This document shows, one piece after another, positions 1-64,000 of a DNA stretch of 64,000 bases. Under the pieces are notes generated by a model. The model had not been told where the DNA came from, made no database searches, and worked only from the letters and a program-made list of their open reading frames with translations. The stretch comes from Terriglobales bacterium. GTDB taxonomy: Bacteria > Acidobacteriota > Terriglobia > Terriglobales > SCQP01. How positions within the stretch are numbered: the stretch's first letter is position 1; each line of letters opens with the position of its first letter. A program made the translations under genes and the position numbers. Where the stretch lies: NCBI GenBank assembly GCA_035573035.1, contig DATNAC010000087.1, forward strand, positions 2,157-66,156, written 5' to 3'.

Positions 1-745
1 TGAGGGTGCAGATCCAGCGGCAAGCCGAAGGCGCGCGCCGCCGTTTTGACGATGCGGGCCACGGAGCGCGCGGTCAGGCGGCCGCCGCGGCGGTTCAGGA
101 ATAAGGCCGCGGCCGCATTCGGCGCGGGGCGCTTGGGCAGCGCGGCCAGCAACTGCTGGCGCAGCGGCAGGTAGCGGCGCAGGGCGGCGGCAGCCTTGCC
201 GCCAAAGGGCACCTGCCGTTGGAGGCGGCCCTTGCCGGTGACCCGCACCAGGGCGAGTTCGAAGCTCACATCGGGCAGGTTGAGGGCGGTGAGCTCGCCG
301 ACGCGCAGCCCCGAACCGTATAAGAGCTCGAGTAGGGCATAGTCGCGCTCCGGGAAACCAACGGCGGTGGTGGGGGACTGATCCAGCAATTCATTGACCT
401 GGCCGGTGGTGGGAATGGGGGGCAGTGGGCGTGGTAATTTGGGCGCGGCGATGCGCCGCGCGGGATTGTCCTGCAGCAGTTCCTGGCGGGTACAGAAGCG
501 GAACAAGGAACGAATCGAGGAGAGGCGGCGGGCCAGCGTGGCTTTGCCGCATCCGTGGGCGTGTAGATCGGCGAGAAAGCCGCGAACATGCCGCGCCTGC
601 ACCTCGGTCAGCGGGGTCGCGGGGCCCGCGAAGGTGGCAAACAGGCGCAGGTCGGTGGCGTAGTTGCGGAGCGTGTGTTCGCTGGCGTGGCGCTCGGCGC
701 GCAGGTATCCGTCGAGGTAGGCCGCGATGGCGGCGGCGAGGGTCA
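1..745 (-). CDS. xerC: Tyrosine recombinase, XerC/XerD family (3' end runs off the window)
   Basis: Absent from the ORF track because it leaves the window. My reverse-complement translation from the ATG at 745 reads MTLAAAIAAYLDGYLRAERHASEHTLRNYATDLRLFATFAGPATPLTEVQARHVRGFLADLHAHGCGKATLARRLSSIRSLFRFCTRQE, a typical integrase SAM-like N-domain. The ATG overlaps the trmFO stop, and the trmFO-xerC order is conserved in many bacteria. Confidence 0.85.
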
Positions 746-2095
746 TACCGGTGCCGTCCCCGCCGGGTGCGGGGAGCCGAGGGCGGCCGGCAGCCACGCC
801 CTGAGCGCGGTAAGGGCCGCCTCGCACTGGCGGCGGCGGCGCGTTTCACGGTCCCGCTCCGGTGGATCAAGCGCCGGGAGCAAATCGAAGGTAATGTTGG
901 CGGGCACATAGGCGCTGGGATCGGCGTGGACCATGTAGTGCAGCAGCGAGCCCAGGGCGGAAGTCCGCGGCGGCGGCGTGAGGCGCTCTCCGTGCGCGGC
1001 GGCCGCTGCAAAAGTGCCGGCCAGCCAGCCGGTGGCGATGGCTTCGACGTAACCCTCGGTGCCGCAGAGCTGGCCGGCGATCCACACCGAAGGGCGCGCC
1101 CGCAAGCGCAGGTCGGGGGTGAGAACCGAAGGTGCTTCCAGGTAACTATTGCGATGCACCTGGCCGAAGCGCAGGAAGCGGGCTTGGCCGAGTCCCGGGA
1201 TTAGACGCAGCACCGCGGCTTGCGCGGCGAACTTGAGATGATTTTGGAATCCGACCAGGTTGTAGGAATCCGAGCGCAGGTTCTCGCGCCGGAGTTGTAC
1301 GGCGGCGTAAGGCACGCGCCCGGTGCGCGGATCGGGCAGGCCCACCGGTTTCATGGGACCAAAGCGGAGCGTTTCCGGACCGCGGCGCGCCAGTTCCTCG
1401 AGCGGCAAGCAGGCTTCAAAAAAGCGGGCCTCCTCAAAGGAACGGAGGGGGTAGGACTCGGCGGCAAGCAGCGTCCGGCAAAAGCGCTCGTACTGGGCGC
1501 GATCGAGTGGGCAGTTGAGGTAGTCGTCCGTACCCTTGCCGTAGCGCGACCCGGCATAGACCTCGTCGCGCTGGATTGAGTCAGCCTCAACGATAGGGCT
1601 GATGGCGTCGTAAAAATACAGATGGCGGTGCCCGGTGAGCCGGGCGAGCTCTGCCGCGAGGGGCGGCGAGGTCAAGGGCCCGGTGGCGAGGACGATTCGA
1701 CGATCCTCGGGTAGAGTGCGAACTTCCTCGCGCCGTATCTGGAGATTCGGCAAGCGGAGGAGGGCTTGCTCCATCAGCGCGGAGAATCGCTGCCGGTCGA
1801 CGGTGAGGGACTGACCGCCGGGGACCGCGGCTTCGGCGGCGCACGCCAGAAGCAGCGAGCCGCCGGCGCGCAATTCCTGCTTGAGCAGCCAGGGGGCGGT
1901 ATGCGGCGCCTCGGATTTCAGCGAGTTGGAACAGACCAGCTCGCCGAGGGAACTGGTCTGGTGCGCCGGGGTGGATACGTGCGGGCGCATTTCCCACAGC
2001 TCCACGGCTATGCCCCGGCGGGCAAGCTGGTAGGCGGCCTCGGGGCCGGCAAGGCCGCCCCCGACGACCATGACGGGAATGGGTGCTGCGCTCAA
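743..2095 (-). CDS. trmFO: Methylenetetrahydrofolate--tRNA-(uracil54-C5)-methyltransferase TrmFO (Gid)
   Basis: 450 aa with N-terminal FAD fold VMVVGGGLAGPEAAYQLARRG, then ELVCSNSLKS and GQLCGTEGYVEAIATG motifs typical of TrmFO. The track start is TTG at 2095; an ATG at 2071 is an alternative. Confidence 0.92.
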   Translation of the reverse strand: MSAAPIPVMVVGGGLAGPEAAYQLARRGIAVELWEMRPHVSTPAHQTSSLGELVCSNSLKSEAPHTAPWLLKQELRAGGSLLLACAAEAAVPGGQSLTVDRQRFSALMEQALLRLPNLQIRREEVRTLPEDRRIVLATGPLTSPPLAAELARLTGHRHLYFYDAISPIVEADSIQRDEVYAGSRYGKGTDDYLNCPLDRAQYERFCRTLLAAESYPLRSFEEARFFEACLPLEELARRGPETLRFGPMKPVGLPDPRTGRVPYAAVQLRRENLRSDSYNLVGFQNHLKFAAQAAVLRLIPGLGQARFLRFGQVHRNSYLEAPSVLTPDLRLRARPSVWIAGQLCGTEGYVEAIATGWLAGTFAAAAAHGERLTPPPRTSALGSLLHYMVHADPSAYVPANITFDLLPALDPPERDRETRRRRQCEAALTALRAWLPAALGSPHPAGTAPV

Positions 2096-2874
2096 AGGCC
2101 GAGGATGTGGTAGCCGCTGTCTACAAAGATAACGTCGCCGGTAACGCCGCGGCCGATGTCGCTCAGCAGGAACAGGGAAGTGTCGCCGACCTCGGCGGGA
2201 TCGGTGGAGCGGCGCAGCGGCGCCCGCTGCGCGACGTGATCGAGCATGGACGAAAAATCCTTGATGCCGCGTGCGGAGGCGGTACGGACGGGTCCGGCGG
2301 AGATGGCGTTGACGCGGATACGGCGCGGTCCCAGCTCGCTGGCCAGGTAGCGGACGCAGGCCTCGAGCGCCGCCTTGGCCACGCCCATCACGTTGTAGTT
2401 GGTCACCACGCGGGTGGCGCCCAAATAGCTGAGGGTGACGATGCCGCCGCCCTCGGCCATGAGCGGGGCCGCGTGGTGGGCGACGGTGACCAGCGAGTAG
2501 GCGCTCACATCGAGCGCAAGGCTGAAGCCGGCACGGGAGGTCTGCTCGAAGGGGCGGTCCAGATCCTCCTTGTTGGCAAAGGCGATGCTGTGCACCACGC
2601 CGTCGAGGCGCCCGCCAGCGGCGGCGAGGTCGGTGGCGAGGCTTTGGAACAGGGCGGCCACGGACTCGTCCTGGCTGACATCGCAGGGATAGACCCGGGC
2701 GTTGCCCAGTTCGCGGCCGAGATCCTCCACCGCCTTCCGCACCCGCTCTCCCTGATACGTGAGGCAGAGCGCCGCGCCCTCGCGTACCAGCGCGTGGGCG
2801 ATAGCGTAGGCCAGGCTCCAGCGGTTGACGATCCCCATCACCAGCACGGTCTTGCCGCGCATCAGGTCAGCCAT
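2092..2874 (-). CDS. fabI: Enoyl-[acyl-carrier-protein] reductase (NADH) FabI
   Basis: 260 aa SDR. Motifs GKTVLVMGIVNRWSLAYAIA, HSIAFA and YNVMGVAKAALEACVRYLA (Tyr-x6-Lys FabI signature). GGAGGA RBS upstream. Confidence 0.93.
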   Translation of the reverse strand: MADLMRGKTVLVMGIVNRWSLAYAIAHALVREGAALCLTYQGERVRKAVEDLGRELGNARVYPCDVSQDESVAALFQSLATDLAAAGGRLDGVVHSIAFANKEDLDRPFEQTSRAGFSLALDVSAYSLVTVAHHAAPLMAEGGGIVTLSYLGATRVVTNYNVMGVAKAALEACVRYLASELGPRRIRVNAISAGPVRTASARGIKDFSSMLDHVAQRAPLRRSTDPAEVGDTSLFLLSDIGRGVTGDVIFVDSGYHILGL

Positions 2875-2913
2875 GTCGTTCCTCCGCGAAATCCGAGCTT
2901 AGCATTACTTAAT

Positions 2914-3085
2914 GCGCCGGGCCCCCGGCTTCGCCGCCCGGCTCGCGGACGGCGAGAGCGCTCGCGGGGCTGGCGCCCCGCTCCGCTTGCCGCGGACTTT
3001 GAGCACTGCGCCGGGCCCCCGGCTTCGCCGCCCGGCTCGCGGACGGCGAGGGCGCTCGCGGGCTGCCGTCCGCTCCGCTTGCCGC
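2914..3085. repeat. Tandem direct repeat, two copies of about 78-80 bp with a 94-bp period, intergenic
   Basis: 2914-2993 and 3008-3085 both start GCGCCGGGCCCCCGGCTTCGCCGCCCGGCTCGCGGACGGCGAG and end CGCTCCGCTTGCCGC. They differ by a few substitutions or indels in the middle. Confidence 0.85.
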
Positions 3086-3138
3086 CGGCCCGCGGCGCGA
3101 CTCGCGCTATAGTCGGAGAGGCGGCGCCACGCGCCGCG

Positions 3139-4077
3139 ATGTCTTTGCGAAACGGAGTCAGCCGGTCCATGCGTGTGTTCCGCGGTGTATTCGCCATCCT
3201 GTTTGCCCTGGCCAGCCTTGCCCTTCTCGCCGCCGCGGCGCCGTTGGCGCCCAACCTGCGCGGCCAGGTGATGATCCTGGTCTACCACAACTTCGGCAAG
3301 GACGCGCGCTGGGGACGGTCGTTCGATAGCTTCGATCGCGACTTGGCGCGGTTGGACGCGGCTGGCTACCGGCCGGTGACGCTGCGGCAATATATCACGG
3401 GGGACTTTATCCTGGCGGCCGGCACCACGCCGGTGGTGCTGACCTTCGACGATGGCTCGGCCTTCCAGGTGAAGTTCACGCCGGACGGGCAAGTGGCGCC
3501 GGATTGTGCGCTCGGACGCTGGATGGCGTTCGCCAAGACGCACCCGGAGTTCCCAGTGCATGGGACCTTCTTTGTCAATCCCGGCACCGGGGTGTTCGGG
3601 CAGCGCGCGTTCGTCAAGCAGAAGCTCGACCTGTTGGTGCAGCTGGGTTCGGAGATCGGCAACCACACCTATAGCCACCCCAAATTCAGCGAGATCAGCC
3701 CCGAGGCGACCGCCAGGGAAATCGGTGAGGGGCAGTACTACATCGAGAAGTGGCTGCCGCACTATCCCTTAACCTCGCTAGCGCTGCCCTACGGCATTCG
3801 CTCGCGGCCGGACCTTCTCGCCTCGCGAGGCGAGTGGACGGGGACGATCTGCAAACAACAGGTCACCGAAAGGTGGCATTACGCGGCGGTGGTGCTGGTG
3901 GGCTCGGGGCCGGCCCCGTCGCCCCTGGTGGGGGGGGAGGACGGCGCCCATCTGCCGCGGATTCAAGTATTCACGCCCGAATTCGACAAGTGGATGAGCT
4001 ATTTCGAGCAGCATCCGGGCCGCCGCTTCGTCAGCGACGGGCAACGCCATGCGGCGGCAAGTCTGCCGGCGCGCTAG
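3139..4077 (+). CDS. Secreted polysaccharide deacetylase (NodB homology domain) family protein
   Basis: Start moved to the in-frame ATG at 3139 (MSLRNGVSRSMRVFRGVFAILFALASLALLAAAAP signal peptide). Carries the TFDDG and GNHTYSHP motifs of the CE4 deacetylase family. The track ORF from 2083 runs antisense through fabI. Confidence 0.8.
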   Translation: MSLRNGVSRSMRVFRGVFAILFALASLALLAAAAPLAPNLRGQVMILVYHNFGKDARWGRSFDSFDRDLARLDAAGYRPVTLRQYITGDFILAAGTTPVVLTFDDGSAFQVKFTPDGQVAPDCALGRWMAFAKTHPEFPVHGTFFVNPGTGVFGQRAFVKQKLDLLVQLGSEIGNHTYSHPKFSEISPEATAREIGEGQYYIEKWLPHYPLTSLALPYGIRSRPDLLASRGEWTGTICKQQVTERWHYAAVVLVGSGPAPSPLVGGEDGAHLPRIQVFTPEFDKWMSYFEQHPGRRFVSDGQRHAAASLPAR

Positions 4078-4120
4078 GCCGCTTCACCCGGGGGCGCGGC
4101 TTCGCTATACTATTGCCTCT

Positions 4121-4381
4121 ATGGCCTACGTGATTGCCGAGCCCTGCATTGGAACCAAAGACAGCGCCTGTGTGGACGCCTGCCCGGTGGACTGTATCCA
4201 TCCCAAAAAGGACGAAGGGGAGTTTGGCTCGGCGGACCAACTGTTCATTGATCCGGTGGAGTGCATTGATTGCGGCGCGTGCGTGCCGGTATGCCCGGTG
4301 TCGGCCATCTTCGCGCTGGACGATCTACCGGAGCAGTGGAAGTCGTTCGCGGAGAAAAACGCCAGCCACTTCGGTCGCTAA
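4121..4381 (+). CDS. fdxA: Ferredoxin, 7Fe type (3Fe-4S plus 4Fe-4S)
   Basis: MAYVIAEPCIGTKDSACVDACPVDCIH...CIDCGACVPVCPVSAI shows the classic FdxA cysteine pattern. ATG at 4121 within track ORF 4049-4381. Confidence 0.9.
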   Translation: MAYVIAEPCIGTKDSACVDACPVDCIHPKKDEGEFGSADQLFIDPVECIDCGACVPVCPVSAIFALDDLPEQWKSFAEKNASHFGR

Positions 4382-5055
4382 CCGTTCGCGGCGAGCGCCT
4401 GCGCGCGCTGCAGCACCGCGTCCAGCATCGCGGGCGTAAGGCGCCCGGTGAAGGTGTTCTGCTGGCTGGGATGATAGCAGTCAAGGCCGCGCCAGCCGCC
4501 GACGGCGAACTCTGCTCCGTGGCCAAACCGCGCCGGCGCGCGCTGCCGAAGCGCCGCGAGCAACTGCCGGTGGGCCAGAGCGCCGAGGCAGACGATCACC
4601 CGCAAGCGGTGCAGCAGCGCCAACTCACGCAGCAAGAAGGGACGGCAGGCGGCGAACTCTTCCGGCGTGGGGCGGTTGCCGGGTGGGGCGCAGCGCGCCG
4701 AGGCGGTGATGAAGACATCGCGCAGGCGAAGGCCGTCGCCGCGGCCGCGGCTCAGCGGCGAGGAGGCCAGACCGGCGCGGTGGAGCGCGGCAAAGAGAAA
4801 ATCGCCGCTGCGATCGCCGGTGAACATCCGCCCGGTGCGGTGGGCGCCGTGCGCCGCCGGGGCCAGGCCGAGCAGCAAGATGCGCGCCCGCGGATCTCCA
4901 AACGAGGGTACCGGCCGCCCCCAGTAGACCTCGTCCGCAAACGCCTTGCGGCGCTGTTGCGCGACCTGGGCGCCATAGGCGGCGAGCCGTGGGCACTGGC
5001 GGCAGGAGGCGACTTCGCGGTGCAGGACGGTCCAGGCCGCTGGGGATGGGGACAT
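4378..5055 (-). CDS. Uracil-DNA glycosylase superfamily protein (family 4/5 type, Fe-S)
   Basis: N-terminal CRQCPRL, then GLAPAAHGAHRTGRMFTGDRSGDFLF (GLAPA-type motif A) and C-terminal HPSQQN motif B. Confidence 0.82.
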   Translation of the reverse strand: MSPSPAAWTVLHREVASCRQCPRLAAYGAQVAQQRRKAFADEVYWGRPVPSFGDPRARILLLGLAPAAHGAHRTGRMFTGDRSGDFLFAALHRAGLASSPLSRGRGDGLRLRDVFITASARCAPPGNRPTPEEFAACRPFLLRELALLHRLRVIVCLGALAHRQLLAALRQRAPARFGHGAEFAVGGWRGLDCYHPSQQNTFTGRLTPAMLDAVLQRAQALAANG

Positions 5056-5062
5056 ATTGGCG

Positions 5063-5668
5063 TCAGCTCCCCAACAGGAAGCGGGCCAGGGTATCGGCTT
5101 TCAAGGCCAGAGTTTGAGCGCGGACCAAGTCCCCTTGGGCCAAGGCTTCCTGGGCCTGGCGGACAAACTCGGCAATCTGGTTGCGAGTGGCCAGTGCCTC
5201 CACGGTGAGGTTGTGCCGCGCATTGAGGACGGTCAGCGCGCGCCGGGTGTGGTCCAGGCTGTTGGAAATGTTGCGGCGGTCAGCGGCCTCCTGGGCGGGG
5301 CTGAGACGGGGAGTGAGTTGCGGACCCGCGGGAAGGGGTTCGCGCGTATCCACCGGCGGGGGCGCGGGCCGGTCCGGCGCGCGCGATGCATTCTCGGCTG
5401 TGCGGCGCGGGGCGGAGTGCGGCGGCGGGCCGACGATCGTGCGGGCGCTCAGTTGGGGCGGCGGCGCGGTGGTGGGGGTGAGTACCGCCGGAGCCGGCAT
5501 CGGCGGCTCCTGCGCCGGGTTGGGCAGCAAGATCGGAGCTTGGAGCACGACGATCGGTGGCGGAGCCGGCGGCCGGCGTTGAAAGAAGCCGCAGCCGGTT
5601 GCGCAGCCGGCGAGGACCATCACCCCCACCCCGCGCCACGGCGGGGCGGAACGTCCGCACCGGCTCAT
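5063..5668 (-). CDS. Proline-rich lipoprotein of unknown function
   Basis: Lipobox VLAGCATGC, a long Pro/Ala-rich linker and a helical C-terminal part. The start overlaps the stop of the upstream kinase gene. No recognisable family. Confidence 0.55.
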   Translation of the reverse strand: MSRCGRSAPPWRGVGVMVLAGCATGCGFFQRRPPAPPPIVVLQAPILLPNPAQEPPMPAPAVLTPTTAPPPQLSARTIVGPPPHSAPRRTAENASRAPDRPAPPPVDTREPLPAGPQLTPRLSPAQEAADRRNISNSLDHTRRALTVLNARHNLTVEALATRNQIAEFVRQAQEALAQGDLVRAQTLALKADTLARFLLGS

Positions 5669-7527
5669 ACCGCATCCTCGCCGGTGCGCAAGGGGAAGCG
5701 CAGCACAAAACTGGCGCCGGGGGGGGCGCTGGGTTCGAGTTCGATGGCGCCGTGATGCAATTGCATGATGCGCGCGGCCAGGGCGAGGCCGATGCCGGTG
5801 CCCTCGGTGCGGGTGGTGAAGTAGAGATCGAAGATCTTTTCGCGGTCCTCGACCGGTACGCCTGGACCTTGGTCGCGCACGCGGATCAAGCCGTAGTGGT
5901 CTTGTTCGAACACCTCGAGTTGAAGGATGCCGGGGCCTGCGGCGGCTTCCATCGCTTGTAATCCATTATTGACCAAGTTGAGCAGCGCCTGCTCCACCAG
6001 ATCCCGGTCGAGCCAGACGTTGGGACCGGGCGCGGGCGCGCGCACCTCCACGTCGATGCCTTTGGCGGCGGCGCCGGCTTGTACGAGCTGGGCCACGCTC
6101 TGCACCATTTCGCTCAGGTCGCCCACCTGCAGGTTGAGCTCCACCGGGCGGCTAAAGTCGAGGAAGGTGCGGACGACGCGGTCCAGGCGATCAATCTCGC
6201 GCCGCATGATCTCGATGTGGGGCTGTAACCCGGTGGCTTCCGCGCCCGCCTTCTCCCGCAGCAGATCGAGGTGGATCGCCATCGCGTTGAGCGGGTTCTT
6301 GACCTCATGGGCCACGCCGCGGGTGAGGCGGCCCACGGCGGAGAGACGGCGGGCCACCTCCAATTCGTTTTCCAGGCGGTAGACGGGCTCGGCATCGCGC
6401 AGGGTGAGGAGCGAGCCAAACTGACCGGAGCGGTCGCGCACCAAGTCGAGCCGGGCCAGGATGGGCCGGCCGCCCGGCAGCCGGTCGGTTTCGCGCGAGG
6501 TGAGAGCCACCTTCTGCCGCACCGCCAGACGGACAGCGCGGTCCAGGCCGGAAGGGCCGGGGAACAGCGCTTCGACCGGGCGGCCGGCGATGTCACCGGC
6601 GGGTAGGCCGAGCAGCCGGGGGGTGGCGGCGCTGGCCATAACGCTTTGTCCAGAGGCGTCAAAGAGCAACAACCCCTCTTCCAGGCTCTCAAGCACATGG
6701 CTGACATTTTCCTGGAGGGTGCTGTAGACCTGGCGCACATCGGCCATTTCGCGGCCGAGGTACTGGATTTTCGACGAAACGATCCCAAACTCGTCACGCT
6801 GGCCTTCGCGCCGCACGAGGGAGGCGGTGGCGCTGGCCGCCTCCGGGGCCAAGGCGTCCAACTGGGCGCGAATCCGTCCCAGCGGGGCCAGGATGGACTC
6901 GGCCAGACTCCAGGCCAGGATGGTCGCGAACAGGACGACCAGGCCGCCATACAGGGCGAGCTGGCGGATTTCCCCAAGCATCGCCAAACGGAGCAATACG
7001 GTGTCCACACCGACCGAAATGGTACCCATGGGGTGGTTGTCAGCCTCGGTGGCGAGGCTGACGGAGTAGATGGCGTCGGCGCCGAAGACCGCCTTGCCCT
7101 GCTCCCAAAGGCCGCTGTGCATGACGTCGCTCAGCAGGCGGCGATTGGGCTGTATCGTGCCCACCAGTTCGGGGTTGGAATCGGCGGCGATGACCCCATC
7201 GGGCGCAACCAGCGCGACGTCCCGGATGGTGTTGTTGTACCCGATTGAGGAGCTGAACAGATTTGCGATGGCGGGGCTGGAATTCAGGCTTTGCAAGAAC
7301 TGTTGCAGTGTGGCCGGGTCGCGGCTCCGCAGTTGCCCCGAGGCATAGGAGGCGGAGAGCTCCTGTTTCATTTCGTTGTAGATCTCGTCGGCCAGGAAGT
7401 CGGCGTGGGTATACACCTCCTGTACGCGCTGCTGAACCACGCGGGCGAGGTAAATGAGGTTCACCGCGAGCACCACCAGCAGCACCAGAAGGGAAATGCC
7501 GAGAGTGAGTTTGGTCTTAAGCTTCAT
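5665..7527 (-). CDS. Membrane sensor histidine kinase (periplasmic sensor, PAS, HisKA, HATPase_c)
   Basis: N-terminal TM MKLKTKLTLGISLLVLLVVLAV. H-box GVAHEVKNPLNAM, N-box LLNLVNNGLQAM, G1 DQGPGV, G2 GTGIGLALA. Confidence 0.9.
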   Translation of the reverse strand: MKLKTKLTLGISLLVLLVVLAVNLIYLARVVQQRVQEVYTHADFLADEIYNEMKQELSASYASGQLRSRDPATLQQFLQSLNSSPAIANLFSSSIGYNNTIRDVALVAPDGVIAADSNPELVGTIQPNRRLLSDVMHSGLWEQGKAVFGADAIYSVSLATEADNHPMGTISVGVDTVLLRLAMLGEIRQLALYGGLVVLFATILAWSLAESILAPLGRIRAQLDALAPEAASATASLVRREGQRDEFGIVSSKIQYLGREMADVRQVYSTLQENVSHVLESLEEGLLLFDASGQSVMASAATPRLLGLPAGDIAGRPVEALFPGPSGLDRAVRLAVRQKVALTSRETDRLPGGRPILARLDLVRDRSGQFGSLLTLRDAEPVYRLENELEVARRLSAVGRLTRGVAHEVKNPLNAMAIHLDLLREKAGAEATGLQPHIEIMRREIDRLDRVVRTFLDFSRPVELNLQVGDLSEMVQSVAQLVQAGAAAKGIDVEVRAPAPGPNVWLDRDLVEQALLNLVNNGLQAMEAAAGPGILQLEVFEQDHYGLIRVRDQGPGVPVEDREKIFDLYFTTRTEGTGIGLALAARIMQLHHGAIELEPSAPPGASFVLRFPLRTGEDAV

Positions 7528-7645
7528 GCGGCGTGGTTGGGCGTGGGGCCCAGCGTGGCGGCGGCGCGCGTTCCGCTGAGGTTCACGCCGATTTGGGGCC
7601 TCGATTCGCTATGCCGGCGCTGCGCCCGGGACGCCGCGACGGCCA

Positions 7646-9013
<1,368 letters not shown>

Positions 9014-9238
9014 CCTTCCACTCTACCCGAGGTTGTGACGGAGACGGAATGCGCGAGGCGGGCTGCCGATTGCCGTTTGGCCGAGGACCGTCGGGCGGCT
9101 GGGCCTGCCCGGATCGGGCAATTTTGACCCTCGCGATGGGAGATTTTGCGTAGACGAGAACCGCAGGCGCGGCAATTTGCAGCCTAGGCGAGACGGGCAA
9201 ACGCTAGCGCAGCGCTGCCGTGGCGTGGTGGGCGAATT

Positions 9239-9254
9239 TGGCCACTGAGTTGCA
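9239..9254 (+). promoter_or_regulatory. Candidate sigma-54 (-24/-12) promoter facing the OmpA-family gene
   Basis: TGGCCA-CTGAG-TTGCA matches the TGGCAC-N5-TTGCW consensus with exact GG-N10-GC spacing. Lies in the divergent spacer next to a sigma-54 activator gene, about 225 nt from the ATG at 9481. Confidence 0.5.
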
Positions 9255-9480
9255 GATGAAGTTCTGAGACTCTGCAGGATTTTGGCGCCGGTAACCGAGT
9301 AGTTACTCCCGCGTGGGATCACCGAAGGAGCGCGCCCCGAGTTGTAATGTACAATCAAGGCAGCGACAAAAAAGTCATGCCGCGAGATAAGCGGACCGGG
9401 TACAACCCTCAGGGAGTGTGGTCGTTCACAGCAGACAGGGATGCCCGGGGAAGAGTCGAGGAGGAGGGTAAGCGAAGGCT

Positions 9481-11640
9481 ATGGCACGATTCAGCACGTG
9501 TTGGAAACAATGGCAAGTACTGACGGTAGCGGTGGCCGTGATGTGTGGCTCGCTAGCGGCAGCGCCCAAACCGGACAACGGCAAAAAGGCGAAGAAGGCG
9601 ACCGCCGCGGCTACGAGCACGACAAATAATCCGAAGACCGACAACGGCAAGAAGGACGCCAAGAAGGACAGTCCAAAGACGAAGAAAGCCGACACGCCGG
9701 CGCCCGCGGCGCAAGCGGCGGCGTCCAGCGGAGTCTTTAGCGACTCCTTCCAGGCAAGCGCCATGCAGGGCTCCTTGTTCGGCACCCCGGGCATCTGGAA
9801 CACCCAGTTCGCGGAGACGTTGCTGCCGGGCCAAGCCAGCGCGGGCGTCTACGTCCAGCGCTACTCCCGCGATCCCGGCGGGTTGGTGTTTACCGACGCC
9901 AACGCCGGCTGGGCGGTCGGCGTCACCAAGTGGTTGGAGTTGAGCTTCAGCTCGACCGGCTACCGACGTATCCGGGTCACCCATCCGGAAGAACTGACCT
10001 TCGGCAGCCAGGGCAGGCTGACCAGCTATAACCCGGTCGCCCCCTTCGCGCGCAATCCGCTGATTTATGGTCCGGTGGACTGGAGCTTGGGCGCGACGAT
10101 CGGCTTGCTGTCGCAAGACCGCGGCGATCCCATCGGGCTGGCCTACCAAATCACCTATCATGTGCCCTACAACCCCACCTTGGGGTTGGGCGTTAACTAT
10201 TACGGGGTAAGCACCACGGAGCCCACCCTCACCGAGACCGTGATGATTGACAAGTGGCTGGGTACGGCCGGCGAGATGGCCGCCAACCTGGGCTACCAGC
10301 ACAACGGCACGGTGGATGCGGGCGGCGTGATCAATCTGCCGCTTCGTGACCAGTTCACCTATGGCTTTGGGGAACTGTTCCCGCTGCACTCGCGCTTGCA
10401 AGGCGTGGTGGAGTTCGACGGCAATGTGCCCTTCGGCGCTGGAGCTCACACCGATCTGTTCGGAGTGCCTTCACCCTTCGACGTGAACTTCGGCATTCGC
10501 TTCAACCCGATCTCGTGGATGGGAATTAACGCTGGCTACCGGTTCGGAGCGCATTCCAGCAGCAAGATCGCGATCCCGACCAACGTCAGCGGCTTCGTCT
10601 TCGGCTTGAGCTTTGGGCCGCCGCCGGTGAAAGCGGCGCCCCCGCCGCCCCCGCCGACCCCGACCCTGGCTTGCAGCGTGGATACCAGTACGGTCCAGCC
10701 GGGGGCGACCGTCCACATCAGCTCGACAGTGACGCCGCAGGGACTGCCGTACACCTATTCCTGGACCACCACCGGCGGCAAACTGAGCCCGGCGGACAAC
10801 GCCGCCACCCTCGATACCACCGGCCTGGCGCCAGGAATGTACACCGTGACCGGGCGCGTGGATAATGGCTCGGGCGGCACCGCGGACTGCACCGCCAACG
10901 TGGAAGTGCGCGAGCCGGTGCGCAATCCGCCGACCGCCTCCTGCTCGGTGGAGCCCTCGTCGCCGGTGGCGGCGGGCGCGCCGCTGACCTTCAGCGCACA
11001 GGCTGCGAGCCCGGATAACCGGCCGCTGACCTACGCTTGGCAGGTGTCCGCCGGCCATCCGGATACAACCTCGCAAGCTACCCTCCACGACGACACAACC
11101 GGGGCCGCTCCGGGCACGGTTACCGCCAACCTCACCGTCACCGACGATCGGGGTCTGACGGCGACCTGCTCGGCACAGGGCACCATCCAGCAGCCGCCGC
11201 CGGCGCCGCAAGCGAGCTTGGCGACGACCCTGCAGTTCAAACCCAACAGCGCGCGCGTGGACAACGCCGCCAAGGCTGCATTGGACGACGTCGCGCTGCG
11301 GCTGCAGCAGGACGCCACCGCCAAGGCCGTCATTGTGGGCTCGGCCACCTCGGATGAAGTAGCCGGGCGCCGCCGCGGCCTGACACCCGCGGCCACCACC
11401 AAGCTGGCGGAGGAGCGCGCGGTCAACGCCAAAGCCTACTTGGTCACCGAGAAGGGGATTTCCGCCGACCGGATCGAGGTCCGGCAGTCCACGGACAATC
11501 CGCACCAGGCTGAAGTCTGGGTGGTGCCGCAAGGCGCCTCCTACACCGGCTCGGGGCAGACCTTCGACGAGAACGCGGTCAAGCCGGCGCCCACGCGGCG
11601 GCCGCGCCGGCCGCGCGCCAAGACCTCCGGCGGGAAGTAG
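9481..11640 (+). CDS. OmpA-family outer-membrane protein with Lys-rich N-terminal stretch, barrel-like region and two Cys-bracketed Ig/PKD-like repeats
   Basis: Signal peptide and GGAGGAGGG RBS. The C-terminus (LQFKPNSARVDNAAKAALDDVA...AVNAKAYLVTEKGISADRIEV) is OmpA_C-like. Two about 85-aa repeats of the form CSV...TY.W...G...C. Confidence 0.8.
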   Translation: MARFSTCWKQWQVLTVAVAVMCGSLAAAPKPDNGKKAKKATAAATSTTNNPKTDNGKKDAKKDSPKTKKADTPAPAAQAAASSGVFSDSFQASAMQGSLFGTPGIWNTQFAETLLPGQASAGVYVQRYSRDPGGLVFTDANAGWAVGVTKWLELSFSSTGYRRIRVTHPEELTFGSQGRLTSYNPVAPFARNPLIYGPVDWSLGATIGLLSQDRGDPIGLAYQITYHVPYNPTLGLGVNYYGVSTTEPTLTETVMIDKWLGTAGEMAANLGYQHNGTVDAGGVINLPLRDQFTYGFGELFPLHSRLQGVVEFDGNVPFGAGAHTDLFGVPSPFDVNFGIRFNPISWMGINAGYRFGAHSSSKIAIPTNVSGFVFGLSFGPPPVKAAPPPPPPTPTLACSVDTSTVQPGATVHISSTVTPQGLPYTYSWTTTGGKLSPADNAATLDTTGLAPGMYTVTGRVDNGSGGTADCTANVEVREPVRNPPTASCSVEPSSPVAAGAPLTFSAQAASPDNRPLTYAWQVSAGHPDTTSQATLHDDTTGAAPGTVTANLTVTDDRGLTATCSAQGTIQQPPPAPQASLATTLQFKPNSARVDNAAKAALDDVALRLQQDATAKAVIVGSATSDEVAGRRRGLTPAATTKLAEERAVNAKAYLVTEKGISADRIEVRQSTDNPHQAEVWVVPQGASYTGSGQTFDENAVKPAPTRRPRRPRAKTSGGK

Positions 11641-11665
11641 CCGTCACCCGATCGGCGCCTAACCC

Positions 11666-11703
11666 GGGGCGCGGCGAGCGCAGGCTCGCCGCGCCCCTTT
11701 TTT
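11666..11703 (+). terminator. Rho-independent terminator
   Basis: Perfect 14-bp stem GGGGCGCGGCGAGC / GCTCGCCGCGCCCC with a GCAG loop followed by TTTTTT, 26 nt after the stop codon. Confidence 0.85.
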
Positions 11704-11715
11704 GCGCCTATCAGT

Positions 11716-11756
11716 GCGGCCAACGGGAGCGACCCAGGCAAAAGTGGCCGTGCCAC
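11716..11756 (+). repeat. Dispersed intergenic repeat, copy A (41 nt)
   Basis: GCGGCCAACGGGAGCGACCCAGGCAAAAGTGGCCGTGCCAC is near-identical to 55351-55393. The first 22 nt and last 13 nt are identical, with a 2-nt indel between them. Confidence 0.85.
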
Positions 11757-11794
11757 CTCAGGTCGGACTGACGAGTGTGGAACAATGAACCTAT

Positions 11795-13753
11795 ATGTTC
11801 GGTCGTGACCTAGCCAGAACCGTGGTGGCGGCGTTGTGTCTGGGAGCGAGTGTGGCAGTAGCGTCGCCCCCCTCGGCCCAGGCAAAGTTCGTGGATTCGT
11901 CGCTCATGGCGGCGGGAGTAGCGGGGCTGCCGCCGGGCGGCACGGTCCGGTCCCTCGCGCTGGACCCATCAACGACGGGGCGGGTGTTGTTGGGGACCAC
12001 CACCGGGGTGATTTTTGTATCGCAGGACGGCGGCTCTACTTGGCAATTTTTCAGCCGCGTGGCTCCCCACGATGACTGGGTGGTCTCCAGCCTGGTGGCG
12101 GTACCGGGGGATTCCGGCCACTGGTTTGCTTCCCTGTGGAGCTGGGGCGCTCCCGGCGGCGGGGTCTACGAATCGCGCGATGGCGGCCGGAGCTGGCAGC
12201 CCCGGTTCGAGGGGCATGCCGTGCGCGCACTGGCGCTGGCGGCATCAGCACCGCGCATTTTGGTCGCGGCGACGCTGGACGGCGTCTACCGTAGCCAGGA
12301 TGCGGGCCAGACCTGGCAGTTGATCTCGCCGCTTCACGACCGGGAGCTTGCCAACATCGAATCGGTGGCCATCGATCCCGCCGATCCGCGGGAGATCTAC
12401 GTCGGTACCTGGCATCTGCCTTGGAAGACCGTCAATGGCGGGCACGACTGGTGGCAGATGCGGCAGGGCGTGATTGACGACAGCGACGTGTTCTCCATCG
12501 CGGTGGATCGGCAGCAGCCGGCGACGGTATACCTCAGCGCCTGTTCCGGGATCTACCGCAGCGACAACCGCGGCAACCTGTTTCGCAAGATTCAGGGCAT
12601 TCCCTATACGGCGCGGCGCACCCCGGCGTTGGTGCAGGACCCGCGCGACCCCGCCACCATTTACGCCGGCACGACCCAGGGACTGTGGGTGACGCACAAC
12701 GGCGGCGCCGCCTGGGAGCGGATCACCAGCCCGGAGCTGCGCATCAACGCGGTGTTGCTGCTGCCGGGCGCGGCTCAAAGCGAGCGCATTCTGTTGGGCA
12801 CCGACTTCGCCGGCGTGTACGCCAGCAACGATGGCGGCAAGACTTTCGCCGTTTCGAATGAAGGTTTCTCCAACCGGCGGGTGTCCGCCGTGGCCGAAAG
12901 TCCCGAAGGGCGGTACGTGGCGGTAACCGGGGATGAGGCTTGGGGCGGAATCTTTTTTGAACCCGCAAACGGAGGCGCCGCGCAGCAGATGCCGCCGCCG
13001 CTGGCGAACCGCGACGTCTATGGACTGCACTGGTCAGCGGCAGGCTTGCTGGCGGCTACCGCCGAGGGGGTATATTGGCGCCGGCCAGCGCTGCCTGCGA
13101 AGCGCGGTCCCCACCGCGAGCCTGTATGGACGCTGGTGAAGACTGCGCCGCACGATCACGTGTACGCCTTGGCGAGCCCGAGCCAGGGCTCCCCGACGGT
13201 ATACGCGGCGTCGCAGGGAGGGCTCTACAAGAGCGAGGACGGAGGCCAGAGCTGGTCGTTGATGCGGGAGGCCCCCGCGCCGCTCTACCAGGTGCTGGCC
13301 CTGCCTGCGGCGGCGGAGGCGGACGACGCCTGGATTTATGTCGCTGGAGACGGCTACGTGCTTCGGAGCCGGGACCAGGGGCGGCACTTCCTCCCCGGGC
13401 GCTTGGCGATCACTGGACGAATCAATCAACTCGCTTGGGCGGATCTGGGCGGCGGCCGGACCTTGGAGTTGGCGGCGACTTCGCGCGGCCTCTATCAATC
13501 CCGCGACCAAGGGGCGACGTGGACGCTGAGCGGTCACGGACTCCCGGCGATAGGTATCCGGACCGTGCACGTGCAAGCGAACGCGATCTTTGCGGCCGCC
13601 GAAACCGTGGGGGCCGTCTATCGTTCTGAAGATGGCGGCGTCCATTGGCAGACGGTGGAGCTGCCTCCCGCGGTGGAGTCGTTGGCGCGGGAAGCGCCGG
13701 CCCTGACCTTGGCTTGGCCCGCGGCGGAGATCGGGAGCCCCGGCGGCCGGTAA
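11795..13753 (+). CDS. Secreted BNR/Asp-box repeat protein (beta-propeller, Ycf48/sortilin-like)
   Basis: Signal peptide. At least 9 S-x-D-x-G-x-x-W type boxes (SQDGGSTWQ, SRDGGRSWQ, SQDAGQTWQ, NDGGKTFA, SEDGGQSWS, SRDQGATWT, SEDGGVHWQ and others). Confidence 0.8.
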   Translation: MFGRDLARTVVAALCLGASVAVASPPSAQAKFVDSSLMAAGVAGLPPGGTVRSLALDPSTTGRVLLGTTTGVIFVSQDGGSTWQFFSRVAPHDDWVVSSLVAVPGDSGHWFASLWSWGAPGGGVYESRDGGRSWQPRFEGHAVRALALAASAPRILVAATLDGVYRSQDAGQTWQLISPLHDRELANIESVAIDPADPREIYVGTWHLPWKTVNGGHDWWQMRQGVIDDSDVFSIAVDRQQPATVYLSACSGIYRSDNRGNLFRKIQGIPYTARRTPALVQDPRDPATIYAGTTQGLWVTHNGGAAWERITSPELRINAVLLLPGAAQSERILLGTDFAGVYASNDGGKTFAVSNEGFSNRRVSAVAESPEGRYVAVTGDEAWGGIFFEPANGGAAQQMPPPLANRDVYGLHWSAAGLLAATAEGVYWRRPALPAKRGPHREPVWTLVKTAPHDHVYALASPSQGSPTVYAASQGGLYKSEDGGQSWSLMREAPAPLYQVLALPAAAEADDAWIYVAGDGYVLRSRDQGRHFLPGRLAITGRINQLAWADLGGGRTLELAATSRGLYQSRDQGATWTLSGHGLPAIGIRTVHVQANAIFAAAETVGAVYRSEDGGVHWQTVELPPAVESLAREAPALTLAWPAAEIGSPGGR

Positions 13754-13923
13754 GGCAGGCTCCGTTCCGGTCACCGTTCCAATCGGGAATGACAATTCCG
13801 GAAATGGGCACGGTACGGGAAGCGACGGGGTGGCCCAAGCCGGATCGCGGTTGTCCCTTTTCGGCCGATAAATCCTGCACAGACAATAGGTTGGCGCACC
13901 CGCAGCGGGAGCCGGTGCCGGGT

Positions 13924-13939
13924 TGGCACATCGGGTGCA
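13924..13939 (+). promoter_or_regulatory. Candidate sigma-54 (-24/-12) promoter in front of the second activator gene
   Basis: TGGCAC-ATCGG-GTGCA with GG-N10-GC spacing, 33 nt before the ATG at 13973. GAAGG RBS in between. Confidence 0.5.
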
Positions 13940-13972
13940 AGTCCCTGGGGCGAAGGAAAGCCGAAGGCCCCT

Positions 13973-15352
13973 ATGACTGGACTACCACACATACTCATTG
14001 CCGATGATCAGGAAGCGGTGCGGGAGATTTGCGTCAGCCTGGCTACCAGTCTCGGATACCGCGCGAGCGGCGTTGCCAGCGGCAGGGAGGCGATGCGCGT
14101 CTGGGACCAGGAGCCGGCCCATGTGCTGGTGTGCGACGTGCGGCTGCCCGACATGAGCGGAGTCGAGCTCATGAAGCGCTGGCGGCAGCGTTGGCCCGCG
14201 GCCCCGGTGCTGTTGACGACCGCATACGGCACGGTGGGCATGGCGGTGGAGGCAATGAAGCTGGGCGCCAGCGATTACGTCACCAAACCCTTCGAACTCG
14301 AGGAAATGCGGCTGCTATTGCAGAATTGCGTGCGCCGCGCGCAGGTCGAAGGCGAAGGACGACGGCTGCATTTGGGGGCGCGCTCGCCGGCGGCGGGCGG
14401 CACGCTGATTGGAAGTTCGCCCTCCATGCAGCGCGTCTTCCGCTTGATCGGCAAGGTGGCGCAAAGCCGGTATTCGGTGCTCATTCTGGGCGAGAGTGGC
14501 ACCGGAAAGGAAGTGGTCGCGCGGGCATTGCACTATACCGGACCGGAGCGCGACCGCCCTTTCCTGCCGGTCGATTGCGGCGCCTTGGTGCCCTCCCTGG
14601 TGGAGAGCGAGTTGTTCGGATACGTGAAGGGGGCGTTTACCGGCGCGCACCACAACCATCAAGGCCTGTTGGAGGTCGCGAACGGCGGTACCGTCTTTTT
14701 GGATGAGATCGGCGAACTCCCGCTTGACCTCCAGGTCAAGCTGCTGCGTGCGATCCAAGAGAAAGAGGTGCGCCCGGTTGGGGCCACGCGGCGCATCCCG
14801 GTGGACGTGCGCATCGTAGCCGCCACCAACCGCGACTTGCAGACGGCGGTGGCGGAGGGGCGGTTCCGCAAGGATTTATTCTTCCGCTTGAACGTGGTCA
14901 GCATCAAGCTGCCGCCGCTACGCGAGCGCGTGATGGACATTCCGCTGCTGGTCGAGCACTTTCTCGACCGCTTCACGCCGCCGGGCATGCCGGTGCGCAC
15001 CTTCAGCGATGAGGCCATGGCGCGCATGCTGGCCTACGACTGGCCGGGCAATATCCGCGAACTGGAGAACTGCGTGGAACGCACGCTGGCGTTGGCGCCG
15101 GGTCCGCGGCTGGAGGCGGCGGATCTGCCCAGCGCGTTGCAGCAACTACAACCGCGGGCGCCGATCGCCCGCCACGATTCCAATACCGTACGAGCCATGG
15201 TTGAGGTGGAGCGCGAAGCGATTCTGGATGCCCTCTCCCAGGCCAAAGGCGACAAGCTCCTGGCAGCCAAGCTGCTGGGCATCGGCAAGACGACGATCTA
15301 CCGCAAACTCAAGGAGTACACCTTTGCGGCGCAAGCCGGAGGCGGCCAATGA
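13973..15352 (+). CDS. Sigma-54-dependent response regulator (REC, AAA+, Fis-type HTH; NtrC family)
   Basis: REC domain ILIADDQEAV...LVCDVRLPDMSG. GESGTGKEVVARALH, KGAFTGA, and HTH LLAAKLLGIGKTTIYRKLKEY. Confidence 0.93.
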   Translation: MTGLPHILIADDQEAVREICVSLATSLGYRASGVASGREAMRVWDQEPAHVLVCDVRLPDMSGVELMKRWRQRWPAAPVLLTTAYGTVGMAVEAMKLGASDYVTKPFELEEMRLLLQNCVRRAQVEGEGRRLHLGARSPAAGGTLIGSSPSMQRVFRLIGKVAQSRYSVLILGESGTGKEVVARALHYTGPERDRPFLPVDCGALVPSLVESELFGYVKGAFTGAHHNHQGLLEVANGGTVFLDEIGELPLDLQVKLLRAIQEKEVRPVGATRRIPVDVRIVAATNRDLQTAVAEGRFRKDLFFRLNVVSIKLPPLRERVMDIPLLVEHFLDRFTPPGMPVRTFSDEAMARMLAYDWPGNIRELENCVERTLALAPGPRLEAADLPSALQQLQPRAPIARHDSNTVRAMVEVEREAILDALSQAKGDKLLAAKLLGIGKTTIYRKLKEYTFAAQAGGGQ

Positions 15353-16014
15353 CCTGCCACGTCCTTCTTCTGAGCCGCGATGAACAGTTGGCCAAGCGGG
15401 TGGAGCGCAGCCTGCCGGCGGCTCCAGGTGTCGAATTTCACTGGGGCGCCTCCTACCGCGTGTGCGACGACCGAAGAGGCTGGTTGCTGCTTCTGGTGGA
15501 CGCGCGCATCGTGAATCCCAGCCTGGCGGTGGAGGCTCCGGTTCCGGAACCGGATGCCGCCGTCGCCGTCTTGGGTGGCGAGTTGGACCCGACCCCGGTG
15601 CTGTGGCTGGGAGAGCCACCGCTGATCTCCACCCAGTCGGGGATTTTGGCGAATCCGGAGCGCTCCCCCCTGGGGAGCCAGCCGGTGCGGGTGATCGATT
15701 ACCTGAACCGCGGTTTAGCCCCCTCCAAACTGGGCTTCATCCTCTATCAGCATCTCACCGCGGCATACTTGCACCGGGTTCGCACGCCGCCACAGTTGAG
15801 TCAACCTGATCTCGACGGTGGCGAGGTGCTGCGGCAAATCAATAACACCCTGGCCGGAATCCTGGGCAATGCGGAACTGGCCATGGATGGAGCCCGTAAG
15901 CTGCCGCCGCAAATCGTGCTCCGGCTGCGCCGCATCGCCGAGTTGGCCGCCGAAATGCGCGATCTGGTACGTGCCATGCCGGAGACCAGACACGACCGCC
16001 GATCGGCGGCATAA
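15349..16014 (+). CDS. REC-like / DHp-like protein with a degenerate H-box (no ATPase domain)
   Basis: ATGA overlap with the activator gene. The C-terminus GGEVLRQINNTLAGILGNAELAMDG aligns to the kinase H-box A-H-E-I-N-N-P-L, but His is replaced by Arg (codon 15832-15834). No N/G1/G2 boxes follow. The N-terminus (HVLLLSRDE...LLLLVDARI...VIDYLNRG) is receiver-like. Confidence 0.65.
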   Translation: MTCHVLLLSRDEQLAKRVERSLPAAPGVEFHWGASYRVCDDRRGWLLLLVDARIVNPSLAVEAPVPEPDAAVAVLGGELDPTPVLWLGEPPLISTQSGILANPERSPLGSQPVRVIDYLNRGLAPSKLGFILYQHLTAAYLHRVRTPPQLSQPDLDGGEVLRQINNTLAGILGNAELAMDGARKLPPQIVLRLRRIAELAAEMRDLVRAMPETRHDRRSAA

Positions 16015-16021
16015 TGTTCTG

Positions 16022-16330
16022 GTGACTCTCGAGGATACGCCCGCCGCCAGCGACTGGAAAGCGGCACTGGTAACCGTTCGCACCCAAATCGCCGACTATC
16101 AACGCGAAGGTACCTCGACGCCGGGCAAGCTCAAGCGCGCCGCGCGGCTGCGGGCCTGCCGCATGGCGCTGCGCGGCTTCGAGAGCGATCACGCCGCGGC
16201 CGTGGGCGCGCTGAAGCAGGCCGTCAGCGCCATCGAAGCCGCGGAAAAAGACGACAATTGGCGGCAGCAGGCGGAGATCATCGTGACGCTGCGCCAGGAC
16301 GTGGATCGTCTGATCGGGCTCGAAGCCTAG
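16022..16330 (+). CDS. Hypothetical helical protein (GTG start inferred)
   Basis: High GC3 in this frame through 16330, starting from the GTG just after the upstream stop. No recognisable family. The track ORF 15818-16330 overlaps the previous gene. Confidence 0.4.
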   Translation: MTLEDTPAASDWKAALVTVRTQIADYQREGTSTPGKLKRAARLRACRMALRGFESDHAAAVGALKQAVSAIEAAEKDDNWRQQAEIIVTLRQDVDRLIGLEA

Positions 16331-16357
16331 CCCTGCCTTCCCTATACAAAGCACCGC

Positions 16358-16627
16358 TTGTTTGGGATCGGTCATCACGCCTTCGAAGGCGAGTTTCTCG
16401 AGGTCAAGGCACCGGAACGGCTGGTATTCGCCGGACAAATTTCGCGGCTCCCGGAAAGCCGCGTGGTTACCGAAATTCAGTTTGAGGAGCACGGTCAGGG
16501 AACCAGAATCAAGCTGCGGCAAACCCACGCGCTCGCATCGGAGGCGACGGCGGGAGCGCGCGCCGGATGGACACAGTCGCTCGATAAACTGGAGGAGTGG
16601 CTGGCGGGCGAGGGGCGCAGATCGTGA
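16358..16627 (+). pseudogene. N-terminally truncated SRPBCC/AHSA1-family remnant
   Basis: 89 aa matching only the C-terminal half of Aha1/SRPBCC proteins (GEFLEVKAPERLVF...TEIQFEEHGQGTRIKLRQTH...AGWTQSLDKLEEWL). About 55-60 N-terminal residues are missing, and the only start is a TTG. Confidence 0.5.
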
Positions 16628-16687
16628 TCGATGCAACCACCTGGGGCACGGCAGCCCGGGCCAGTTGGACCGGTACCCGTTAGAAGG

Positions 16688-16776
16688 CTAGCGTAGTGCG
16701 TCACAAATTGCAGGCATTATGCCAATACCCCGAATGCGGCTTTTCCCCAAGAAAAGTGTGTGACGCACTACACTAG
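16688..16776. repeat. Nested inverted-repeat element (18-bp arms, 53-nt interior) including a gene stop codon
   Basis: Arms CTAGCGTAGTGCGTCACA (16688-16705) and TGTGACGCACTACACTAG (16759-16776): 13 bp perfect, 17/18 overall. Inner hairpin GGCAT-T-ATGCC. The right arm contains the TAG stop (16773-16775) of the receptor gene. Confidence 0.7.
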
Positions 16777-19604
16777 AAGCCCACTAGGCGGGCAGTGAAC
16801 TGCACCTGGCGGGGGCCGCCAAATCCGACGGTGGAGGGCGCGAACAGCGGCATCCCGGCACTGAAGACAGGGGATGCCGCGGTTCCGTAGGCGCTCCACT
16901 GCCCCGGACCAAAAGTGCGGTTGCCGGTGTTCAGGACGTTGAAGACATCCATAAACAGATCGAGGTGGTGACCGCGGCCGCGCAGGGTGATGTCCTTGAC
17001 GAAGCGGAGGTCGAGGTCGTACTGCGCCGGCTGGCGCAGCGAGTTGCGGGCGGCCACCTGACCGTTGTTCACGGCGCGGTCGTTAAAGTCGTTGCCGTCG
17101 TTCTGGGTGTCGAAGCCGACGATGGGCGTATAGGGCAGCCCCGAGAGTGCGACAAAAACGGGATTGACCTTGAAGCCAAGGGGCAGATTGTCAGTGGCGC
17201 TGAGGTTGAAGCTATGGCGGATGTCCTGGTTGGAGTCCGCCGCCTCGGCGGCGAGATTGAAGGGGTTGAGGGTCGAGACGATGTCGAAGGGGCCCTCGGT
17301 GGAGGCATCGTCCCGGGTGTGGGAGAGGGTATAGTTGGCGGTCAGCGTCAGGCGATAGGGACCCTTGACGTCGACGGTGGAGAGCCAGCCGTCGTAGGTG
17401 GAGTGGGCACTGGAGTCGTAGCGGAGCAGTTGTCCCACCGCGGGAAGGGGACGGGCGGCCGGGAAAATCGGCATCCCCGTGGCGTCGATCGTGGGCGGGT
17501 CGAGGTTGGCGTTGAGCGTACGCAGCAAGTTCCCGGTGCTGTCGTGGGTGTAACCCGAAGTGAGATCGAAACGCGCGTTCAACCGCTGTTGCACGCTGGC
17601 GCCGGCTTGCACGGAGCGCGGGTTGCGGAAGTTGGGAGCGATGGAAGCGGCCAGGGCCGCGGGGACGGTTAATCCGGCGGGAGCGGCGGTCAGACCCTGG
17701 CCGCCCGCCGCCAAGACCAGCACCTGCGGATCGTAAAGGCTGTCAGCCACCACCGTGTTTAGGCCATTGTCGGTGAAGACGCGGGCAAAGTACGTGGCCG
17801 GGGTGGGGGCATCGTACATCCCCGAAGAGAGGCGGACGGCCGTGCGGGAATTCGGGTTCCAGGCCAAACCGATACGCGGCTGCCACTCCCGCAGGTCATT
17901 GGGAATCGCGCTGGTGCCCGGGATGGCGGGGTTGGGCCGCGGCGGCTGCGGGTTCCATTGCCCTTCCCAGCGCAGGCCGGCGGTAAGGGTGAGTTTTTCG
18001 CCGAGCGGGAGGCGATCCACGACGTAGGCATCGCCGCGGTGCACCGTTCCGGAATAGAGCAGCGAACCGGCGGAGGCGGCGAAGGTCTGCTGATACCGGA
18101 GCGGGTCGTTGGCCAGGTAGTCGGCCAGCGAGGCGAAATCGTAACGACCGTTCAGATTCGCCTGTTGTTGTTCGCTGCCCGGGTCCTGGGCGAAGCCGCC
18201 GCCGAAATGCACGGTATGGCCGTGCCAAATGATGGCCAAGTCGTCGCTGGCGCCGCGCTGGCGGGAGATGAAGCGGTGCGGACCCTGGCTATCGCCGCCC
18301 AGGGTGCCGAAGCCATTGATGTATTGCTCGGGGGCGGTGCTTCGAGGCATGAGGTCGCGGCGATCGCCGGCCCACTGGGCGACAATTTGGTTCACCACCC
18401 CGGAGGCGGCGGCCGCGGTCCAGTTGGCGTGGATCCAATCGCTCTGGCCAGCGAGCGAATCGCCGTGCGCCGCCACCGCGGATACCTGGGTCGAGTCCGG
18501 GTTGACGTTGCGGTAGCTGATCCGGTTGTAGTTCCCCTCCAGGGTGAGGGTGTTGTGGTTGTCGATCACGAAGTCAAGGCGTAGCGACAGCGCGGTGGGG
18601 TCATTGCGCCCGACGGTCTGGCCCTGCAGGCTGGCCAGCGCGGCCGGCACGCTCACCCCGCTGGCCTGGGGCTGAAACTCGGTGTAATAGGGTACGTTCA
18701 CGAAGTCCTGTTCGCCGCCCACGTAGTAAAAGATCCGTCCGGGCTTGATGTCGCCGCCGATGGAGCCGCCAATCTCGTTCTGGGTGTCGCTCAGGGGGTG
18801 AGCGAAGGCGTCGCTGCCGGTGAGCGCGGCGGGACGGAAAATAAAGAATTGCTCGCCATGGATACGGTCGCTGCCGGCTTTGGTGGCGACGTTCATCAGA
18901 CCGCCGTTGGTGTCGCCGACATCGGCGGATGCGCCGGCATGCACCAGTTGAAACTCCTGCACCACGGTCTGCGGGAAAAAGAAGCCGCCGTCGGCTCCGC
19001 CGCGGCGACCGCCCTCCAGCGGGTCGTCGAAATCGGCGCCGTCCACCTCGGTCAGGGCGGCGTTGGCGCGCTGGCCATCCACCTCGACTCCGGTATCGGT
19101 CTCCTGCGCTCCCGCGGCCAGCGCGGCGAACTGGGTAAAGTCGCGATCGCGGTTGGGCAGATAGGTGACGGTCAGGCCGGCGATGGCGTTTGCGACCGTG
19201 GCTGCGTCCTTATCGACCGCGGGTGCGACGGTTTGCCCCTCCACGTTGGCCGGACCGGCGGTCACGGTGACCTCCTGCCCGCCCGAGGCGAGACTCAGGC
19301 GCAGCGTTACCTGAACACTCCCGCCCACCCCCAGCGTGACCGCCTGCGCCCGCCCGAGCTTGAGCCCGGGCGCGATGGCGGTCACCGAGTAGGCGCCGGG
19401 CGAAAGCTGTGCCAGCGTGAAATGCCCATTCCGGTCGGCGGCGATGGTGCGATGGCTGCCCAGCGCCGTATTGGTGGCGGTAACCTGGGCGCCGGGAACA
19501 ACTCGTTGCTGCGGGTCTTGTACCGTTCCGGTGATGGTGCCGACGGCGGCTTGGCTGAATGCCAATACGCCCAGGAGTAGGGTCGTCAACCCGATTTTCA
19601 GCAT
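16773..19604 (-). CDS. TonB-dependent outer-membrane receptor with N-terminal carboxypeptidase-regulatory-like domain (Oar-like)
   Basis: 943 aa. Signal peptide, then GTITGTVQDPQQRVVPGAQVTATN...DRNGHFTLAQLSPGAYSVTA (CarboxypepD_reg), and a long beta-barrel ending in the aromatic terminus FTARLVGF. Confidence 0.9.
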   Translation of the reverse strand: MLKIGLTTLLLGVLAFSQAAVGTITGTVQDPQQRVVPGAQVTATNTALGSHRTIAADRNGHFTLAQLSPGAYSVTAIAPGLKLGRAQAVTLGVGGSVQVTLRLSLASGGQEVTVTAGPANVEGQTVAPAVDKDAATVANAIAGLTVTYLPNRDRDFTQFAALAAGAQETDTGVEVDGQRANAALTEVDGADFDDPLEGGRRGGADGGFFFPQTVVQEFQLVHAGASADVGDTNGGLMNVATKAGSDRIHGEQFFIFRPAALTGSDAFAHPLSDTQNEIGGSIGGDIKPGRIFYYVGGEQDFVNVPYYTEFQPQASGVSVPAALASLQGQTVGRNDPTALSLRLDFVIDNHNTLTLEGNYNRISYRNVNPDSTQVSAVAAHGDSLAGQSDWIHANWTAAAASGVVNQIVAQWAGDRRDLMPRSTAPEQYINGFGTLGGDSQGPHRFISRQRGASDDLAIIWHGHTVHFGGGFAQDPGSEQQQANLNGRYDFASLADYLANDPLRYQQTFAASAGSLLYSGTVHRGDAYVVDRLPLGEKLTLTAGLRWEGQWNPQPPRPNPAIPGTSAIPNDLREWQPRIGLAWNPNSRTAVRLSSGMYDAPTPATYFARVFTDNGLNTVVADSLYDPQVLVLAAGGQGLTAAPAGLTVPAALAASIAPNFRNPRSVQAGASVQQRLNARFDLTSGYTHDSTGNLLRTLNANLDPPTIDATGMPIFPAARPLPAVGQLLRYDSSAHSTYDGWLSTVDVKGPYRLTLTANYTLSHTRDDASTEGPFDIVSTLNPFNLAAEAADSNQDIRHSFNLSATDNLPLGFKVNPVFVALSGLPYTPIVGFDTQNDGNDFNDRAVNNGQVAARNSLRQPAQYDLDLRFVKDITLRGRGHHLDLFMDVFNVLNTGNRTFGPGQWSAYGTAASPVFSAGMPLFAPSTVGFGGPRQVQFTARLVGF

Positions 19605-19689
19605 TGGTATAAAGTACGATCAATCCATTTACGAAGCGACTAGTAGTTGCGCCGTGGTGGCCGGCACCGCCTTTAAAATAGAGTGACGC

Positions 19690-19845
19690 ATGACGAAACG
19701 GCGCAAACCCGTGAAGTTGACCGCGGCCAAACTGGCGCGCACGGCGGCGCGCGCACGTATCGGCCCGGTGCCGCCCACGCGTCCGGTGCCGGATAAGCGG
19801 AAGCGCGAGAAGTACAAGCCGGACTTCGAGCGGAGCGAGTCCTGA
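19690..19845 (+). CDS. Small basic protein (51 aa), hypothetical
   Basis: Below the track's size cutoff. MTKRRKPVKLTAAKLARTAARARIGPVPPTRPVPDKRKREKYKPDFERSES has very high GC3 and ends 8 nt before the methyltransferase ATG. Confidence 0.4.
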   Translation: MTKRRKPVKLTAAKLARTAARARIGPVPPTRPVPDKRKREKYKPDFERSES

Positions 19846-19853
19846 CACCGTCC

Positions 19854-20621
19854 ATGCCGGAGTTTGAAGAACAGTACTTCGAGGATCCGCGGTATCCGCC
19901 CGGACTCAAAGGCGGCGACGAGGTGCGCGGGTACGGCTACTATCCGGACTACTTCGCCATTGTGGAAGCACAGCTCTCCAGCCTGGTGGAGCTTACCGCG
20001 GGCGAAACCCTTCTGGATGTGGGCTGCGGCAAGGGGGCGCTCGCGGCCTATGCGCGCGAGGACCTGGGGATGCGGGTGGTGGGCACGGACGCGAGCCGGC
20101 ACGCCATCCGTTTCGCGGCCCGAAGGGTTGGGGGCCAGCACAGTGTGCGCGCGGACTGCGCCCAATTGCCGTTCGCGGGCGCCAGCTTCGACTTGGTTTG
20201 GTGCAATGGGGTGTTGCAGTACCTGGAGGCCGGAGCGGCGCGGGCGGCCCTGGCCGGCATGGCGCGGGTGTGCCGCACCGCGGTGTTCGTCTCCAATATC
20301 GCCTGGGCGCAGCAGCACACCGAATGGGGCCGGCGCGACCGCCTTACCCGCCTCTACTTGCGGCCACGGCAGTGGGCGGCATTGGCGGCCGAGGCCGCCG
20401 CGGAGGCCATGGGGGAGGCGGTCTGGCATGCGGTGGCGCTGCCGTTTGAGGGCGAGGCGGCGATACTGCTGATCCGCGCCGGAGCCCTGCCCCCCTCCTT
20501 TCCCCTGCGTTTTGTGGAACTCTCCTTGGAACGAATGCGGCGGTTGGGGGCCTTGAGCCGCACGCCCCCCGGCCTGGATGCTTTCTACCGGGCCCAGTGG
20601 AAGTCCGGCGGCCTACGATAA
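19854..20621 (+). CDS. Class I SAM-dependent methyltransferase
   Basis: Motif I LLDVGCGKGALA and post-I/II VVGTDAS...FDLVWCNGVLQYL. The competing minus-strand ORF 19629-20429 is Arg/Pro-rich antisense shadow. Confidence 0.85.
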   Translation: MPEFEEQYFEDPRYPPGLKGGDEVRGYGYYPDYFAIVEAQLSSLVELTAGETLLDVGCGKGALAAYAREDLGMRVVGTDASRHAIRFAARRVGGQHSVRADCAQLPFAGASFDLVWCNGVLQYLEAGAARAALAGMARVCRTAVFVSNIAWAQQHTEWGRRDRLTRLYLRPRQWAALAAEAAAEAMGEAVWHAVALPFEGEAAILLIRAGALPPSFPLRFVELSLERMRRLGALSRTPPGLDAFYRAQWKSGGLR

Positions 20622-20627
20622 ACCACC

Positions 20628-20960
20628 ATGACCACGATCCTTCTGCTGGTCGTCTCCAATACGTTCATGACCTTTGCCTGGTACGGACACTTGAAGTACC
20701 GCAATGTGCCGCTGTGGAAAGTGGTGGCGGTGAGCTGGATGATTGCCTTTTTTGAGTACTGTTTCCAGGTGCCGGCCAACCGCATCGGTTACGGCGAGTT
20801 CACCGCCTACCAGCTCAAGATCATCCAGGAGATCATCACGCTTACCGTGTTCGCGGTGTTCGCCTGGCTGTACCTGGGCGAGGATCTGCGTTGGAACTAC
20901 GTCGGCAGCTTCGTCTGCATCTGCGGCGCGGTGATGTTCGCGTTCTGGGGCAAGTTGTAG
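20628..20960 (+). CDS. DMT-superfamily small membrane protein (DUF486 family)
   Basis: 110 aa with VSNTFMTFAWYGHLKYRNVPLW...FFEYCFQVPANRIGY, which I recognise as the DUF486 signature. Three to four TM helices. Confidence 0.78.
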   Translation: MTTILLLVVSNTFMTFAWYGHLKYRNVPLWKVVAVSWMIAFFEYCFQVPANRIGYGEFTAYQLKIIQEIITLTVFAVFAWLYLGEDLRWNYVGSFVCICGAVMFAFWGKL

Positions 20961-20966
20961 CGGGGT

Positions 20967-23048
20967 TCAAGACAGCCGGACAAGCATCAAGGTAATATCG
21001 TCCGCCTGTTCCTCGGCGCCGCTCCAATCGCGCACGCCGTTCAGGACGGTGCGCATGATCTCCTGGAGGGGACGCTCGCGGTTGGCCTCCAGCAGTTGCA
21101 GCAGGCGCTGCTCGCCGAACTCGACCCCATACTCGTTTTCGGGTTCGGTAATGCCGTCGCTCCAGGCCGCCAGGAGGTCCCCGGATTCCAACTGCACCAC
21201 ATCCTCATCGAAGGTCACGTTTTCGAACAAGCCGACCACCATGCCGCCGCGCTCGAGGCGGCGGCTGCCGTGCGCGCCCACGACGACCGGAGCCAAGTGA
21301 CCGGCGTTGGTGTAGCGCAGTTCGCGGCGATCGGCGTCGTAGACGGCATAGAAGAGGGTGGCGTACTTCTCCGGCGGGGTGCTGTGGAAGAGCTGATTGT
21401 TAAGGCGCTCCAACAGCCGGGCGGGCGCCGCATCGTCATCGTTGGCGGCCCGTGCCGAGCCGCCCCGGGGCGCCGCCGCGCTCAGGGTGAGATCGGCGAG
21501 GCTGGGTTGGTAGGCGCGCACCGCGGCCACAATGGTCGCCATCAGCAGTGCGGCCGAGATTCCCTTGCCGGAGATGTCGCCCAGCGCCAGGCTGATGCGG
21601 GTCGGGCTGAGCTGGAGAAAGTCGTAGTAGTCGCCGCTGACCATGCGCGCCGGCAGGCAGCGTCCCAGGATCTCGAGTCCGGGCACGCTGGGCGGGGTGC
21701 GGGGGAACAGTTGCGCCTGGACTTCGTGAGCGATGGTGAGCTCGCTCTCCAAGCGCTGCTTCTGGCGCTGCTCGGCCAGCAGGCGCTGGATCGAGCTGGT
21801 CATGGTGTTGAAGGAGATCTCAAGCGCGGCAAGTTGGTCGCGGGTGCGCACCGGCACGCGGTAACTGAAGTCGCCGCGGTTGACGTGCTCGGTGCCCACG
21901 TAAAGGTCGTTGACCGCCCCGGTGATGGTGCGGGTCAGGCGGATTCCGGCCAGCAGAGCGAATGCCTCGATGATCAGGAAGCCCACTCCCACCACCGCCA
22001 GCAGGAAGAGCGGCCAGCGCGCCGTCAGTGGCGAGTTGTTGCTGGGCAAGCTGGCAAAAAGGCGGGCGTTGAGCGTCGAGGGCCGGGTGTTGATGGTGGC
22101 GAGAATGGTGGACTGGGCGCCGGTCTTCCAGTCGGTCACGGGAACAAAGGCGAGGCTCGAGATCTGGATGTCAAACCAACCGGTACGCGGCGGAAGGGGC
22201 TGCGAGCTGGCGAGGCCGCCGGCCTGACTGGCCACCACCGGGTCGCCGGCGCTGGCGCTGAAGGTCACCAGCGAAACGTGGCCGAGCTGGAGGGCGAGGG
22301 AGTTGAGGCTGCGGGTGTCGAGCGAGTACAGCGTGAGCACGCGCTCGCCGCCGTTGCCGGTGGCGCCATAGCTGGCAATGGAGTAACCGGTGGGCGAGGC
22401 AATCACCCCCGAGAAGCCGGGCGCCAGCCAGGAGCTGGGCGATCCCAGCGCCTGCGCGGCCGCGGACTGGGGCTTGCCGTCGGCATCGTAGAAATAGGAA
22501 TGCACCCCGCCGAACCCGCGCGGGAAGTAGTAGCTGGCGTAGTAGTTGCTCAGGCCGGCGCCGTCGCTGCTGCGGTCGGGATGGCGCTCCAACTCGCGCA
22601 CGGTGAGGGTGTTGACGGCGGTAATGTTCTTGCTGCGCTGGGTGAGGTCGTTGAGCAGCAGAAAGGCGGCGTACTGGCCGTAGAACATGTAGGCGCCGAT
22701 AGCCAGCATGCCGGCAATCAGGACCACCGGGACCACGCCCATGAACACGTAGGCGAGAATGAGGCGATTCCGCAGCAGCCAGAGGGTCTCGCTGGTGAGC
22801 AGAAATGCCACCCGCACCAGCAGGACGAAAACCGCAACTGTAAAGGCGAAGCGGGCGACCCCGGTCCAGGCCAGCGGCGCGTGGCCGAGGAGCAGCGGCA
22901 GCAGGGTGAGCAGCCAGACCACACCGATGGCGCCGGTGATCTTAGCCAGCCAGGAATGCCGAAGCTGGGCGAAGAGGCGCGCGGTGCGGGCGCGGGCGTG
23001 GGCCGCGGTGGCCTGCGGAGGCCGCGTTTGGGGTTCGGCAGCAGGCAT
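20967..23048 (-). CDS. Membrane-bound PP2C/SpoIIE-family serine phosphatase with sensor region and HAMP
   Basis: N-terminal TM cluster, a second TM plus HAMP (RLTRTITGAVNDLYVGTEHVNRGDF). PP2C motifs SGDYYDF, GDISGKGISAAL, YTNAGH and SDGITE. Confidence 0.88.
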   Translation of the reverse strand: MPAAEPQTRPPQATAAHARARTARLFAQLRHSWLAKITGAIGVVWLLTLLPLLLGHAPLAWTGVARFAFTVAVFVLLVRVAFLLTSETLWLLRNRLILAYVFMGVVPVVLIAGMLAIGAYMFYGQYAAFLLLNDLTQRSKNITAVNTLTVRELERHPDRSSDGAGLSNYYASYYFPRGFGGVHSYFYDADGKPQSAAAQALGSPSSWLAPGFSGVIASPTGYSIASYGATGNGGERVLTLYSLDTRSLNSLALQLGHVSLVTFSASAGDPVVASQAGGLASSQPLPPRTGWFDIQISSLAFVPVTDWKTGAQSTILATINTRPSTLNARLFASLPSNNSPLTARWPLFLLAVVGVGFLIIEAFALLAGIRLTRTITGAVNDLYVGTEHVNRGDFSYRVPVRTRDQLAALEISFNTMTSSIQRLLAEQRQKQRLESELTIAHEVQAQLFPRTPPSVPGLEILGRCLPARMVSGDYYDFLQLSPTRISLALGDISGKGISAALLMATIVAAVRAYQPSLADLTLSAAAPRGGSARAANDDDAAPARLLERLNNQLFHSTPPEKYATLFYAVYDADRRELRYTNAGHLAPVVVGAHGSRRLERGGMVVGLFENVTFDEDVVQLESGDLLAAWSDGITEPENEYGVEFGEQRLLQLLEANRERPLQEIMRTVLNGVRDWSGAEEQADDITLMLVRLS

Positions 23049-23121
23049 GCTCCATCTAGCCTAGGGCACCGCGCGGACGATGTCCACCCGGGCAGCGGAC
23101 GCGCCGCGGGCGCCGCCGGCC

Positions 23122-24678
23122 TTAGCGGCGAACGCCGCCGGGGACCGCGGCCGAGGCTTTTTGCAGCGCCAACTGCACCCGGCTGTGCTTGCGCCCGTAG
23201 CTGAAGTACACCACCAGCCCGATGCACAGCCAGATCAGGAACACCTCCCAGGTGAGGTTATGCAGCGAGAGCATCAACGCCAAAGAGACCAGCATCCCCA
23301 GGATCGGCACCAGCGGCACCATCGGCGTCTTGAAGGGCCGGTGTAGGTTGGGATCGCGGTGACGCAGGATCCAGACGCCCGCGCAGACGATGGTGAAGGC
23401 GAACAGGGTGCCGATGCTGGTGAGCTCGTCCAGCGTGGTGATGGGCAACGAGGCGGCCAGAAGGGCGACCACCAAGCCGACCAGCAGGGTCGAGATGTAG
23501 GGGGTCTTGAACTTCGGGTGTACCTTGCCGGCCCACTTCCAGAGTAGACCATCACTGGACATGGTGAAGAAGATGCGCGACTGGCCCAGCAACATCACCA
23601 GCATGGTGGAGGATAACCCTCCGATCGCGCCGATCTTGACCAGAATACTGCCCCAGGTCACGCCGGTGACATCCACCGCCGCGGCGATGGGCTCGGCCAC
23701 GTTCAGGGCGGTGTAGTTCTTCAGACCGGTGGTGATGGCCGCAATGATGATGTACAGGACGGTGCAGATGACCAGGGAGCCGAGGATGCCCACGGGCATG
23801 TCCTTGCCGGGGTTCTTGGCTTCCTGGGCGGCGGTCGACACCGCATCGAAACCGATATACGCGAAGAAGATTACCCCAGCTCCCTGCAGGATGCCGGACC
23901 ATCCGAATTGGCCGAACTTTCCGGTGTTGGCCGGGATAAAGGGATGCCAGTTGGCGGTGGCCAGGGTCATATGGCTGCTAATAAAGCTGGCGCCCAAGCC
24001 GATAAAGACCAGCAGGACGGAGAGCTTGACCACCACAATCGCGGTATTGACGTTGGCCGATTCCTGAATCCCAATCACCAGGATGAGCGTCACCATGGCG
24101 ATGCCGATGAATGCCGCCAGATTAAAGTGGGCGGTCATGGTCTGGGTGGCGGCCGCGATCTGCGCCGTGGTCAGGCTGCCGGCTTGGGCCCAGTGCCCAT
24201 TGAACATGATCAGCTTGGTGCCGGGGGCGGCGGTCATCTGCGCCGGCAGGTAGATACCGAAGTTCGCCAGCAAGCTGCTCACGTACCCGGACCAGCCGAC
24301 CGCGACGGTCGCCGCTCCAAAGGCGTACTCCAGGATCAGCGCCCAGCCGATCACCCAGGCGACGATCTCGCCCAGGGTGGTGTAGCCGTAGCTGTAAGCG
24401 CTGCCGGCGATCGGGATGAGGGCGGAGAACTCGGCGTAGCAGAGGCCGGCAAAGGCGCTGGCGATGGCGGCGATGATGAAGGAGAAAACCACCGCCGGCC
24501 CGGCGTTCATGGCGGCCACGGTGCCGGTGAGAACGAAGATGCCGGTGCCGATGATGGCGCCGATGCCGAGGGTGACGAGGTTGAGCGGGCCCAGGGCGCG
24601 GCGCAAGCCGCCCTGCTCCCCTTCCGTCTCCGCCAGCATGGCGCGCAGGTCTTTGCGTGCAAAGAGATTCAGGCTCAT
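23122..24678 (-). CDS. APC-superfamily amino acid permease (cationic amino acid transporter type)
   Basis: 518 aa, 12-14 TM. N-terminal LRRALGPLNLVTLGIGAIIGTGIFVLTG signature. Confidence 0.9.
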   Translation of the reverse strand: MSLNLFARKDLRAMLAETEGEQGGLRRALGPLNLVTLGIGAIIGTGIFVLTGTVAAMNAGPAVVFSFIIAAIASAFAGLCYAEFSALIPIAGSAYSYGYTTLGEIVAWVIGWALILEYAFGAATVAVGWSGYVSSLLANFGIYLPAQMTAAPGTKLIMFNGHWAQAGSLTTAQIAAATQTMTAHFNLAAFIGIAMVTLILVIGIQESANVNTAIVVVKLSVLLVFIGLGASFISSHMTLATANWHPFIPANTGKFGQFGWSGILQGAGVIFFAYIGFDAVSTAAQEAKNPGKDMPVGILGSLVICTVLYIIIAAITTGLKNYTALNVAEPIAAAVDVTGVTWGSILVKIGAIGGLSSTMLVMLLGQSRIFFTMSSDGLLWKWAGKVHPKFKTPYISTLLVGLVVALLAASLPITTLDELTSIGTLFAFTIVCAGVWILRHRDPNLHRPFKTPMVPLVPILGMLVSLALMLSLHNLTWEVFLIWLCIGLVVYFSYGRKHSRVQLALQKASAAVPGGVRR

Positions 24679-24696
24679 ATGGTTCTTGCCGTAACC

Positions 24697-26196
24697 CTAA
24701 TTTAGGCGCGGCTGGGGCTTGGCCGCAAGCCCGCGCCATATATAAAAGACCGGAACACCGAGCAGCACCAGCAGCAGCCCGCTGCCGGAGTACTGCGGGA
24801 ATACCCACAACACCACCACATCGAAGAAGATCGCCAGCGCGATATACAGCGCCGGCAGCAGTGGGTAGGCCACCACCTTGTAGGGGCGTTCCATCTCCGG
24901 CCGTTTGGCCCGGAGAATAAAGAGCCCGGTGATGGTGAGGATGTAGAACAGGAACTCGGCGAACATCACATAGTTCAGCAGATCGGTATAGGTGCCCGAC
25001 AGGCAGAGCAGGCAGGCCCAAAGGCCTTGCATCCAGAGTCCGCGTCCCGGCACCTGGGACGGATTGAGCCGGGCCACGCCCTTGAAGAACAGCCCATCCT
25101 TGGCCATGGCGTAATAGACGCGCGCGCCCGCCAGAATCAATCCGTTCGTGCAGCCAAAGGTGGAGATAAGGATCGCGGCCGCGATGAGCACCGCGCCAGC
25201 GTGGCCGTACACCACCCCCAGCATGGCCGACGCCACCCGATCCTCGGGGGCGTTGGCGATCTGGTTGAACTGGAGCACACAGAGGTAGGCCAGGTTGGCG
25301 AGCAGGTAGATGGCGGTGACGGTGAGCGTGCCCAGCGCCAGCGAGAGCGGCAGATTGCGCTTCGGGTTCTCCACCTCGCCGGCGGTGAACGTGATGTTGT
25401 TCCAGGAGTCGGAGGAGAACAACGACCCCACCATGGCGGCGAATACCACCACGATGGTGGCGGTCTTGATACTGCCCCCGCCGACCGCGCCGCTCAGGTT
25501 GTAGCTGCCGCGCGTGAAGAAGCCGGCAAAAAAGTCATGCCAGAAATGGGCGAAGTTGGCGGCAATCGCGCTGGCGTTGCGCGCGAACAGCACGCCCAGC
25601 AGGATCAGCCCCACCAAGGCGACAATCTTGGCGAAGGTAAAGACGTTCTGCACCCAAGCTCCCGCCCGCACGCCGCGGGTATTGAGCCAGGTCAGGAAGA
25701 CGATCACCGCCACCGCCACCAACTCTTCGGTGTTCAGGCCGAATTGGACCGGTCCCCAGTGTCCCCAATGGAAGAGCCAGTGCTGCTCGGAGACCGCGTT
25801 GGGATAGATGACGCCCAGATACTTCGCGAAGGCCATGCAGACCGCGGCAATGGTGCCGGTCTGGATGACCACGAACGACGTCCAGCCGTAAAGAAAGCCG
25901 GAGAGCGGGCCGAGCGACTCGCGCAAGTAAACGTACTGCCCCCCGGCCTGCGGCATCGCGGCCGCCAGTTCGCCATAGCAAAGCGCCCCGGCCAGGGTCA
26001 TGAAGCCGGTGATCGCCCACACCAGCATCAGCAGAGCGGGCGAACCCACCTGCCGGGCGATCTGCGGCGATACCACGAAGATGCCCGAGCCGATCATGAT
26101 ACCCATCACGATCGTGGTCGAGCTGGTCAGGCCCAGGGCTTTGACGGGACGAGTCTCCGCGGACGAAGTCTTGGGGGATGCGCTATTGGTGGCCAT
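24697..26196 (-). CDS. APC-superfamily amino acid permease (LAT/APA-like)
   Basis: Start moved to the ATG at 26196 (MATNSASPKTS...). GIMIGSGIFVVSPQIA signature and 12 TM. The track start at 26364 would overlap thiE. Confidence 0.87.
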   Translation of the reverse strand: MATNSASPKTSSAETRPVKALGLTSSTTIVMGIMIGSGIFVVSPQIARQVGSPALLMLVWAITGFMTLAGALCYGELAAAMPQAGGQYVYLRESLGPLSGFLYGWTSFVVIQTGTIAAVCMAFAKYLGVIYPNAVSEQHWLFHWGHWGPVQFGLNTEELVAVAVIVFLTWLNTRGVRAGAWVQNVFTFAKIVALVGLILLGVLFARNASAIAANFAHFWHDFFAGFFTRGSYNLSGAVGGGSIKTATIVVVFAAMVGSLFSSDSWNNITFTAGEVENPKRNLPLSLALGTLTVTAIYLLANLAYLCVLQFNQIANAPEDRVASAMLGVVYGHAGAVLIAAAILISTFGCTNGLILAGARVYYAMAKDGLFFKGVARLNPSQVPGRGLWMQGLWACLLCLSGTYTDLLNYVMFAEFLFYILTITGLFILRAKRPEMERPYKVVAYPLLPALYIALAIFFDVVVLWVFPQYSGSGLLLVLLGVPVFYIWRGLAAKPQPRLN

Positions 26197-26203
26197 CTTC
26201 TCG

Positions 26204-26872
26204 CTAGTCTCCGGGACTATGGCAGGAAACACGTGCGAACGCAAGCAGGAACTCCTCCGCGGCGCGCACCGGATCGGGGGTGCACCAGAGTGCGGAAATG
26301 ACCGCGACCGCATTCGCGCCGGCACGCCACACCAAGGGAGCGTTCTCGCGGGTAATACCGCCAATCGCGACCAGGGTTCCCGGACATTTCCAGCGAATCT
26401 CTCCTAGGGCTTGGACGCCCACCACCGCGTCCGGTTTCATCTTGCTGGTAGTGGGAAAAACCGGACCCAAGGCAAAATAGTTCGGGGCAAGCGCCAGCGC
26501 GGCGCGGGCTTGATCCAAAGTATGGGTGGAGAGCCCAACCAGAAATCCTGGCGGGAGCAACGGCCGGGCGGCGCCGAGGGGCAGATCGTCCTGGCCCAGA
26601 TGCACGCCGGCCGCGCCCGCCAGCCGGGCGATGTCGAGCCGATCGTTGACGATGAGCGTGGGCACGACCTCGGCCAGACGCTGCGCCAACTTCAGGAAAT
26701 CGCGCGCGGGCAAAGTCTTGGCCCGGAGTTGTTGCAGCGGTATGCCCAATCGGGCAAAGGCGCGGGCACAGGCGACGAGATCGTGGCCGCGGGCCTCGGC
26801 CAGTTCGGCGTCCAGAATGGGATATAGGCCGTTGGCGGCCAAAGGGGAAGCGGCGGCAGGCGGTCGGGACAC
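26204..26872 (-). CDS. thiE: Thiamine-phosphate synthase
   Basis: LYPILD...LQQLRAK...LIVNDRLDIA...GVHLGQDD...LVGLSTH...YFALGPVFPTTSK...LVAIGGI are canonical ThiE motifs. Confidence 0.88.
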   Translation of the reverse strand: MSRPPAAASPLAANGLYPILDAELAEARGHDLVACARAFARLGIPLQQLRAKTLPARDFLKLAQRLAEVVPTLIVNDRLDIARLAGAAGVHLGQDDLPLGAARPLLPPGFLVGLSTHTLDQARAALALAPNYFALGPVFPTTSKMKPDAVVGVQALGEIRWKCPGTLVAIGGITRENAPLVWRAGANAVAVISALWCTPDPVRAAEEFLLAFARVSCHSPGD

Positions 26873-26876
26873 GGGC

Positions 26877-28253
26877 TCAGGCTTTCTTCTTGGTCTTGAC
26901 GGGCATAAACCGGTCCATGAAGGCGGTGCTGAGGCGGCCGGCCTGGAAGTCGGGATCGGCGAGGATGCGGCGGTGCAGCGGGATCGAAGTATCCACCCCT
27001 TGGACGATAAACATATCCAAGGCGCGATGCATCCGCTGAATGGCTTCGGTCCGGTCGTGGCCGTAGACGATCAGCTTGGCAATCAGGGAGTCGTAATACG
27101 GGGGGATGATGCCTTCGCTATAGACGGCCGAGTCCACGCGCACGCCGATGCCGCCGGGAAGGTTGAGTCCGGTGACCTTGCCCGCCGAGGGGGTAAAGGT
27201 CTCGGCGTTCTCCGCATTGATGCGGCACTCGATGGCGTGGCCGCGGGGCAGCAGGCCGGCGCCGTCGAGGGGCTCGGTCAGAATGGCGTCGAGGCGCTCG
27301 CCGGCGGCGATGCGGATCTGGGCCTTGACCAGATCGAGCCCGGTCACCATTTCGGTGACCGGGTGCTCCACCTGCAGCCGCGTGTTCATCTCGATGAAGA
27401 AAAGCTCGCCGCTCTCGTCCATCAGGAACTCGATCGTGCCGGCGTTGGTATAGCCCACCTTGGCCATGGCGGCGGTAACGATCTTGCCCATGGCCTTGCG
27501 GCGCTCGGGCGTGATCGGGGTGGCAGGCGATTCCTCGATCAGCTTTTGGTGGCGGCGCTGCACGCTGCACTCGCGCTCGCTGAGGTGGATCACGCGGCCG
27601 TGTTCGTCGCCCAGCACCTGGAACTCGATGTGGCGCGGGCGTTCGACGAGCTTTTCCAGGTACAGGTCGCCGCAACCAAACGCGTTGGCGGCTTCGGCCT
27701 GGGCGGCCGAGAAAAGCCCGGGCATCTCGGCGGAGGTGCGGACGATGCGCATGCCGCGTCCGCCCCCGCCGGCGGAAGCCTTGATCATGACCGGGTAGCC
27801 GACGCGCGCGGCGACCGCGATTGCGTCGGCTTCATCCTTCAGCATGCCGTCGGAGCCGGGGAGCACGGGGAGCCCGACCGACTTGGCCGCCTCGCGCGCG
27901 CGCTCTTTCTCGCCCATCAGGCGAATCACGTCGGGGCGGGGCCCGATAAACTTGATCCGGCTGCTTTCGCAGACCTCGGCGAAGTTGGCGTTCTCCGAGA
28001 GAAATCCATAGCCGGGGTGGATCGCGTCCACGTTGGTAATCTCGGCCGCGCTGACCACGGAGGGAATGTTGAGGTAGCTTTCGCCCGGGCGCGGCGGCCC
28101 GATGCAGATGGCTTCATCCGCGAAGCGTACATGCAAGGCATGGCGGTCCGCCTCGGAGTAAACCGCTACCGTCTTGATGCCCAGTTCCTTGCAGGCGCAG
28201 ATGACCCGGAGGGCGATCTCTCCCCGATTGGCAATGAGAATTTTCTTGAACAT
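26877..28253 (-). CDS. accC: Acetyl-CoA carboxylase, biotin carboxylase subunit
   Basis: [40 protein letters not shown]-grasp motifs, and [16 protein letters not shown]. Confidence 0.95.
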
Positions 28254-28264
28254 GGACGGGGCGC

Positions 28265-28740
<476 letters not shown>

Positions 28741-28741
<1 letters not shown>

Positions 28742-29817
28742 CAGAGGGTCAACATCGCTTTCGGCGTGGGGGTCAGTACCTCGGCCCCGTTTTCGGTGAT
28801 GAGGGCCACGTCCTCGATCCGGATACCGCCCCAGCCGGGCACATACACGCCGGGCTCGATGGTCACCACCTGGCCGGCCGCCAACAACTCGGTGGCCGTA
28901 GCCGCCAGGCGTGGGGCTTCGTGAATCTCCAAACCGACTCCGTGGCCGGTGGAGTGGGGAAAAAACTTGCCCAATCCGGCCCGCTGTAACGGACGGCGGG
29001 CGGCCTGATCCACGGCGGCGCAGGCGACACCCGGGCGCAGGGCGGCAAGGGCGGCCTGCTGGGCCTCGAGCACCCGGGCATAGAGATCGCGCGCGCGCCG
29101 ATCAGGCTTGCCCATGTGCACGGTGCGGGTCATATCGCTCACATAACCGCCGAGTATAACACCGTAGTCGAGAACGACGAACCCGCGGCGCGGCAAAGGG
29201 TAGGGCGCCGGGCGTCCGTGCACCAGGGCGCTGCGCGGGCCGGACGCGACGATGGTATCAAAGGCCAAGCCCTCGCCGCCGGCTTGCCGCAGCGCAAACT
29301 CCAGCCGGCCGGCCAACTCGGTTTCCAGCATGCCGGGGCGGGCGGCGGCGGCGGTGGCCGCGAATACCGAGGAGGCGAGTTCGACCGCGCGGCGGATGGC
29401 GGCAATCTCCTCCGGGTCTTTAATCGAGCGCAAGGCCTCAATGCCGTTCTGGGTGGGGCGAAGGCGATGGGCTTTGCCCGGCCAATGGTGCAAGAACCGG
29501 GCGCGCTGCGCCACCGTGACGTGCTCGGCCTCAAAGCCAATCGTGGGCGCCCGGGCGGCGCGTGCGGCCGCGGCCTTCCAGAGGTCGCCGCGGGGAGGGA
29601 TCACCACCCCCGCCGCTTGAACCTCGTTGGCGGCCTGCTCGCGGTAGCGACCGTCGGTGAAGAGCCAAGCGCGGGACGAAGTCAGCAGGAGCAGGGCGTT
29701 GGAACCGCTAAAGCCGGTCAGGTACCGGATATTGGGCAGGTGCGAAACCAGCCATGCATCCACCGCCAGGCTGGAGAAACGGTCACGGGCGCGGGCTTGG
29801 CGGCGTTGGTAGTCCAC
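28741..29817 (-). CDS. M24-family Xaa-Pro aminopeptidase/dipeptidase
   Basis: Creatinase-like N-domain ([13 protein letters not shown]) and pita-bread metal ligands (VLDYG...DMTRT...[13 protein letters not shown]...TIEPG...IRIED). Confidence 0.88.
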
Positions 29818-29875
29818 GGGATGACGATTCGATACTCATGGTAGCGCAACTCCGGGACACGGCCGCGGCCTCCTA

Positions 29876-30751
29876 GTGCTCATGCAGGGCGGTTGGGTGT
29901 GCCCGGAAGATGGCGCGGTGCTGGAGGAAAGAGTAGCGGCGCTGCACTGTTCCGTCTGCGGGCGGGGGTACGAGGTGGCGAACGGCGTCGCCTGCTTCAC
30001 CGAAACGGGTCGTCTGGACGAGCACCAGCGGTTTGAACAGGCGCGCCGGGAGCGGTTGGTGGAGTGGAACGGGGACCGGCGCCACCGCTACGAGCAGCGG
30101 GTGGAACGGGAGGCGGTGGTGCGGCGGATGCGGTTGGGCGCGGGCGACCGGCTGTTGGACGCCGGCTGCGGCGCCGGCCACATCACGTGCGCGCTGCTGG
30201 CGAGCGGAGCGGCGGTAGTCGCGCTCGATTTTTCGCGTGCGCGGCTCGAGGCCGTGCGAGCGCGGGCGCCCGCGGGCAGGCGCCTGGAGTTGGTCGCCGC
30301 CGATGTAACACGGCCGCCGCTGCCGCCGCAGAGCCTGACCGCGATCGTGTGCACGCAGGTGCTGGAGCATATCCCCGGCGCCGGGGCGCGGCGGAGCCTG
30401 TTGGCGAACTTTCGCCGTCTGCTGCGGCCCGGGGGCACGCTCCTGCTGACCGTCTACAACTACAGCGAAGCCTGGCGGCGCCGCGCTGCCGCGCGCGAGG
30501 GGATGCACAACACCGGAATCTTCTATCACTGCTACCGCTCCGGGGAATTGGCGGCCGAGATGGAAGGGTTCGAAATTCTGGAACTGTGCGGGCTGGTGCA
30601 CCTGTTTCCGCACACCTACCGGGCCCTTCCCTGGCTGGGTTGGCCGGGGCGCGCGCTGGACCATTGGGCCGAGCGCCGCCCCCGCCTTAGCCGGCGCTGG
30701 GGCCAGTTGTTGTTGGCCCATGCGCGCCGGCCCGTGCGCCCGCGCACGTGA
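29876..30751 (+). CDS. Class I SAM-dependent methyltransferase with N-terminal Trm112-like zinc ribbon
   Basis: CPEDG...CSVCGRGYEVANGVACF followed by LLDAGCGAGHIT and IVCTQVLEHIP. The minus-strand ORF 29873-30721 is antisense shadow. Confidence 0.8.
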   Translation: MLMQGGWVCPEDGAVLEERVAALHCSVCGRGYEVANGVACFTETGRLDEHQRFEQARRERLVEWNGDRRHRYEQRVEREAVVRRMRLGAGDRLLDAGCGAGHITCALLASGAAVVALDFSRARLEAVRARAPAGRRLELVAADVTRPPLPPQSLTAIVCTQVLEHIPGAGARRSLLANFRRLLRPGGTLLLTVYNYSEAWRRRAAAREGMHNTGIFYHCYRSGELAAEMEGFEILELCGLVHLFPHTYRALPWLGWPGRALDHWAERRPRLSRRWGQLLLAHARRPVRPRT

Positions 30752-30760
30752 GGCTAAAGA

Positions 30761-31690
30761 CTAATGTCCCCTGAGAAAGCGCTCCACCTCGATCGCCGCC
30801 ATGCAGCCGGTGCCGCTGGCGGTGATGGCTTGCCGATAGCGCCGGTCGGCCACGTCGCCACAGGCGAACACCCCGGGAATCCGGGTGAAGACGTAGTCGT
30901 GCGTGACCAGGTAACCGTCGGCGTCGGTCTCCAGTCCCTGGCTCCACTGCGTATTGGGCACGTGGCCGATGCCGAGGAACACGGCCGCGATGGGCATCTC
31001 CCACTGGCGCGTGGAACCGTCGGTGGCTTCGAGCCGGACCCCGGTGACTTCCTTGCGGGCGACGTCCATGACGTCGGTGATGACCGCGTTGAGGATCCAC
31101 CGGATTTTGGGATGCGCCTGGGCACGCTCGAGCATGATGCGCGAGGCGCGGAAGTCGCCGCGGCGGTGCACGATGGTGACGCTGGAGGCGAAGCGGGTCA
31201 GGAACAGCGCCTCCTCCATGGCGGAGTCGCCGCCGCCGACCACGATGATGTCCTTGTTTCGGAAGAAAAACCCATCGCAAGTGGCACAACTGGAAACGCC
31301 GTGGCCGATCAGCGCCTGCTCCGAGACCAGGTTGAGCCAGCGCGCGCGCGCGCCGGAGGCGATGATGAGGGCGCGGGTGGCGAGCGGCTCGGCCGCGTCC
31401 TCGACGCGAAGCTCGAATGGCGACCCCTGCAGATTGGCGGCCACCACCTCGCCCTCGGCGAACTCGGCCCCGAAGTTGGCGGCTTGTTCGCGCATGTTCT
31501 CGATCAACTGCGGCCCTTGGATGCCGTCGGGGAAGCCGGGAAAGTTCTCCACCAGGGTGGTGAGGCTGAGCTGGCCGCCGGCCTCGCGGCCCTCGATCAC
31601 CAGCGGTTTTAGGCCGGCGCGGGCGGTGTAAATGGCGGCGGTGAGGCCGGAGCAGCCGGAGCCGAGAATGACAACGTCGCGAGGGGTCAT
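30761..31690 (-). CDS. trxB: Thioredoxin-disulfide reductase
   Basis: Start moved to the ATG at 31690 (MTPRDVVILGSGCSGLTAAIY). Redox-active CATCDG, NADPH site VVGGGDSAMEEA, and GVFACGDV. Confidence 0.93.
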   Translation of the reverse strand: MTPRDVVILGSGCSGLTAAIYTARAGLKPLVIEGREAGGQLSLTTLVENFPGFPDGIQGPQLIENMREQAANFGAEFAEGEVVAANLQGSPFELRVEDAAEPLATRALIIASGARARWLNLVSEQALIGHGVSSCATCDGFFFRNKDIIVVGGGDSAMEEALFLTRFASSVTIVHRRGDFRASRIMLERAQAHPKIRWILNAVITDVMDVARKEVTGVRLEATDGSTRQWEMPIAAVFLGIGHVPNTQWSQGLETDADGYLVTHDYVFTRIPGVFACGDVADRRYRQAITASGTGCMAAIEVERFLRGH

Positions 31691-31729
31691 AACCTGTGCC
31701 GCCCGAGGGCAGAATGCTAGACTACCATC

Positions 31730-32263
31730 ATGCCAACTAGCTTGCCGCCGGGGCTGTATGCGCACTTTTCCACCTCGCAGGGGACCTTCACCGCCCGCTT
31801 GTTCGAAAAAGAGGCGCCCAAGACGGTGGCGAACTTCGTCGGCCTGGTGGAAGGCAGCAAAGAGTTCAACGACCCCAAGAGCGGCGTCAAAACCAAGCGG
31901 CCCTACTACAACGGCCTGAATTTTCACCGCGTCATTCCGGACTTCATGATTCAGGGGGGCTGCCCGCTGGGAACGGGAACCGGCGGTCCCGGGTACCAGT
32001 TCGCGGATGAGTTCGATCCCCAGTTGAAACACGCCCAGCCGGGCATGCTGTCCATGGCGAACGCCGGGCCGGGAACCAACGGATCGCAGTTTTTCGTGAC
32101 CGTGGCGCCCGCGCCCTGGTTGGACAACAAGCACTCGATCTTCGGCCAGGTGGTCGAGGGCTACGGCGTGGTCGAGAAAATCTCCCAGGTGGATCGCGAC
32201 CGCCAGGACCGCCCGCGCACTCCGGTGGTGATGAACCAGGTCAGCATCGAACGGGTGGGCTGA
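31730..32263 (+). CDS. Peptidyl-prolyl cis-trans isomerase, cyclophilin type
   Basis: FHRVIPDFMIQGGCP, GMLSMANAGPGTNGSQFFVT and LDNKHSIFGQV. Confidence 0.93.
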   Translation: MPTSLPPGLYAHFSTSQGTFTARLFEKEAPKTVANFVGLVEGSKEFNDPKSGVKTKRPYYNGLNFHRVIPDFMIQGGCPLGTGTGGPGYQFADEFDPQLKHAQPGMLSMANAGPGTNGSQFFVTVAPAPWLDNKHSIFGQVVEGYGVVEKISQVDRDRQDRPRTPVVMNQVSIERVG

Positions 32264-32272
32264 CCGCGGACG

Positions 32273-33190
32273 ATGCCGCTCTCGCCGAAACTGCGGTTCA
32301 AGCTGAACCGCCTGCAGAACCGCTGGGAAGCCTGGAAGGCGGGCGTGCGCAACACCGAGCAGGCGGTGACCGCGGAGCAGAAAATGTGCCCTTCCTGCCG
32401 CGCCCTGGTGCCGCGCGGCAAGGCCAACTGCCCTTACTGTGGGCAGCGGCTGGCGGTGTTTGCCGCCTCGCCGGTGGGCCGCATGGCGAGCCGCGCCATG
32501 CCCACCATTCCGGTTACCGGCTGGATTATCCTCGCCAACTTCGTGATGTTCGTGCTGGAGTACGCCGCTAGCGGAACATCCATTTTCTCCAACCTGATGG
32601 CCTCACCCAGCCCAGCCGCGACGCTGCGGCTGGGTGAGAGCCTGCCTATGCGGTATGTCTTCGGGAGCGGGCAGTATTGGCGCTGGGTGACCGCTTGCTT
32701 CCTGCACGGCGGCCTGCTGCACATTGGCTTCAACATGTGGGCGCTCTACGATATCGGCCCGCTGGTGGAGTCGTTTTACGGCGGCGCCAAATTCTGGTTC
32801 CTATACATGGCGACGGGCGTCGCCGGCTATATCGTGTCCAGCTACTTTGGCTACGCCAGCCTGGGCGCGTCCGGCGCGATCTTTGGGTTGCTGGGCGTGA
32901 TGATCGCTTACGGCACGCGCCGGAGCCACACCTCCGCCGGGCAACAATTGCGCAGCGTGGCGGTACGCTGGGCGATCTACGCGCTGGTTTTATGCTTCAT
33001 CCTTCCGGGCGTGGATAACTTCGCGCACATCGGCGGTTTGGCCACCGGCTTCCTTTTAGGCATGGTGGTGGGCGACGATCCGCCGCTCACCGACAGCCAG
33101 ATCCGGCTGTGGACGGCGGTGCAGTGGCTGGTGCTGATCGTGGTGGCGGGGTCGTTCGTGCTGATGCTGCGCGCTCCCCTCCCCGGTTAG
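32273..33190 (+). CDS. Rhomboid-family intramembrane serine protease with N-terminal zinc ribbon
   Basis: CPSCRALVPRGKANCPYCG, then WRWVTACFLHGGLLHIGFNM, the catalytic GASGAIFGLLG motif and AHIGG. Confidence 0.88.
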   Translation: MPLSPKLRFKLNRLQNRWEAWKAGVRNTEQAVTAEQKMCPSCRALVPRGKANCPYCGQRLAVFAASPVGRMASRAMPTIPVTGWIILANFVMFVLEYAASGTSIFSNLMASPSPAATLRLGESLPMRYVFGSGQYWRWVTACFLHGGLLHIGFNMWALYDIGPLVESFYGGAKFWFLYMATGVAGYIVSSYFGYASLGASGAIFGLLGVMIAYGTRRSHTSAGQQLRSVAVRWAIYALVLCFILPGVDNFAHIGGLATGFLLGMVVGDDPPLTDSQIRLWTAVQWLVLIVVAGSFVLMLRAPLPG

Positions 33191-35034
33191 CGGAGCGGGA
33201 TGTAGGTCATGGCCGAGACGGCCACGCCGTTGACGGTGACGTTGGTCGGATCCACCTGGTTCACGTCAACGCCGCCCGTGACGGCATTGGCGGTCTGCAA
33301 CAGCGCCAGATCCATCTTCAACAGCTCGCTGGAGTCCTGCCGCACGGCCAGGCCATACGATTTGCCGTCGGCGCCGAGATACACCGCCAGCGAGTGCGGA
33401 TGTCCGGTGGGAGTATTGGCCCAGGGCAGGCCGTCGGGACCGACCGGGACCTGCGCCCACCGGATCTGGCTGGGCGGCGTGGGAGAGCCGGTTCCGGGCG
33501 AGGCGGGCAGGTTGGCCACGCCCACGCAACTCCCCAAATTGGCGAACCAGCCGACGTGACTGGTGAATTCCAAATTGACGCCGTTCCAGGCGCCCACGCA
33601 CCCGGTCGTAATGGTGTAAGACGCCGCCTGGGTCGGGATCGCCCCGCCTGATGCCGAGGCGGTATTGAAGTTCAAACTCACATAATTATTGGCGTTGGCA
33701 TCGCCGACGTGCAGCAACGCGGTGGCGGGGTCGAAGGCGGCGGTATCCGGACTCGCGCCCAAGGCGGCGCTGCCGGTGGCGTGTACGGCACTGACCGTGC
33801 CCGCGATCAGGTCCAGCATGGTTACCCCCGCCCCGCCGGTGCCGTTAAAGGGCGCGTAAATCCGTTGCGTGTTCGGATCGTAAGAAAAATTGGCGGCCGC
33901 GGGCGCGGCCAGGGGCGCGGTTGTGGAGCCGTCGTCGAGATTGAGGGTGAGATAGCCGGCGGCGGTGTCGAGAACCGCCCGGTCGCGCGCGCTGTCCACA
34001 ATTAATCCGCAAATGGTGCAGGTTGCGCCATTCACCGTGGTCTGCGTTGAAACCGGCACAGGCAAGGACTCGAGCACCTGGTCGGAGTTCGCATCCACGA
34101 TCTGCACAAGGTTGCTGGCGTAGCTCGCCACGACCACCTGGTTCTTGGACGGATGCGCCGCCGCCATGGTGGCGATGTAGCCGTTGGGCATGACCACCGA
34201 GCCGATCTGCTTGTTCGCCTCGAGGTTCACCACCGCCAAGTGATCCGATTCCGGCACGTAAGCCTTGGTGGCGGTGACCGGGTTGCCGCTGGTGTCGGTT
34301 CCGGCATGGGCGACGAGCACCGCAACCGAGCCGGAGGCGGCGGGACTGGCGGGCTCGCTGCGGATATACACCGCGTTGGTGTCGCCGTTGGAATCGGGGT
34401 TGACGATGTTGAGCGAGAGCAGCCCGGGCGCGGTGATCTGGGCCGTCACCTTCATCTCTTGCGAGCCCAACTGTTGCACGCCGTTCACCTGGGCCCCGCT
34501 CAAATTGACGGTGGCGCCTTGGGCAAAGAAGTTGCCGACGATATCGAAGGTATAGCTCTTACCGGCGGTCACCACGCCCGGCGCCAGGCTGGTGGGGTTG
34601 GCGGGCTGGTTGAACAGCGTAATTGTAGTAGTGGCGCGCTGCGAGGTGTCGGCCGCGGCGACCGCTAGCACCGTGACCGTGTTGGGCGTAGGGACCGCCG
34701 GCGGGGCGGTGTAGAGGCCGGTGGAGCTGATGAAGCCGAATACATTGTTACCACCTTGAACGTAGTTTCCGTCCACGCCCACGGAATAAATGATGTTGGT
34801 GTTGGGGCTGTTGGAGACGGCGGCCTGCAGTTGCAGCGTGGCGGGGACAAGATTGCCCGCACTGTCGGTGGCGGTGATGACCAAGCCGGGTGTGAAGTTG
34901 TTAATAAAGATGGAAACGGGCGGGGGCGGAATGTAGTAGGTATCGCATCCGCTCGACGCCAGTGAAGCCATCGCCAACACAACCAGCGCCGCCAGGGGCG
35001 CCGTTCCGGTCCATTTCAAGCCGCGAATGTTCAT
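33187..35034 (-). CDS. Lipoprotein with Ig-like (IPT/BIG-type) and beta-propeller-like regions, unknown function
   Basis: Start moved to the ATG at 35034 (MNIRGLKWTGTAPLAALVVLAMASLASSGC lipobox). Ig-like stretches are followed by repeat-like beta-rich sequence. The 5' extension to 35541 in the track has no support. Confidence 0.62.
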   Translation of the reverse strand: MNIRGLKWTGTAPLAALVVLAMASLASSGCDTYYIPPPPVSIFINNFTPGLVITATDSAGNLVPATLQLQAAVSNSPNTNIIYSVGVDGNYVQGGNNVFGFISSTGLYTAPPAVPTPNTVTVLAVAAADTSQRATTTITLFNQPANPTSLAPGVVTAGKSYTFDIVGNFFAQGATVNLSGAQVNGVQQLGSQEMKVTAQITAPGLLSLNIVNPDSNGDTNAVYIRSEPASPAASGSVAVLVAHAGTDTSGNPVTATKAYVPESDHLAVVNLEANKQIGSVVMPNGYIATMAAAHPSKNQVVVASYASNLVQIVDANSDQVLESLPVPVSTQTTVNGATCTICGLIVDSARDRAVLDTAAGYLTLNLDDGSTTAPLAAPAAANFSYDPNTQRIYAPFNGTGGAGVTMLDLIAGTVSAVHATGSAALGASPDTAAFDPATALLHVGDANANNYVSLNFNTASASGGAIPTQAASYTITTGCVGAWNGVNLEFTSHVGWFANLGSCVGVANLPASPGTGSPTPPSQIRWAQVPVGPDGLPWANTPTGHPHSLAVYLGADGKSYGLAVRQDSSELLKMDLALLQTANAVTGGVDVNQVDPTNVTVNGVAVSAMTYIPLR

Positions 35035-35150
35035 GAGGGGATAAGGGTGGGGCGCGCCGGCCGGCGGCGTCGGCTCCCGAAGTGGCTCCAGTCTGCTCAT
35101 TATAGCCGGAGCTTGTGGGTAGATCTCGGCCAAGCCGGCGCGCGCAGTTT

Positions 35151-35166
35151 TGGCATTTGGCGTGCT
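35151..35166 (+). promoter_or_regulatory. Candidate sigma-54 (-24/-12) promoter
   Basis: TGGCAT-TTGGC-GTGCT with GG-N10-GC spacing, 20 nt before a small ORF and 185 nt before the M23 peptidase ATG. Confidence 0.35.
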
Positions 35167-35186
35167 AGACGAATGGCGGAGGTCGG

Positions 35187-35315
35187 ATGTTCGAAGGGTT
35201 GATGCAAATCGGAATTGTGCTGGCGGCTTTTGCGGCCACAACCGGCGCAGGGGGTCTGGCGATGCGTTGGGTGATTCAGGGATTGGCCCGAGGTCTGCGG
35301 CCGACGAAATCCTGA
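35187..35315 (+). CDS. Possible 42-aa single-TM small protein
   Basis: MFEGLMQIGIVLAAFAATTGAGGLAMRWVIQGLARGLRPTKS. GGAGG sits 4 nt before the ATG, but GC3 is only about 64 percent, below the local coding norm. Speculative. Confidence 0.25.
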   Translation: MFEGLMQIGIVLAAFAATTGAGGLAMRWVIQGLARGLRPTKS

Positions 35316-35350
35316 GACGCTTCTGCCCGTCCAACGTACAATCGGAAGCG

Positions 35351-36646
35351 ATGACGCGACGGGCAGGCGGAGGGGCGCTGGCGGGATTGGCGCTCATTTT
35401 GACCATGGCGGGCTGTGGCCGGGCGCGAGGCACGCCAGCACGAGCGAAAATCGCCCCGGCCGCCCCGACGGCCTCAACGCCGCCGGCGCCCGCGCAACCG
35501 GCGCCGGAAACGGTCAAGGTTCCCCCGCACAGCAACTTCACCGCGGCGGTCGCGCCCTTTCACCTCGACCGCCACGATTTTCAGCAGGTCATCGCGGCGG
35601 CCCGGCCCGTCTACAACCTGGCCCATATCCGCACCGGCAACGAGCTGACTCTCACGCGAGCCGGCGGCGGCGCGCCCGCCGAGTTGACCTATCAGATTGA
35701 CGACAATCACTGGCTGCACGTGCGCCGCGGTGAAGGCGCCGATGCCGCCTGGACGGCTGAGATCCAAACCATTCCGTATGAAACGCGGCTGGCGGGCGTC
35801 AGCGGTACGATTCAGAGCTCTCTGTTCGGCGCCGTCGAGGCGGCGGGCGAGCACGATGCGCTCGCGCTCCAGATCGCGGATATCTTTGGCTGGGATCTGG
35901 ACTTCTATACCGATCCCCGGCAGGGCGATGTGTTCCGCCTTCTGGTGGAGAAGCGGTACCTGAACGGGAAGTTTTCCGGCTATGGGCAGATCGTGGCCGC
36001 CGAATATGTCAATGGGGGCGAGCCGCCGCAGGGCCAAGTGTACGACGCGGTGCGGTTTCATGACGATCTGGGCATGCTGGCATACTACCGCCCGGATGGG
36101 CGCCCCATGAAGCGCGAGTTCCTGCGCTCACCGCTGAAATTTGCGGCGCGCATCAGCAGTGGGTTTAGCGAGAACCGGTACCACCCCATCTTGAAGATTT
36201 ACCGGCCCCACTTGGGTACCGATTTCGCTGCGCCCACCGGAACCCCGGTGCAAACCATCGGCGCCGGCATCGTGGTCAAGGCGGGACGCTATGGCGGGGA
36301 CGGCAACATGGTGCAGATCCGGCACGCCGGGGGCTACCAGACGCTGTACCTCCACCTATCGCGCATCCTGGTGAAGGTGGGGGAGCGCGTCGCGCAGGGT
36401 GAGCGCATTGGCCTGGTCGGGATGACCGGCCTTGCCACCGGGCCGCACCTTGATTTTCGCATCGAGCACGGCGGGTCGTTTGAGAACTTCGAGGTGCTGC
36501 GCAAGAAGCTGCCCCCGGCGGAGCCGGTGTCGCCGCGGATGATGGGGCAGTTCCGGGCGGTTCTGGATCGCACGATGCCGGAGCTGCGCCGGCTGCAGCC
36601 GGCGGGCGCGTCCGCGAGCGCGGATCCGCCCACAAGCTCCCATTAG
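35351..36646 (+). CDS. M23-family metallopeptidase lipoprotein
   Basis: Start at the ATG at 35351 (MTRRAGGGALAGLALILTMAGC lipobox). HLGTDFAAPTGTPV and GLATGPHLDFRI are the M23 zinc motifs. Confidence 0.88.
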   Translation: MTRRAGGGALAGLALILTMAGCGRARGTPARAKIAPAAPTASTPPAPAQPAPETVKVPPHSNFTAAVAPFHLDRHDFQQVIAAARPVYNLAHIRTGNELTLTRAGGGAPAELTYQIDDNHWLHVRRGEGADAAWTAEIQTIPYETRLAGVSGTIQSSLFGAVEAAGEHDALALQIADIFGWDLDFYTDPRQGDVFRLLVEKRYLNGKFSGYGQIVAAEYVNGGEPPQGQVYDAVRFHDDLGMLAYYRPDGRPMKREFLRSPLKFAARISSGFSENRYHPILKIYRPHLGTDFAAPTGTPVQTIGAGIVVKAGRYGGDGNMVQIRHAGGYQTLYLHLSRILVKVGERVAQGERIGLVGMTGLATGPHLDFRIEHGGSFENFEVLRKKLPPAEPVSPRMMGQFRAVLDRTMPELRRLQPAGASASADPPTSSH

Positions 36647-36687
36647 CAGCCCGTGGCGCAACGCCTCAAACCGGTGGCGGAGACGTG

Positions 36688-36714
36688 CGAGACCCGCGCC
36701 CGGAGCGGGTCTCG
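36688..36714 (+). terminator. Stem-loop after the M23 peptidase gene (possible terminator)
   Basis: 10-bp perfect stem CGAGACCCGC / GCGGGTCTCG with a 7-nt loop. Only a weak T tract follows. Confidence 0.4.
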
Positions 36715-36783
36715 TGTACTGCACCGGAGGTCAAAATTCATTGCACCACGGGCCGCTGGGCATAGTTCATTCATAATGAATCC

Positions 36784-37377
36784 GTGTCGTCGGTTGCACC
36801 CCTAAAATCGGTGAAGGCGGGACTACCCCCGTGGTTGTACCCGGCCAATGTGGTGACCGAGCTGCGGCTGGCGGCGATCCCGGTCATCGTGGTGCTGGTT
36901 GTGTGGGGGCATGTGGACTGGGGCCTGACGTTGTTTGTCGTCGCGGCGGTGAGCGACGGCTTTGACGGCTGGCTGGCGCGGCGCTTTCATCAGCACTCCT
37001 CCTTGGGCGGCTATCTCGATCCGGCCGCCGATAAAGGACTGCTGACGACGCTCTTTATCGTTCTCGCGATCATGGGGCCGATCCCCTGGGCGATTACAAT
37101 CCTGGTGCTGGTGCGGGACGGATGCATTCTGGTCTCCGCGCTGGTGCTGTTCACGGTTACCGATTTCCGTGATTTTCGGCCGACGTGGTGGGGCAAGGCG
37201 TCGACGACGGCGGAGCTGGCAACGGGGGCGGTCGCCTTGATGACCATGGTAACGTCCAATCGCGGGGTGATGGGGCTGGAGGAGTTTGGTTGGGTGGCGG
37301 TGACCTTCTTTAGTTTGGTCTCCGGTATCCACTACTCATTTACGGCGGCGCGGCGGTACCACACGCAACGGGGCTAG
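36784..37377 (+). CDS. pgsA: CDP-alcohol phosphatidyltransferase (PgsA-like)
   Basis: DGFDGWLARRFHQHSSLGGYLDPAADK matches the D-G-x2-A-R-x8-G-x3-D-x3-D signature. Multi-TM, GTG start. Confidence 0.83.
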   Translation: MSSVAPLKSVKAGLPPWLYPANVVTELRLAAIPVIVVLVVWGHVDWGLTLFVVAAVSDGFDGWLARRFHQHSSLGGYLDPAADKGLLTTLFIVLAIMGPIPWAITILVLVRDGCILVSALVLFTVTDFRDFRPTWWGKASTTAELATGAVALMTMVTSNRGVMGLEEFGWVAVTFFSLVSGIHYSFTAARRYHTQRG

Positions 37378-37412
37378 CGGACCGCGGCATCGGATAAGGC
37401 TGGCTGGCGCCA

Positions 37413-37697
37413 ATGGCCCAGGGAATGGAGATGCCCATGGACGATGCGACCCGGGAACCGATCCCGATGCCTTCCCCGCGCGGGGAGGAGCCGGGCTGGC
37501 GGCCGGCTGTGGAACACGTCAGCCGGATGCTGGGCCGCGGCGTGCGCCAAGTGCGGGCCGAGGCCGACCGCTTGCGGGAGTTGGTGCGGGCGGCGCGTAC
37601 CCACGAAGGACGGGAACGCAACTTGGCCCCGTTGCTGGTGCTGACGGCTTCCTGCGCCTTTCTGGTCGGTCTTGGGCTGGGTTGGCGGCGGCGTTAG
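37413..37697 (+). CDS. Small tail-anchored protein, hypothetical
   Basis: 94 aa, high GC3. Charged helical N-terminus and a single C-terminal TM (LAPLLVLTASCAFLVGLGLGW). Confidence 0.5.
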   Translation: MAQGMEMPMDDATREPIPMPSPRGEEPGWRPAVEHVSRMLGRGVRQVRAEADRLRELVRAARTHEGRERNLAPLLVLTASCAFLVGLGLGWRRR

Positions 37698-37709
37698 AGA
37701 GAGGACACG

Positions 37710-37943
37710 ATGGCATCGCGCGCGAACTCGCTTCCCGAATTGGAACGCCGGCTGCAGGAAAAACGGCGCGCCGTGGTTGTCAGTCTGGATGAGCTGCGCG
37801 GCCGGGTGCGGCACGACGTACATGAGTTGAGCCCGCGCCAGCAGGTCAAACACCACGCCGGCGCCGCGCTGGCGGCGGCCGCTCTGCTGGGCCTGCTCGC
37901 CGGCCGTGTGGCCGGTGGTCTCTTGCGGGCGCTGCTACGTTAG
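37710..37943 (+). CDS. Small tail-anchored protein, hypothetical
   Basis: 77 aa. Coiled-coil-like N-terminus (LPELERRLQEKRRAVVVSLDELRGRV) and a C-terminal TM (AALAAAALLGLLAGRVAGGLL). Confidence 0.5.
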   Translation: MASRANSLPELERRLQEKRRAVVVSLDELRGRVRHDVHELSPRQQVKHHAGAALAAAALLGLLAGRVAGGLLRALLR

Positions 37944-37946
37944 AGT

Positions 37947-38414
37947 GTGCACGCCTCGCCTCCGCTTTGCGCGCTGAAACTTGCCGATACGCGCGCCCTA
38001 TGGGAGCTCGATCAGCGCTGTTTTCCGCCGGGTATCGCCTATAGCCAGGCCGAGATCCGCTCCATGCTGCGCCAAGACGGGTTTCATCGCGGCATCGAGC
38101 GCGACGATGCTCCGGGTGAGTTTGCGGCGTTTGTGTTGAGCCAGCGGCACGGACATCGCGGACATATCATCACCCTGGACGTCGGCGCCGAATACCGCCG
38201 CCGCGGTCTGGGCGCGGCGCTGCTGGCGGCGGCCGAGCAGTACTTCCAGGCCCAGGGCACGATCGGCATGCGGCTCGAGGCCGCGGTCAACAACCGCCCC
38301 GCCTTGCAGTTCTACACCCGCTGCGGCTACCGCGTGGTGCGTCCGCTGCCGGGCTACTATGCCGAAGACCTCGACGGTCTACTGCTGCACAAAGACTGGA
38401 AGCCGGCGTCCTAA
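37947..38414 (+). CDS. GNAT-family N-acetyltransferase (RimI-like)
   Basis: Acetyl-CoA motif A YRRRGLGAALLAAAE within the typical GNAT fold length. GTG start. Confidence 0.8.
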   Translation: MHASPPLCALKLADTRALWELDQRCFPPGIAYSQAEIRSMLRQDGFHRGIERDDAPGEFAAFVLSQRHGHRGHIITLDVGAEYRRRGLGAALLAAAEQYFQAQGTIGMRLEAAVNNRPALQFYTRCGYRVVRPLPGYYAEDLDGLLLHKDWKPAS

Positions 38415-38415
38415 G

Positions 38416-40041
38416 CTATGAGGACGAGCCGTTGCCGGCCGCGCCCCAGCCGCCGCCGCCGGGGGACTCCAAGCGCAGTACGGCGCCGGCATCGACGAAG
38501 AGGTTGCACTTGCCCGGCAGTTCGCGCTCGCTCTCGCCCTGGGACGTGGTTTGGCGCAGCAAAGTGCGGCCCCGCGCGCCATTCTCGCCGCCGGCGAGAC
38601 CGTACGGGGCAAAACGCCGGCGTTCGCTTAATACGGTGACCTGCGAAGGCGCCAACAATTCAATCTCGCGGATCAGGCCGTCGCCGCCGCGGAACTGGCC
38701 GGCGCCCCCCGAGCCGCGGCGGTAGGCGTAGCGCCGCACCCGGAAGGGGTAGGCGTACTCCAGCGCTTCCACCGGCGTATTCAGGGTGTTGCTCATGTGG
38801 GTGTGCACGCCGGAGAGGCCGTGCGCGCCCGCGATCGCGCCCATGCCCCCGCCGCAGGTTTCGTAATAGGCATAAGGAAGGCCGGAACGGGGATCGAGGC
38901 CGCCGATGGTGAGGTTGTTCATGGTGCCGCTGCTGGCGGCGGGAATGCGGTCGGGCAGCGCCTGGGCGAAGGCGCGCAGCAGCACGTCCACAATGCGCTG
39001 CGAGCACTCCACATTGCCCCCGGCGACGGCGGCGGGCGCGCTGGCATTGACAACCGTTCCGGGCGGGATGATCATGCTGACCGGGCGCATCAGCCCCGCG
39101 GTGGGCGCGGCCTCCTCGGGCAGCAAACAGCGGAATACGTAAAAGGTGGCCGAGTAGGTGATGGCGAAGACGGCGTTGATGCTGCCGATGACCTGGGGAT
39201 CGCTGCCGGTGAAGTCCACGACGGCGCGGGCGCGCTTGGGGTCGAGACGAATCTCGACGCGGAGCTTGACCGGCGTCTCCGCCAACCCGTCGTCATCGAG
39301 GAAGTCCTCGGCGGCGAAGGCGCCGGCCGGCATTTGCCGCAGCTCGGCACGCATCAGGCGCTCGGAGTGATCGAGCATGGCCTGCATGTTGCGCTCGACG
39401 CGGGGCTGGCCATACTTGGCGACCATCTCCCGCAGGCGTTGGGCGCCGATGCGGCAGGCGCCGATCTGGGCGGTGAGGTCGCCCTCGCGTTCGCGCGGGG
39501 TGCGGACGTTGTTGAGGATTAGCGCCAGCAGGGCGCGGTCCATCTCCCCCCGGCGCACGATCTTGAGCGGCGGGATGCGGATGCCCTCCTGGTAAATCTC
39601 ACGGCACAGGCCCATGGAGCCGGGAAAGGTGCCGCCCACATCGGCATGGTGAGCGCGGTTGGCCACATAAAACGCCGGCTGGCCGGATTGCTTGCCGGGA
39701 AACACCGGCACCACCAAGGTGATATCGGGCAGGTGGGTGCCGCCGTCGTAGGGATCGTTGAGGATGGCGATGTCGCCGGGCTCGAGCGGCAGGGCCTTGA
39801 GCGCGGCCTGCACCGACATGGGCATCGAGCCCAGGTGCACCGGCATGTCGTCGCCCATGGCGATCACCTGGCCGCTGCCGTCGAAGAGCGCGCTGGAGTA
39901 GTCGCGCCGTTCCTTGATGTTGGGGGAGTAGGCGCTGCGGCGCAGGGTGGCGCCCATCTCCTCGGCGATGGCGTGGAAGGCGTTCTTGAAAATGGCGAGC
40001 TCGATGGGATCGGGCGCGGCGGCTGGGGTTCGGCTGGGCAT
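38416..40041 (-). CDS. hyuB: Hydantoinase B / oxoprolinase family protein
   Basis: DPIELAIFKNAFHAIAEEMGATLRRSAYSPNIKERRDYSSALFD is the canonical HyuB N-terminus. The ATG at 40041 overlaps the hyuA stop (ATGA). Confidence 0.9.
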   Translation of the reverse strand: MPSRTPAAAPDPIELAIFKNAFHAIAEEMGATLRRSAYSPNIKERRDYSSALFDGSGQVIAMGDDMPVHLGSMPMSVQAALKALPLEPGDIAILNDPYDGGTHLPDITLVVPVFPGKQSGQPAFYVANRAHHADVGGTFPGSMGLCREIYQEGIRIPPLKIVRRGEMDRALLALILNNVRTPREREGDLTAQIGACRIGAQRLREMVAKYGQPRVERNMQAMLDHSERLMRAELRQMPAGAFAAEDFLDDDGLAETPVKLRVEIRLDPKRARAVVDFTGSDPQVIGSINAVFAITYSATFYVFRCLLPEEAAPTAGLMRPVSMIIPPGTVVNASAPAAVAGGNVECSQRIVDVLLRAFAQALPDRIPAASSGTMNNLTIGGLDPRSGLPYAYYETCGGGMGAIAGAHGLSGVHTHMSNTLNTPVEALEYAYPFRVRRYAYRRGSGGAGQFRGGDGLIREIELLAPSQVTVLSERRRFAPYGLAGGENGARGRTLLRQTTSQGESERELPGKCNLFVDAGAVLRLESPGGGGWGAAGNGSSS

Positions 40042-42140
40042 CAGCGGCGCTCCAGGATGAGGTTGAGCCCGGCGTCCAGACGGGCGTGCCAACCGGGAGG
40101 GACTACGGTGGTGGCGCTGTACTCGGTGACGATGGCGGGACCGGCGAAGCGGTCGCCGGCGCGCAGCCGTTCGCGCCGGTAAAACGGGGTGGGCCGGGCG
40201 CGGCCGTCAAAAATCACCGGGCGGCGCCGCTCCAGCGCCTGGGCGCCGCTGCCCCGCCCCAGGCGTTCGCGGTTGAACTGCAACGGCTCCGAGGGGGCGA
40301 GCATGCGCACCCTGGCGTTGACGATCTCCAAGGCACGGCTGGGGTCGGCATAGCCGTAGCGCTGCCGGTGCAGCCGGTGGAAGCGTTCCAGGATGTCCGC
40401 GCCTCCGTTCCACTCCAAGTTGAGTTCGAACCCCTGGCCGGCGTAGCGCAGATCAAGCGAGCGCTGCGCCAGGGGACGCAGCCCCTCGGCCTTCATCTCC
40501 TGACGGCCACGGGTTTCGAGCGCGGCGAAGGGCGCCGCCAGGGCCCGGAATTGGGTGGCAATCTGGCGCGGCGTGCCGGGATCGAGGCGGAGCATGACGG
40601 TGCGGGAATAGTCCTTGACGATATCCGACATCAAAATGCCGAGCGCCGAGAGCGCGCCGGGAAGGCGGGGCACCAGCACCCGGGGGATCTCCAGGCCCTG
40701 GGCGAGGGCGCAGGCATGCAGCGGGCCGGCGCCGCCGAAGCTGACCAGCGTGAACTCGCGCGGATCAAAGCCGCGCTCGACCGAGATCATGCGCAGCGCC
40801 TTCTCCATGGTGGCTTCGGCCAAGCGGACGATCCCATCGGCGAAGAGCTCCACCGACTTGAGCTTGCCCTTGCCGGCCGCCAAGGCGCGCCGGGCGCGCT
40901 CCACATCAAGCCGCAGGCCGCCGCCCAAAAAGCCGGCGGGGTCGAGCCGTCCGAGCACCAGGTTGGCATCGGTGACCGTAGGTAGCTCGCCGCGCCCGTA
41001 ACAGGCGGGGCCGGGATCGGCGCCGGCCGAGGCGGGGCCGACGCGCAGCGCGCCGCCGCGATCGAAGCTGGCGAGCGAGCCGCCGCCCGCGCCCACGGTG
41101 TGAATGTCGAGCATGGGCACGCCCACCGGCAGGCCCATGACCTGGGACTCATTGGTGGTGCGCAGGCCGCTGGCGCCGCCCGGATCATTGGCTACCAGGG
41201 CCACATCGGTCGAGGTGCCGCCCATGTCGAAGCTGAGGATGCGGTCGAAGCCGGCGAGGGCGGCCACACGGAAGGCCCCAACCACCCCTCCTGCCGGGCC
41301 GGAGAGAATCGTGCGCACCGGCTCGCGCGCCGCCTGCGGCGCCGAAACAATGCCCCCCGAGGACTGCATCACATGCAAGCGGGCGCCGGGATAACGCTGG
41401 GTCAGTGTGTTCTGGAGCCGGTTGAGATAGCTGCCCATTTTGGGGGCGAGGTAAGCGTTGATCAGCACGGTAGCGCCGCGTTCGTACTCCCGGAATTCAG
41501 GCAGAATTTGATGGGAGGCCGAGACCGGCACTCCCAATTCCTCCAGCGCGCGCACCACCGCGCGCTCGTTGCGCGGGTTGGCGAAGGAGAACAAGAGCGA
41601 CACCGCCACCGCCTCCGGATTTTGGGCGCGCACCGCCTGGAACAGCGCGGCGAGCGAGGCCGCGGTCACCGGGCGCAAGATGCTGGCGTCGGGCAGCGTA
41701 CGCTCGTCAATGCCGAAGCGCAGAGCGGGCGGCGCCAGCGGCGGCGCCGGGGTGTTGCGCCAGCGGTAGAGATGCGGCCGCGCCTGACGGCCGATGGCGA
41801 TGGTGTCCTCAAATCCGGCGGTGGTGACATAGGCGACCCGGGCGCCGGTGCGCTCCAGCAGGGCGTTGGTGCCGACCGTGGTGCCGTGGCGGATTTCGGC
41901 CCCTCCTGCCGGGCCAATCTCTTCCAGCGCGGCCCGGATGGCACTGCCCGCGTCGTGCGGGGTGGAGAGCACCTTGAGCACCCGCGGCTCGCCGTTCTCT
42001 ATCCACACGCAGTCGGTGAAGGTTCCGCCGGTGTCCACCGCGATCCGCTCCGGGGCTGGACGCGCGGAGGCGTCGCGCTTCGAGGCGTGGCGTGCGGGCG
42101 GCCGAGATCGGGAGCGTTGCGGGGCAACGGCTGCGGTCAA
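40041..42140 (-). CDS. hyuA: Hydantoinase A / oxoprolinase family protein
   Basis: RIAVDTGGTFTDCV, SFDMGGTSTDVA and the other HyuA motifs. The TTG start in the track overlaps the GntR stop, so the true start is uncertain by about 30 codons. Confidence 0.9.
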   Translation of the reverse strand: MTAAVAPQRSRSRPPARHASKRDASARPAPERIAVDTGGTFTDCVWIENGEPRVLKVLSTPHDAGSAIRAALEEIGPAGGAEIRHGTTVGTNALLERTGARVAYVTTAGFEDTIAIGRQARPHLYRWRNTPAPPLAPPALRFGIDERTLPDASILRPVTAASLAALFQAVRAQNPEAVAVSLLFSFANPRNERAVVRALEELGVPVSASHQILPEFREYERGATVLINAYLAPKMGSYLNRLQNTLTQRYPGARLHVMQSSGGIVSAPQAAREPVRTILSGPAGGVVGAFRVAALAGFDRILSFDMGGTSTDVALVANDPGGASGLRTTNESQVMGLPVGVPMLDIHTVGAGGGSLASFDRGGALRVGPASAGADPGPACYGRGELPTVTDANLVLGRLDPAGFLGGGLRLDVERARRALAAGKGKLKSVELFADGIVRLAEATMEKALRMISVERGFDPREFTLVSFGGAGPLHACALAQGLEIPRVLVPRLPGALSALGILMSDIVKDYSRTVMLRLDPGTPRQIATQFRALAAPFAALETRGRQEMKAEGLRPLAQRSLDLRYAGQGFELNLEWNGGADILERFHRLHRQRYGYADPSRALEIVNARVRMLAPSEPLQFNRERLGRGSGAQALERRRPVIFDGRARPTPFYRRERLRAGDRFAGPAIVTEYSATTVVPPGWHARLDAGLNLILERR

Positions 42141-42958
42141 CGCGATTTCCTCCTGGAGGACTCCTTGCGCGCGGTGAGCGAGGGATCCACTGCAATGCTA
42201 GCGCGAGCGTCATGAAACTGGGCCGCGTCGCCGCGTTCGGGAATGCCGCCCGGAACCAGTCCCTCCGGCGGGAAACTCGCCATCAGCCCGGGGTCGGTGA
42301 TCAACTCGCCCAAGCGGGTCTCGGTCGAGGTCATGAACAGGCCGGCGGAGCGCCGGATCGTGTTGGTCACGTGATCGGCGGCGCGCTGCCGGGCTTCTTC
42401 CGGACGGCGTGCGCGGATGGCGCGCACGATCTCCTCGTGCTCGTTCACGAGTTGGGGGCCATAAGCGTCCATGGCGATGATCAGGTAAAAGAAGCGCATC
42501 AGCCGGGTCTGAACCGAGGTCACGATCTCCACCAGGTGCTGGTTGTGCGAGGCCTGGGCGATGCCCACATGCAGGTTGAAGTTGCGCTGCAAGAAGGTGA
42601 AGTAGCTGGAGCGGACGCCGACGCGGTAAGCGTACTCGGCCCAGCCCTCCATGGCTTTCAGCTGGTGCGGCTGGGCGCGGAGCGCGGCCAGGCCCGCGGC
42701 GGCCGGGTCGACGATGAGCTGGATCTCGTGCAGGTTGTGGAATTCGGCCAGCGTGAGCGGGGCCACGAAGTAGCCGCGGAAGGGGACGATGTTGATCAGC
42801 CCTTCACGCTCGAGGTGGCGGCAGGCTTCGCGCACCGGTGTACGGCTGCCTTTGTAGCGGCGGCAGATTTCGGATTCGGAAAAAGGCGCGCCCGGACGCA
42901 GCACACAGGTGGTGATGTCTTGCTTGAGGCTGCGGTAGAGGCGTTCGGAAGTGGTCAT
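42137..42958 (-). CDS. GntR-family transcriptional regulator (FadR/FCD subfamily)
   Basis: Start moved to the ATG at 42958. Winged HTH LYRSLKQDITTCVLRPGAPFSESEICRRYKGSRTPVREACRHLEREGLI plus a helical FCD-like C-domain. Confidence 0.87.
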   Translation of the reverse strand: MTTSERLYRSLKQDITTCVLRPGAPFSESEICRRYKGSRTPVREACRHLEREGLINIVPFRGYFVAPLTLAEFHNLHEIQLIVDPAAAGLAALRAQPHQLKAMEGWAEYAYRVGVRSSYFTFLQRNFNLHVGIAQASHNQHLVEIVTSVQTRLMRFFYLIIAMDAYGPQLVNEHEEIVRAIRARRPEEARQRAADHVTNTIRRSAGLFMTSTETRLGELITDPGLMASFPPEGLVPGGIPERGDAAQFHDARASIAVDPSLTARKESSRRKSR

Positions 42959-42993
42959 AGGCCCCCGGGTTCCGGGCCGCAAAATATGCAAAC

Positions 42994-43000
42994 GGTATAC
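42994..43000. promoter_or_regulatory. Possible GntR/FadR-type operator core
   Basis: GGTATAC (palindromic GTATAC core) lies 36 nt upstream of the gntR start in the divergent spacer. Fits the generic GT-Nx-AC rule only. Confidence 0.3.
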
Positions 43001-43119
43001 AAGCGGTAAGCCTACGGTGTTTGCGGGAGGCCTGTCAAGCACGGGGCGCCCTCTGACTGGTGGAAAATTCAGCCGCGCAGTGCCACTCTCCGCCATTAGG
43101 CCCAATCACTAAAAAAACT

Positions 43120-43148
43120 ATTGACTGAGACTGCGGCGTATTGTATAA
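43120..43148 (+). promoter_or_regulatory. Candidate sigma-70-type promoter for the receptor operon
   Basis: TTGACT, a 17-nt spacer, then TATAAA, in an AT-richer patch 54 nt before the ATG at 43202. Confidence 0.45.
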
Positions 43149-43201
43149 ACCCGTGAGCGCGGGAACCGCGCGGGGCGGCCCACGCCGCCGGGAGGGCTCT
43201 T

Positions 43202-46165
43202 ATGGGTGCATGTTGGATTCGCCGCGCCGGCAATGCCGCCGGCGCCGCCGGATTGGCCTTGGCGCTGGTGCTGTTCGCCGGCGCTCCGCTGCGAGCGCAA
43301 GATACCGCCCAGATTCAGGGCACGGTCACCGATACCAGCGGCGCCGCCCTGCCGGGGGTCACGGTGACCGCCACCAATGTGGCCACCGGGGCCAGCCGGG
43401 TGGTGGAAGCCGGCGCCGACGGCCGCTTCCTGCTTCCGGCGCTGCCGCTCGGCACCTACAAGATTCAGTACGTCAAAACCGGCTTCTCCACCACCGAGGT
43501 CAACGGCGTCTTGCTGCAAATTGGCACCGTGATTGATCGGCACGACCAGCTCAAGGTGGCGGCCCAGGCGGCCACGGTCGAGGTCTCCGGGACCGCTCCC
43601 GCCATCGATACCTCCAAGAGCAACGTGGCCGGAGTCATTACCGACAAGCAAATCGATCAGCTGCCGATTCAAAACCGGCAGTACCTCAACCTCTCGCTGC
43701 TGATGCCGGGCACCACCCAGGACGCCTCGCGCTCGTTCTACAGCAACGTCCAATTGGGGGGCGGGGACCACTACTACTCCAACGGCTTTACGGTGGACGG
43801 GGTCAACAACACTTGGGCCGAAATGGGCGAGCCGCGCGAGAACTTTCCCGAGGGGGCGGTGGCCGAGTTCAAGGTCTACAGCTCGCAGTTCAAGGCGGAT
43901 GAGGGCGGCATGGCGTCCGGCGGCGCGGTCTCGGTGGTTACCAAGAGCGGCACCAACCAGTTCCACGGCGACGCCTTCGAGTACTGGCGCAACCAGGACC
44001 TGAACCGCGACAACAGCTTCCAGAAGTCCGCCGAGGTGTCGCAACACACCGGCAAGGCGCCGCTCGACCGCAACCAGTTCGGCGGCTCGCTGGGCGGGCC
44101 CATCCTGAAAAACAAGCTGCACTTCTTTGGCGCCTGGGAGTCCACCCTGACCCAGGGTTCGTATACGGTCTTTAGCAACAGCCCGATTTTTGCCGCCTAC
44201 GACGGGGTCTACAAGCAGCCCAGCCACGACGATCTGCTGACCGTGCGCGGCGACTACCAGATCAACAACGACCAAAGCCTATTCGTGCGTTTCGGCGACG
44301 AATGGAACCTGCTCACCTGCCAGGGCTGCGGCGGCGCCAACTCCCCCAACGGCGGCTATGACGGTCTGCTGCCGCGCCACTCGCTGGTGGTGGGCCACAC
44401 CTGGGCGTTGGGCTCGACCATGGTCAACGACGCCCGCTTCCAGTACGCCAAGGCCAGTTACCTGCTGGCGCCTAGCCAGTGTCCGCAGGCCTGCGGACAG
44501 AACATCTGGACGCAGATCGGACAGTATCCGGCCTCACGGTTTGCGCCGTACGTGACCACGCTCAGCTTCCCGGACTTTTCCATTGGGAGCGACTACGGGG
44601 ACGACGGCATCGAGAGCCACTGGGAGGTGTCCGACAGCTTCAGCATCTTCCACGGCGCGCACAACCTGAAGTTTGGCTTTGACGACAGCTATATTCCATT
44701 TGCCGACGATGCGCCGGTGGGGATTAAAGGTGCGTTCAGCTTTACCGCCGATCCGACCACCGCGATCAATCCCGCCGACCCGGTGGGCCAGGGCACGCTG
44801 TCGGCCGCGAACTTGTACACCGCGTCGTATGGGCCGACCTCGTTTTCTCAAACCGTCCCGCCGGTGTTGACTTCGGTGCCGACCGCGGAGACCAGCTACT
44901 ACGTCACCGACGACTACAACGGCATCCACAACCTGACCTTAAGCGCCGGGCTGCGCTACGACCGGGAGTTTGGATCCTTCGATGAGCATATCAACCCGGC
45001 CGCCTTCGCTCAGCCGGTGCCCTTCCTGGGCGATCCCAGCCAACGCGGCGACAAGAACAACTTCGGGCCGCGCCTGGGATTGTCGTGGAACATTCACGGC
45101 GACGGCAAGGATATCGTGCGAGCCGGCTACGGCATTTACTACAACAACCTCCAGACCCTGCAGAACTTTTCCGAAGACCGCAATTTTGCCCAGAGTGTGG
45201 TGAGCATCACCTGTTCCAAACCGGGCCAGGCGGGCTGCCCGTCCTATCCCAGCGCCTTCGCCAACGGCCAGACCGCGGCCACGGTGCTGCCCACGGTGAC
45301 GGTGCTGGCGCCCAACTATCAGAACCCGTATTCGCAGCAGTACAACCTGGGCTACTCGCGCGAGATCAGTCCCAACTTCTCCATTCACGCCGACGGCGTG
45401 TATGAGTTGACGCTGCGCGATTACAAGGTGCTGGATCTCAACTACCCGACCAGCGGCACTACCCGGCCGCTGCCGCAGTACGCGCGCATTCTCCAGCACG
45501 ACCCCATTTCGCATTCCCAGTACAAGGCGCTGTATGTACGCGCCGACAAGCGCTTTGCCCGCCGCTACCAGTTCCTGGTGTCCTACTCCCTCACGAGCTG
45601 CTACGATGACAACCCGCAGGGTACGATCACCAACCTCGCCAATTGGGGCCAGGATTGGGGACCCTGCTCGATCGACCGGCGCAATGCGCTGGTGGCCAGC
45701 AGTTCCTACCAGGCACCGTGGGGCATTACCTTGGGGGCGGTCTACAACATCCGTTCCTCGGAACCCTTCAGCGAGACCTCAACCACCCGCAACGTCGACG
45801 GTTCCAGCCAGTATGTGACCGGCACCAGCCGCAATCAGGGCCGCCGCGACTTGGACTACACCCAGATCAACGCGTACCGCACCACGCTGACCTACAAGGA
45901 CAACCAGGGGGTCACCCATTTTTTCCCCACGGTCGACCCATCCATGCTCGCCAGCGGGCGCTACAACGAACTCGACATCCGCGCCGCGCGGGGCTTCAAC
46001 CTGGGCGAAAGCCGCCACCTCGATGTGATTGCCCAGGTGTTCAACGTCATGGGCACCTACAACTACACCGGCATCACCACCAGTCTCAGCTCGCTCAGTT
46101 GGGGACAGCCCACCGGGGCGGGACCCTTGCAGCAGGCGGAGTTGGCGTTACACTTCACTTTCTAG
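43202..46165 (+). CDS. TonB-dependent outer-membrane receptor with carboxypeptidase-regulatory-like domain (Oar-like)
   Basis: 987 aa. Signal peptide, then IQGTVTDTSGAALPGVTVTATNVATG...DGRFLLPALPLGTYKIQYVKTGF, and a long barrel ending in LALHFTF. Confidence 0.9.
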   Translation: MGACWIRRAGNAAGAAGLALALVLFAGAPLRAQDTAQIQGTVTDTSGAALPGVTVTATNVATGASRVVEAGADGRFLLPALPLGTYKIQYVKTGFSTTEVNGVLLQIGTVIDRHDQLKVAAQAATVEVSGTAPAIDTSKSNVAGVITDKQIDQLPIQNRQYLNLSLLMPGTTQDASRSFYSNVQLGGGDHYYSNGFTVDGVNNTWAEMGEPRENFPEGAVAEFKVYSSQFKADEGGMASGGAVSVVTKSGTNQFHGDAFEYWRNQDLNRDNSFQKSAEVSQHTGKAPLDRNQFGGSLGGPILKNKLHFFGAWESTLTQGSYTVFSNSPIFAAYDGVYKQPSHDDLLTVRGDYQINNDQSLFVRFGDEWNLLTCQGCGGANSPNGGYDGLLPRHSLVVGHTWALGSTMVNDARFQYAKASYLLAPSQCPQACGQNIWTQIGQYPASRFAPYVTTLSFPDFSIGSDYGDDGIESHWEVSDSFSIFHGAHNLKFGFDDSYIPFADDAPVGIKGAFSFTADPTTAINPADPVGQGTLSAANLYTASYGPTSFSQTVPPVLTSVPTAETSYYVTDDYNGIHNLTLSAGLRYDREFGSFDEHINPAAFAQPVPFLGDPSQRGDKNNFGPRLGLSWNIHGDGKDIVRAGYGIYYNNLQTLQNFSEDRNFAQSVVSITCSKPGQAGCPSYPSAFANGQTAATVLPTVTVLAPNYQNPYSQQYNLGYSREISPNFSIHADGVYELTLRDYKVLDLNYPTSGTTRPLPQYARILQHDPISHSQYKALYVRADKRFARRYQFLVSYSLTSCYDDNPQGTITNLANWGQDWGPCSIDRRNALVASSSYQAPWGITLGAVYNIRSSEPFSETSTTRNVDGSSQYVTGTSRNQGRRDLDYTQINAYRTTLTYKDNQGVTHFFPTVDPSMLASGRYNELDIRAARGFNLGESRHLDVIAQVFNVMGTYNYTGITTSLSSLSWGQPTGAGPLQQAELALHFTF

Positions 46166-46212
46166 TGTGACCGGCGGCGGGCGACCGCGGTAGCAGCCGG
46201 AGAGGAAATGTC

Positions 46213-49200
46213 ATGCGCCGTTATGGAATCGTCGTAGGTCTCAGCGCGGTGGCCGCACTCGCCGCCTGGGCCCAAACCCGTCCCACGCAGGGAGTCCGCG
46301 GGCAGGGGCGCGCCGCCGCGGCCGCCCCGCGCTCGGCGCTGAGCCGGGCCTTCTCCCCCGGCTGGATGCTGACCGACACCAACGGCGACGGCCTGGCGGA
46401 CGCCATTGACGGCCATATCGTGGTTCCGGCTACGCCCAGCGCCGCCGAAAACGCGGCCGCGGCCAACCTGGCGGCGCGCCTGGCCTACGGTTCGAGCGGG
46501 TTGACGCCGCCGCTGGTGGTGGCGGCCGCGGCGGCGCCGGCTTCGGGCCCGCATATCTATGTGGGCGCGGGGGCGGTGCCGGCCCCGCAGGCGGCGGCGC
46601 TGCGTTCCTGGACCTTCCGCTTGGCCAAGGGCGAGGGACGGGTGGCGGTCCTTGATCCGGGACATGGCGGCGACTTGGTGCTGGTCGGCGGCGATGACGC
46701 CGGCTTGACCGCGGCGGCGGAAGCCTTCTCGGCGCGCGCGCCGTTTCAGTGGAAGGTGGCCAACGGCGCCGACTCGCTGGATGCGATCAGCAGCGTGGTG
46801 AAGGACGCCGCCCCGAACTCCGGCGTCGAGCTGGTCGGTGTGGCCTATCAGGCGGGCACGCCCGGTATCAGCAAGGCCTACCTGACCGCCACCGGTGCGA
46901 TCACGGCGGCCGATCTGCAAAAAGCGTTGGCCTCCTCGCAGTTGGCCGCGGTGCATGAGCTCTTCGTGCTGGGAGGAGCGGCGGTGAGCGCCACCAATCC
47001 CAAGGCGTTTCATCCCCAGACCTTCGCCGCACCGGAGACGCCGGCCGGCGGCGACAACGGCGCTGACGATACCGCGGCGGCGGGAGCGCCCGCCCCGGCC
47101 GCGGCGGGCGGACGTGGCGCGGCGGGCGGCCGCGGCGGCGCCGGAGGGGGTGCCGCCGCCGGGGGTACCGTCAGCGGCCTCGATCTCGGGCTCCTCTATT
47201 CCAACCACGGCTTGTTCGGTTCCAGCGGACGGATTCCGGTACCGGCCACGCTGACTTCGCATCTCTACGTGCCTGCCGGCGCGGCCGGCGTGGCCATGGC
47301 CAACCTGGCGGCGCGCATGGGCATGGAGACCACCGGGATGACCTTCCCGGTCGCGAGCCCGGCCGCCAGTGCCGATCTGCACCAAATCACCGAACAGCCG
47401 GTGGTCGCCGGTGACGGCGCCCTCGCCCAGGCGGTTCAGAAAAAACTCGAGGCGAACGATACCTCCGCGGCCGCCGCCGCTCCGCCGCTAAAACCCGGCG
47501 AAGGTCAGCTTCGCATTGTGGACCGGAGCTTCGGCAGCCATGCCGCGCTGCTGGTCCGCGGCGACGATGCCGGCGCGGCCGCGGCCTTGAACCTGGCCGC
47601 CGATCATTTGCCTAGCCTCTGGGAGCCAGGCAAGCAGTACGCCGGCATTGAGGACGTCCGCTACGACCTGCACCAATTCTTCTCGTTGCACTCCGGCGTG
47701 GGCCAAGCCGCCGCGGGCATGTTCTTCCTCCAGCGCTGGCTCAAGGACCTCGGTCCCAATCCCACCAACGTCAAGGCCGAACTGTACACCGATCTCGCCG
47801 ATCCCCAGCTCTCCAGCTTCGTGGCCAAGCAGATTCAGGATCAGGTCCACGTCCAGGCCGAGGTGGATACCGCCAGCCTGCGCGCCGGCACCCAGTGCTG
47901 CGACGATAACCCCGACTTGCATTACACCAACCCCGAGTTCCCCTTCCACCAAGGCAAGCCGATTTTCACCGAAGACATCCACATTCCCTGGGAGGGTACC
48001 AAGCTGCTCGACGACGTGCGCGGCGCCGCGGCACATCTCGAAGCCGGCCAGCCGGTGAATATCGAGGCGCGGGTGAGCGAGGGTCCGGCGGAGCGCAAAA
48101 AGCTCACCGCGCAAATCGATTCGATTCTCGATCAGGCGGGCGTGCCCGCCGCCCAGCGCCAGGTGGTGGTGCTCGACGCCTACAAGCAAGGATTCAGTTG
48201 GCTGGTGGACGAGATCGAGCCCGAGCTGCAAGGCAAGGGCGTCGCCAGCCTCAGCCTCGATTTCGCCAAGGATGTGGACGAGACCGGTGTGCGCGACATG
48301 TACTCCCCGGCGCGCTGGGCGCAGGAACTCTACCCGGTGGACGAGGTCCTGGCGAAGGATCTGAACATCCCCCTGGCCAAAATCAGCCTGCACGAGATCA
48401 ACACCGCGCCTCCGGTGGCGACGCCCACCGCGATCGCCATGGCGGATCCGCCCAACGACCCGCCCAGTCCGACGTACCGGGTGCATGCCTACGATGCCGC
48501 GGGCAAGGAGATCCTCGGCCGCGACTTCACCGTTACCACGGTGATGCAGCCCTACAGCGGCGTCATCAAGGCCTACGAGAATGTCCAGGTGGACACCGGC
48601 TGGGTGAAGCTCGAGCAGGGAGGCAAGGCGGTCCTCGATGAGCGTATCCCCACCGACATCGAGACCTTCTGGGATCACTATCAGAACGTCACCCTGCCCC
48701 GCGTCTTCCGCTTCGTGATGGCGCAGTCGAAGGGCTACCTGCACACCGAGTACGCCCCGCCCTTCGACACGCTCAAGATGGACTTTCATCTGAGCGAGCC
48801 CGACTACAACCTTGGCATTGATAAGGAACGCATCTCCTCCATCGAGGCGCTGCAAGAAGACGTCTTCTACTCGACGGAAACCTTTATTGACGCGCTGGCC
48901 GACCTCGAGAGCGGCCGTGCGGAGAACTACGTCGGCCGCGTCATTCCGGTGATGCACCCCGCCGAGGACGGCAAGGACGGCCTGGTGCACGTCGAGTTCT
49001 ACGGCAAGGCGGCCGCCAACCCGGTGGTGCGCCTGAGCTGGACCGATGCTCACGGCCAGGTGCGGGAGCGCGAGCGCAACCTGCCGGTGCTCACCGGCGG
49101 CTTCCAGCCGCGCCTGATCGGCGCCCGGGTGCAGGCGGGGGCGAACGGTCTCCAGCCCGAGATCGAGAACCTGACCTGGCTGCTCCCGGCCGACTTCAAA

Positions 49201-50673
49201 AAGTACGACATGCAGGACTGGGAGAAGGTGCAGGGCCGCGAGCAGTTGGAGCGCTCGATGTTCACCGTCGAAGAGGCCGAAGGGCAATTGCACTGGCTCG
49301 ACGCCATGCATGCCGCCGGGCTCTATCCCGATGAACTGGCCTATACACATCTGCGGCACATGGCGATCGAGCTGCAGCTACCGCGCCCGCTGGGGGTGGA
49401 GTTCAGCAAGCCCGAGGAGCGGGTGCTGTTGGGTTGGAACGTCGCTCCGCCGCTGCATCCGCGGCCGATGATTACCGACATCACGCCCATGCCGATCAAC
49501 CCGGCTACGCACTCCTTCGTGCAGTGGTCGGAGCCGATCGGCCCGGCCGAGAGCGCCTCCATCCAGGCGCGCCTGTCCACCTACCCTGGCGTCACCACAT
49601 ATTGGATGGGGCGCAGCTACTTGGGCCAGAACATCTGGGTCAGCGATATCATGCTGCCCTCGCCCTCGACCCTGCGTTCCTCCGCCAAAGAGACCACGCT
49701 CAAGGCCTCCATCGTGTACTCCGCGCGCCAGCACGCCAACGAGGTCTCCAGCACCAGCCACGTCGAAAAGCTGGCCGAGATGCTGGTCACCGATCCCGCC
49801 GAGCGCGCTTACCTGAAGCAAGTCAACGTGGTCCTGCACCCGATTGACAACCCTGACGGCGCCCAGCTCTCGGTGATGGAGGCCAAAATCGAGCCGGACA
49901 ACCTGCTGCACTTGGGTTATCACGGCGCCCTCGCCGCCGACGTGTCGAGCGGTCAGGCCGACATCGATCCGGTCTATCCCGAGTCCCGCACCCGGCGGCA
50001 ATTGCTGCAGGAGTGGAACCCGGACGCCTTCCTCAACCCCCACGGTTATCCCTCGCACGAGTGGGTGCAGCCCTTCAGCGAGTACACCGCCTGGGTGCAG
50101 AGCCGCGACGGCGCCAACAACGGCCGCACTTGGTGGATTCCGCGCGGCTGGTTCACCAGCTTGAGTTTTGCCCGCGACACCACCACCAACACATATTCCG
50201 AGGCCGTAACCTTCGCGCTGCGCGACCGCATCGTGGACGCCGAACGCAAGGTGCCCGGACTGCTGCCGCTGGAGACGCGCATGAACGACCGCTACCAGCG
50301 CTGGGGACAGGCCTTCCAGCCCGACAACATGCAGCAGCCGGTGGTAAACGGCATCCGCATTTACATGTCGCTCAAAGGGACCTCCGCCACCGGCGGCGGC
50401 CAGGCCGGCCCGGGTGCGAGCTCCGCCATCACCTGGGACCAGGGCTACACCGAGGCGCCGGACGAGACCGCGCATGGCGACTACATGAAGCTGGTGGCGT
50501 CGGCGGGCTTGGCCTACGACCAGGTGCACTTGAAATACCTGGCTTTGGGTAAGCTCCGCATCACCCGCGGCGAAAAGGAAAGCGCCCAGGGTGTGACCTG
50601 GTCGGTCACGCGCGCGCGCCCCATTCTGCCGAGCTCGGAGCCGCCCGTGCCGCTGCCGCCCGATGGCAAATAG
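46213..50673 (+). CDS. Secreted 1486-aa protein with a C-terminal M14 (zinc carboxypeptidase)-like domain
   Basis: Signal peptide MRRYGIVVGLSAVAALAAWAQ. M14-like motifs QHANEVSSTSH (H-x-x-E, codons from 49732), HPIDNPDG and LNPHGYPSHEW. About 1100 N-terminal residues have no family I can recognise. Confidence 0.78.
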   Translation: MRRYGIVVGLSAVAALAAWAQTRPTQGVRGQGRAAAAAPRSALSRAFSPGWMLTDTNGDGLADAIDGHIVVPATPSAAENAAAANLAARLAYGSSGLTPPLVVAAAAAPASGPHIYVGAGAVPAPQAAALRSWTFRLAKGEGRVAVLDPGHGGDLVLVGGDDAGLTAAAEAFSARAPFQWKVANGADSLDAISSVVKDAAPNSGVELVGVAYQAGTPGISKAYLTATGAITAADLQKALASSQLAAVHELFVLGGAAVSATNPKAFHPQTFAAPETPAGGDNGADDTAAAGAPAPAAAGGRGAAGGRGGAGGGAAAGGTVSGLDLGLLYSNHGLFGSSGRIPVPATLTSHLYVPAGAAGVAMANLAARMGMETTGMTFPVASPAASADLHQITEQPVVAGDGALAQAVQKKLEANDTSAAAAAPPLKPGEGQLRIVDRSFGSHAALLVRGDDAGAAAALNLAADHLPSLWEPGKQYAGIEDVRYDLHQFFSLHSGVGQAAAGMFFLQRWLKDLGPNPTNVKAELYTDLADPQLSSFVAKQIQDQVHVQAEVDTASLRAGTQCCDDNPDLHYTNPEFPFHQGKPIFTEDIHIPWEGTKLLDDVRGAAAHLEAGQPVNIEARVSEGPAERKKLTAQIDSILDQAGVPAAQRQVVVLDAYKQGFSWLVDEIEPELQGKGVASLSLDFAKDVDETGVRDMYSPARWAQELYPVDEVLAKDLNIPLAKISLHEINTAPPVATPTAIAMADPPNDPPSPTYRVHAYDAAGKEILGRDFTVTTVMQPYSGVIKAYENVQVDTGWVKLEQGGKAVLDERIPTDIETFWDHYQNVTLPRVFRFVMAQSKGYLHTEYAPPFDTLKMDFHLSEPDYNLGIDKERISSIEALQEDVFYSTETFIDALADLESGRAENYVGRVIPVMHPAEDGKDGLVHVEFYGKAAANPVVRLSWTDAHGQVRERERNLPVLTGGFQPRLIGARVQAGANGLQPEIENLTWLLPADFKKYDMQDWEKVQGREQLERSMFTVEEAEGQLHWLDAMHAAGLYPDELAYTHLRHMAIELQLPRPLGVEFSKPEERVLLGWNVAPPLHPRPMITDITPMPINPATHSFVQWSEPIGPAESASIQARLSTYPGVTTYWMGRSYLGQNIWVSDIMLPSPSTLRSSAKETTLKASIVYSARQHANEVSSTSHVEKLAEMLVTDPAERAYLKQVNVVLHPIDNPDGAQLSVMEAKIEPDNLLHLGYHGALAADVSSGQADIDPVYPESRTRRQLLQEWNPDAFLNPHGYPSHEWVQPFSEYTAWVQSRDGANNGRTWWIPRGWFTSLSFARDTTTNTYSEAVTFALRDRIVDAERKVPGLLPLETRMNDRYQRWGQAFQPDNMQQPVVNGIRIYMSLKGTSATGGGQAGPGASSAITWDQGYTEAPDETAHGDYMKLVASAGLAYDQVHLKYLALGKLRITRGEKESAQGVTWSVTRARPILPSSEPPVPLPPDGK

Positions 50674-51939
50674 ATGCCCAATAGCGTCCCAGCCGTGGTG
50701 AGCAGTTCTCCCGCCGCGCCACCGTTCCGCTGGAAGAGCACGAGCCGTGCGCAGCGCCGCACCCTGGTGGCCGCCGGCCTGGGGTGGATGCTGGACGCCT
50801 TCGACGTCATGCTCTACTCGTTGGTGCTGACCCACCTCATGGCGGCCTTCGCCATGAGCAAGTCCACCGCGGGATTGCTCAACAGCCTGACCCTGATCGC
50901 CAGCGCCATCGGCAGCTTGATCTTCGGCCTTCTGGCCGACCGCTTCGGACGCCGGCGCATGCTCAGCGCCAGCATCCTGACGTACTCGTTGTTTACTTTT
51001 GCCTGCGGCTTCTCGACCAGCATCACCATCCTGGCCACGCTGCGGTTTTTTCTTGGCTTGGGCATGGGCGGGGAATGGAACGCGGGCGCGACCCTGGTTG
51101 CCGAGACCTGGCCCTCGGCCTGGCGCGGACGTGCGCTGGGCATCGTGCAAAGCAGTTGGGCCGTCGGCTATGCCCTGGCGGCGCTGGTGGCCGGCCTGGT
51201 GCTGGCCCACGCCAGTTGGCGCTGGGTGTTTTTCGTGGGTGTGCTGCCGGCGCTCGCGACGCTGTGGATTCAGCACGATGTTCCCGAGCCGGAGCTGTGG
51301 CAGCGGCAGCGGGACGTCACGCCGGCCGCCGGGGCGACTCGCCGGTTGTGGCGGCAGGCCACACCGCGCCTGCTCGCCCTGCTTGCCATGAACACCTTCG
51401 GGATGTTCGCCTGGTGGGGCATGTTCACCTGGCTGCCGGCCTATTTGATGCTGCCGGTGTCGCAGGGCGGGCGCGGGTTTGCCATGTTCGGCAGCTCCGC
51501 CTTCCTGATTATCTTGAACCTGTGCGGCATGCTGCCGGGCTATCTGCTCTTCGGCGTGTTCGCCGATCGCTACGGGCGCAAACGCACCGTGGTCGTCTAC
51601 CTGGCGGCCGCGGCGCTGCTGGTCCCCTGGTTTGCGAGCGCGCGCCAGCCCGGCATGATTCTGCTGGCGGCCTCGCTGGTGGCGTTTTTTGGGACAGGGT
51701 TCTTTACCGGTTCCGGCATCTTGGGCAGCGAGTTGTTTCCCACGCCGATTCGGGCCACGGCGCTCGGACTGTCCTATAACGTGGCGCGCGGGCTGAGCGC
51801 CTTTGCGCCGTTCGTCATCGGCGGCGTGGGCGAGACCAAAGGCCTGGCCTGGGCCTTTGGCTTGTGCGGCATTGCTTTTGCCCTGGCGGCGGCGAGCGCG
51901 TTGGGGGTTCCGGAAACACGAGGATTGGAGTTGATATGA
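50674..51939 (+). CDS. MFS transporter (organic acid/anion symporter-like)
   Basis: GLLADRFGRRRML and RFFLGLGMGGEWNAG motifs, 12 TM. The ATG immediately follows the upstream stop. Confidence 0.9.
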   Translation: MPNSVPAVVSSSPAAPPFRWKSTSRAQRRTLVAAGLGWMLDAFDVMLYSLVLTHLMAAFAMSKSTAGLLNSLTLIASAIGSLIFGLLADRFGRRRMLSASILTYSLFTFACGFSTSITILATLRFFLGLGMGGEWNAGATLVAETWPSAWRGRALGIVQSSWAVGYALAALVAGLVLAHASWRWVFFVGVLPALATLWIQHDVPEPELWQRQRDVTPAAGATRRLWRQATPRLLALLAMNTFGMFAWWGMFTWLPAYLMLPVSQGGRGFAMFGSSAFLIILNLCGMLPGYLLFGVFADRYGRKRTVVVYLAAAALLVPWFASARQPGMILLAASLVAFFGTGFFTGSGILGSELFPTPIRATALGLSYNVARGLSAFAPFVIGGVGETKGLAWAFGLCGIAFALAAASALGVPETRGLELI

Positions 51940-53384
51940 AACTCACGGGGAAAACGTCGTTGCTGGGGGCCGGTCTAGGGCTGGCCGCCGTGCTGTGCGT
52001 CGGTTGCGGACAGGGAGCGAGCAGCGCTCCGGCGGCGGCCGCGCCGCCCCCGGCGCCCATGCCCGCGGCCCAGGTACACGACGTGGCCGCCTTTCTGCAG
52101 ACGCTTCCCGTCGCTCAGACGCCGCCGATGAATGAGTTGGAGGCCATGACACTGGCCTCGTATCCGCTGTCTTGTCTCGATCATCTGCAAGCTCAGTCCG
52201 GCGGGGGCGGGGGTGGCGCGGCCGCCGCGGATGCCGGCGCGGCCGGTGGAGGGCGGAGCGGGCGCGGTGGGCGCGCCAACGCTTCGGCGGACGGTGCCAC
52301 GCCTGGCGGCGGCGGCGCCGGAGCCAGCGCCAGTGGCGCAAACGCTGGCGCGGCGGCTCCGGCGGTTCCGGCCGCCCCTGCCGGGCGCGGCGCCTACCTC
52401 TGGCAGTCGGCCGGCCCCACCCGTCTGATGGCCGGCTACGACCGGCAGCGCTCCTTCTACGGCTGCTACGACTGGCACTCGGCGGTGAACTCCACCTGGA
52501 CGCTGGTCACCGTGCTCAAAAAGTACCCCAACATACCGATCGCGCAGCTCATCCGCGAGAAACTCAACGACCACCTCGGCAAACGCAATTTGGCGGGAGA
52601 ACTCACCTTCTTCGAGGGCTCCAAGAGCTTTGAGCGTCCTTACGGCCAGGCCTGGCTGCTGAAGCTGTACGGCGACCTGCTCACGTGGAACGACCCCGAT
52701 GCCAAGAAATGGGCCGCCAACATGCAGCCGCTCGCGGACTTCTTCTCCAAGAACCTCGCTGGCTACCTGACCAAGCTGCCCACGCCAGTGCGGCAAGGCG
52801 TCCATCCCAACACCGCTTTCGATATGGACCTGATGTTGCCGTACACCGAGGAAGCGCACGACACCGCGCTCCACGACGCCATCCTGGCGACCTCGCACCG
52901 CTTCTACGACGGCGACCAGGATTGCCCCACCGGTTATGAGCCCGAGGGCGTGTCCTTCCTTTCGCCCTGTTTGGTCGAGGGAGCGCTCATGTCGCACGTG
53001 ATGGACGGGAACCACTTCCTGGCCTGGTTTAACGACTTCATGCCGGCTGTGTACTCGCGCTCTTTCCGTCCCCTGGTCTCGCCCTTCGACGCCAGCAAAA
53101 TCACCCCCGACCAGATGGCGGGCCAGTCCCACCTGATCGGACTCGCCTTCTCGCGCGCGGCGGCCATGCTTACCATCGCCCAAGCGCTCCCCGCCAACGA
53201 CCCCCGCGTCCCGGTCCTGCGCCGCCTCGCGGCCATCCATGCGGTGCAGGGTTACAAGACCCTCGACAAGGCCGGCTATTTGGAGACCCACTGGATCGCC
53301 ACCTACGCCCTGATGTACGAGTTACACTCCGGATCGGGCATGACCTCCAACCTCAAGGTGGCCTCCCTCGCCGGCCAGCAGTAG
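51936..53384 (+). CDS. DUF2891-like lipoprotein with a Gly/Ala-rich insertion
   Basis: The ATG at 51936 overlaps the MFS stop. Lipobox LAAVLCVGCG. The core (FYGCYDWHSAVNSTWTLV...) resembles DUF2891 as I recall it. About 70 aa of low-complexity insert at 52188-52395. Confidence 0.7.
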   Translation: MKLTGKTSLLGAGLGLAAVLCVGCGQGASSAPAAAAPPPAPMPAAQVHDVAAFLQTLPVAQTPPMNELEAMTLASYPLSCLDHLQAQSGGGGGGAAAADAGAAGGGRSGRGGRANASADGATPGGGGAGASASGANAGAAAPAVPAAPAGRGAYLWQSAGPTRLMAGYDRQRSFYGCYDWHSAVNSTWTLVTVLKKYPNIPIAQLIREKLNDHLGKRNLAGELTFFEGSKSFERPYGQAWLLKLYGDLLTWNDPDAKKWAANMQPLADFFSKNLAGYLTKLPTPVRQGVHPNTAFDMDLMLPYTEEAHDTALHDAILATSHRFYDGDQDCPTGYEPEGVSFLSPCLVEGALMSHVMDGNHFLAWFNDFMPAVYSRSFRPLVSPFDASKITPDQMAGQSHLIGLAFSRAAAMLTIAQALPANDPRVPVLRRLAAIHAVQGYKTLDKAGYLETHWIATYALMYELHSGSGMTSNLKVASLAGQQ

Positions 53385-53413
53385 CGGCGGAACGCGGGCG
53401 CATGGCGGGCGCA

Positions 53414-53450
53414 GCACCGGCATGGGGCTCCGGGGTTCGCATGCCGGTGC
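53414..53450 (+). terminator. Stem-loop after the receptor operon (possible terminator)
   Basis: 11-bp perfect stem GCACCGGCATG / CATGCCGGTGC with a 15-nt loop, 30 nt after the stop. No U tract. Confidence 0.35.
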
Positions 53451-53634
53451 GAGCAAAAGCCGAAGGCGCCCGGAATCGCCGGGCGCGGCGCAGCCGCGCT
53501 GGGGCCCGCCAATCAAAGAGCCAGGTTGCGCGCTCTCGCCCAAGCCTGTGTGATTTGACGCGCCACCTCGCAGGAACGCGCCGTTTGCCGGGTGAACAAA
53601 GTTGGCGCCAAGGTCCGGGGGCTGCGTCTTGCCA

Positions 53635-53650
53635 TGGCATTCAAACTGCG
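53635..53650 (+). promoter_or_regulatory. Candidate sigma-54 (-24/-12) promoter
   Basis: TGGCAT-TCAAA-CTGCG with GG-N10-GC spacing, 39 nt before the ATG at 53690. Confidence 0.45.
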
Positions 53651-53689
53651 ATGAGGTGAATAGACTGCAAGTATGAATTGAGGTTCCTC

Positions 53690-53902
53690 ATGCTCCAGCC
53701 CGAGATGTCGGTTGGGCCCACTCCCGCCCGGCTGGTTTGGAAACGCTGCTTCGGCTGCGAAGGCTATTTCCAGGGACCGCTCGACGGCGGCTACCGCTGC
53801 CCGGGTTGCGTCCATAGGGTTGATGAACTGCGCCCGCGTCGCTACGGGCTTCTCACCAAGCCGGCCCACAAGCAACGGAACGCCAGAGCGCATGCGGCCT
53901 GA
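53690..53902 (+). CDS. Small zinc-ribbon protein (70 aa), hypothetical
   Basis: CFGC-N17-CPGC (RCFGCEGYFQGPLDGGYRCPGC). GAGG RBS 6 nt upstream, GC3 about 78 percent, basic C-terminus. Confidence 0.45.
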   Translation: MLQPEMSVGPTPARLVWKRCFGCEGYFQGPLDGGYRCPGCVHRVDELRPRRYGLLTKPAHKQRNARAHAA

Positions 53903-54140
53903 TCGGTACCCAGGCCTCGCGGGATACGCTTGGCCAAACCCGGCAACCCAATCTCATGCCGATCAACGCCTGGGCTAGAACCCTCAGCCCTGCGTCATTT
54001 CACACACGCTGCTGGCGCGAAACTCGCAGTGCGAGTGTTGCGCCCCCGGCAAGCAATGCAGGCGCGGTCCCCGCGCCCATCAAACGCCCCGGGTCGCTGG
54101 GCGGCCTTGGAAGTTGCGCTGGGGCCGCGGCTATCAATAT

Positions 54141-54156
54141 TGGCCGTCCAACTGCT
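54141..54156 (+). promoter_or_regulatory. Candidate sigma-54 (-24/-12) promoter
   Basis: TGGCCG-TCCAA-CTGCT with GG-N10-GC spacing, 24 nt before the ATG at 54181. GGAGG RBS in between. Confidence 0.5.
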
Positions 54157-54180
54157 TTCTCACCCTTGTCGGAGGTTTTT

Positions 54181-55116
54181 ATGTCGCAGCCCCAGGCCCT
54201 CTCCATCCCGGCTGACCCTCATTCGCACACCGCGCGCTACCGCTTGCAACGCGTGCTCGTTGCCACCGATTTTTCCGCGCCCGCCGAACGGGCCCTCCAA
54301 ATCGCGATTCGCTGGGCGCGCCAATACGATGCGGAGTTGATGCTGGTGTCGGTGGTCACTCCCGTCATGTCCGCCCCTCTGCCCGACGTCACCGAATCGG
54401 CCTGGGCCGCGGTTCAGGTTGAGGCCGAGTTGCTCAACTCCACCCAGAGCCGCCTTGCCGGGCTCGCCCATGACCGTCCCGAAATGCAAGGCCTGCGGCA
54501 CCGCGAGTATGCGTGCCAGGGTATGGTCGCTGGAACCATCGTGGCCGCCGCCGCCGAGCTCAAGGCTGATCTGGTCGTCGTCGGTACGAGCGCTGCCGGA
54601 CCGGTCCGCAATCTGCTGCTCGGCTCGACCGCGCAGGCCGTCATCCGCCATTGCGGCTGTCCGGTTCTGTTGGTCGGGCCCGAGGCCGAGAGCGGGCCAT
54701 CCCGCGGCAGCGTTCTCCTGGCCACCGACTTGGGCGCCGAGTCGCTGCGTCCGGCAGAATTCGCCGCCGCCATCGCCGCGGACACCAAGGCTCGCTTGAA
54801 CTTGCTGCACGTGGTGCACGATCCGGTCCCCGGCCTCGAACCCGAGATGCGCGCGGAGATCGAACGCGCGATCGAGGGCCAGTTACGCCGCCTTAGCCCC
54901 GCTGGAACCGACACGCAAACCCGTGTGGCATATGGCCACGCCGCATCCGCGATTGTGGCGGCCGCGGGCGAGTCTCGGGCCGGTTTGATCGTGATGGGAG
55001 TCAAACACGAAACTTGGTTCGGTGATCACGCGGGCCGAAGCACGCTCGCGCAGGTCGCCCAATTGGCACCGTGCCCCATATTGGCGGTACGCCATCATTC
55101 CGCTGAGACTGCGTAA
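54181..55116 (+). CDS. Universal stress protein, tandem Usp domains
   Basis: Start at the ATG at 54181. Two repeats of the pattern VLVATDFS...LVVVGTSAAGPVRNLLLGSTAQAVIRHCGCPVLLV and VLLATDLG...LIVMGVKH...STLAQVAQLAPCPILAV. Confidence 0.9.
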   Translation: MSQPQALSIPADPHSHTARYRLQRVLVATDFSAPAERALQIAIRWARQYDAELMLVSVVTPVMSAPLPDVTESAWAAVQVEAELLNSTQSRLAGLAHDRPEMQGLRHREYACQGMVAGTIVAAAAELKADLVVVGTSAAGPVRNLLLGSTAQAVIRHCGCPVLLVGPEAESGPSRGSVLLATDLGAESLRPAEFAAAIAADTKARLNLLHVVHDPVPGLEPEMRAEIERAIEGQLRRLSPAGTDTQTRVAYGHAASAIVAAAGESRAGLIVMGVKHETWFGDHAGRSTLAQVAQLAPCPILAVRHHSAETA

Positions 55117-55350
55117 TATGGTTTCGACTTCGAAGGGGCGAAACTCGCGTGTTGAGTTGCGCGCCCCGGCAAAAGCAATGCGTCAGTGTAAGGCGCACAA
55201 GAAGAGTGCCGGGCGCGTGGCCTTCCGCGCTGATCGGCGCGAAAGGCTGCGGAATATCAACGCCATCCGCGCTGGGGGCCGCGCCCATGCCTCGCGGATG
55301 CCCCGAGCGGTGCGGGCATCCGCTGCCGGTAATCGAAGCCCGGCCTCCGA

Positions 55351-55393
55351 GCGGCCAACGGGAGCGACCCAGCGCAAAAAGTGGCCGTGCCAC
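55351..55393 (+). repeat. Dispersed intergenic repeat, copy B (43 nt)
   Basis: GCGGCCAACGGGAGCGACCCAGCGCAAAAAGTGGCCGTGCCAC. See copy A at 11716-11756. Confidence 0.85.
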
Positions 55394-55401
55394 GCCGCCC
55401 G

Positions 55402-56076
55402 TCAAGGCGCAACGCTGATTCGATTATCGACCACGCTCACCCCCGGAGCCGACCAGGCCACGCCCATCGCTTGCTGCCATTCCGCCCACGAACGTACGCT
55501 GCCCCGGAGGATTACTTCGGATCCATTCACCTCGACTTTGACCCGGTGAGCATCGTGCAAGGCTCCTCGTAACAAGGCCGCTTCAATCTTGGTTTCCAAT
55601 CCGGAAGCGGCTACGGCCGGCCGGATCGTGATCCGGTTGTCCACCCCCCGGACGCCCATGAGGCGCCACACGGCATCCTCCGCCGCCCGCCTCTGGTATT
55701 GCCACTCCACTTCGCCGGTCAACGTGAGCAGTCCTTGCGCGACTGTGATCCGAATCTTCTCCCGCGGCACCGACGCGTCCCACTCCAAAGCCTGGACCGC
55801 CGCTCGCGCGATATCCGAATCACTGCGCTCGGCGAAGCTCGGCAGATGCACCTCGATCTCATTCGCGACCGCGTACACCCCGCGCACGCGCTGTACCGCC
55901 TCCTCCGCCGTCCACTTTTTCGTGAGCGAGTCGACCCGGCCGGTCAGCGTAGCCACGCCGCCGGCCACCGTCACCCCGATCTCGTTGGGCTGCAACCGCG
56001 CGTCCCAGCGCAATTCCGCCTCCACATCGCGCTGAACCATCTCATCAGCTTTGATCACCGAAAGTACTCTGGCCAT
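55402..56076 (-). CDS. BON-domain protein (three BON repeats, OsmY-like)
   Basis: Start moved to the ATG at 56076 with a GGGGGA RBS. Three units of the type V.V.V..G.VTLTG.V...........A......GV..V.N.I.V. Confidence 0.88.
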   Translation of the reverse strand: MARVLSVIKADEMVQRDVEAELRWDARLQPNEIGVTVAGGVATLTGRVDSLTKKWTAEEAVQRVRGVYAVANEIEVHLPSFAERSDSDIARAAVQALEWDASVPREKIRITVAQGLLTLTGEVEWQYQRRAAEDAVWRLMGVRGVDNRITIRPAVAASGLETKIEAALLRGALHDAHRVKVEVNGSEVILRGSVRSWAEWQQAMGVAWSAPGVSVVDNRISVAP

Positions 56077-56176
56077 GGTTCCCCCTTGGGCGTTTGCATC
56101 CTGCTTGCGATACCGAGGCTGCCGGAATCGCCCGACCGGCGCCTCGGTACGGGCCCTTGCCCGCGTCCCCGCGCCT

Positions 56177-56680
56177 CTAGGCGGCGAGAGCCTGAATTCC
56201 ATGCTTCTCCGGAGCCGCTTTCGCGGCTTCGATATGGAGCCGGCCGTGATCGAGGCTCGCCGCCGTTTTGTCAATGTTGATCGCCTGCGGCAGGTCCACG
56301 CGCCGGTAGACCTCGTCGGCCCCGAACTCGGACCAGAGGACGCGCCGGCCCTGAAACTTCGATTCCTTTTTGCTTTTGGCGTGCACGATGAGCCCGGCGG
56401 GTGTCGCCGAGACCTCTACCTCGTTTGCGGTGAATCCGGGCAACGCCAAATCGAGATGGTAGCCACCGTCGTCCTCCGACAGTTCGCCAGCCGACCACCC
56501 CAACGTTTCCCGCTCGGCTTTGAGCCAGTTCTCCAGAGCATGCCCGTCGGCGCACCGCTGCCCGTCGAAGATTTCGAAGGCCCGGCGCTGGATCGCCTGG
56601 AAGCGCTTTTCGATCTCCGCCAATGCCGGAATCGGATTGTGTTGCATGTCTTGGCTTTTTTCAACTGCGACCGCTGCCAT
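56177..56680 (-). CDS. Hsp20/alpha-crystallin small heat-shock protein with DUF2934-like N-terminal segment
   Basis: Start at the ATG at 56680 (GGGGGAGG RBS). N-terminus QRRAFEIFDGQRCADGHALENWLKAERE. ACD region GYHLDLALPGFTANEVEV...RRVDLPQAINIDKTAASLDHGRLHIEA. Confidence 0.9.
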   Translation of the reverse strand: MAAVAVEKSQDMQHNPIPALAEIEKRFQAIQRRAFEIFDGQRCADGHALENWLKAERETLGWSAGELSEDDGGYHLDLALPGFTANEVEVSATPAGLIVHAKSKKESKFQGRRVLWSEFGADEVYRRVDLPQAINIDKTAASLDHGRLHIEAAKAAPEKHGIQALAA

Positions 56681-56707
56681 AAAGTATTCCTCCCCCGCAT
56701 ATACCAC

Positions 56708-56723
56708 AGCAAGCCGGATGCCA
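56708..56723 (-). promoter_or_regulatory. Candidate sigma-54 (-24/-12) promoter (best match in the window)
   Basis: The minus strand reads TGGCAT-CCGGC-TTGCT, 27 nt before the Hsp20 ATG at 56680, inside a 54-nt spacer. Confidence 0.6.
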
Positions 56724-56734
56724 CATGCGCACCG

Positions 56735-57610
56735 TTACCCCCGCAGCGTCAGTACCGGGCAGGGCGCATCGCACACGATCCTGTGGGTGAGCGTCGACAG
56801 ATGATCGGTCATTCCGGCGGAGCCCCGGGCCCCCATGACGATCAGGTCCGCTTTGAGTTCTCCGGCGGCGGTGAGGATGCAATCAGCCGGTGGTCCCACG
56901 TCAAGGCGGATCTCCGGAGGGGTCCAGAAGCAGACGCCGCCGGGCTTGAGCGCCCCCAGCCTCCGCTCCGCGGCTTCATAGCGCGAAGTGTCCCCGGCAT
57001 GCTGCGGTGGTATCGCGTGCATCAAGGTCAATTGCGCGCGATACTCCTGCGCCAGCCGGCCGGCATACTCGGCGACCCGCTCCGATGCGTCTCCCAAGCC
57101 GCAGGCGGCGAGGATGCTGTAAAACTCGCTGCCGTGGCGAGTGTGCCAGGCATTCGGACCGACCGTCAGCACCGGGCAGGGCAGCGACCGCAGGATGTTT
57201 TCCGAGGTGGATCCCAGGATGAGGCGGCCGACGCCGTTACGTCCACTGGCTCCCACCACCGCCAGATCGATTTTCTCCTCGGCTACGAACTCCGGTAACA
57301 CCAGTTCCGGCCGGCCCTGCAGCAAATGCGCCTGATGGGCGAGACCGGCCAGCAAGGCGGAGTGGTCAACCGCGTCGAGCTGCTCCTGGCCCACCCGCAG
57401 CATCCAGCATAGGGTCGGGGAACTGACGTCGGGCGTGGCGTCATAGGGCCGCATCCAGACCACATGCGCGAGATGCAGTCGAGCGTTGTGCTTGCCCGCC
57501 AACTCCGCGGCGAAACGAACGGCGGCGTTGGCCGCCGGCGAAAAGTCTGTTGTCACCAGTATCTCTTTGAGCCCGAGCGCGGCCGCCGGGGATGCCATCG
57601 CGTTTGACAT
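56735..57610 (-). CDS. Universal stress protein, tandem Usp domains
   Basis: Start set to the ATG at 57610, which has a GGAGG 5 nt upstream (the track uses GTG at 57622). ILVTTDFSPAANAAV..., LAVVGASGRNGVGRLILGSTSENILRSLPCPVLTV, and a second domain ending MGARGSAGMTDHLSTLTHRIVCDAPCPVLTL. Confidence 0.9.
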   Translation of the reverse strand: MSNAMASPAAALGLKEILVTTDFSPAANAAVRFAAELAGKHNARLHLAHVVWMRPYDATPDVSSPTLCWMLRVGQEQLDAVDHSALLAGLAHQAHLLQGRPELVLPEFVAEEKIDLAVVGASGRNGVGRLILGSTSENILRSLPCPVLTVGPNAWHTRHGSEFYSILAACGLGDASERVAEYAGRLAQEYRAQLTLMHAIPPQHAGDTSRYEAAERRLGALKPGGVCFWTPPEIRLDVGPPADCILTAAGELKADLIVMGARGSAGMTDHLSTLTHRIVCDAPCPVLTLRG

Positions 57611-57634
57611 AACAGCCTCCACAAATGGAGGTGG

Positions 57635-57650
57635 TGCAACCGGCCCGCCA
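57635..57650 (-). promoter_or_regulatory. Candidate sigma-54 (-24/-12) promoter
   Basis: The minus strand reads TGGCGG-GCCGG-TTGCA with GG-N10-GC spacing, 24 nt before the ATG at 57610. Confidence 0.5.
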
Positions 57651-57804
57651 TATCGCGCGATCCGCCTCGTACTGATTCCATGGCGGATACCGCCAGCGCG
57701 CGATCCGCCGTGGTACTCCTGGTTCGAGCGATGCGGCCTGGCTTGGAGGCCCCTGCCCCGACTCGGGTGAAATGCCCCATGTCAGCCATTTGTGAGAACC
57801 GCGG

Positions 57805-57932
57805 GCTCGAAGTGGTCTCATAATGCCGCAGCAGGCCGCCTGGGGCGAGCTGGATGCGGCTTTTTCTGGGGAAAAAGCCGCACACGATCCATTCGCGTAG
57901 AGTTTGGCACCAATTATGAGACCACTTCTAGC
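57805..57932. repeat. Nested inverted-repeat element (20-bp arms, 88-nt interior) including a gene stop codon
   Basis: Arms GCTCGAAGTGGTCTCATAAT (57805-57824) and ATTATGAGACCACTTCTAGC (57913-57932): 16 bp perfect, 19/20 overall. Inner perfect 10-bp hairpin GCGGCTTTTT-CTGGGG-AAAAAGCCGC (57856-57881). The right arm contains the TAG stop (57928-57930) of the acyl-CoA synthetase gene. Confidence 0.75.
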
Positions 57933-60084
57933 GCTGCACCCGAATGCGGGCGTCGACAATCGCGGCTCCGGCAGGATGTACCACGATAGGGTTGCAGTCG
58001 AGTTCGACGATCTCCGGCATCTGGCTGGCCAACCAGCTCAGGTTCACCAACGCCTCGACTAGCGCGGAGATATTGCACGGCGCCGTACCCCGGTAGCCGC
58101 TGAGCAGAGGCGCGCATCGCAGCCGCCGGATCATCGCCTCGGCCTCCCGCGCGTCGAGAGGCGCGAGCCCCACGGCGATATCGTGAATCAATTCCACCAT
58201 GAAACCGCCTAAACCACAGGCGACGACCGGCCCGAAGATGGGGTCGCGGATCACGCCGAGGATCATCTCCACGCCCGGCGGCGCCATTTCCTGAACCAGC
58301 CAACCGGCTGGCTCGAGTCCGCCCCGCTCCAGTGTCGCTTGCATGGCGGCGGCCGCCTTCTGTACCGTCTCGGTGCCCAGCAGGCCGAGCCGTACCGCCC
58401 CAATATCGCTCTTGTGTTGTATGCCCGGCAGGATCGCTTTGAGCGCGGCAGGCGCCGATTCCGAGAATACCGTGAGGCTCTCATCAACCCCGAATGCGCG
58501 CTGCCGCACGAAAGGCAAACCGTAGCCGCTGAGGAGTTCGGCCGTGTCGTGCCCGCTTAGCCAACCGCCGGCGTCGGGGCGGGCCCCCGCCAGCGCCTGC
58601 TGGGCGCGTGCCCGCCGGCTTTCTTCGGGAGCCACGAGTTGGGGCGGCGGCAGTTCGCGCCAAGCGGCATAGCGCGCCGCGTGACCGAGCGCGCGCGCGG
58701 CCATCTCGGGAAACGAATAAGAGGGCAGCGCCCCGGTAGCGGTGCGGAGTTCCGGCAGCGGACCCGGCTTCGACATGAGGACGGTGAGCAGCGGCAGGCC
58801 CCCGTCAAGCGTTTGCGCCCCCGATCGGATGGCCGCGGCCGCGTCCGCCGGAGATGTCACCATGGGCGGAACGAAAATCGCGATCAGTGCGTCGACCTCC
58901 CCGCTGTTGCCCGCGATCTCGATGGCGCGGGTGAAGTGTCCGGCAGGAGCCGAGGCCACCAAATCCACGGGATTGGCTCGGCTCGCATCCGCCAGCAGAC
59001 AAGTGGCCAATTGGGCCTGGGTGGATGCCGAGAAAACCGGCACCGTCAATCCCTCCGCTTCGCACGCGTCCGCGCAAAGAATGCCCGGCCCGCCGGCATT
59101 GGTGACAATGCCCACCCGGCGCCCCGCCGGCAAGGGTTGATGAGCCAGCAGCGCCGCCGCACCGAACATCTCCTCCAGGGTATCCGTCCGCACCACGCCG
59201 GCTCGCTCGAACAAGGCGGCTACGGTCGAATCGTTGGCGGCCAGCAGCGCACCGGTGTGAGAGCCGCAAGCGCGCGCGCCGGCGCGCGTACGCCCGCTCT
59301 TGATGGCAAGAATGGGCTTCCGGCGCGATACCTGGCGCGCGATCGAGGCAAACCGCTGAGAATTCCCAAAAGATTCCAGGTACAGAAGCACGACCCCTAC
59401 GGCGGGGTCGTCCCTCCATAACTCGAGCAGGTCGTTGCTGGAGATATCGGCGTTGTTTCCGATCGAAGCGAAGCGCGCCAGCCCAAGCCCGAACTCCTGG
59501 GCCTGCTCCAGCACGGCCAGCCCCAGCGCTCCGCTCTGCGAGATGAAGCCGATGTTTCCAGGTATGGGCGCGTGCGGCGCGAAGGTGGCGTTCAGCTTCA
59601 CCCGCTCGTCGGTATTGATAAGTCCGAGACAGTTGGGCCCGATCAGGGGCACGCCCGCGACGCGGCAGAGATCGCGGAGCGAATCCTGCCGGCTGCTTCC
59701 GGCGGCGCCGCATTCGGCAAAGCCGGCCGAAATCACCACCAGGGCCCGCACCCCTTGGGCGATGCAGGCGCCCGCCACTTCCAACACCGACGCCGCGGGA
59801 GTGGCGATGATGGCCAGGTCCACTATCGCCGGGACGGCGGTGATGTCAGGATACGCTTGCACACTGTGGACGACAGGAGAGCGGGCATTCACCGGGTACA
59901 CAACGCCCTGGAAATCGCCCGCAAGCAGGTTGAGGAAAATCGCGCCTCCGACGTGATCCGCCCGGCGCGATGCTCCGATCACCGCAATGGACCGCGGAGT
60001 GAACAGCGCATCCAGTGCACCGAGCAGAGCGGGCAGCCCGCTGTGGAAAACGGCTTCTTGCCGGGGCGGAAGAATTGACGGCAT
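57928..60084 (-). CDS. ADP-forming acetyl-CoA (acyl-CoA) synthetase, fused alpha/beta type
   Basis: Start moved to the ATG at 60084. LFTPRSIAVIGASRRADHVGGAIFLNLL...GVVYPVNARSPVVHSVQAY...DLAIIATPA...ALVVISAGFAE (CoA-binding/ligase-CoA domains) plus a C-terminal ATP-grasp. Confidence 0.87.
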   Translation of the reverse strand: MPSILPPRQEAVFHSGLPALLGALDALFTPRSIAVIGASRRADHVGGAIFLNLLAGDFQGVVYPVNARSPVVHSVQAYPDITAVPAIVDLAIIATPAASVLEVAGACIAQGVRALVVISAGFAECGAAGSSRQDSLRDLCRVAGVPLIGPNCLGLINTDERVKLNATFAPHAPIPGNIGFISQSGALGLAVLEQAQEFGLGLARFASIGNNADISSNDLLELWRDDPAVGVVLLYLESFGNSQRFASIARQVSRRKPILAIKSGRTRAGARACGSHTGALLAANDSTVAALFERAGVVRTDTLEEMFGAAALLAHQPLPAGRRVGIVTNAGGPGILCADACEAEGLTVPVFSASTQAQLATCLLADASRANPVDLVASAPAGHFTRAIEIAGNSGEVDALIAIFVPPMVTSPADAAAAIRSGAQTLDGGLPLLTVLMSKPGPLPELRTATGALPSYSFPEMAARALGHAARYAAWRELPPPQLVAPEESRRARAQQALAGARPDAGGWLSGHDTAELLSGYGLPFVRQRAFGVDESLTVFSESAPAALKAILPGIQHKSDIGAVRLGLLGTETVQKAAAAMQATLERGGLEPAGWLVQEMAPPGVEMILGVIRDPIFGPVVACGLGGFMVELIHDIAVGLAPLDAREAEAMIRRLRCAPLLSGYRGTAPCNISALVEALVNLSWLASQMPEIVELDCNPIVVHPAGAAIVDARIRVQR

Positions 60085-60086
60085 GG

Positions 60087-60704
60087 TCACCGGCTCCTGA
60101 CGGGCGGCTGCGCTCGCGAGCCGGCAACGACGCCCGGCCGCAAAAGGTACCATCCCATTACGACCGACATCAATCCCATGCCGACCGGAAACAGCACGTA
60201 CTGCTCCCTGCGCACAAAGCTCTGCACAATCAAAAGCGTCAGGGCGGCGGCGATGGCAAGCTCGCCGGCGATCCGCGCCGACCATTCGCCGGTGACAATG
60301 CCGAGCGCGACGTAGACCAATACCACGGTAAAAACCGCGCCCAGAGTAAATCCGGACAATAAGGCGGCGTTCAGGCCGGCATGGAACAGATCCTTGGCCG
60401 CCACCAGGCCCAGCCAAAAACCGCCCGTTGCCCAGGGCAAACTGAACACCAGCAGCGCGGTCGCCAGGGATCCGCGAAACCAGGTCGGATGGATCTCCGG
60501 CCAACGCAACCGGGCTCCCAGCAACATCGCCAGAATCGGCCCAACCGGGAGAAAGGCGCCGATGCACCACAGCCAGCCGTTTTCGTAAGGTACAGCGTTG
60601 GCGGCCACGCCCGCGGCTGCGCCCAATACCAGAAACACCGACAAGCGGCCGGCAACGGCGGCCAGCGATCGCGGAGTTAAGGCGGATAGGGGTTCAGCGG
60701 GCAT
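60087..60704 (-). CDS. Integral membrane protein, unknown function (about 6 TM)
   Basis: Start set to the ATG at 60704 (MPAEPLS...). Strongly hydrophobic, no family recognised. The stop lies 2 nt before the synthetase ATG, and the start overlaps the upstream Hsp20 stop by 11 nt. Confidence 0.6.
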   Translation of the reverse strand: MPAEPLSALTPRSLAAVAGRLSVFLVLGAAAGVAANAVPYENGWLWCIGAFLPVGPILAMLLGARLRWPEIHPTWFRGSLATALLVFSLPWATGGFWLGLVAAKDLFHAGLNAALLSGFTLGAVFTVVLVYVALGIVTGEWSARIAGELAIAAALTLLIVQSFVRREQYVLFPVGMGLMSVVMGWYLLRPGVVAGSRAQPPVRSR

Positions 60705-61182
60705 GGCGGGTGCCCTTCTTGCCTTGCCGGCCCTCCGGCGCAGGTAATACACGAATGTCCAATACGCCGCGGTTCAGATGAGCTTTGACTTCACCCGTCT
60801 CACGGTCGCAGGGCAGGGGGATGCGCCTACAAATAACGCGCCCGCCGAATTCATCCAAAAAGATGCGGCCGCGGCCGTCGCGTTCGTGGCAGGTGCCGTA
60901 GAGCACGGCGCAGTCCGTTCCCACGTCCAGTTCAAGATCGCGGAGCCCGAATCCGGGCACCTCGGCCCGCAGCAGGAGGGTGCCGTCGTCGTTTTCCATC
61001 AGCTGTGTCGGGACCGGCCGCGTCAACTCGCGCTCAGCCTCCAACCAGTGCTCCAGGGCGCGGCCGGGAATGGACCCCTCCGCTTCATACAATTCGTATG
61101 CGCGGCGTTCCAACCGGCTCTGGAACTGCTCGACGCGGGCCTGCGCACGTTCCTCGCTTTTGGTGATCAATATTCCGGGCAT
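60694..61182 (-). CDS. Hsp20/alpha-crystallin small heat-shock protein with DUF2934-like N-terminal segment
   Basis: Start moved to the ATG at 61182 (GAAGGAAG RBS). N-terminus LERRAYELYEAEGSIPGRALEHWLEAEREL. ACD region LLLRAEVPGFGLRDLELDV...RRIPLPCDRETGEVKAHLNRGVLDIRV. Confidence 0.85.
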   Translation of the reverse strand: MPGILITKSEERAQARVEQFQSRLERRAYELYEAEGSIPGRALEHWLEAERELTRPVPTQLMENDDGTLLLRAEVPGFGLRDLELDVGTDCAVLYGTCHERDGRGRIFLDEFGGRVICRRIPLPCDRETGEVKAHLNRGVLDIRVLPAPEGRQGKKGTRHAR

Positions 61183-61366
61183 AAGCTTCCTTCGTCGCGT
61201 GGTGGCCGGCGGCTTTGGCGCCGCTCGCCCTCTACCGTTGCACGCCGGTCCCCACTGAAGGCAAGGCATCGGGAACGGCCAAACGGGGTTGCTCGGCTTC
61301 CGACTGAGGGTGGGCCTGAGGCAGATGCCGCAAGGTGCGGAGGTTGACCCCATTTGCGGGATCCAC

Positions 61367-62197
61367 TCACATCAGCGCCGCCACGCCGAGCATGATCTCC
61401 TCGATTTCCTCGGTCGTGGCTTCCTGTACGGCGGCGTTCAAGCGAAAGCCCACCTGCTCCACGCGGCGGTCGACTTCGCGCACGGCCCCCTCGAGATGCC
61501 GGGCGCGCTGCCGGTTTTCGGCCATCACCGAGGTCAGGTAGATGGCGCTCATCAGTCCCGCAAGGTATTCGTCTGCCAGTTCCAGGAGGAACGTGTCCGG
61601 CCGCTCATGCAACCGTGGCGGGTAGGGATAGAGACGGGGTTCGCGGCGTTGCAAGCGCGAGAAGGGCCGCACCACGCGGGTGGTCAAGCCGCTTTCGGTG
61701 TCGTCGTTATAAATCACGGTGAAATCCGCGGGCATGGCGCCTTGGTCGCGCAGCAGCGGATAGAGTCTCTTCAGCACGCCGGTCATTTCATTTGAGCGCG
61801 CGGGCATCGGGATGGTCAAGGCAACCCGCGGGTCGCTGCCGTACCGCAGCGCCATGCGCGTGCCCGCCAGCGCGATTCGGATGGCCCGGCGATCGCCGGC
61901 GCACCGGGCAAGGAGAGCTGCCCAAAGGCTCTGGTTGAAGGCGCCACAAAAGCCACGCTCGGATCCCATCAGGAAAAAGACCTGGGGAGCGCCCAAATCG
62001 CATCGCGGTGCGCGGCCGTAGTGGCCGAGATAGTCGCTCACCGCCCGTTCCAGTACATGCATGCTTGCCTGCTGTGCCTCCGCCGCCGGCCGCAGTTTCA
62101 GCGCCTCGGCAAGCGACAGATTCTTCATCGCCGCCAGGACCTCGCGCACTTGTGTCAACGCATGCTGGCGGGCGCGCAACTCCGACCGCCGTCCCAT
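61367..62197 (-). CDS. atpG: F-type ATPase gamma subunit (alternate/N-type-like)
   Basis: The ATG at 62197 overlaps the alpha stop (ATGA). LTQVREVLAAMKNLSLAE, GSERGFCGAFN and the C-terminal TTEEIEEIMLGVAAL match gamma signatures. Divergent overall. Confidence 0.85.
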   Translation of the reverse strand: MGRRSELRARQHALTQVREVLAAMKNLSLAEALKLRPAAEAQQASMHVLERAVSDYLGHYGRAPRCDLGAPQVFFLMGSERGFCGAFNQSLWAALLARCAGDRRAIRIALAGTRMALRYGSDPRVALTIPMPARSNEMTGVLKRLYPLLRDQGAMPADFTVIYNDDTESGLTTRVVRPFSRLQRREPRLYPYPPRLHERPDTFLLELADEYLAGLMSAIYLTSVMAENRQRARHLEGAVREVDRRVEQVGFRLNAAVQEATTEEIEEIMLGVAALM

Positions 62198-63696
62198 CAG
62201 GATGCCGCCTCCGCCGCCGGCGGGCGTCGTTCCTCCCATCGCTGTGTCAATGCGGTCATAGCCGCCGCCCACCGCGAGCGGCCGGATCCGAGCTGTAAGT
62301 CCAGAGCCGGCACTTCCGCGGTCAAGAAGTGCAAATAATCGGCCATGTCAGCGGGTTGCCGCGAATCGAGCCGGTGCTCGTTGAAAGCGACCAACCAGGC
62401 CAGGTGCAGTTCGGGCGCCTGGGGCATGCGCGGAGCCTGTTTCAAAATTTCGCGCAGCAGCCGGCCGCGGTGAATTTGCAGCGCAATTGAGGCTTCGAGT
62501 TTGGCCCCAAAACGGGTGAACACCTCCAATTCCAGAAAACGCAGGTAGTCGAGCTTCATGCGCCCCGCTTCAGTGCGGATGGCCGGCGGCTGGGCCGCGC
62601 CGCCGATGCGGGATACCGAGCGCGTCACATCGATCGCGGGCAGGATGCCCGCGGAGAACAGCGGGGCGGCAAAGTAAACTTGCCCGTCGGTGATCGAAAT
62701 CAGATTGGTGGGGATATAGGTGGCCAGCTCGCCCTCGTGCGTTTCCGCCAGGGCCAGCGCGGTCATCGTCCCGCCCCCACGCGCCCGCGAGAGGCTCGCG
62801 GCGCGCTCCAGCAGGCGGGCATGGAGATAAAAGATATCTGCCGGAAAGGCCTCGCGGCCCGGCGGCCGCCGCAGCAGCAGCGACAGTTCGCGGTAGCAGT
62901 CGGCATGGGTGGTGAGATCGTCGTAGACGACCAGGGTGTCTTGACCGCGGCGCATCCAGTATTCCGCGACGGCGGCGCCCGCGAACGGCGCCAGGTACTG
63001 CAACCCCGGCAGCGAGGCCGCATCGGCGGCCACCAGGCAGGTGTAGTCCAGGGCGCCGCCGCGGCGTAGCGCTTCCAGCACGCCGGCCACGCTCGCGCGC
63101 CGTTGTCCGATCGCGACGTAAACGCAACGCACGCCTTGGTCGCGCTGGCGCAACACCACGTCGAGGGCGAGCGTGGTCTTGCCCAGGCCGTTATCGCCGA
63201 TGAAGAGCTGCCGCTGGCCGCGCCCGATCGGAATCATGGTGTCGACGATCCGGTTGCCGGTGAACAGGGGCCGGCTCACAAAATCGCGATCGACGATGGG
63301 GGGTGAAAGAATGTCGAGCGGCCCGCGTTCCACACAGTCCGGCGCCTCGCGCTCGTCCAGCGCCCCGCCCAGCGGGTCCAGAACGCGCCCGAGTACGGCT
63401 TCGCCCACCGGCAGGGTGAGTTGCCACCCGGCCGATCGTACCTGCATGCCGGTAGCCAGACCCCCGCTGGAGCGCAACAGAATCCCTCCCAGCGAATCCT
63501 CCGCCAATTGGCAAACCAGTGCCTGGCTGCCGTCCTCAAACTCGAGCACGTCATCGATGGCCGCCGAGGGCAGTCCGGCAACCCAAACAATGCCGTCGCC
63601 GACGGCGGTGACGCGCCCGGACTCGGCAACGCGCAGGCCAGGCGTATAGGTTGCCAGCCAGGCGCGCTGCTGCTCGAGCGGTGCCCAGCGCGCCAT
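62197..63696 (-). CDS. atpA: F-type ATPase alpha subunit (alternate/N-type-like)
   Basis: REAFPADIFYLHARLLERAA and IPTNLISITDGQVYF are alpha signatures. The P-loop reads GDNGLGKT instead of the usual GDRQTGKT. Confidence 0.9.
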   Translation of the reverse strand: MARWAPLEQQRAWLATYTPGLRVAESGRVTAVGDGIVWVAGLPSAAIDDVLEFEDGSQALVCQLAEDSLGGILLRSSGGLATGMQVRSAGWQLTLPVGEAVLGRVLDPLGGALDEREAPDCVERGPLDILSPPIVDRDFVSRPLFTGNRIVDTMIPIGRGQRQLFIGDNGLGKTTLALDVVLRQRDQGVRCVYVAIGQRRASVAGVLEALRRGGALDYTCLVAADAASLPGLQYLAPFAGAAVAEYWMRRGQDTLVVYDDLTTHADCYRELSLLLRRPPGREAFPADIFYLHARLLERAASLSRARGGGTMTALALAETHEGELATYIPTNLISITDGQVYFAAPLFSAGILPAIDVTRSVSRIGGAAQPPAIRTEAGRMKLDYLRFLELEVFTRFGAKLEASIALQIHRGRLLREILKQAPRMPQAPELHLAWLVAFNEHRLDSRQPADMADYLHFLTAEVPALDLQLGSGRSRWAAAMTALTQRWEERRPPAAEAAS

Positions 63697-63697
63697 C

Positions 63698-64000
63698 TTA
63701 CGCGCTCCCCTCTCCCGCCTGACAGAAAGCCGCGAGTTCGTCCGCCAGATTGGCGCTCAGCGTATGCGATCCCGCCTGGATTCGCACTCCGGCGAGCAAC
63801 GTCGCATCCACCGTGCAGTGCAAGGCGGCGGGAGCGGCGCCAAGGCTGGCCAGACCGCCGCTCAGAGCCGCCTCCTGGGCGCCATGCAGCGGATAGGCGC
63901 TGGCCAACTCCACCACGGTCGCGGGCGCATGGCGCAGGGCGTCGCCCTGTGGCGGCGGCAACCGCGCCAAGTCCTCAAGCAGCATGCCGATCAGCCGGTC
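63698..64000 (-). CDS. F-type ATPase delta (OSCP)-like C-terminus, possibly a b/delta fusion (5' part outside the window)
   Basis: The reading frame stays open to the window edge. The C-terminus VVELASAYPLHGAQEAALSGGLASLG...VDATLLAGVRIQAGSHTLSANLADELAAF resembles the OSCP C-terminal pattern (vD.sLiGG..i..g....D.S....L). Confidence 0.55.
   Translation of the reverse strand, partial: DRLIGMLLEDLARLPPPQGDALRHAPATVVELASAYPLHGAQEAALSGGLASLGAAPAALHCTVDATLLAGVRIQAGSHTLSANLADELAAFCQAGEGSA

Follow-up and report, generated by a model that had tools for sequence, protein, structure and literature searches.

A receiver-like protein with a His-less DHp hairpin, encoded in overlap with an NtrC-type sigma-54 activator in a Terriglobales bacterium

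The operon and its surroundings

We analysed a stretch of 64,000 nt of Terriglobales bacterium (contig DATNAC010000087.1 of assembly GCA_035573035.1, positions 2,157-66,156), referred to as the window. Within it, a sigma-54 type box and three genes (A, B and C) follow one another in this order, all on the forward strand (Table 1). Gene A combines a REC domain, an AAA+ domain carrying GAFTGA and a Fis-type HTH and is thus an NtrC-type bacterial enhancer-binding protein, while an NCBIfam search with A returned no equivalog at cut-off. The receiver of A keeps D11-D12, D55, T83 and K105, in agreement with an earlier note on this DNA that had described an NtrC-type activator with an intact receiver.

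Table 1. Features of the A-B-C operon and of the neighbouring genes (positions in the window)
Feature	Position	Strand	Basis or remark
Membrane PAS-HisKA-HATPase_c kinase	5665-7527	-	Gene calls, Pfam
Paralogous sigma-54 regulator	7646-9013	-	Gene calls, Pfam; pair with the kinase spans 5665..9013
OmpA-PKD outer-membrane protein	9481-11640	+	Pfam; syntenic
BNR/sortilin-like beta-propeller protein	11795-13753	+	Pfam; syntenic
Sigma-54 type promoter box (predicted)	13924..13939	+	TGGCAC-N5-GTGCA, 33 nt ahead of A start
Gene A, NtrC-type sigma-54 activator, 459 aa	13973..15352	+	Pfam matches
REC domain of A	13991-14314	+	Response_reg, E 5.7e-27
Phospho-Asp D55 of A	14135-14137	+	Key-residue check
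AAA+ domain of A	14405-14905	+	Sigma54_activat, E 3.4e-69
GAFTGA of A, residues 220-225	14630-14647	+	Key-residue check
Lid of A	14921-15160	+	AAA_lid_14
HTH_8 of A	15203-15319	+	Pfam
Gene B, 221 aa, receiver-like domain and DHp hairpin, without His and without ATPase domain	15349..16014	+	Pfam, AF2, hhalign
Receiver-like domain of B, residues 1-124	15349..15720	+	hhalign, AF2 strands, Foldseek REC matches
D11 of B	15379-15381	+	Aligns with receiver D12
D51 of B, phospho-acceptor position	15499-15501	+	Aligns with receiver D55
R121 of B, in place of Lys	15709-15711	+	Aligns with receiver K105
Long helix alpha5 of B, clade-specific motif SKLGFILYQHLTAAYLHRVR	15724..15783	+	Clade alignment
DHp helix 1 of B, residues 157-180	15817..15888	+	Alignments, hhalign
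DHp helix 2 of B, residues 187-209	15907..15975	+	AF2 model
Gene C, 102 aa, four-helix-bundle protein	16022..16330	+	Model, alignments

The box reads TGGCACATCGGGTGCA and agrees with 10 of the 11 specified positions of TGGCAC-N5-TTGCW (GG-N10-GC elements). No other site in the 64 kb matches TGGCAC-N5-KTGCW exactly; when one mismatch was allowed, the window contained 4 matches against 5 expected, so that the box by itself is not significant. Equivalent boxes are found 27-35 nt ahead of the start of A in four orthologous loci (the window, L036, L048 and L050), and the surrounding upstream DNA is otherwise poorly conserved between loci. With its elements at a conserved position before the gene, the box is a predicted sigma-54 promoter. 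The earlier note had seen it as driving the operon and as implying autoregulation. The box and its position hold, but autoregulation does not follow from a sigma-54 promoter alone, since the promoter could also be under the control of the paralogous activator nearby. Upstream of the box, a repeat finder applied to enhancer-like inverted repeats gave only one short palindrome.

This paralogous activator is paired with a membrane PAS kinase 6.4 kb upstream of the operon. The pair is divergent from the block formed by the OmpA-PKD, BNR and A-B-C genes, and is syntenic with A-B-C in four genomes (the window, L048, L049 and L050). The OmpA-PKD and BNR genes are themselves syntenic in L036, in L048-L050 and in some loci whose B retains its His. 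The statement that no cognate kinase lies nearby is consequently correct for the inside of the operon but not for its neighbourhood, where the PAS kinase lies with a sigma-54 regulator of its own. By tblastn, this kinase is the sole kinase-like gene of the window, and a tblastn search of the entire window with two hybrid kinases as queries, looking for a hybrid kinase relic near A and B, returned only the PAS kinase and two receivers. We also considered the DHp of B as a copy of the neighbouring kinase's DHp and found no support for it: blastp of the window's B against the PAS kinase was empty and the best hybrid-kinase match had an E-value of 0.038. The kinase pair, gene C and the probable relay-type origin of B described below had all been overlooked previously.

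Anatomy of gene B and gene C

As noted earlier, the ATG of B overlaps the TGA of A as ATGA (4 nt), and a GGAGG lies 6 nt upstream of this ATG. The same 4-nt overlap is repeated in L001, L035, L036, L048 and L050. The GC3 of B is 0.76, like that of the coding genes of the window. An NCBIfam search with B gave sub-threshold matches only.

A receiver-like N-terminus had been proposed for B. The direct Pfam search for REC gave no match, but profile-profile comparison with hhalign aligned the N-terminus to true receivers (probability 89.7%, E 1.8e-6, over 100 columns). In the AF2 model (pLDDT 79.5), the strands follow the order seen in receivers, and Foldseek searches with this model retrieved REC proteins at E-values of 3e-4 to 1e-2, with proteins consisting of REC plus helix at about 3e-4. 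By these sensitive methods only, the N-terminus of B is predicted to have a receiver fold. The receiver quintet is incomplete: D11 and D51 are kept, and the first Asp, the Thr and the Lys are replaced by R10, G88 and R121, respectively. Alignments show D11, D51, P83 and R121 to be nearly invariant across the family. In the long helix alpha5 that follows, all sequences of the His-less clade to which the window's B belongs have Q134, and at least 90% of them have H135 (15751-15753); both are missing from most His-retaining relatives.

The remainder of B is a DHp-like hairpin. In its H-box (V-L-R-Q-I-N-N-T-L), Arg162, encoded by the CGG codon at 15832-15834 that had already been pointed out, occupies the His column, Gln163 replaces the Glu and Thr167 replaces the Pro. 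The phospho-accepting His of HisKA is therefore absent, and the Asn at H+4 of HisKA-type phosphatases is present: N165-N166 are encoded at 15841-15846, with N166 at H+4 invariant in every alignment. Without the conserved Pro and Glu, the DHp may have a different geometry. In the AF2 model, which is a monomer model only, two helices are predicted with block-mean pLDDT of 84-91 over residues 161-210. Only 59 residues follow the His column and no HATPase_c domain is matched by Pfam, in line with the reported lack of N/G1/G2 boxes, and B is not a complete sensor histidine kinase.

The HisKA homology of this hairpin is firm through the His-retaining relatives. Directly, the Pfam HisKA match (PF00512, residues 163-209) stays below threshold at 15.3 bits against a cut-off of 26.9, and 17 of 20 members of the His-less clade likewise give sub-threshold matches (best E-value 2.3e-4). 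The His-retaining relatives, on the other hand, pass Pfam HisKA at 37-40 bits, and hhalign of B against them covers both domains with a probability of 99.8% and an E-value of 1.6e-28. The profile check that had been suggested for HisKA and REC thus comes out negative with Pfam and positive for both domains with profile-profile alignment.

Gene C is found after the His-less B in most loci, and is missing from the His-less locus L035. A tblastn search of C over 37 loci, 35 of which are His-retaining, gave matches in His-less loci only. Its loop EGTSTPGK (16106-16129) is invariant. We examined whether C could be a hidden HPt that supplies the His and rejected this candidate: the sole recurrent His column reads H/R/Y/Q, and the generic four-helix-bundle fold of C matches nothing significantly in the PDB (CheA3 P1 was found at an E-value of 0.95).

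The B family and its His-less clade

B belongs to a large family of Acidobacteriota proteins of about 200-275 aa in which the ATPase domain is never present. An exhaustive HMMER search gave 114 matches, all of at most 291 aa except two low-complexity ones, and the longest relative (P0126) has HisKA only, with no ATPase domain. A profile search extended this to 3,673 matches at E < 1e-5, a number that may include generic HisKA proteins. Public sources label members of the family as histidine kinase or HisKA-domain protein at most, and nothing was found on them in the full-text literature, a body of text outside which most subscription journals fall.

The His is kept in 224 of the 245 family sequences with a scorable motif. 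Directly ahead of the His-retaining form, 32 of 33 genome loci encode a GAF/PAS-HisKA-HATPase_c-REC hybrid kinase, whose gene often overlaps that of B by 4 nt, and an orthologue of A is found upstream of both wherever the flank is long enough. Because the operon thus consists of the activator, the hybrid kinase and then B, the gene order suggests that the His-retaining B may serve as a Spo0B/ChpT-like relay from the receiver of the kinase to the activator.

A distance tree groups the His-less sequences into a single clade and, going by this one tree, the clade of the window probably arose once. What is lost in it is the His, the neighbouring Glu, the Pro and the hybrid kinase gene, while N166 (H+4), L168, G173, N174, A175 and L177 are invariant. 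The loss of the His extends to the whole clade, but conservation of the Arg substitution, which had been put forward as a check, does not: the His column contains R in 8 sequences, A in 6, G in 2, Q in 2, C in 1 and Y in 1. The available orthologues are divergent, at about 45% amino-acid identity. In all His-less loci with a readable upstream gene (about a dozen), B directly follows A with no kinase between them; neither the window nor any other His-less locus yielded a hybrid kinase, and the window's B consequently lacks the relay placement of its relatives. Across loci, a graded series is apparent, from a three-gene operon with His to a two-gene form with His and to the His-less form with gene C.

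Action of B and its counterparts in known systems

At a confidence just short of an even chance, we propose that B docks on the receiver of A, either as a kinase-dead phosphatase or as a partner that needs no phosphorylation. B would be a pseudo-phosphotransferase, its ancestor being a dimeric relay protein of the DHp type whose gene, in related Acidobacteriota, directly follows that of a hybrid histidine kinase; this ancestor most likely passed phosphate from the receiver of the hybrid kinase to the sigma-54 activator A. In the lineage of the window, the hybrid kinase, the His, the catalytic Glu and the helix-kink Pro have gone, with the receiver-docking helix and the phosphatase Asn staying. 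The ATGA overlap would have B made in a fixed ratio with A, and the B dimer would most likely dock on the receiver of A and keep the activator down, either through faster dephosphorylation of A~P, as a natural kinase-minus, phosphatase-plus DHp, or through binding alone. If A drives the sigma-54 promoter of the operon, a feedback loop would result. Candidate inputs to B are gene C and B's own receiver-like pocket. What is shown directly is anatomy, homology, gene context and conservation; that A and B touch, that B acts as a phosphatase or by sequestering, and in which direction it regulates are inferred.

The residue pattern of B, with an invariant Asn at H+4 and with His and Glu lost, fits a kinase-minus, phosphatase-plus DHp; the earlier note had put forward phosphatase-like, anti-kinase and connector modules as candidate roles. 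In CrdS, a HisKA kinase with the NtrC-type partner CrdA, the H371A variant keeps most of its phosphatase activity, E372A is kinase-dead with phosphatase activity at wild-type level, and N375A abolishes phosphatase activity (PMC3510030). The DHp of EnvZ without the catalytic domain also has phosphatase activity, as cited in the same work. CrdS H371A/E372A and the EnvZ DHp thus share the residue pattern of B, the His and the H+1 acid being dispensable and the H+4 Asn/Thr essential, and in these precedents the catalytic domain is not strictly needed for phosphatase activity (PMC3510030). They were, however, engineered from complete kinases, whereas B, a putative phosphatase, is natural, conserved and stand-alone and also lacks the conserved Pro. 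Moreover, PleC H610A loses both kinase and phosphatase activity (PMC3510030), so the His is not always dispensable.

Seven of the 9 distinct His-less loci, the window among them, have an activator with an intact receiver, and phosphorylation would therefore still matter there. In L050, the phospho-Asp position of the activator is Glu and an Asn lies in the metal pocket; in L048, the metal pocket reads Asp-Thr, the metal-binding Asp having become Thr. Since B is conserved and the 4-nt overlap persists in both loci, dephosphorylating A cannot be the function of B everywhere. These two loci favour a reading that we consider rather unlikely overall, namely that B is a phosphorylation-independent partner of A (anti- or co-activator) in which the old relay interface is reused for binding only. 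B would then set the assembly of the AAA+ ring, with the signal read by its receiver-like pocket or by C. The unconstrained His column of the His-less clade, together with the joint appearance of the clade-specific helix motif, gene C and the His loss, is consistent with such a partner; the intact receivers of the other loci argue against it, and so does the Asn at H+4, still invariant although exposed beside the lost His.

The most conserved N-terminal residues of B are those of the Asp pocket together with the helix motif Q134/H135, and simple docking explains neither. Gene C is better conserved than B, which we counted against the docking model.

Alternatively, B could act on a kinase and not on A, forming a DHp heterodimer with a genuine kinase or capping its DHp (the PAS kinase being one candidate), in the manner of a pseudokinase-type modulator or anti-kinase. 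We judge this to be distinctly unlikely. The PAS-HisKA-HATPase_c kinase is indeed syntenic with A-B-C in the four genomes, the His-retaining relatives of B are translationally coupled to a kinase and not to A, and a CA-less ChrS pseudokinase heterodimerizes with HrrS and reshapes signalling (PMC9491836). Yet the DHp of B is not detectably nearer to that of the PAS kinase than to others (blastp gave nothing significant), the gene coupling moved to A in the His-less clade, and the PAS kinase has an adjacent regulator of its own.

Even less probable is that B still carries phosphate at another site, H135 in alpha5 or D51, and that the relay survives rewired. The clade-wide presence of Q134 (100%) and H135 (at least 90%), both absent from most His-retaining relatives, would fit a relocated acceptor, as would the near-invariant D11, D51 and R121 aligned with receiver D12, D55 and K105. 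Against this, two pocket residues (the first Asp and the Thr) are missing and the Lys is an Arg, no donor or acceptor can be assigned to H135, the operon encodes no kinase and no precedent was found in the literature searched.

Finally, that B is a decaying kinase or relay remnant without function is scarcely credible despite the lost H-box His, Glu and Pro, the sub-threshold Pfam HisKA match and the absent partner kinase gene, given at least 20 intact representatives (50% identity clusters) whose lengths are similar and whose alignment has 11 invariant columns and 25 nearly invariant ones, the A/B overlap in at least six loci, a coding-like GC3 and conserved motifs that were gained, not merely lost. 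The decayed-kinase outcome that the earlier note had set beforehand as its own refutation is rejected, the exhaustive HMMER search having given no relative of any kind with an ATPase domain and the His-less state being a conserved clade.

Among the known systems nearest to B are the dimeric DHp-type histidine phosphotransferases Spo0B (Bacillus) and ChpT (Caulobacter), which, like B, have a HisKA-like hairpin without kinase activity. ChpT stands between CckA and CtrA (PMC3433190; PMC9981736), and the His-retaining relatives of B similarly sit between the receiver of a hybrid kinase and a terminal regulator. Differences are apparent as well: in Spo0B and ChpT, DHp helix 1 bears a phosphorylatable His and a pseudo-ATPase alpha/beta domain lies at the C-terminus, whereas B ends with the hairpin, has its receiver-like domain at the N-terminus and, in the window, lacks the His. 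The terminal regulator in B's system is a sigma-54 activator, unlike those of Spo0B and ChpT. The PDB profile search with the B clade gave no sequence match to either protein.

RocA, ChrS_CA-fs, PsmA and DivL are kinase-derived proteins that have lost catalysis but still shape two-component signalling via protein contacts (PMC7028121, PMC9491836, PMC12963549). As described there, they derive from full-length sensor or hybrid kinase genes, in contrast to the family of B, which never had an ATPase domain; ChrS_CA-fs works by kinase-kinase contact, whereas B is a small receiver-like protein whose gene overlaps that of a regulator. Among the best Foldseek matches, LvrB (8vc9) and a dual-sensor kinase (6ob8) show a receiver, a long helix and a DHp hairpin as in B, but they are described as kinases of 307-379 residues while B ends at the hairpin, and identity is only 11-13%. 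The sole sequence-level PDB match of the His-less profile is sub-threshold and borderline (E 0.03-0.05): the FrzS-type pseudo-receiver, whose fold is annotated as a response regulator homolog. In contrast to FrzS, B keeps the Asp of the phospho-acceptor position (D51), and FrzS lacks a DHp hairpin.

Taking family and clade together, we raise as a possibility, with considerable doubt, that the Acidobacteriota proteins of 200-275 aa made of a REC-like domain and a HisKA hairpin are a third, undescribed structural class of dimeric DHp phosphotransferase, used where a hybrid kinase signals by relay to a sigma-54 activator. The clade of the window would then be a natural conversion of such a relay intermediate into a His-less regulator with the new partner C, phosphochemistry eroding on both partners, given that in some genomes the Asp pocket of the activator itself is degenerate.

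Domain lists (kinase, receiver and sometimes HPt) are the usual basis for reading two-component signalling. This locus shows features that such lists miss. In Acidobacteriota, which are very abundant in soil, the relay from hybrid kinase to sigma-54 activator appears to run through a stand-alone protein that joins a receiver-like domain to a DHp. Going by residue pattern, the His-less B would be the natural counterpart of engineered kinase-minus, phosphatase-plus mutants, and may offer a clean system in which to ask whether a DHp hairpin alone can be a dedicated phosphatase or a phosphorylation-independent switch of an AAA+ activator. The graded series of operons with and without the His could be used for studying how phosphorelays are rewired.

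Anatomy and ancestry of gene B

The window carries an NtrC-type sigma-54 activator gene (gene A), followed by genes for a receiver-like protein with a DHp helix (gene B) and for a small, predicted four-helix protein (gene C). GC3 is 0.76-0.81 across the three genes in a window of 66% G+C, compatible with coding sequence. The receiver of A is intact, with D11-D12, D55, T83 and K105 all present, as the earlier note had read it, and the GAFTGA loop is retained; NCBIfam gave no equivalog at cut-off.

Features of the A-B-C block, its neighbourhood and two degenerate A orthologues
Feature	Position	Strand	Description
Membrane PAS-HisKA-HATPase_c kinase and paralogous sigma-54 regulator	5665-9013	-	divergent pair, syntenic with A-B-C in four genomes
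OmpA-PKD and BNR/sortilin-like genes	9481-13753	+	precede A in His-less and some His-retaining loci
Sigma-54 box TGGCACATCGGGTGCA	13924-13939	+	no second exact match of this type in the window
Gene A	13973-15352	+	459 aa; Response_reg, Sigma54_activat, AAA_lid_14, HTH_8 (Pfam)
Gene B	15349-16014	+	start within the A stop codon (ATGA); GGAGG 6 nt upstream
Gene C	16022-16330	+	102 aa; GTG start
89-aa ORF	16358-16627	+	AHSA1 match, C-terminal two-thirds only (profile positions 46-124 of 125)
L050 A orthologue	L050:6040-7455		receiver degenerate: Glu at phospho-Asp, metal pocket Asp-Asn for Asp-Asp
L048 A orthologue	L048:6569-7981		receiver degenerate: metal pocket Asp-Thr

The claimed loss of the phospho-accepting H-box histidine was confirmed: residue 162 of B, in the His column, is Arg (CGG, 15832-15834), inside V-L-R-Q-I-N-N-T-L. 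Just 59 residues follow, and no ATPase domain was matched in B. Direct sequence searches give weak evidence of homology, with a HisKA match under the Pfam cut-off (E 0.021; 15.3 bits against 26.9), no REC match in Pfam and nothing in NCBIfam. Evidence from the family is strong. Relatives that retain the His clear the HisKA threshold (37-40 bits), and hhalign aligned the profile of the His-less clade to theirs over 180 columns and both domains (99.8%, E 1.6e-28). The B-family profile also aligned to true receivers (89.7%, E 1.8e-6), pairing D11, D51, G88 and R121 of B with D12, the phospho-Asp D55, T83 and K105. In the AF2 model (pLDDT 79.5) the strands follow receiver order; the chain continues as a long alpha5 helix (125-145), and beyond a variable linker it forms a hairpin of two helices (157-180, 187-209). 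Its top PDB matches (WspR, the dual-sensor kinase 6ob8, LvrB, NtrX and NtrC1; E about 3e-4 to 3e-3) are receivers followed by a long helix or DHp. Family alignment, fold and structural matches thus bear out the proposed receiver-like N-terminus and DHp-like helix. The most conserved N-terminal residues are the receiver-pocket positions D11, D51 and R121, a pattern that hints at a possible ligand or phosphoryl site.

To look for ATPase-bearing orthologues, HMMER was run exhaustively against 1.84 billion representatives (E <= 1e-3). No complete kinase was found among the 114 matches, all of them at most 291 aa save two low-complexity ones; the longest relative (P0126) contains HisKA only. A profile search returned 3,673 matches at E <= 1e-5, the best 120 of which are all 192-260 aa and in great majority annotated HisKA only. 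The family comes from Acidobacteriota, chiefly Terriglobia and Acidiferrales, and full-text searches of largely open-access literature found no description of it.

Among 245 scorable sequences (244 fetched plus window B), the His column holds His in 224; the other 21 are R (8), A (6), G (2), Q (2), C, Y and D (one each). Sequences of the window's clade share the loss of His, and the Arg singled out in the earlier note is itself one of several replacements. A distance tree places every His-less sequence in one clade, whose sister is a small His-retaining clade, both apart from the main three-gene group. The one non-His sequence elsewhere is P0204, which groups with the His-retaining members; its Asp, in LRDEVNNPLT, might mimic a phosphorylated residue or reflect an error in sequencing. 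A conserved helix motif, SKLAFILHQHLAAAYLRR (window B residues 126-143), was acquired by the His-less clade, in which Q134 is invariant and H135 occurs in at least 90%. The clade-specific SKLAFILHQHL motif of this helix (window 15724-15783, residues 126-145) arose together with the loss of the H-box His.

Gene order in His-retaining and His-less loci

Of 33 genome loci with a His-retaining B, 32 have it immediately 3' of a gene for a hybrid kinase of 545-1083 aa with the architecture GAF/PAS-HisKA-HATPase_c-REC, and the two genes frequently overlap by 4 nt. Wherever the flank is long enough an A orthologue stands upstream, with 50-55% identity to window A; the window's own paralogue reaches only 41%. 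In one locus (L024:5626-6270) a His-retaining B homologue follows OmpA-PKD and BNR genes, with no activator or hybrid kinase detectable between. The sister clade is already without the hybrid kinase: B is directly 3' of A in two loci (L041, L042), and in L043:71-2639 B (P0169) is followed by an overlapping non-hybrid PAS-HisKA-HATPase_c kinase, the reverse of the usual order.

B is directly 3' of A in every His-less locus with a readable upstream gene (window, L001/L036, L035, L044, L048-L050, L052-L056). The 4-nt overlap of A and B noted for the window recurs in L001, L035, L036, L048 and L050. Gene C (100-114 aa) lies 3' of B in most His-less loci and is found solely beside His-less B: tblastn over 37 loci, 35 of them His-retaining, gave matches in His-less loci only, and C is present in additional His-less loci beyond these. 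It is more conserved than B, with 24 invariant columns, the core RTQIADYEREGTSTPGKLKRAARLR, an invariant loop EGTSTPGK and a basic helix KLKRAARLR. The window product is identical to a protein from a Terriglobales (Acidobacteriota) metagenome-assembled genome, and all of the 29 family clusters that carry a source name are Terriglobales 'hypothetical protein'. C is predicted to form a four-helix bundle (pLDDT 90.5) whose model had no significant match among PDB structures. B and C are separated by an extra 222-aa ORF without a Pfam match in L050 (8229-8897) and by a gap of ~850 nt in L055 (~3894 to 4747).

The whole block is syntenic in four genomes, with OmpA-PKD, BNR/sortilin-like, A, B, C and a DUF4147/MOFRL gene (outside the window) on the plus strand, divergent from the PAS kinase and paralogous regulator. 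The earlier statement that no cognate kinase is nearby holds for the operon, with no kinase between A and B, but needs qualifying for the neighbourhood, where this pair lies. A 40-aa ORF was called between its two genes (7524-7646). The OmpA-PKD and BNR/sortilin-like genes, the latter's product near the F510_1955 glycosylhydrolase family (173 bits, cut-off 175), may be targets, or cell-surface genes under shared regulation. The 89-aa ORF occupies the position 3' of C taken in other genomes by the DUF4147/MOFRL glycerate-kinase-like gene; its partial AHSA1 match suggests that it may be truncated or frameshifted.

The sigma-54 box before A, taken alone, is statistically unremarkable. Equivalent boxes sit 27-35 nt 5' of the A start in L036, L048 and L050, and this kept position argues that the promoter noted earlier is real. 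It could be driven by A, as first proposed, or by the neighbouring paralogous regulator. Palindromic short elements, GGAATgacaATTCC and AATTCCGGAAAT (13786-13805, +), lie ~120-140 nt 5' of the box, a typical enhancer distance. Three one-mismatch boxes elsewhere in the window (35151-35166, +; 43522-43537, +; 56708-56723, -) equal the chance expectation. Sigma-54-like boxes at the end of gene C, near the called MOFRL start (TGGTACGGCAGTTGCT, L048:9248, +; TGGTGCGGCGGTTGCT, L050:9215, +), may represent a second promoter of the block.

Predicted role of B

To pass a phosphoryl group on to a terminal receiver, a hybrid kinase depends on an intermediate that carries it on His. The evident candidate is a DHp protein that has the His, is translationally coupled to the kinase and shares an operon with the regulator, and from gene context we infer that His-retaining B carries the phosphoryl group from hybrid kinase to regulator. 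The Pfam matches listed for these loci include no annotated HPt domain. A His carrier between kinase and terminal regulator follows the logic of ChpT and Spo0B (PMC3433190; PMC9981736). In the window's clade kinase and His are both gone, so relay via that site is impossible.

Within this clade the His column drifts freely, Glu at H+1 is mostly Gln and Pro at H+5 has become A, T, L or D; N166 (H+4) and the L-x-G-I-L-G-N-A-E-L segment are invariant or nearly so. CrdS, a HisKA kinase with the NtrC-type regulator CrdA, offers mutants for comparison (PMC3510030). H371A retains most phosphatase activity (CrdA~P half-life 2.6 min, against 0.7 min with wild-type CrdS and 53.5 min without kinase), E372A has lost kinase activity and remains a full phosphatase, and N375A abolishes phosphatase (PMC3510030). 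The same source cites that the DHp of EnvZ acts as a phosphatase when the catalytic domain is missing. Set beside these mutants, B has, judged by its sequence, the residues of a DHp that is kinase-minus and phosphatase-plus.

Most likely, a B dimer would dock on the A receiver and lower A activity, by dephosphorylation or by binding. An intact A receiver is encoded in the window and at 7 of the 9 distinct His-less loci. In L048 and L050, B, C and the A-B overlap are kept despite degenerate A receivers. There at least, B must have a role other than A dephosphorylation, which gives more weight to one independent of phosphorylation.

B would work most like a Spo0B/ChpT-type relay protein turned pseudo-enzyme, with a resemblance also to engineered kinase-minus, phosphatase-plus HisKA mutants. 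It belongs to neither group, as the His is absent and the activity only predicted, and where Spo0B/ChpT have a C-terminal pseudo-ATPase, B has a receiver-like accessory domain at its N-terminus. The histidine pseudokinases RocA, ChrS_CA-fs and PsmA are alike in concept but are described as coming from complete kinase genes. B fits best among signalling proteins that derive from a DHp and are not kinases. The anatomy described in the earlier note was right as a whole; its interpretation, a docking module in an autoregulated operon, finds support in part and has been taken considerably further. The value of the locus lies in a large unannotated parent family, a clean evolutionary series and a directly testable question of phosphatase versus binding.

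Follow-up and report, generated by a model that had tools for sequence, protein, structure and literature searches.

A seven-gene locus of a soil acidobacterium, Terriglobales-like, places an operon encoding a GntR regulator and the HyuA and HyuB proteins divergently from an operon encoding a TonB-dependent receptor (TBDR), a giant M14 protein, an MFS transporter and a DUF2891 protein. We hold with moderate confidence that it is a nutrient-acquisition locus of two modules, one in the envelope and one handling a lactam in the cytoplasm. In the envelope module, encoded on the plus strand, the TBDR, the 160-kDa M14 hydrolase and the DUF2891 lipoprotein would import and trim a peptide-like substrate that exceeds porin size. 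The MFS symporter would bring into the cytoplasm a lactam carboxylate out of reach of ordinary peptidases, most likely 5-oxoproline (pyroglutamate), and HyuAB would convert it there to glutamate, spending ATP. The 5-oxoproline could stem from the remnants of N-terminally pGlu-blocked peptides, or be made from Gln or gamma-Glu residues. As judged from sequence, other bacterial phyla have this combination of genes too, for instance in a Bacteroidota-like locus. This recurrence suggests testable roles for two protein families of unknown function.

Organization of the locus

ORF and domain calling in the window, the whole 64,000-nucleotide stretch of DNA analysed, recovered the seven genes where the sequence-only reading had placed them (Table 1). 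A convergent GNAT gene forms the left boundary of the locus and USP genes the right. The tight packing reported for the plus-strand genes, with gaps of 47, 0 and -4 nt, follows directly from the coordinates. Genes called independently on the source contig agree: the DUF2891 gene starts on an ATGA overlap and has the same 482-aa product. On the minus strand, the overlapping codons described for gntR-hyuA-hyuB can be read in the sequence. The gntR stop and hyuA start share TTGA, with AGGAGG 8 nt upstream, and the hyuA stop and hyuB start share TGATG. The hyuA start is the TTG behind this Shine-Dalgarno sequence; an internal GTG about 30 codons in may serve as an alternative. The hyuB ATG lies at 40041, and the mechanical ORF runs on to 40092.

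Table 1. Genes and predicted control elements of the locus, in window positions.
Feature	Position	Strand	Description
hyuB	38416-40041	-	Hydantoinase_B (PF02538, 695 bits, full length)
hyuA	40041-42140	-	Hydant_A_N, Hydantoinase_A and Hydant_A_C
gntR	42137-42958	-	GntR wHTH and FCD; ATG at 42958
gntR/TBDR spacer	42959-43201		243 bp
Candidate GntR operator	42993-43002		CGGTATACAA; palindromic core GTATAC at 42995-43000
Predicted gntR-hyuAB promoter	43009-43038	-	-35 TTGACA, 18 nt, -10 TAGGCT; read as TGTCAA (43033-43038) and AGCCTA (43009-43014)
Predicted sigma-70-type promoter of TBDR-M14-MFS-DUF2891	43121-43149	+	TTGACT (43121-43126), 17 nt, TATAAA (43144-43149)
TBDR	43202-46165	+	CarboxypepD_reg and OMP_b-brl_4 (PF13620 and PF25183)
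Giant M14 protein	46213-50673	+	1486 aa; Peptidase_M14 match at residues 1117-1220 only
MFS	50674-51939	+	Pfam MFS_1 and Sugar_tr
DUF2891 gene	51936-53384	+	PF11199, 305 bits

The divergent spacer and its putative regulator

By its domains, GntR is a transcription factor of the FadR subfamily, with an N-terminal wHTH (PF00392, 54 bits) and a C-terminal FCD domain (PF07729, 72 bits). Its gene is the first of the gntR-hyuA-hyuB operon. Among 46 acidobacterial M14 loci with enough flanking DNA to be judged, a GntR gene stands beside HyuAB in 12 of the 17 that have the pair, and in none without it.

Reading the sequence bore out the positions proposed earlier for the 243-bp spacer, its TTGACT-N17-TATAAA promoter and its GTATAC site. 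Within the window alone, neither GTATAC (5 observed against 2.2 expected) nor the TBDR promoter motif exceeds chance. The final A of its -10 hexamer keeps TTGACT-N17-TATAAA out of the hits of a consensus promoter scan. What makes the motifs significant is that they keep their positions in 10-11 of 12 orthologous spacers whose remaining sequence is past aligning. The NNGTATACNN site is present in 11 of the 12 divergent spacers, and the candidate site (C/T)(G/T)GTATAC(A/C)(A/G) has a fixed geometry in 10-11 of them. A reverse -35 box, TGTCAA, occurs in 10 of 12 (in one case as AGTCAA), and the operator lies 40-43 nt from it in all 10 spacers with a recognisable reverse -35. The spacing between a TGTATACA-type palindrome and the gntR-hyuAB promoter is thereby conserved; the -10 box of this promoter, AGCCTA, is kept in close relatives. 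On the TBDR side, 11 of the 12 spacers have TTGAC(A/T/C)-N16-18-(T/A)A(T/A)AAN at the corresponding position.

The gntR-hyuAB transcript is predicted to start within the candidate operator. GntR would repress its own operon through this palindrome, and we assume that the lactam or a related metabolite would release it. No operator clearly overlapping the TBDR promoter was found. The -10 region of that promoter, TTGTATAAAC, looks like an operator half-site, and in one related locus (L002) it is replaced by a full AGTATACC. The only promoter with the conserved candidate operator is that of gntR-hyuAB, so that shared control of the plus-strand genes by GntR is at most a possibility.

HyuAB is predicted to be an ATP-dependent lactam hydrolase

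Adjoining genes encode a full-length HyuA (PF05378, PF01968 and PF19278) and a full-length HyuB (positions 1-518 of 519 in PF02538). These domains identify them as the A (ATP-binding) and B subunits of an ATP-dependent lactam hydrolase of the hydantoinase/oxoprolinase family. The HyuA/HyuB family divides into ATP-dependent lactamases and carboxylases, and its substrate range is broad (PMC8453981).

An identity as acetone or acetophenone carboxylase, the grouping that the sequence-only reading had been wary of, was rejected on similarity scores. In the PDB, the entries nearest to HyuB are N-methylhydantoinase (7hk5, 1.4e-85) and caprolactamase (6yra_B, 4e-69), while its carboxylase counterparts reach only 1e-11 to 1e-13. 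HyuA matches N-methylhydantoinase at 1e-120 and caprolactamase at 9e-112. In NCBIfam, HyuA scores 484 bits with CapA against 254 with ApcC, both under the equivalog cut-offs, and HyuB scores 278 bits with CapB against 67 with ApcD. HyuAB reaches no NCBIfam equivalog cut-off, including the 1000 bits set for caprolactamase CapAB (NF050156 / NF050157). The gntR-hyuA-hyuB operon has no ORF for a third, carboxylase-type (gamma-subunit-like) subunit.

The window enzyme resembles OPLAH, CapAB and N-methylhydantoinase in its full-length HyuA and HyuB domains, in its translationally coupled subunit genes and in being far nearer to hydrolases than to carboxylases. Unlike the fused OPLAH, the eukaryote-type 5-oxoprolinase, it is split in two subunits, and unlike CapAB it lies below the caprolactamase threshold.

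Linkage between HyuAB and the giant M14 protein

In 17 of the 46 judgeable loci, HyuAB and the giant M14 gene are neighbours. These loci occupy deep branches of the M14 tree, and the linkage is kept in three gene orders: divergent, co-directional-upstream and downstream (L072, L079, L071). The two operons thus do co-occur in relatives, a point on which the sequence-only reading had made its proposal depend. Near M14 paralogues in L053 and L057, there is a different HyuAB paralogue pair.

HyuAB is a facultative neighbour: some two thirds of the M14 loci lack it within 10 kb. Over the same distance, a 5-oxoprolinase-type gene is missing from 27 of 46 close loci and from 7 of the 9 distant ones sampled. 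M14 is therefore independent of HyuAB, and its substrate need not be pGlu-specific. The loci without HyuAB are surrounded by genes for S9, S10, other M14 and Ntn-type hydrolases, which fits a proteolytic role for the giant M14 protein. The presence of the MFS gene tracks that of HyuAB: HyuB was found in 17 of the 46 loci, MFS in 16, both in 14 (two more carry a divergent MFS at the same spot) and neither in 27.

A distant M14 homologue (35% identity) is encoded divergently from pxpA-pxpB-pxpC-MFS, and the MFS of that operon is 52% identical to the one in the window. By the account of Niehaus et al. 2017, the PxpABC family is reportedly known only as a 5-oxoprolinase. The arrangement, found at one locus, supports a probable non-orthologous displacement of HyuAB. 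PxpABC, the widespread prokaryotic 5-oxoprolinase, apparently does the same job in the same context, with an orthologous MFS; its sequence is unrelated to that of HyuAB, which makes it an analogue in function only. A second arrangement was seen in a locus of 39.5% GC, which contains genes for an ECF sigma factor, FecR, SusC, SusD, a giant M14 protein and a DUF2891 lipoprotein, and continues with a small OMP beta-barrel gene, fused HyuAB, Nramp and an S9 peptidase. M14, DUF2891 and HyuAB occur in a SusC/SusD setting at this one locus and in one similar place. Other distant loci pair M14 with DUF5916. The PxpABC and SusC/SusD loci lend support to the earlier suggestion that a cyclic amide arising downstream of the M14 enzyme may be the substrate that HyuAB opens.

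These neighbourhoods also bear on whether the operons are two independent units that happen to lie side by side, with TBDR-M14(-DUF2891) serving general protein degradation, GntR-HyuAB and MFS forming a self-contained lactam catabolism, and no substrate stream shared between them. Most M14 loci do lack HyuAB and MFS, HyuAB-less M14 sits amid other peptidases, the conserved operator serves the gntR-hyuAB promoter only, and a TBDR-DUF2891 pair is also found alone, in L081. We nevertheless consider such independence unlikely. The MFS gene lies inside the plus-strand operon, with a 0-nt gap after M14, yet it tracks HyuAB on the opposite strand. Moreover, the linkage survives both rearrangement and deep divergence, and is re-created with the non-homologous PxpABC and in the SusC/D locus of another phylum.

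MFS, DUF2891 and the likely lactam

The MFS protein (PF07690, 162 bits) has its best NCBIfam subfamily scores with aromatic-acid/H+ and sialate/H+ symporters (TIGR00895, 213 bits; TIGR00891, 192 bits), both under the subfamily cut-offs. We propose that it is an organic-anion:H+ symporter-type transporter, which would act as the inner-membrane importer of 5-oxoproline.

The DUF2891 protein begins with a lipobox-like LCVGC, followed by an Ala/Pro/Gly linker of about 150 aa and the DUF2891 domain. Close homologues bear clear lipoboxes such as LAGC, and these signals mark the protein as an envelope lipoprotein. It matches C. jejuni Cj0554 in the PDB (8ieu_A) with E=1.5e-41. Deletion of cj0552-4, a DUF969-DUF979-DUF2891 operon, abolishes growth of C. 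jejuni on 5-oxoproline (PMC12795558). The same triad is present in Burkholderia, in Novosphingobium and, close to pxpA, in Klebsiella. The Sphingomonas copy has fused HyuAB in front of it and a TBDR and a FadR/GntR gene at its flanks. The window shares with cj0552-4 a DUF2891 gene encoded with an inner-membrane transporter, and with the sphingomonad operons the presence of HyuAB, TBDR and a FadR/GntR regulator alongside. Unlike the triad operons, which have no M14 gene, its transporter is an MFS. The window protein also differs from proteobacterial DUF2891 in being an exported lipoprotein with a long linker. Because the proteobacterial forms have no signal peptide and the acidobacterial ones are exported, one common role for DUF2891 is not obvious.

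Genomic context makes 5-oxoproline the most likely lactam to be opened by HyuAB. This assignment draws on the M14/HyuAB synteny, the PxpABC locus, the SusC/SusD locus, the link between DUF2891 and DUF969/DUF979, and the lactamase-type scores. It appears improbable that HyuAB acts instead on a 5-substituted hydantoin, N-methylhydantoin, a delta- or epsilon-lactam or a cyclic dipeptide, and that the locus serves another N-heterocycle. Such a substrate would agree with the best-scoring characterised relatives, N-methylhydantoinase and caprolactamase, with scores below every equivalog threshold and with the breadth of the family (PMC8453981). However, PxpABC has a member of this M14 family and an orthologous MFS as neighbours, DUF2891 co-occurs with DUF969/DUF979 and pxpA, and the phenotype of the C. 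jejuni operon concerns 5-oxoproline (PMC12795558). The N-carbamoyl-amino-acid amidohydrolase gene needed to finish the hydantoin pathway is absent from the locus.

The envelope proteins

The giant M14 protein is a putative exported M14-like zinc hydrolase. A Sec signal peptide is followed by two weakly related N-terminal domains of the S-layer-outer-domain type, with an Ala/Gly linker between them (internal repeat, E=2e-5); S_layer_C matches are found in distant M14 members. No PDB fold matches the middle region of about 700 aa at E<0.05. The divergent C-terminal domain contains H1174-x-x-E1177, H1277 and E1414. HxxE...NPDG aligns to carboxypeptidase B, and the roles of H1277 and E1414 were set by spacing and motif. 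All 14 M14 homologues compared keep the putative Zn ligands and the general-base Glu unchanged. PF00246 matches at 48.2 bits (cut-off 21.6), but the match spans just positions 5-106 of the 286 in the model, roughly a third of it, and seven distant homologues give the same partial match. A profile search against the PDB gave a weak match (E=0.4 over 60 residues), and the AlphaFold model of the C-terminal domain failed (pLDDT 42).

The HxxE...NPDG...H zinc-site pattern and the conserved downstream Glu are shared with M14 metallocarboxypeptidases, a group that takes in M14-like deacylases and gamma-glutamyl hydrolases (AstE/AspA, MpaA and phage PghP). No solved M14 structure aligns over more than about 100 residues, and about 1100 N-terminal residues have no PDB fold match; no characterised M14 member is known to have this architecture. 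The signal peptide suggests that the M14 protein is secreted and, together with the DUF2891 lipobox, fits the envelope location proposed from the sequence.

The domain content of the TBDR is that of an Oar-subclass TonB-dependent outer-membrane transporter: a signal peptide, a CarboxypepD_reg N-terminal extension (PF13620, 59 bits) and a 22-strand-type barrel (PF25183, 339 bits). Such an extension plus a TBDT-type beta-barrel defines the subclass (PMC6434023). Pfam Plug gives no match in the TBDR even at E<=10; a TonB-box-like ATVEVSG and then a plug-like ITDKQIDQLPIQNRQYLNLSLLMPG were read by eye. Homologues (44-81% identity) adjoin M14 in 18 of the 46 judgeable loci, and across the 80 loci compared for this they lie on either side of it. 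A neighbouring TBDR is missing from many M14 loci. We infer that the TBDR is an importer. It would have to handle something other than free 5-oxoproline, because the latter fits through porins.

The opposite direction of transport, with the TBDR exporting the giant M14 protein and perhaps DUF2891, M14 acting extracellularly and small products entering via porins and MFS, is in our view very doubtful. Myxococcus xanthus offers the precedent, in that Oar, a member of the same TBDT subclass, is the outer-membrane exporter of the large protease PopC (PMC6434023). TBDR and M14 are neighbours in either order in many loci, and elsewhere M14 pairs with other outer-membrane proteins (SusC/D, DUF5916). 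PopC, however, is about 50 kDa, so that a 160-kDa cargo would be three times larger, and to our knowledge Oar has not been reported as encoded beside popC. Only one Oar-type exporter is known, and no acidobacterial member is known to export. Oar-type TBDRs are very abundant in Acidobacteria (the window has a second at 16773-19604), which suits nutrient import; the Bacteroidota-like locus uses SusC/SusD, a classical import device; and M14 often has no TBDR beside it.

As an import system, the locus resembles SusC/SusD-type PULs and proteobacterial CUT loci, which likewise combine a TonB transporter, an exported hydrolase or lipoprotein, an MFS symporter, cytoplasmic catabolism and a local regulator. 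A homologous gene set occurs within a genuine SusC/SusD locus. Unlike SusC/SusD PULs, the window has no SusD domain in any of the seven proteins, and its transporter is of the Oar subclass. Unlike PULs and CUT loci, its hydrolase is peptidase-like rather than a glycoside hydrolase, and its cytoplasmic step would be an ATP-dependent lactamase.

A further reading, which we put forward tentatively and do not expect to hold, is that M14 and exported DUF2891 form a previously undescribed envelope pathway, extending from Acidobacteriota to Bacteroidota, that dismantles a pGlu-capped or gamma-glutamyl-linked polymer into 5-oxoproline. DUF2891 would then be a new enzyme releasing or forming 5-oxoproline, and the N-terminal part of M14, about 1100 residues, would be a scaffold for substrate capture or for outer-membrane docking with the TBDT. 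Candidate polymers are pGlu-blocked necromass peptides, poly-gamma-glutamate and muropeptide stems.

Organization of the divergent locus

The seven genes named in the sequence-only reading were all recovered by a mechanical ORF list and by Pfam and NCBIfam scans. The G+C content of the window is ~66%. Gaps of 47, 0 and -4 nt separate the plus-strand genes, as described before, and a public gene call on this DNA likewise places the start of DUF2891 at the ATGA overlap. The minus-strand genes overlap as well: the stop of gntR and the start of hyuA share TTGA with AGGAGG upstream, in line with the coupling claimed earlier, and the stop of hyuA and the start of hyuB share TGATG. A consensus promoter/terminator scan found no plus-strand terminator after DUF2891. 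Neither flank is related to the locus: a GNAT gene converges on it from the left, and USP/BON genes lie to its right.

Genes and predicted regulatory elements of the locus (window coordinates)
Feature	Position	Strand	Families or description
hyuB	38416-40041	-	Hydantoinase_B
hyuA	40041-42140	-	Hydant_A_N, Hydantoinase_A, Hydant_A_C
gntR	42137-42958	-	GntR + FCD
Candidate GntR operator	42993-43002		conserved palindrome in spacers
GTATAC	42995-43000		
Predicted gntR-hyuAB promoter, -10	43009-43014		
Predicted gntR-hyuAB promoter, -35	43033-43038		reverse -35 box
TTGACT-N17-TATAAA	43121-43149		
TBDR	43202-46165	+	CarboxypepD_reg + OMP_b-brl_4
Giant M14	46213-50673	+	1486 aa; Peptidase_M14 at residues 1117-1220 only
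MFS	50674-51939	+	MFS_1, Sugar_tr
DUF2891	51936-53384	+	PF11199

HyuAB scores closest to ATP-dependent lactam hydrolases

The HyuA/HyuB family divides into ATP-dependent lactam hydrolases and carboxylases (PMC8453981). By sequence, HyuAB is much closer to the former. HyuB and HyuA matched N-methylhydantoinase (7hk5) at 1e-85 and 1e-120 and caprolactamase (6yra) at 4e-69 and 9e-112 in a PDB search, whereas the carboxylase counterparts of HyuB scored 1e-11 to 1e-13. NCBIfam also ranks lactam hydrolases over carboxylases, with every equivalog cut-off missed. The ORF list contains no additional carboxylase-type subunit gene in the gntR-hyuA-hyuB operon. Because of these scores and the absent subunit genes, we rejected an acetone or acetophenone carboxylase, the assignment that would have spoken against the earlier proposal.

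Transporters and the DUF2891 lipoprotein

The Pfam architecture of the TBDR is that of the Oar subclass (described in PMC6434023). Pfam reports no Plug domain in it; the sequence shows a TonB-box-like ATVEVSG and a plug-like start. A second TBDR with the same two domains (16773-19604, minus strand) illustrates the abundance of the Oar subclass in the genome. The MFS protein resembles organic-acid/H+ symporters in NCBIfam.

A lipobox-like LCVGC is present in the DUF2891 protein; in its orthologues from Terriglobales the lipobox is clear (LAGC, for example). The sole solved relative is Cj0554 of C. jejuni (PDB 8IEU); despite this structure, we know of no function for the family. In Roseomonas marmotae (L087, 7838-9858), the genes for DUF2891 and a P1 (DmpA-type) aminopeptidase are translationally coupled and the pair adjoins a peptide ABC substrate-binding protein, a further peptidase association of DUF2891. 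A penicillin-amidase-family (Ntn hydrolase) gene adjoins the TBDR-DUF2891 pair in locus L081 (4739-11191), and one lies directly upstream of the giant M14 gene in L097 (7487-14338).

The giant M14-like protein

The giant protein and its homologues carry a Sec signal peptide. Its alignment to known M14 enzymes is confined to the HxxE...NPDG stretch, and residues H1174, E1177, H1277 and E1414 are invariant across 14 homologues. Conservation spans all 1486 residues, with a mean column identity of 68%. The nearest homologues all come from Terriglobales, Bryobacteraceae and Acidiferrales MAGs, so that the DNA derives from an acidobacterium not yet in culture. Defined by the N-terminal region, the family comprises at least 944 clusters at 50% identity, with proteins of ~1400 residues; the C-terminal M14 match is kept in all sampled full-length members, one of which is labelled Gemmatimonadota.

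Weak similarity links the first two domains, which in distant members match the S_layer_C outer-domain family; Pfam at E<=10 gave no further domain in the protein of the window. A full-length profile had zero matches among PDB sequences, and the C-terminal M14 profile reached E=0.4 at best. Residues 320-1096 were modelled with a pLDDT of 70 and gave no significant PDB fold match, whereas the model of the C-terminal M14 domain failed. This middle region contains an invariant vicinal cysteine pair, C562-C563. Long Ala/Gly/Pro low-complexity linkers are present in both exported proteins, at ~47005-47173 in the giant protein and ~52020-52440 in DUF2891.

Tandem giant M14 paralogues occur repeatedly near or before DUF5916 proteins, some with CBM9 (L094, 1-16415; L096, 16262-18580; L095, 21277-21985), and DUF5916 proteins may be an alternative outer-membrane partner of the giant M14. 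Fragments of a gamma-glutamyltranspeptidase gene lie 2.5 kb from an M14 gene in L094.

Synteny of M14 loci

One genome per species was scanned, yielding 80 loci with a giant-protein homologue, onto which the window proteins were placed by tblastn. Forty-six loci had at least 8 kb upstream and at least 3 kb downstream and could be judged. HyuB is present in 17/46, MFS in 16/46 and both in 14/46; two more have a divergent MFS at the same position, and 27 have neither HyuB nor MFS. GntR is confined to loci with HyuAB. Synteny and family placement support the uptake-and-catabolism reading first made from the sequence, and the operons co-occur as it anticipated, with the qualification that their linkage is facultative and with reservations as to regulation and the direction of transport. 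Several arrangements of the HyuAB-M14 loci occur: the divergent one of the window, a co-directional upstream one (L072, L079) and a downstream one (L071); DUF2891 lies between TBDR and M14 in L066, L076 and L080. L072, L075 and L080 represent Edaphobacter- and Terracidiphilus-like genomes. A different HyuAB paralogue pair (31-38% identity) is found near M14 paralogues in L053 and L057.

A neighbour-joining tree was built for 71 M14 proteins. Loci with linked HyuAB occur throughout its deep branches and in the clade of the window, and HyuAB is absent from one large derived Bryobacteraceae/Acidiferrales clade. This pattern suggests an ancestral HyuAB-M14 linkage, later lost or relocated. The many loci with neither partner would also suit TBDR-M14 and HyuAB units that are independent modules; set beside the co-occurrence and the tree, we consider this unlikely.

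Two thirds of the M14 loci are without any oxoprolinase within 10 kb, which argues that the role of M14 is broader and proteolytic, with the oxoprolinase module then accessory. Recurrent neighbours in the HyuAB-less loci are S9, S10 and M14 peptidases and an Ntn-type hydrolase; no second conserved module was found around M14 in these loci, where the search for further conserved neighbours gave just peptidases and regulators of various kinds. A TBDR at >=44% identity adjoins M14 in 18/46 loci. Such adjacency could also reflect a TBDR serving as the exporter of M14; we regard export as quite improbable.

5-Oxoproline as the probable substrate

The lactam opened by HyuAB would most likely be 5-oxoproline, to which three contextual and mutually independent lines point. 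The first is a displacement. On an 821-kb contig, an M14 homologue with 35% identity is encoded divergently from an operon of LamB_YcsF, CT_C_D and CT_A_B, the three PxpABC families, followed by an MFS 52% identical to that of the window. By gene context, PxpABC, which is unrelated to HyuAB, takes its place beside the same two partners. PxpABC is reportedly known solely as the bacterial 5-oxoprolinase.

The second line is a contig of 39.5% G+C (L095), evidently from another phylum, with genes for an ECF sigma factor, FecR, SusC, SusD, a giant M14 and a DUF2891 lipoprotein, then a small outer-membrane beta-barrel, fused HyuAB, Nramp and an S9 peptidase. A classical import locus there thus preserves the set of genes.

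The third line concerns DUF2891. DUF969-DUF979 followed by DUF2891 occurs in Klebsiella (pxpA ~6 kb away), Burkholderia and Novosphingobium. Sphingomonas parapaucimobilis has a fused-HyuAB-DUF969-DUF979-DUF2891 operon, flanked by a divergent TBDR and a FadR/GntR gene, and these families likewise co-occur in a Pontixanthobacter comparison. A C. jejuni deletion mutant of cj0552-4 (DUF969/DUF979/DUF2891) no longer grew with 5-oxoproline as nitrogen source (PMC12795558). With N-methylhydantoinase and caprolactamase as PDB matches, HyuAB could act on another lactam; given the three lines, this is quite improbable.

An Nramp-family gene follows the fused HyuAB in L095 (17776-19113) and another lies beside pxpA on the Klebsiella plasmid L085 (16034-16846), which hints at a recurrent link of Nramp-like transporters with 5-oxoprolinases.

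Proposed pathway and its meaning

From the composition, export signals, family placement, synteny and motif conservation of the locus we infer each biochemical step of a pathway. The Oar-type TBDR would import a peptide-like substrate, or M14 would trim it at the surface or in the periplasm, and the DUF2891 lipoprotein would work in that compartment too. 5-Oxoproline, unusable by aminopeptidases, would cross the inner membrane via the MFS and be opened by HyuAB to glutamate, using ATP. GntR would keep hyuAB repressed as long as there is no inducer.

In its logic the locus matches TonB-dependent utilisation loci, but its hydrolase is a giant protein resembling peptidases and its catabolic enzyme an ATP-dependent lactamase; unlike SusC/SusD loci, the window locus has no SusD. 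A literature search found no published description of this gene cluster. The locus connects bacterial HyuAB and two families of unknown function with one specific, testable metabolite, and assigns testable functions to the giant M14 family, DUF2891, bacterial split HyuAB and a specific MFS clade. HyuAB versus PxpABC is a natural non-orthologous displacement and could help with annotation of these genes in different phyla. Few groups of soil bacteria are as abundant as Acidobacteria, and their diet is poorly known. Ordinary aminopeptidases are ineffective against pyroglutamate and pGlu-blocked peptides, so that a route of their own for these compounds would amount to a separate niche in soil organic-nitrogen turnover.

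Regulation of the divergent spacer

The gntR/TBDR spacer has the 243 bp and both motifs reported before. Within the window alone, neither the promoter nor GTATAC goes beyond chance; their weight comes from conservation across spacers, not from a single sequence. A NNGTATACNN palindrome close to the start of gntR is shared by 11 of twelve divergent gntR/TBDR spacers, and in several of them a degenerate second copy adjoins it. The palindrome lies 40-43 nt from the reverse -35 box in all 10 spacers that have both it and a recognisable box, a spacing that places the candidate operator over the predicted transcription start of gntR-hyuAB. From this conserved geometry, autorepression of gntR-hyuAB by GntR is well supported as a prediction. 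The GTATAC core proposed earlier as fitting GntR-type operators belongs to this conserved palindrome; its count in the window alone is not significant.

Upstream of the TBDR gene, TTGAC(A/T/C)-N16-18-(T/A)A(T/A)AAN is present in 11/12 spacers. Its -10 region resembles an operator half-site and in L002, a close relative, is a full AGTATACC. The consensus promoter scan did not list TTGACT-N17-TATAAA because its rule requires T at the last -10 position. A riboswitch or structured leader upstream of TBDR was rejected: Rfam gave no match at gathering score in the whole window and none at E<=1 in the spacer, and folding of the leader was not more stable than that of shuffled sequence (z = -0.33). 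The Sphingomonas FadR/GntR was likewise rejected as an ortholog with the same operator, the proteins being 25% identical and that spacer being without GTATAC.

Four other GTATAC sites in the window (7409, 12527, 13199 and 44161) all lie inside ORFs, for a histidine kinase, a BNR/sortilin-like protein and the TBDR, and are probably chance occurrences.

Other features of the window

The GNAT acetyltransferase gene (37947-38414, plus strand) converges on hyuB with 1 nt between their ends, a position kept only in the closest relatives (L001, L002, L005, L018). Two minus-strand ORFs, of 784 aa (33187-35541) and 160 aa (37374-37856), have no Pfam match; the former overlaps an M23 peptidase ORF (35150-36646, plus strand) at the mechanically assigned start of the latter. 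Tandem APC-family amino-acid permease genes (23122-24678 and 24697-26364, minus strand) are possibly relevant to uptake of peptidase-released amino acids and in relatives are not linked to the locus. On the 3' side of the locus are a USP, BON-domain, USP gene block (53956-57622) and an ADP-forming acyl-CoA synthetase-like gene (57928-60570; CoA_binding + Succ_CoA_lig + ATP-grasp_5).

Follow-up and report, generated by a model that had tools for sequence, protein, structure and literature searches.

The window analysed here, a 64,000-nt stretch of DNA, takes in the distal half of a locus of at least 20 kb, which we tentatively read, with confidence a little short of even, as a stress and energy-maintenance regulon under sigma-54 control. 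The bacterium is an uncultured member of the Terriglobales, a soil acidobacterium. The cluster suggests a set of tools for keeping the cell energised once respiration fails, and is described here as a new variant on low-oxygen survival loci already known, with an N-type ATPase and an ADP-forming acyl-CoA synthetase (ACD) under sigma-54 promoters. All genes listed in the earlier note are present in the order and places given there (ORF list, Pfam and NCBIfam, gene calls of the ENA contig; Table 1), with one tandem universal stress protein (USP) and the zinc-ribbon ORF on the plus strand and the others on the minus strand. Several ORFs do not fill the longest reading frame available to them. The same arrangement is found in independent assemblies, the ENA contig and a 104.8-kb NCBI contig, and an assembly artefact is therefore unlikely. 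The window end truncates the locus, whose real span is seen on the complete contig. There the operon atpD-C-Q-B-E-F-A-G runs straight on into hsp20, TM205 (an orphan gene for a 6-TM protein) and ACD, and on its upstream side are a GlgX operon in divergent orientation, a Zn alcohol dehydrogenase (ADH), and a PAS kinase accompanied by a sigma-54 response regulator.

Table 1. Features of the distal half of the locus, in window coordinates
Feature	Position	Strand	Basis or remark
Zn-ribbon ORF, 70 aa, CxxC...CPxC	53690..53902	+	ORF and gene call
Sigma-54-type -24/-12 element TGGCCGTCCAACTGCT	54141..54156	+	Ends 24 nt before USP2 start codon; equals L001 19541-19556, minus strand
Tandem universal stress protein USP2, 311 aa	54181..55116	+	Pfam Usp, two stretches, E = 1.5e-46; gene call
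Terminator-like hairpin and T-run (GTGGCACGGCCAC TTTTTGC)	55374..55393	-	Just 3' of BON stop codon
Triple-BON protein, 224 aa	55402..56076	-	Pfam BON, three stretches, E = 1.7e-46
Small heat-shock protein Hsp20B, 167 aa, weak DUF2934	56177..56680	-	Pfam HSP20, E = 8e-12
Sigma-54 -24/-12 element TGGCATCCGGCTTGCT	56708..56723	-	Ends 27 nt before Hsp20B start codon
Tandem universal stress protein USP1, 291 aa	56735..57610	-	Pfam Usp, two stretches, E = 3.5e-47
Sigma-54 -24/-12 element TGGCGGGCCGGTTGCA	57635..57650	-	Ends 24 nt before USP1 start codon
Long inverted repeat, branched hairpin	57805..57932	-	Begins at ACD stop codon; arms 57805-57824 and 57913-57932
Fused alpha-beta NDP(ADP)-forming acyl-CoA synthetase (ACD), 718 aa	57928..60084	-	Pfam CoA_binding_2, Succ_CoA_lig, ATP-grasp_5
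Orphan membrane protein TM205, ~6 TM helices	60087..60704	-	Translationally coupled to hsp20A and ACD
DUF2934-Hsp20 small heat-shock protein Hsp20A, 162 aa	60694..61182	-	Pfam DUF2934, E = 2e-11; HSP20, E = 8e-7
atpG, gamma of N-type-like ATPase, 276 aa	61367..62197	-	Pfam ATP-synt, E = 6e-20; homologues found
atpA, alpha subunit, 499 aa	62197..63696	-	NCBIfam NF009884, 647 bits against a cut-off of 554
atpF, 3' part, long b subunit with OSCP/delta-like C-terminus	63698..64000	-	246 aa in full, runs past the window

The hsp20A and TM205 reading frames share 11 nt, a gap of 2 nt separates TM205 from ACD, and neither a terminator-like nor a promoter-like site was found in the 185-nt gap between atpG and hsp20A; atpDCQBEFAG-hsp20A-TM205-ACD is proposed from the sequence to be transcribed as one long operon. 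The inverted repeat behind ACD has arms of 20 nt that are 95% complementary and an inner perfect 12-bp hairpin (57855-57882), and its RNA fold has a z of -4.8. It matched no Rfam family and has no second copy in the window or any fetched locus. It probably forms the 3' end or a stabiliser of the atp-hsp20-TM-ACD transcript. A repeated 34-nt element has the hairpin behind the BON gene as its core. Among the small proteins, both Hsp20s had been described as DUF2934 fusions; Hsp20A is one, whereas in Hsp20B the HSP20 domain is confirmed and the DUF2934 match falls just below the Pfam threshold (21.2 against 22 bits). The first domain of USP1 carries the ATP-binding motif G-x2-G-x9-G-S. The BON protein, in whose sequence no signal peptide is visible, has OsmY as its best NCBIfam match. 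The zinc-ribbon ORF is without a Pfam match. TM205 matches neither Pfam nor NCBIfam, has homologues in only 4 clusters among 1.84 billion representatives, and its AF2 model (pLDDT 70.8) gave no fold match.

Past the window the atp operon continues with c, a, AtpQ, epsilon and beta, and a sigma-54 promoter stands ahead of it. The earlier suggestion of an alternate F-ATPase is borne out in that subunit features and gene order support membership of the N-type lineage; the subunits score under the curated 'alternate F1F0' cut-offs, atpA reaching 520 bits with TIGR03324 (cut-off 750). The gene order beta-epsilon-AtpQ-a-c-b-alpha-gamma is shared with the atpR-less H+-type N-ATPase of Nitrospiraceae (PMC12342949; N-ATPase defined in PMC2881411). 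Also common to both are the absence of a delta gene and of atpR, a long b subunit with a delta-like C-terminus, AtpQ as Pfam PF09527, and a c subunit with E-S-L..Y and without the helix-1 Glu/Gln (PMC12342949). That H+-predicted branch was already known, its adaptive role being left open in 2025 (PMC12342949); unlike it, the operon here continues into hsp20, the orphan TM gene and ACD, behind a sigma-54 promoter. The c subunit motif is E-S-L-A-I-Y, with Met at the position where Na+ binders have Gln/Glu. Judged from the c subunit (E-S-L-x-x-Y) the ATPase is H+-type, and by its sequence features it is a member of the atpR-less, H+-type branch of N-type ATPases. Enzymes of the N-type lineage are always a second copy in complete genomes, never the sole ATPase, and are argued not to make ATP (PMC2881411); the analogy points to a spare copy here. 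For the N-ATPase of B. pseudomallei, an H+-specific enzyme with a c17 ring, a role as ATP-driven H+ pump under acid stress has been proposed (PMC5376962).

It is nonetheless conceivable, if unlikely, that the spare enzyme works as an ATP synthase at low pmf and not as a pump, its large c-ring permitting synthesis at a small, micro-oxic proton-motive force; ACD, USPs and chaperones would then be co-expressed hypoxia functions, with no flow of ATP from ACD to the ATPase. A c17 ring, with its high ion-to-ATP ratio, has been measured in an N-type enzyme (PMC5376962), and helix 1 of the c subunit here has Gly-to-Ala/Val replacements that, we infer, could enlarge the ring. Subunit beta has the Walker A motif GGAGVGKT and subunit a retains the stator Arg, so that both look catalytically intact. 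However, a large ring in this clade is an assumption, the status of the lineage as never the sole ATPase speaks against synthesis (PMC2881411), and operon fusion with an ATP-yielding enzyme is explained more economically if the ATPase is an ATP sink.

ACD aligns full-length to PDB 8wzu, has both catalytic His motifs intact (SHTG, HKSD) and is without a GNAT domain; its motifs support catalytic competence. In the pump reading it would form acetate. That it is no energy-conserving acetate former, but activates or senses another acyl substrate or has a regulatory, Pat-like role, which would make the link to the ATPase illusory, is improbable. This alternative is favoured by a score of 462 bits against the curated acetate-CoA ligase model of NCBIfam (cut-off 567), by a 4-hydroxybutyrate-CoA ligase as best solved relative, and by GNAT-ACD fusions as its nearest wider relatives, these making up 109 (~900 aa, 52-56% identity) of the 120 relatives listed. 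In addition, the recurrent partner in 80 loci of the ACD family is a USP (6/80) and not an ATPase (0/80). It is opposed by the presence of both phospho-histidine motifs in a protein that lacks the GNAT domain, and by an acetate kinase in the equivalent place beside the same ATPase clade in four other loci.

Sigma-54 -24/-12 elements (at most one mismatch, GG/GC retained) precede six transcription units, and end 23 nt (ADH), 23 nt (hyp212, Cys-rich, with GlgX), 33 nt (atpD), 24 nt (USP1), 27 nt (Hsp20B-BON) and 24 nt (USP2) before the start codon. In a control with a search zone twice as wide, only 4 of 31 control genes from the window had any match, at scattered distances. Because these six units carry such elements the locus is a probable single sigma-54 regulon, and the common promoter architecture argues for a functional unit; the six-unit architecture at this locus is new here. 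The adjoining PAS kinase and NtrC-type response regulator are a candidate regulator pair, and not the sole one, since at least two further sigma-54 regulators lie within the window. No common upstream activator site was found. In the ATPase clade 4 of 54 loci have a sigma-54 site upstream of atpD, and an opposite-strand control gives 2 of 54; such a site is not general in this clade.

The only close relative found, L082, has the order GAPDH-GlgX-hyp, then atpDCQBEFAG-ZnR-hsp20-TM-USP-ACD-(GntR)-GH57, with identities of 60% (gamma), 60% (TM205, in the same position), 75% (ACD) and 62% (Cys-rich protein). It retains the sigma-54 site of the divergent gene and, between atpG and hsp20, the CxxC..CPxC core of the zinc ribbon. 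Synteny of the block thus holds for the core, GlgX with atp-hsp20-TM-USP-ACD; BON, Hsp20B and USP2 are missing in L082. Across 80 distant loci of this ATPase clade the operon stays the same and its surroundings change: a related gene (USP, chaperone, glycogen or acetate type) stands beside the ATPase in 17 and in none of the other 63, the partners being USP (8), alpha-glucan phosphorylase (6), acetate kinase (4), GAPDH (2), Hsp20 (2), ACD (1) and GlgX (1). Recurring partner genes (USP, glycogen phosphorylase, acetate kinase, GAPDH or ACD) occur in 12 of the 19 loci from Acidobacteriota and Nitrospirota; as a control, 24 of 31 unrelated proteins match none of the clade loci. Other genes that adjoin the operon in the clade, among them P-type ATPase, TrkH and MscS, speak instead for ion homeostasis. 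A fortuitous juxtaposition, in which a laterally acquired ATPase operon came to lie beside unrelated stress genes without coupling, is very improbable. N-type operons are mobile (PMC2881411), GC3 is 0.72-0.76 in island genes and 0.80 in atpA versus 0.78-0.88 in other window genes, and neighbours differ in most of the 80 loci; but six equally spaced sigma-54 promoters, genes that overlap or abut, an order conserved together with the orphan TM gene at 60% identity, and a theme that recurs across phyla all argue against chance. Of the maintenance-energy module put forward in the earlier note, the functional unit (shared sigma-54 architecture, abutting genes, core in L082), the N-type ATPase, the intact ACD motifs and a low-oxygen programme in relatives (PMC11636273, PMC8115632) stand; the full ten-gene set is not conserved, no more than 17 of the 80 ATPase loci carry any related gene, and none of the 80 ACD loci has an ATPase.

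In the scheme that we infer for signal, regulator, pump direction, and substrate and direction of ACD, an enhancer-binding response regulator, possibly that of the adjacent PAS-kinase/NtrC-type pair, would switch on the six promoters. The outputs would be the Zn alcohol dehydrogenase; the Cys-rich protein with the glycogen-debranching enzyme GlgX; atpDCQBEFAG-hsp20A-TM205-ACD, ending at the large hairpin; USP1; Hsp20B-BON; and USP2. With low oxygen as the most likely limit on respiration, stored glycogen would be broken down to acetyl-CoA, and ACD would convert acetyl-CoA, ADP and Pi to acetate and ATP. The atpR-less H+-coupled N-type ATPase would hydrolyse part of this ATP, keeping up membrane potential and cytoplasmic pH. 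The small heat-shock proteins (sHSPs), BON protein and USPs would protect proteins and membrane and tune metabolism, and ADH would re-oxidise NADH. No pyruvate-to-acetyl-CoA enzyme is encoded in the locus. The maintenance-energy reading is plausible and, by analogy, backed by published low-oxygen data. In A. capsulatum at 0.1 uM O2 induction reached 84-fold for a sensor kinase and as much as 56-fold for uspA, the glycogen, pta and adhP genes were up, and the canonical ATP synthase was down (PMC11636273); in N. marina USPs and N-ATPase subunits increase at low O2 (PMC8115632).

A possible but rather unlikely alternative keeps the regulon and changes the trigger, making it a kit for survival under acid, ionic or osmotic stress or desiccation in an acid-soil bacterium. 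The N-type ATPase would expel protons, GlgX would lead to trehalose or compatible solutes, BON/OsmY-like protein, sHSPs and USPs would act against water or ionic stress, and ACD would merely supply ATP or recycle acyl-CoA. It agrees with the acid-stress role proposed for the B. pseudomallei pump (PMC5376962), the OsmY match, the P-type ATPase, TrkH and MscS neighbours, and a sensor domain in the adjacent kinase in which PAS folds are all that is recognised. However, fermentative ATP supply accounts better than solute synthesis does for the recurrent acetate kinase, ACD, GAPDH, glycogen phosphorylase and ADH, neither TreY nor TreZ is present, acetate production would be counter-productive at low external pH, and the gene set matches published low-oxygen responses in Terriglobia and Nitrospira (PMC11636273, PMC8115632).

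The earlier view that this exact combination had not been described as a unit needs qualifying, as comparable units are known. The lxa locus of Burkholderia cenocepacia likewise clusters multiple USPs, an alpha-crystallin sHSP, a phospholipid-binding (BON-type) protein, an acetate-forming ATP-yielding route, a cation ATPase and dedicated regulators, and supports survival, not growth, without O2 (PMC3721108). It has Pta-AckA, a P-type ATPase and Anr/FNR-type boxes (TGA-N6-TCA) in place of ACD, a rotary N-type ATPase and sigma-54 promoters (PMC3721108), belongs to a different phylum, and its genes are not orthologous. The DosR dormancy regulon of Mycobacterium tuberculosis is similarly hypoxia-type and USP-rich with an alpha-crystallin sHSP, and serves non-replicating survival (summarised in PMC3721108); unlike the locus here it is dispersed over the chromosome, under DosR (NarL-type) control, and without a rotary ATPase or ACD. 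Of operon fusion of the ATPase with ACD or an sHSP there is no report in the A. capsulatum or N. marina work. The A. capsulatum response raises sensor kinase, uspA, chaperones, glycogen genes, and acetate and ethanol routes (PMC11636273), and N. marina has USPs beside induced operons and more abundant N-ATPase subunits (PMC8115632), in both cases genome-wide and not clustered as here. The N. marina N-ATPase is Na+-type with atpR, whereas the enzyme here is by its sequence H+-type and without atpR.

The stress and energy genes of the Terriglobales bacterium form an island from 53.6 kb to beyond the window end, and every ORF named in the earlier note was found in 53.6-64.0 kb with the domains that it had been assigned (ORF calls; Pfam, NCBIfam). 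With atpA as exact-protein query, this DNA was recovered on L001, an ENA metagenome contig that has independent gene calls and reaches 9.7 kb beyond the window end; positions are converted as window position = 73697 - L001 position, and the genome stretch covered by window and L001 is ~75 kb. A protein listed for a 'Terriglobales bacterium' MAG (104.8-kb NCBI contig) has the same sequence as the fused ADP-forming acyl-CoA synthetase (ACD). L001 starts with a PAS histidine kinase, an NtrC-type sigma-54 response regulator and a Zn-dependent alcohol dehydrogenase (ADH), followed by hyp113 (minus). The glycogen-debranching enzyme GlgX (minus; TIGR02100, 732 bits vs. a cut-off of 641) lies next to the hypothetical protein hyp212, with which it is predicted to share a transcript from a putative sigma-54 promoter. 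Divergent from these two are atpD, atpC, AtpQ (PF09527), atpB, atpE, a long atpF, atpA and atpG. A gap of 185 nt separates atpG from a DUF2934-Hsp20 gene (Hsp20A), which overlaps by 11 nt with the gene of TM205, an orphan protein with ~6 transmembrane segments; only 2 nt lie between TM205 and ACD, and an inverted repeat follows ACD. Next are the tandem universal stress protein USP1, then a second small heat-shock protein (Hsp20B) with the BON protein, and a terminator-like hairpin, the sole informative result of a scan for sigma-70 promoters and terminators. A second tandem universal stress protein (USP2) and a small Zn-ribbon ORF are convergent on the opposite strand. The features located by coordinates are collected in the table.

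Coordinates of individual features of the locus, its closest relative and the wider ATPase clade
Feature	Position	Strand	Remarks
hyp212, Cys-rich	L001 5253-5891	-	outside the window; beside GlgX, both minus
hyp212 orthologue	L083 3773-4315	-	closest relative; 62% identical
Zn-ribbon ORF	window 53690-53902	+	beside a USP
Zn-ribbon core in closest relative	L082 about 8878-8952	+	between atpG and hsp20
Region of lowered GC3	window 53635-62200		~0.08-0.10 below neighbouring genes; total G+C unchanged
Direct repeats with GGCGGATCGCGCG	window 57651-57720	-	between inverted repeat and USP1 promoter
34-nt element, two copies	L001 5294-5327, 5762-5795		flank conserved core of hyp212, antisense strand
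34-nt element, third copy	L001 18304-18337 (window 55361-55393)		directly after BON stop codon
34-nt element, fourth, core copy	window 11737-11756	-	distant intergenic region
PAS histidine kinase	window 5665-7608	-	
Sigma-54-dependent response regulator	window 7646-9022	-	
Sigma-54-dependent response regulator	window 13793-15352	+	sigma-54-like site TGGCACATCGGGTGCA at start of ORF
USP genes, Terriglobia	L009 1641-4719		five in tandem; directly upstream of atpD, same strand
USP gene(s), Terriglobia	L030 3590-4534		directly upstream of atpD, same strand
USP gene(s), Terriglobia	L007 3987-4448		directly upstream of atpD, same strand

The G+C content of the window is high (~0.66), and to the left of 53.4 kb lies an ordinary acidobacterial chromosome with TonB-type outer-membrane barrels, an M14 peptidase, an MFS transporter, DUF2891 and hydantoinases. 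Island genes have a GC3 of 0.72-0.76 (atpA 0.80), compared with 0.78-0.88 elsewhere in the window, which is compatible with lateral origin or low expression. As to a tRNA/integrase border for an island, a tRNA search found no tRNA gene in the window. hyp212 has no Pfam family; its conserved core reads ...CRRGSAG.AGTC.GCP...YSI.VGDHGET.G... The CxxC...CPxC core of the Zn-ribbon ORF is also present in the closest relative, at a different position in the gene order, and this small ORF is probably a real gene.

A scan of the gap between atpG and hsp20A found no terminator-like or promoter-like site, and for this reason the simplest reading is a single predicted transcript of ~9.7 kb from atpD to ACD, which would terminate in a branched hairpin at the ACD stop codon. 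The outer stem of this hairpin starts at that stop codon, is 20 nt long and 95% complementary, and the fold of the inverted repeat beats 100/100 shuffles (z = -4.8). A known RNA (no Rfam match at E <= 1) and a mobile repeat (no second copy in the window or in 90 fetched loci) were both rejected as identities of the repeat. TM205 has only 4 clusters in an exhaustive HMMER search, no further copies were found in a metagenome scan, and its distant homologues lie on short contigs among unrelated neighbour genes. No PDB fold matches its AF2 model (pLDDT 70.8) with E < 0.6; an acetate channel (SatP-like) and a substitute for AtpR were rejected as identities, there being no Pfam or NCBIfam match.

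The order of the ATPase operon on L001 is beta-epsilon-AtpQ-a-c-b-alpha-gamma, the N-ATPase order with beta and epsilon first (reference order atpD-C-Q-R-B-E-F-A-G; Dibrova et al. 2010), and it is the same in 80 loci of the wider clade. N-ATPase hallmarks include this gene order, the missing delta gene and a long b subunit with an OSCP-like C-terminus (PMC2881411, PMC4154653). The delta gene is missing here too, and the b subunit has 246 aa (ATP-synt_B at 7-137, OSCP at 174-237), of which 1-237 are aligned to the alternate-b model. AtpR, the 'tell-tale sign' of N-ATPases, is absent (no match to PF12966), and there is no room for its gene because AtpQ ends at L001 8293 and atpB begins at 8290. 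The c subunit is without the full Na+ ligand set (helix-1 Glu/Gln, E-S-T..Y), having Met for Gln/Glu and the motif E-S-L-A-I-Y, and the enzyme is predicted to be H+-coupled. The subunits stay below the cut-offs of the curated 'alternate F1F0' NCBIfam models (score/cut-off: alpha 520/750, beta 553/752, a 173/302, c 86/131, b 95/225); alpha passes NF009884 and subunit a passes NF009954. The absent atpR, the ESL-Y c subunit and the H+ prediction are shared with an N-type branch of Nitrospiraceae (PMC12342949), and judged by sequence the Terriglobales enzyme is exactly of this atpR-less, 'ESL-Y', H+-predicted branch, whose 'adaptive advantage' was left unclear in the 2025 survey (PMC12342949). In our reading, the joint loss of AtpR and of the helix-1 acidic residue fits the idea of Dibrova et al. 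that arginines of AtpR pair with that residue. Walker A and the catalytic GERxxE of beta and the stator Arg of subunit a are kept, and a rival explanation takes the enzyme for a low-pmf ATP synthase. N-ATPases are described as always being a second copy beside a canonical ATP synthase, and the case was made that they do not synthesise ATP (PMC2881411); the canonical enzyme may be of F- or A-type (Dibrova et al. 2010). For the N-type enzyme of B. pseudomallei, in which the c17 ring is specific for H+, the proposed role is that of an efficient proton pump driven by ATP (PMC5376962).

In the ACD the alpha and beta domains are fused, and the two phospho-histidine motifs are intact (GSHTGAL and IQHKSDIG; consensus SHTG in alpha, HK[ST][DE] in beta); the enzyme is likely to be catalytically competent, as far as its sequence tells. 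Acetate is assumed to be the substrate. The rival explanation, that the ACD is non-acetate or regulatory, is to be read beside its score against TIGR02717 (462 bits, cut-off 567) and its end-to-end alignment with PDB 8wzu, a solved ADP-forming 4-hydroxybutyrate-CoA ligase.

A first promoter scan for perfect matches to TGGC-N7-TTGCW gave 4 matches on L001, 3 of them just upstream of atpD, USP1 and Hsp20B, and 5 in the window (1.4 expected), three of which are in the island. Under a second rule (GG and GC dinucleotides required, <= 1 mismatch), the site ends 23 nt before the start codon for ADH, 23 for hyp212(-GlgX), 33 for atpD, 24 for USP1, 27 for Hsp20B and 24 for USP2. The control, with a scanned zone twice as wide, yielded 4 matches for 31 genes of the same window, at scattered distances. 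From the shuffle rate of ~2.7e-4 per position, six matches within a 12-nt distance window are by our own estimate far beyond chance. Since the six sites are similarly spaced and the control rate is low, the locus looks like one putative sigma-54 regulon, adjoining the sigma-54 response regulator and PAS kinase of L001. Two further sigma-54 regulators and another PAS kinase are encoded in the window, and the adjacent NtrC-type regulator is for this reason only a candidate. Hsp20A, BON and the Zn-ribbon ORF had no sigma-54 site of their own in the same scan, and no 12-mer (<= 2 mismatches) that could be a common upstream activator site was common to at least 5 of the six promoters' upstream regions. 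Sigma-54 control is not supported as a trait shared by the ATPase clade in general (4/54 loci vs. 2/54 on the control strand). Enhancer-binding proteins are unusually dense within the 64 kb. Directly upstream of the USP1 sigma-54 element are two direct copies of GGCGGATCGCGCG-N2-4-TGGCGG, the second TGGCGG being the -24 box; they may represent a duplicated promoter or a site for a regulator.

Homologues of the gamma subunit are few, the best having 60% identity and the others <= 37% (27-38% in a separate genome-collection scan). Contigs of the 60% relative (n=18) come from many sequencing runs. Its order is GAPDH-hyp78-GlgX-Cys-rich protein, then the divergent atpDCQBEFAG, Zn-ribbon ORF, DUF2934-Hsp20, TM205 orthologue (60% identical), tandem USP and ACD (75%), with GntR and then a GH57 glucan enzyme beyond ACD. 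It keeps the sigma-54 site of the divergent gene, and atpD is preceded by a weaker one. In a third lineage, with an ACD of 63% identity, ACD and a convergent tandem USP occur without the ATPase. Synteny of the block, raised in the earlier note, is thus kept for the core in the 60% relative, whose 17-kb contig is without BON, Hsp20B and USP2; whole-block synteny as a widespread trait is rejected on 80 ATPase loci and 80 ACD loci. The ATPase loci are from a genome scan (Acidobacteriota, Nitrospirota, Legionella, Microbulbifer, Methylococcales, Chromatiaceae, Burkholderiales) and have the ATPase operon in common, with heterogeneous neighbours: a Pfam census of 150 flanking ORFs showed no dominant family, the commonest having n=5 each. 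USP is present in 8/80, alpha-glucan phosphorylase in 6, acetate kinase in 4, GAPDH and Hsp20 in 2 each, and ACD together with USP in a single one, from Nitrospiraceae (L075). USP genes directly precede atpD in Terriglobia (see table), and in one locus (L011) GlgP-USP-GlgX directly follow atpG. Any theme gene occurs in 17/80 loci (6/11 Acidobacteriota, 6/8 Nitrospirota, 5/61 others; taxa as named in the sequence records). In a crude control with 31 non-island window proteins, 24 match none of the 80 loci, and those matching most loci are regulators, including two sigma-54 regulators and a kinase. On the ACD side, 6/80 metagenome loci have an adjacent USP and 0/80 an ATPase. With ATPase- and ACD-side loci lacking the whole block, the exact block is, as judged from these samples, lineage-restricted; in their gene neighbourhoods, genes for breaking down glycogen, for acetate-forming ATP synthesis and for USPs recur beside the ATPase branch in two phyla. 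Chance juxtaposition of the genes, a further rival explanation, has against it this recurrence, the core kept in the relative and the spacing of the six promoter sites, and has the heterogeneous neighbours in its favour.

The best-supported reading has four parts, namely a regulon, glycogen mobilisation, the making and spending of ATP, and protection; what triggers the regulon, which regulator acts, which way the ATPase pumps and which substrate the ACD uses are inferred. The sigma-54 regulon would be turned on under limited respiration, and glycogen would be mobilised by GlgX, with GH57 and GAPDH in the relative. The ACD would yield ATP by substrate-level phosphorylation and ADH would regenerate NAD+; the H+-pumping N-type ATPase would spend that ATP, holding pmf and pH. 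The sHSPs, the cytoplasmic triple-BON protein and the ATP-binding USPs would serve cell protection and tuning. The maintenance-energy module of the earlier note, a synthetase feeding an ATP-driven ion pump, is thereby partly supported and made more precise, with a single regulon, the fusion of operons and a link to glycogen. For this uncultured bacterium, low-O2 induction and a role in anoxic survival are suggested by analogy to three systems that the proposed reading mirrors. A. capsulatum at 0.1 uM O2 was reported to raise a sensor kinase 84-fold and uspA up to 56-fold, with chaperone, glycogen, pta and adhP genes up and ATP synthase down (PMC11636273). N. marina at low O2 has higher USPs, adjoining induced operons, and N-ATPase subunits (PMC8115632). 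The lxa locus of B. cenocepacia, which is required for anoxic survival, encodes USPs, alpha-crystallin, a phospholipid-binding protein, AckA/Pta and a cation ATPase (PMC3721108). Acid, ion or desiccation is the rival trigger, to be set beside these low-O2 responses. The lxa-/DosR-like stress loci have several USPs and an alpha-crystallin sHSP (plus BON) in one cluster or regulon under one regulator, and this gene set is present in the island as two tandem USPs, two Hsp20s and the triple-BON protein with a common sigma-54 promoter type.

The earlier note was not aware of a description of this exact combination as a unit; its components and logic are known from lxa/DosR-type loci and the N-type ATPase literature, and the locus is not without precedent. 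What is new is the predicted fusion, both physical and regulatory, together with the sigma-54 wiring, the occurrence in an acidobacterial host, the orphan TM205 and a link at clade level by which atpR-less N-type ATPases are offered a role. The survival of oxygen and energy fluctuations by the abundant soil Acidobacteriota is poorly understood, and the physiological role of N-type ATPases has been an open question since 2010. The predicted transcript of an ATPase and an ATP-yielding acyl-CoA enzyme leads to the hypothesis that ATP from stored glycogen would be spent to hold the membrane potential once respiration stops; the same promoter class also precedes glycogen-debranching, alcohol-dehydrogenase, chaperone and USP genes. 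A wider proposal, held tentatively and with more doubt than belief, is that across phyla the atpR-less H+-coupled N-type ATPases may serve as dedicated 'fermentative pmf-maintenance pumps' whose genes are wired to glycogen mobilisation, acetate-forming substrate-level phosphorylation (ACD/acetate kinase) and USPs. The Terriglobales locus would be the most complete example, with one sigma-54 regulon and a shared transcript for ATPase and ACD. The same ATPase clade has culturable carriers in Legionella, Microbulbifer, Nitrospira and Terriglobia. Current ideas would not be overturned; the known range of hypoxia-survival loci would grow by one phylum, one regulator class and one energy device, each of them new.

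The 34-nt element GTGGCAYGGCCAC-TTTTTGC-CTGGGTCGCTCCCG (palindrome plus T-run) listed in the table may act as a terminator or binding site, or may simply belong to a small repeat family. The nearest relatives of the ACD beyond the three orthologues are ~900-aa proteins with an N-terminal GNAT domain; among the matches listed, SHTG is present in 108/109 and HK[ST][DE] in 97/109. This GNAT-ACD fusion family (P0056-P0172) is large and widespread (Armatimonadota, Firmicutes, Blastocatellia, Rokubacteria), and its members carry the annotation 'GNAT family N-acetyltransferase' only.
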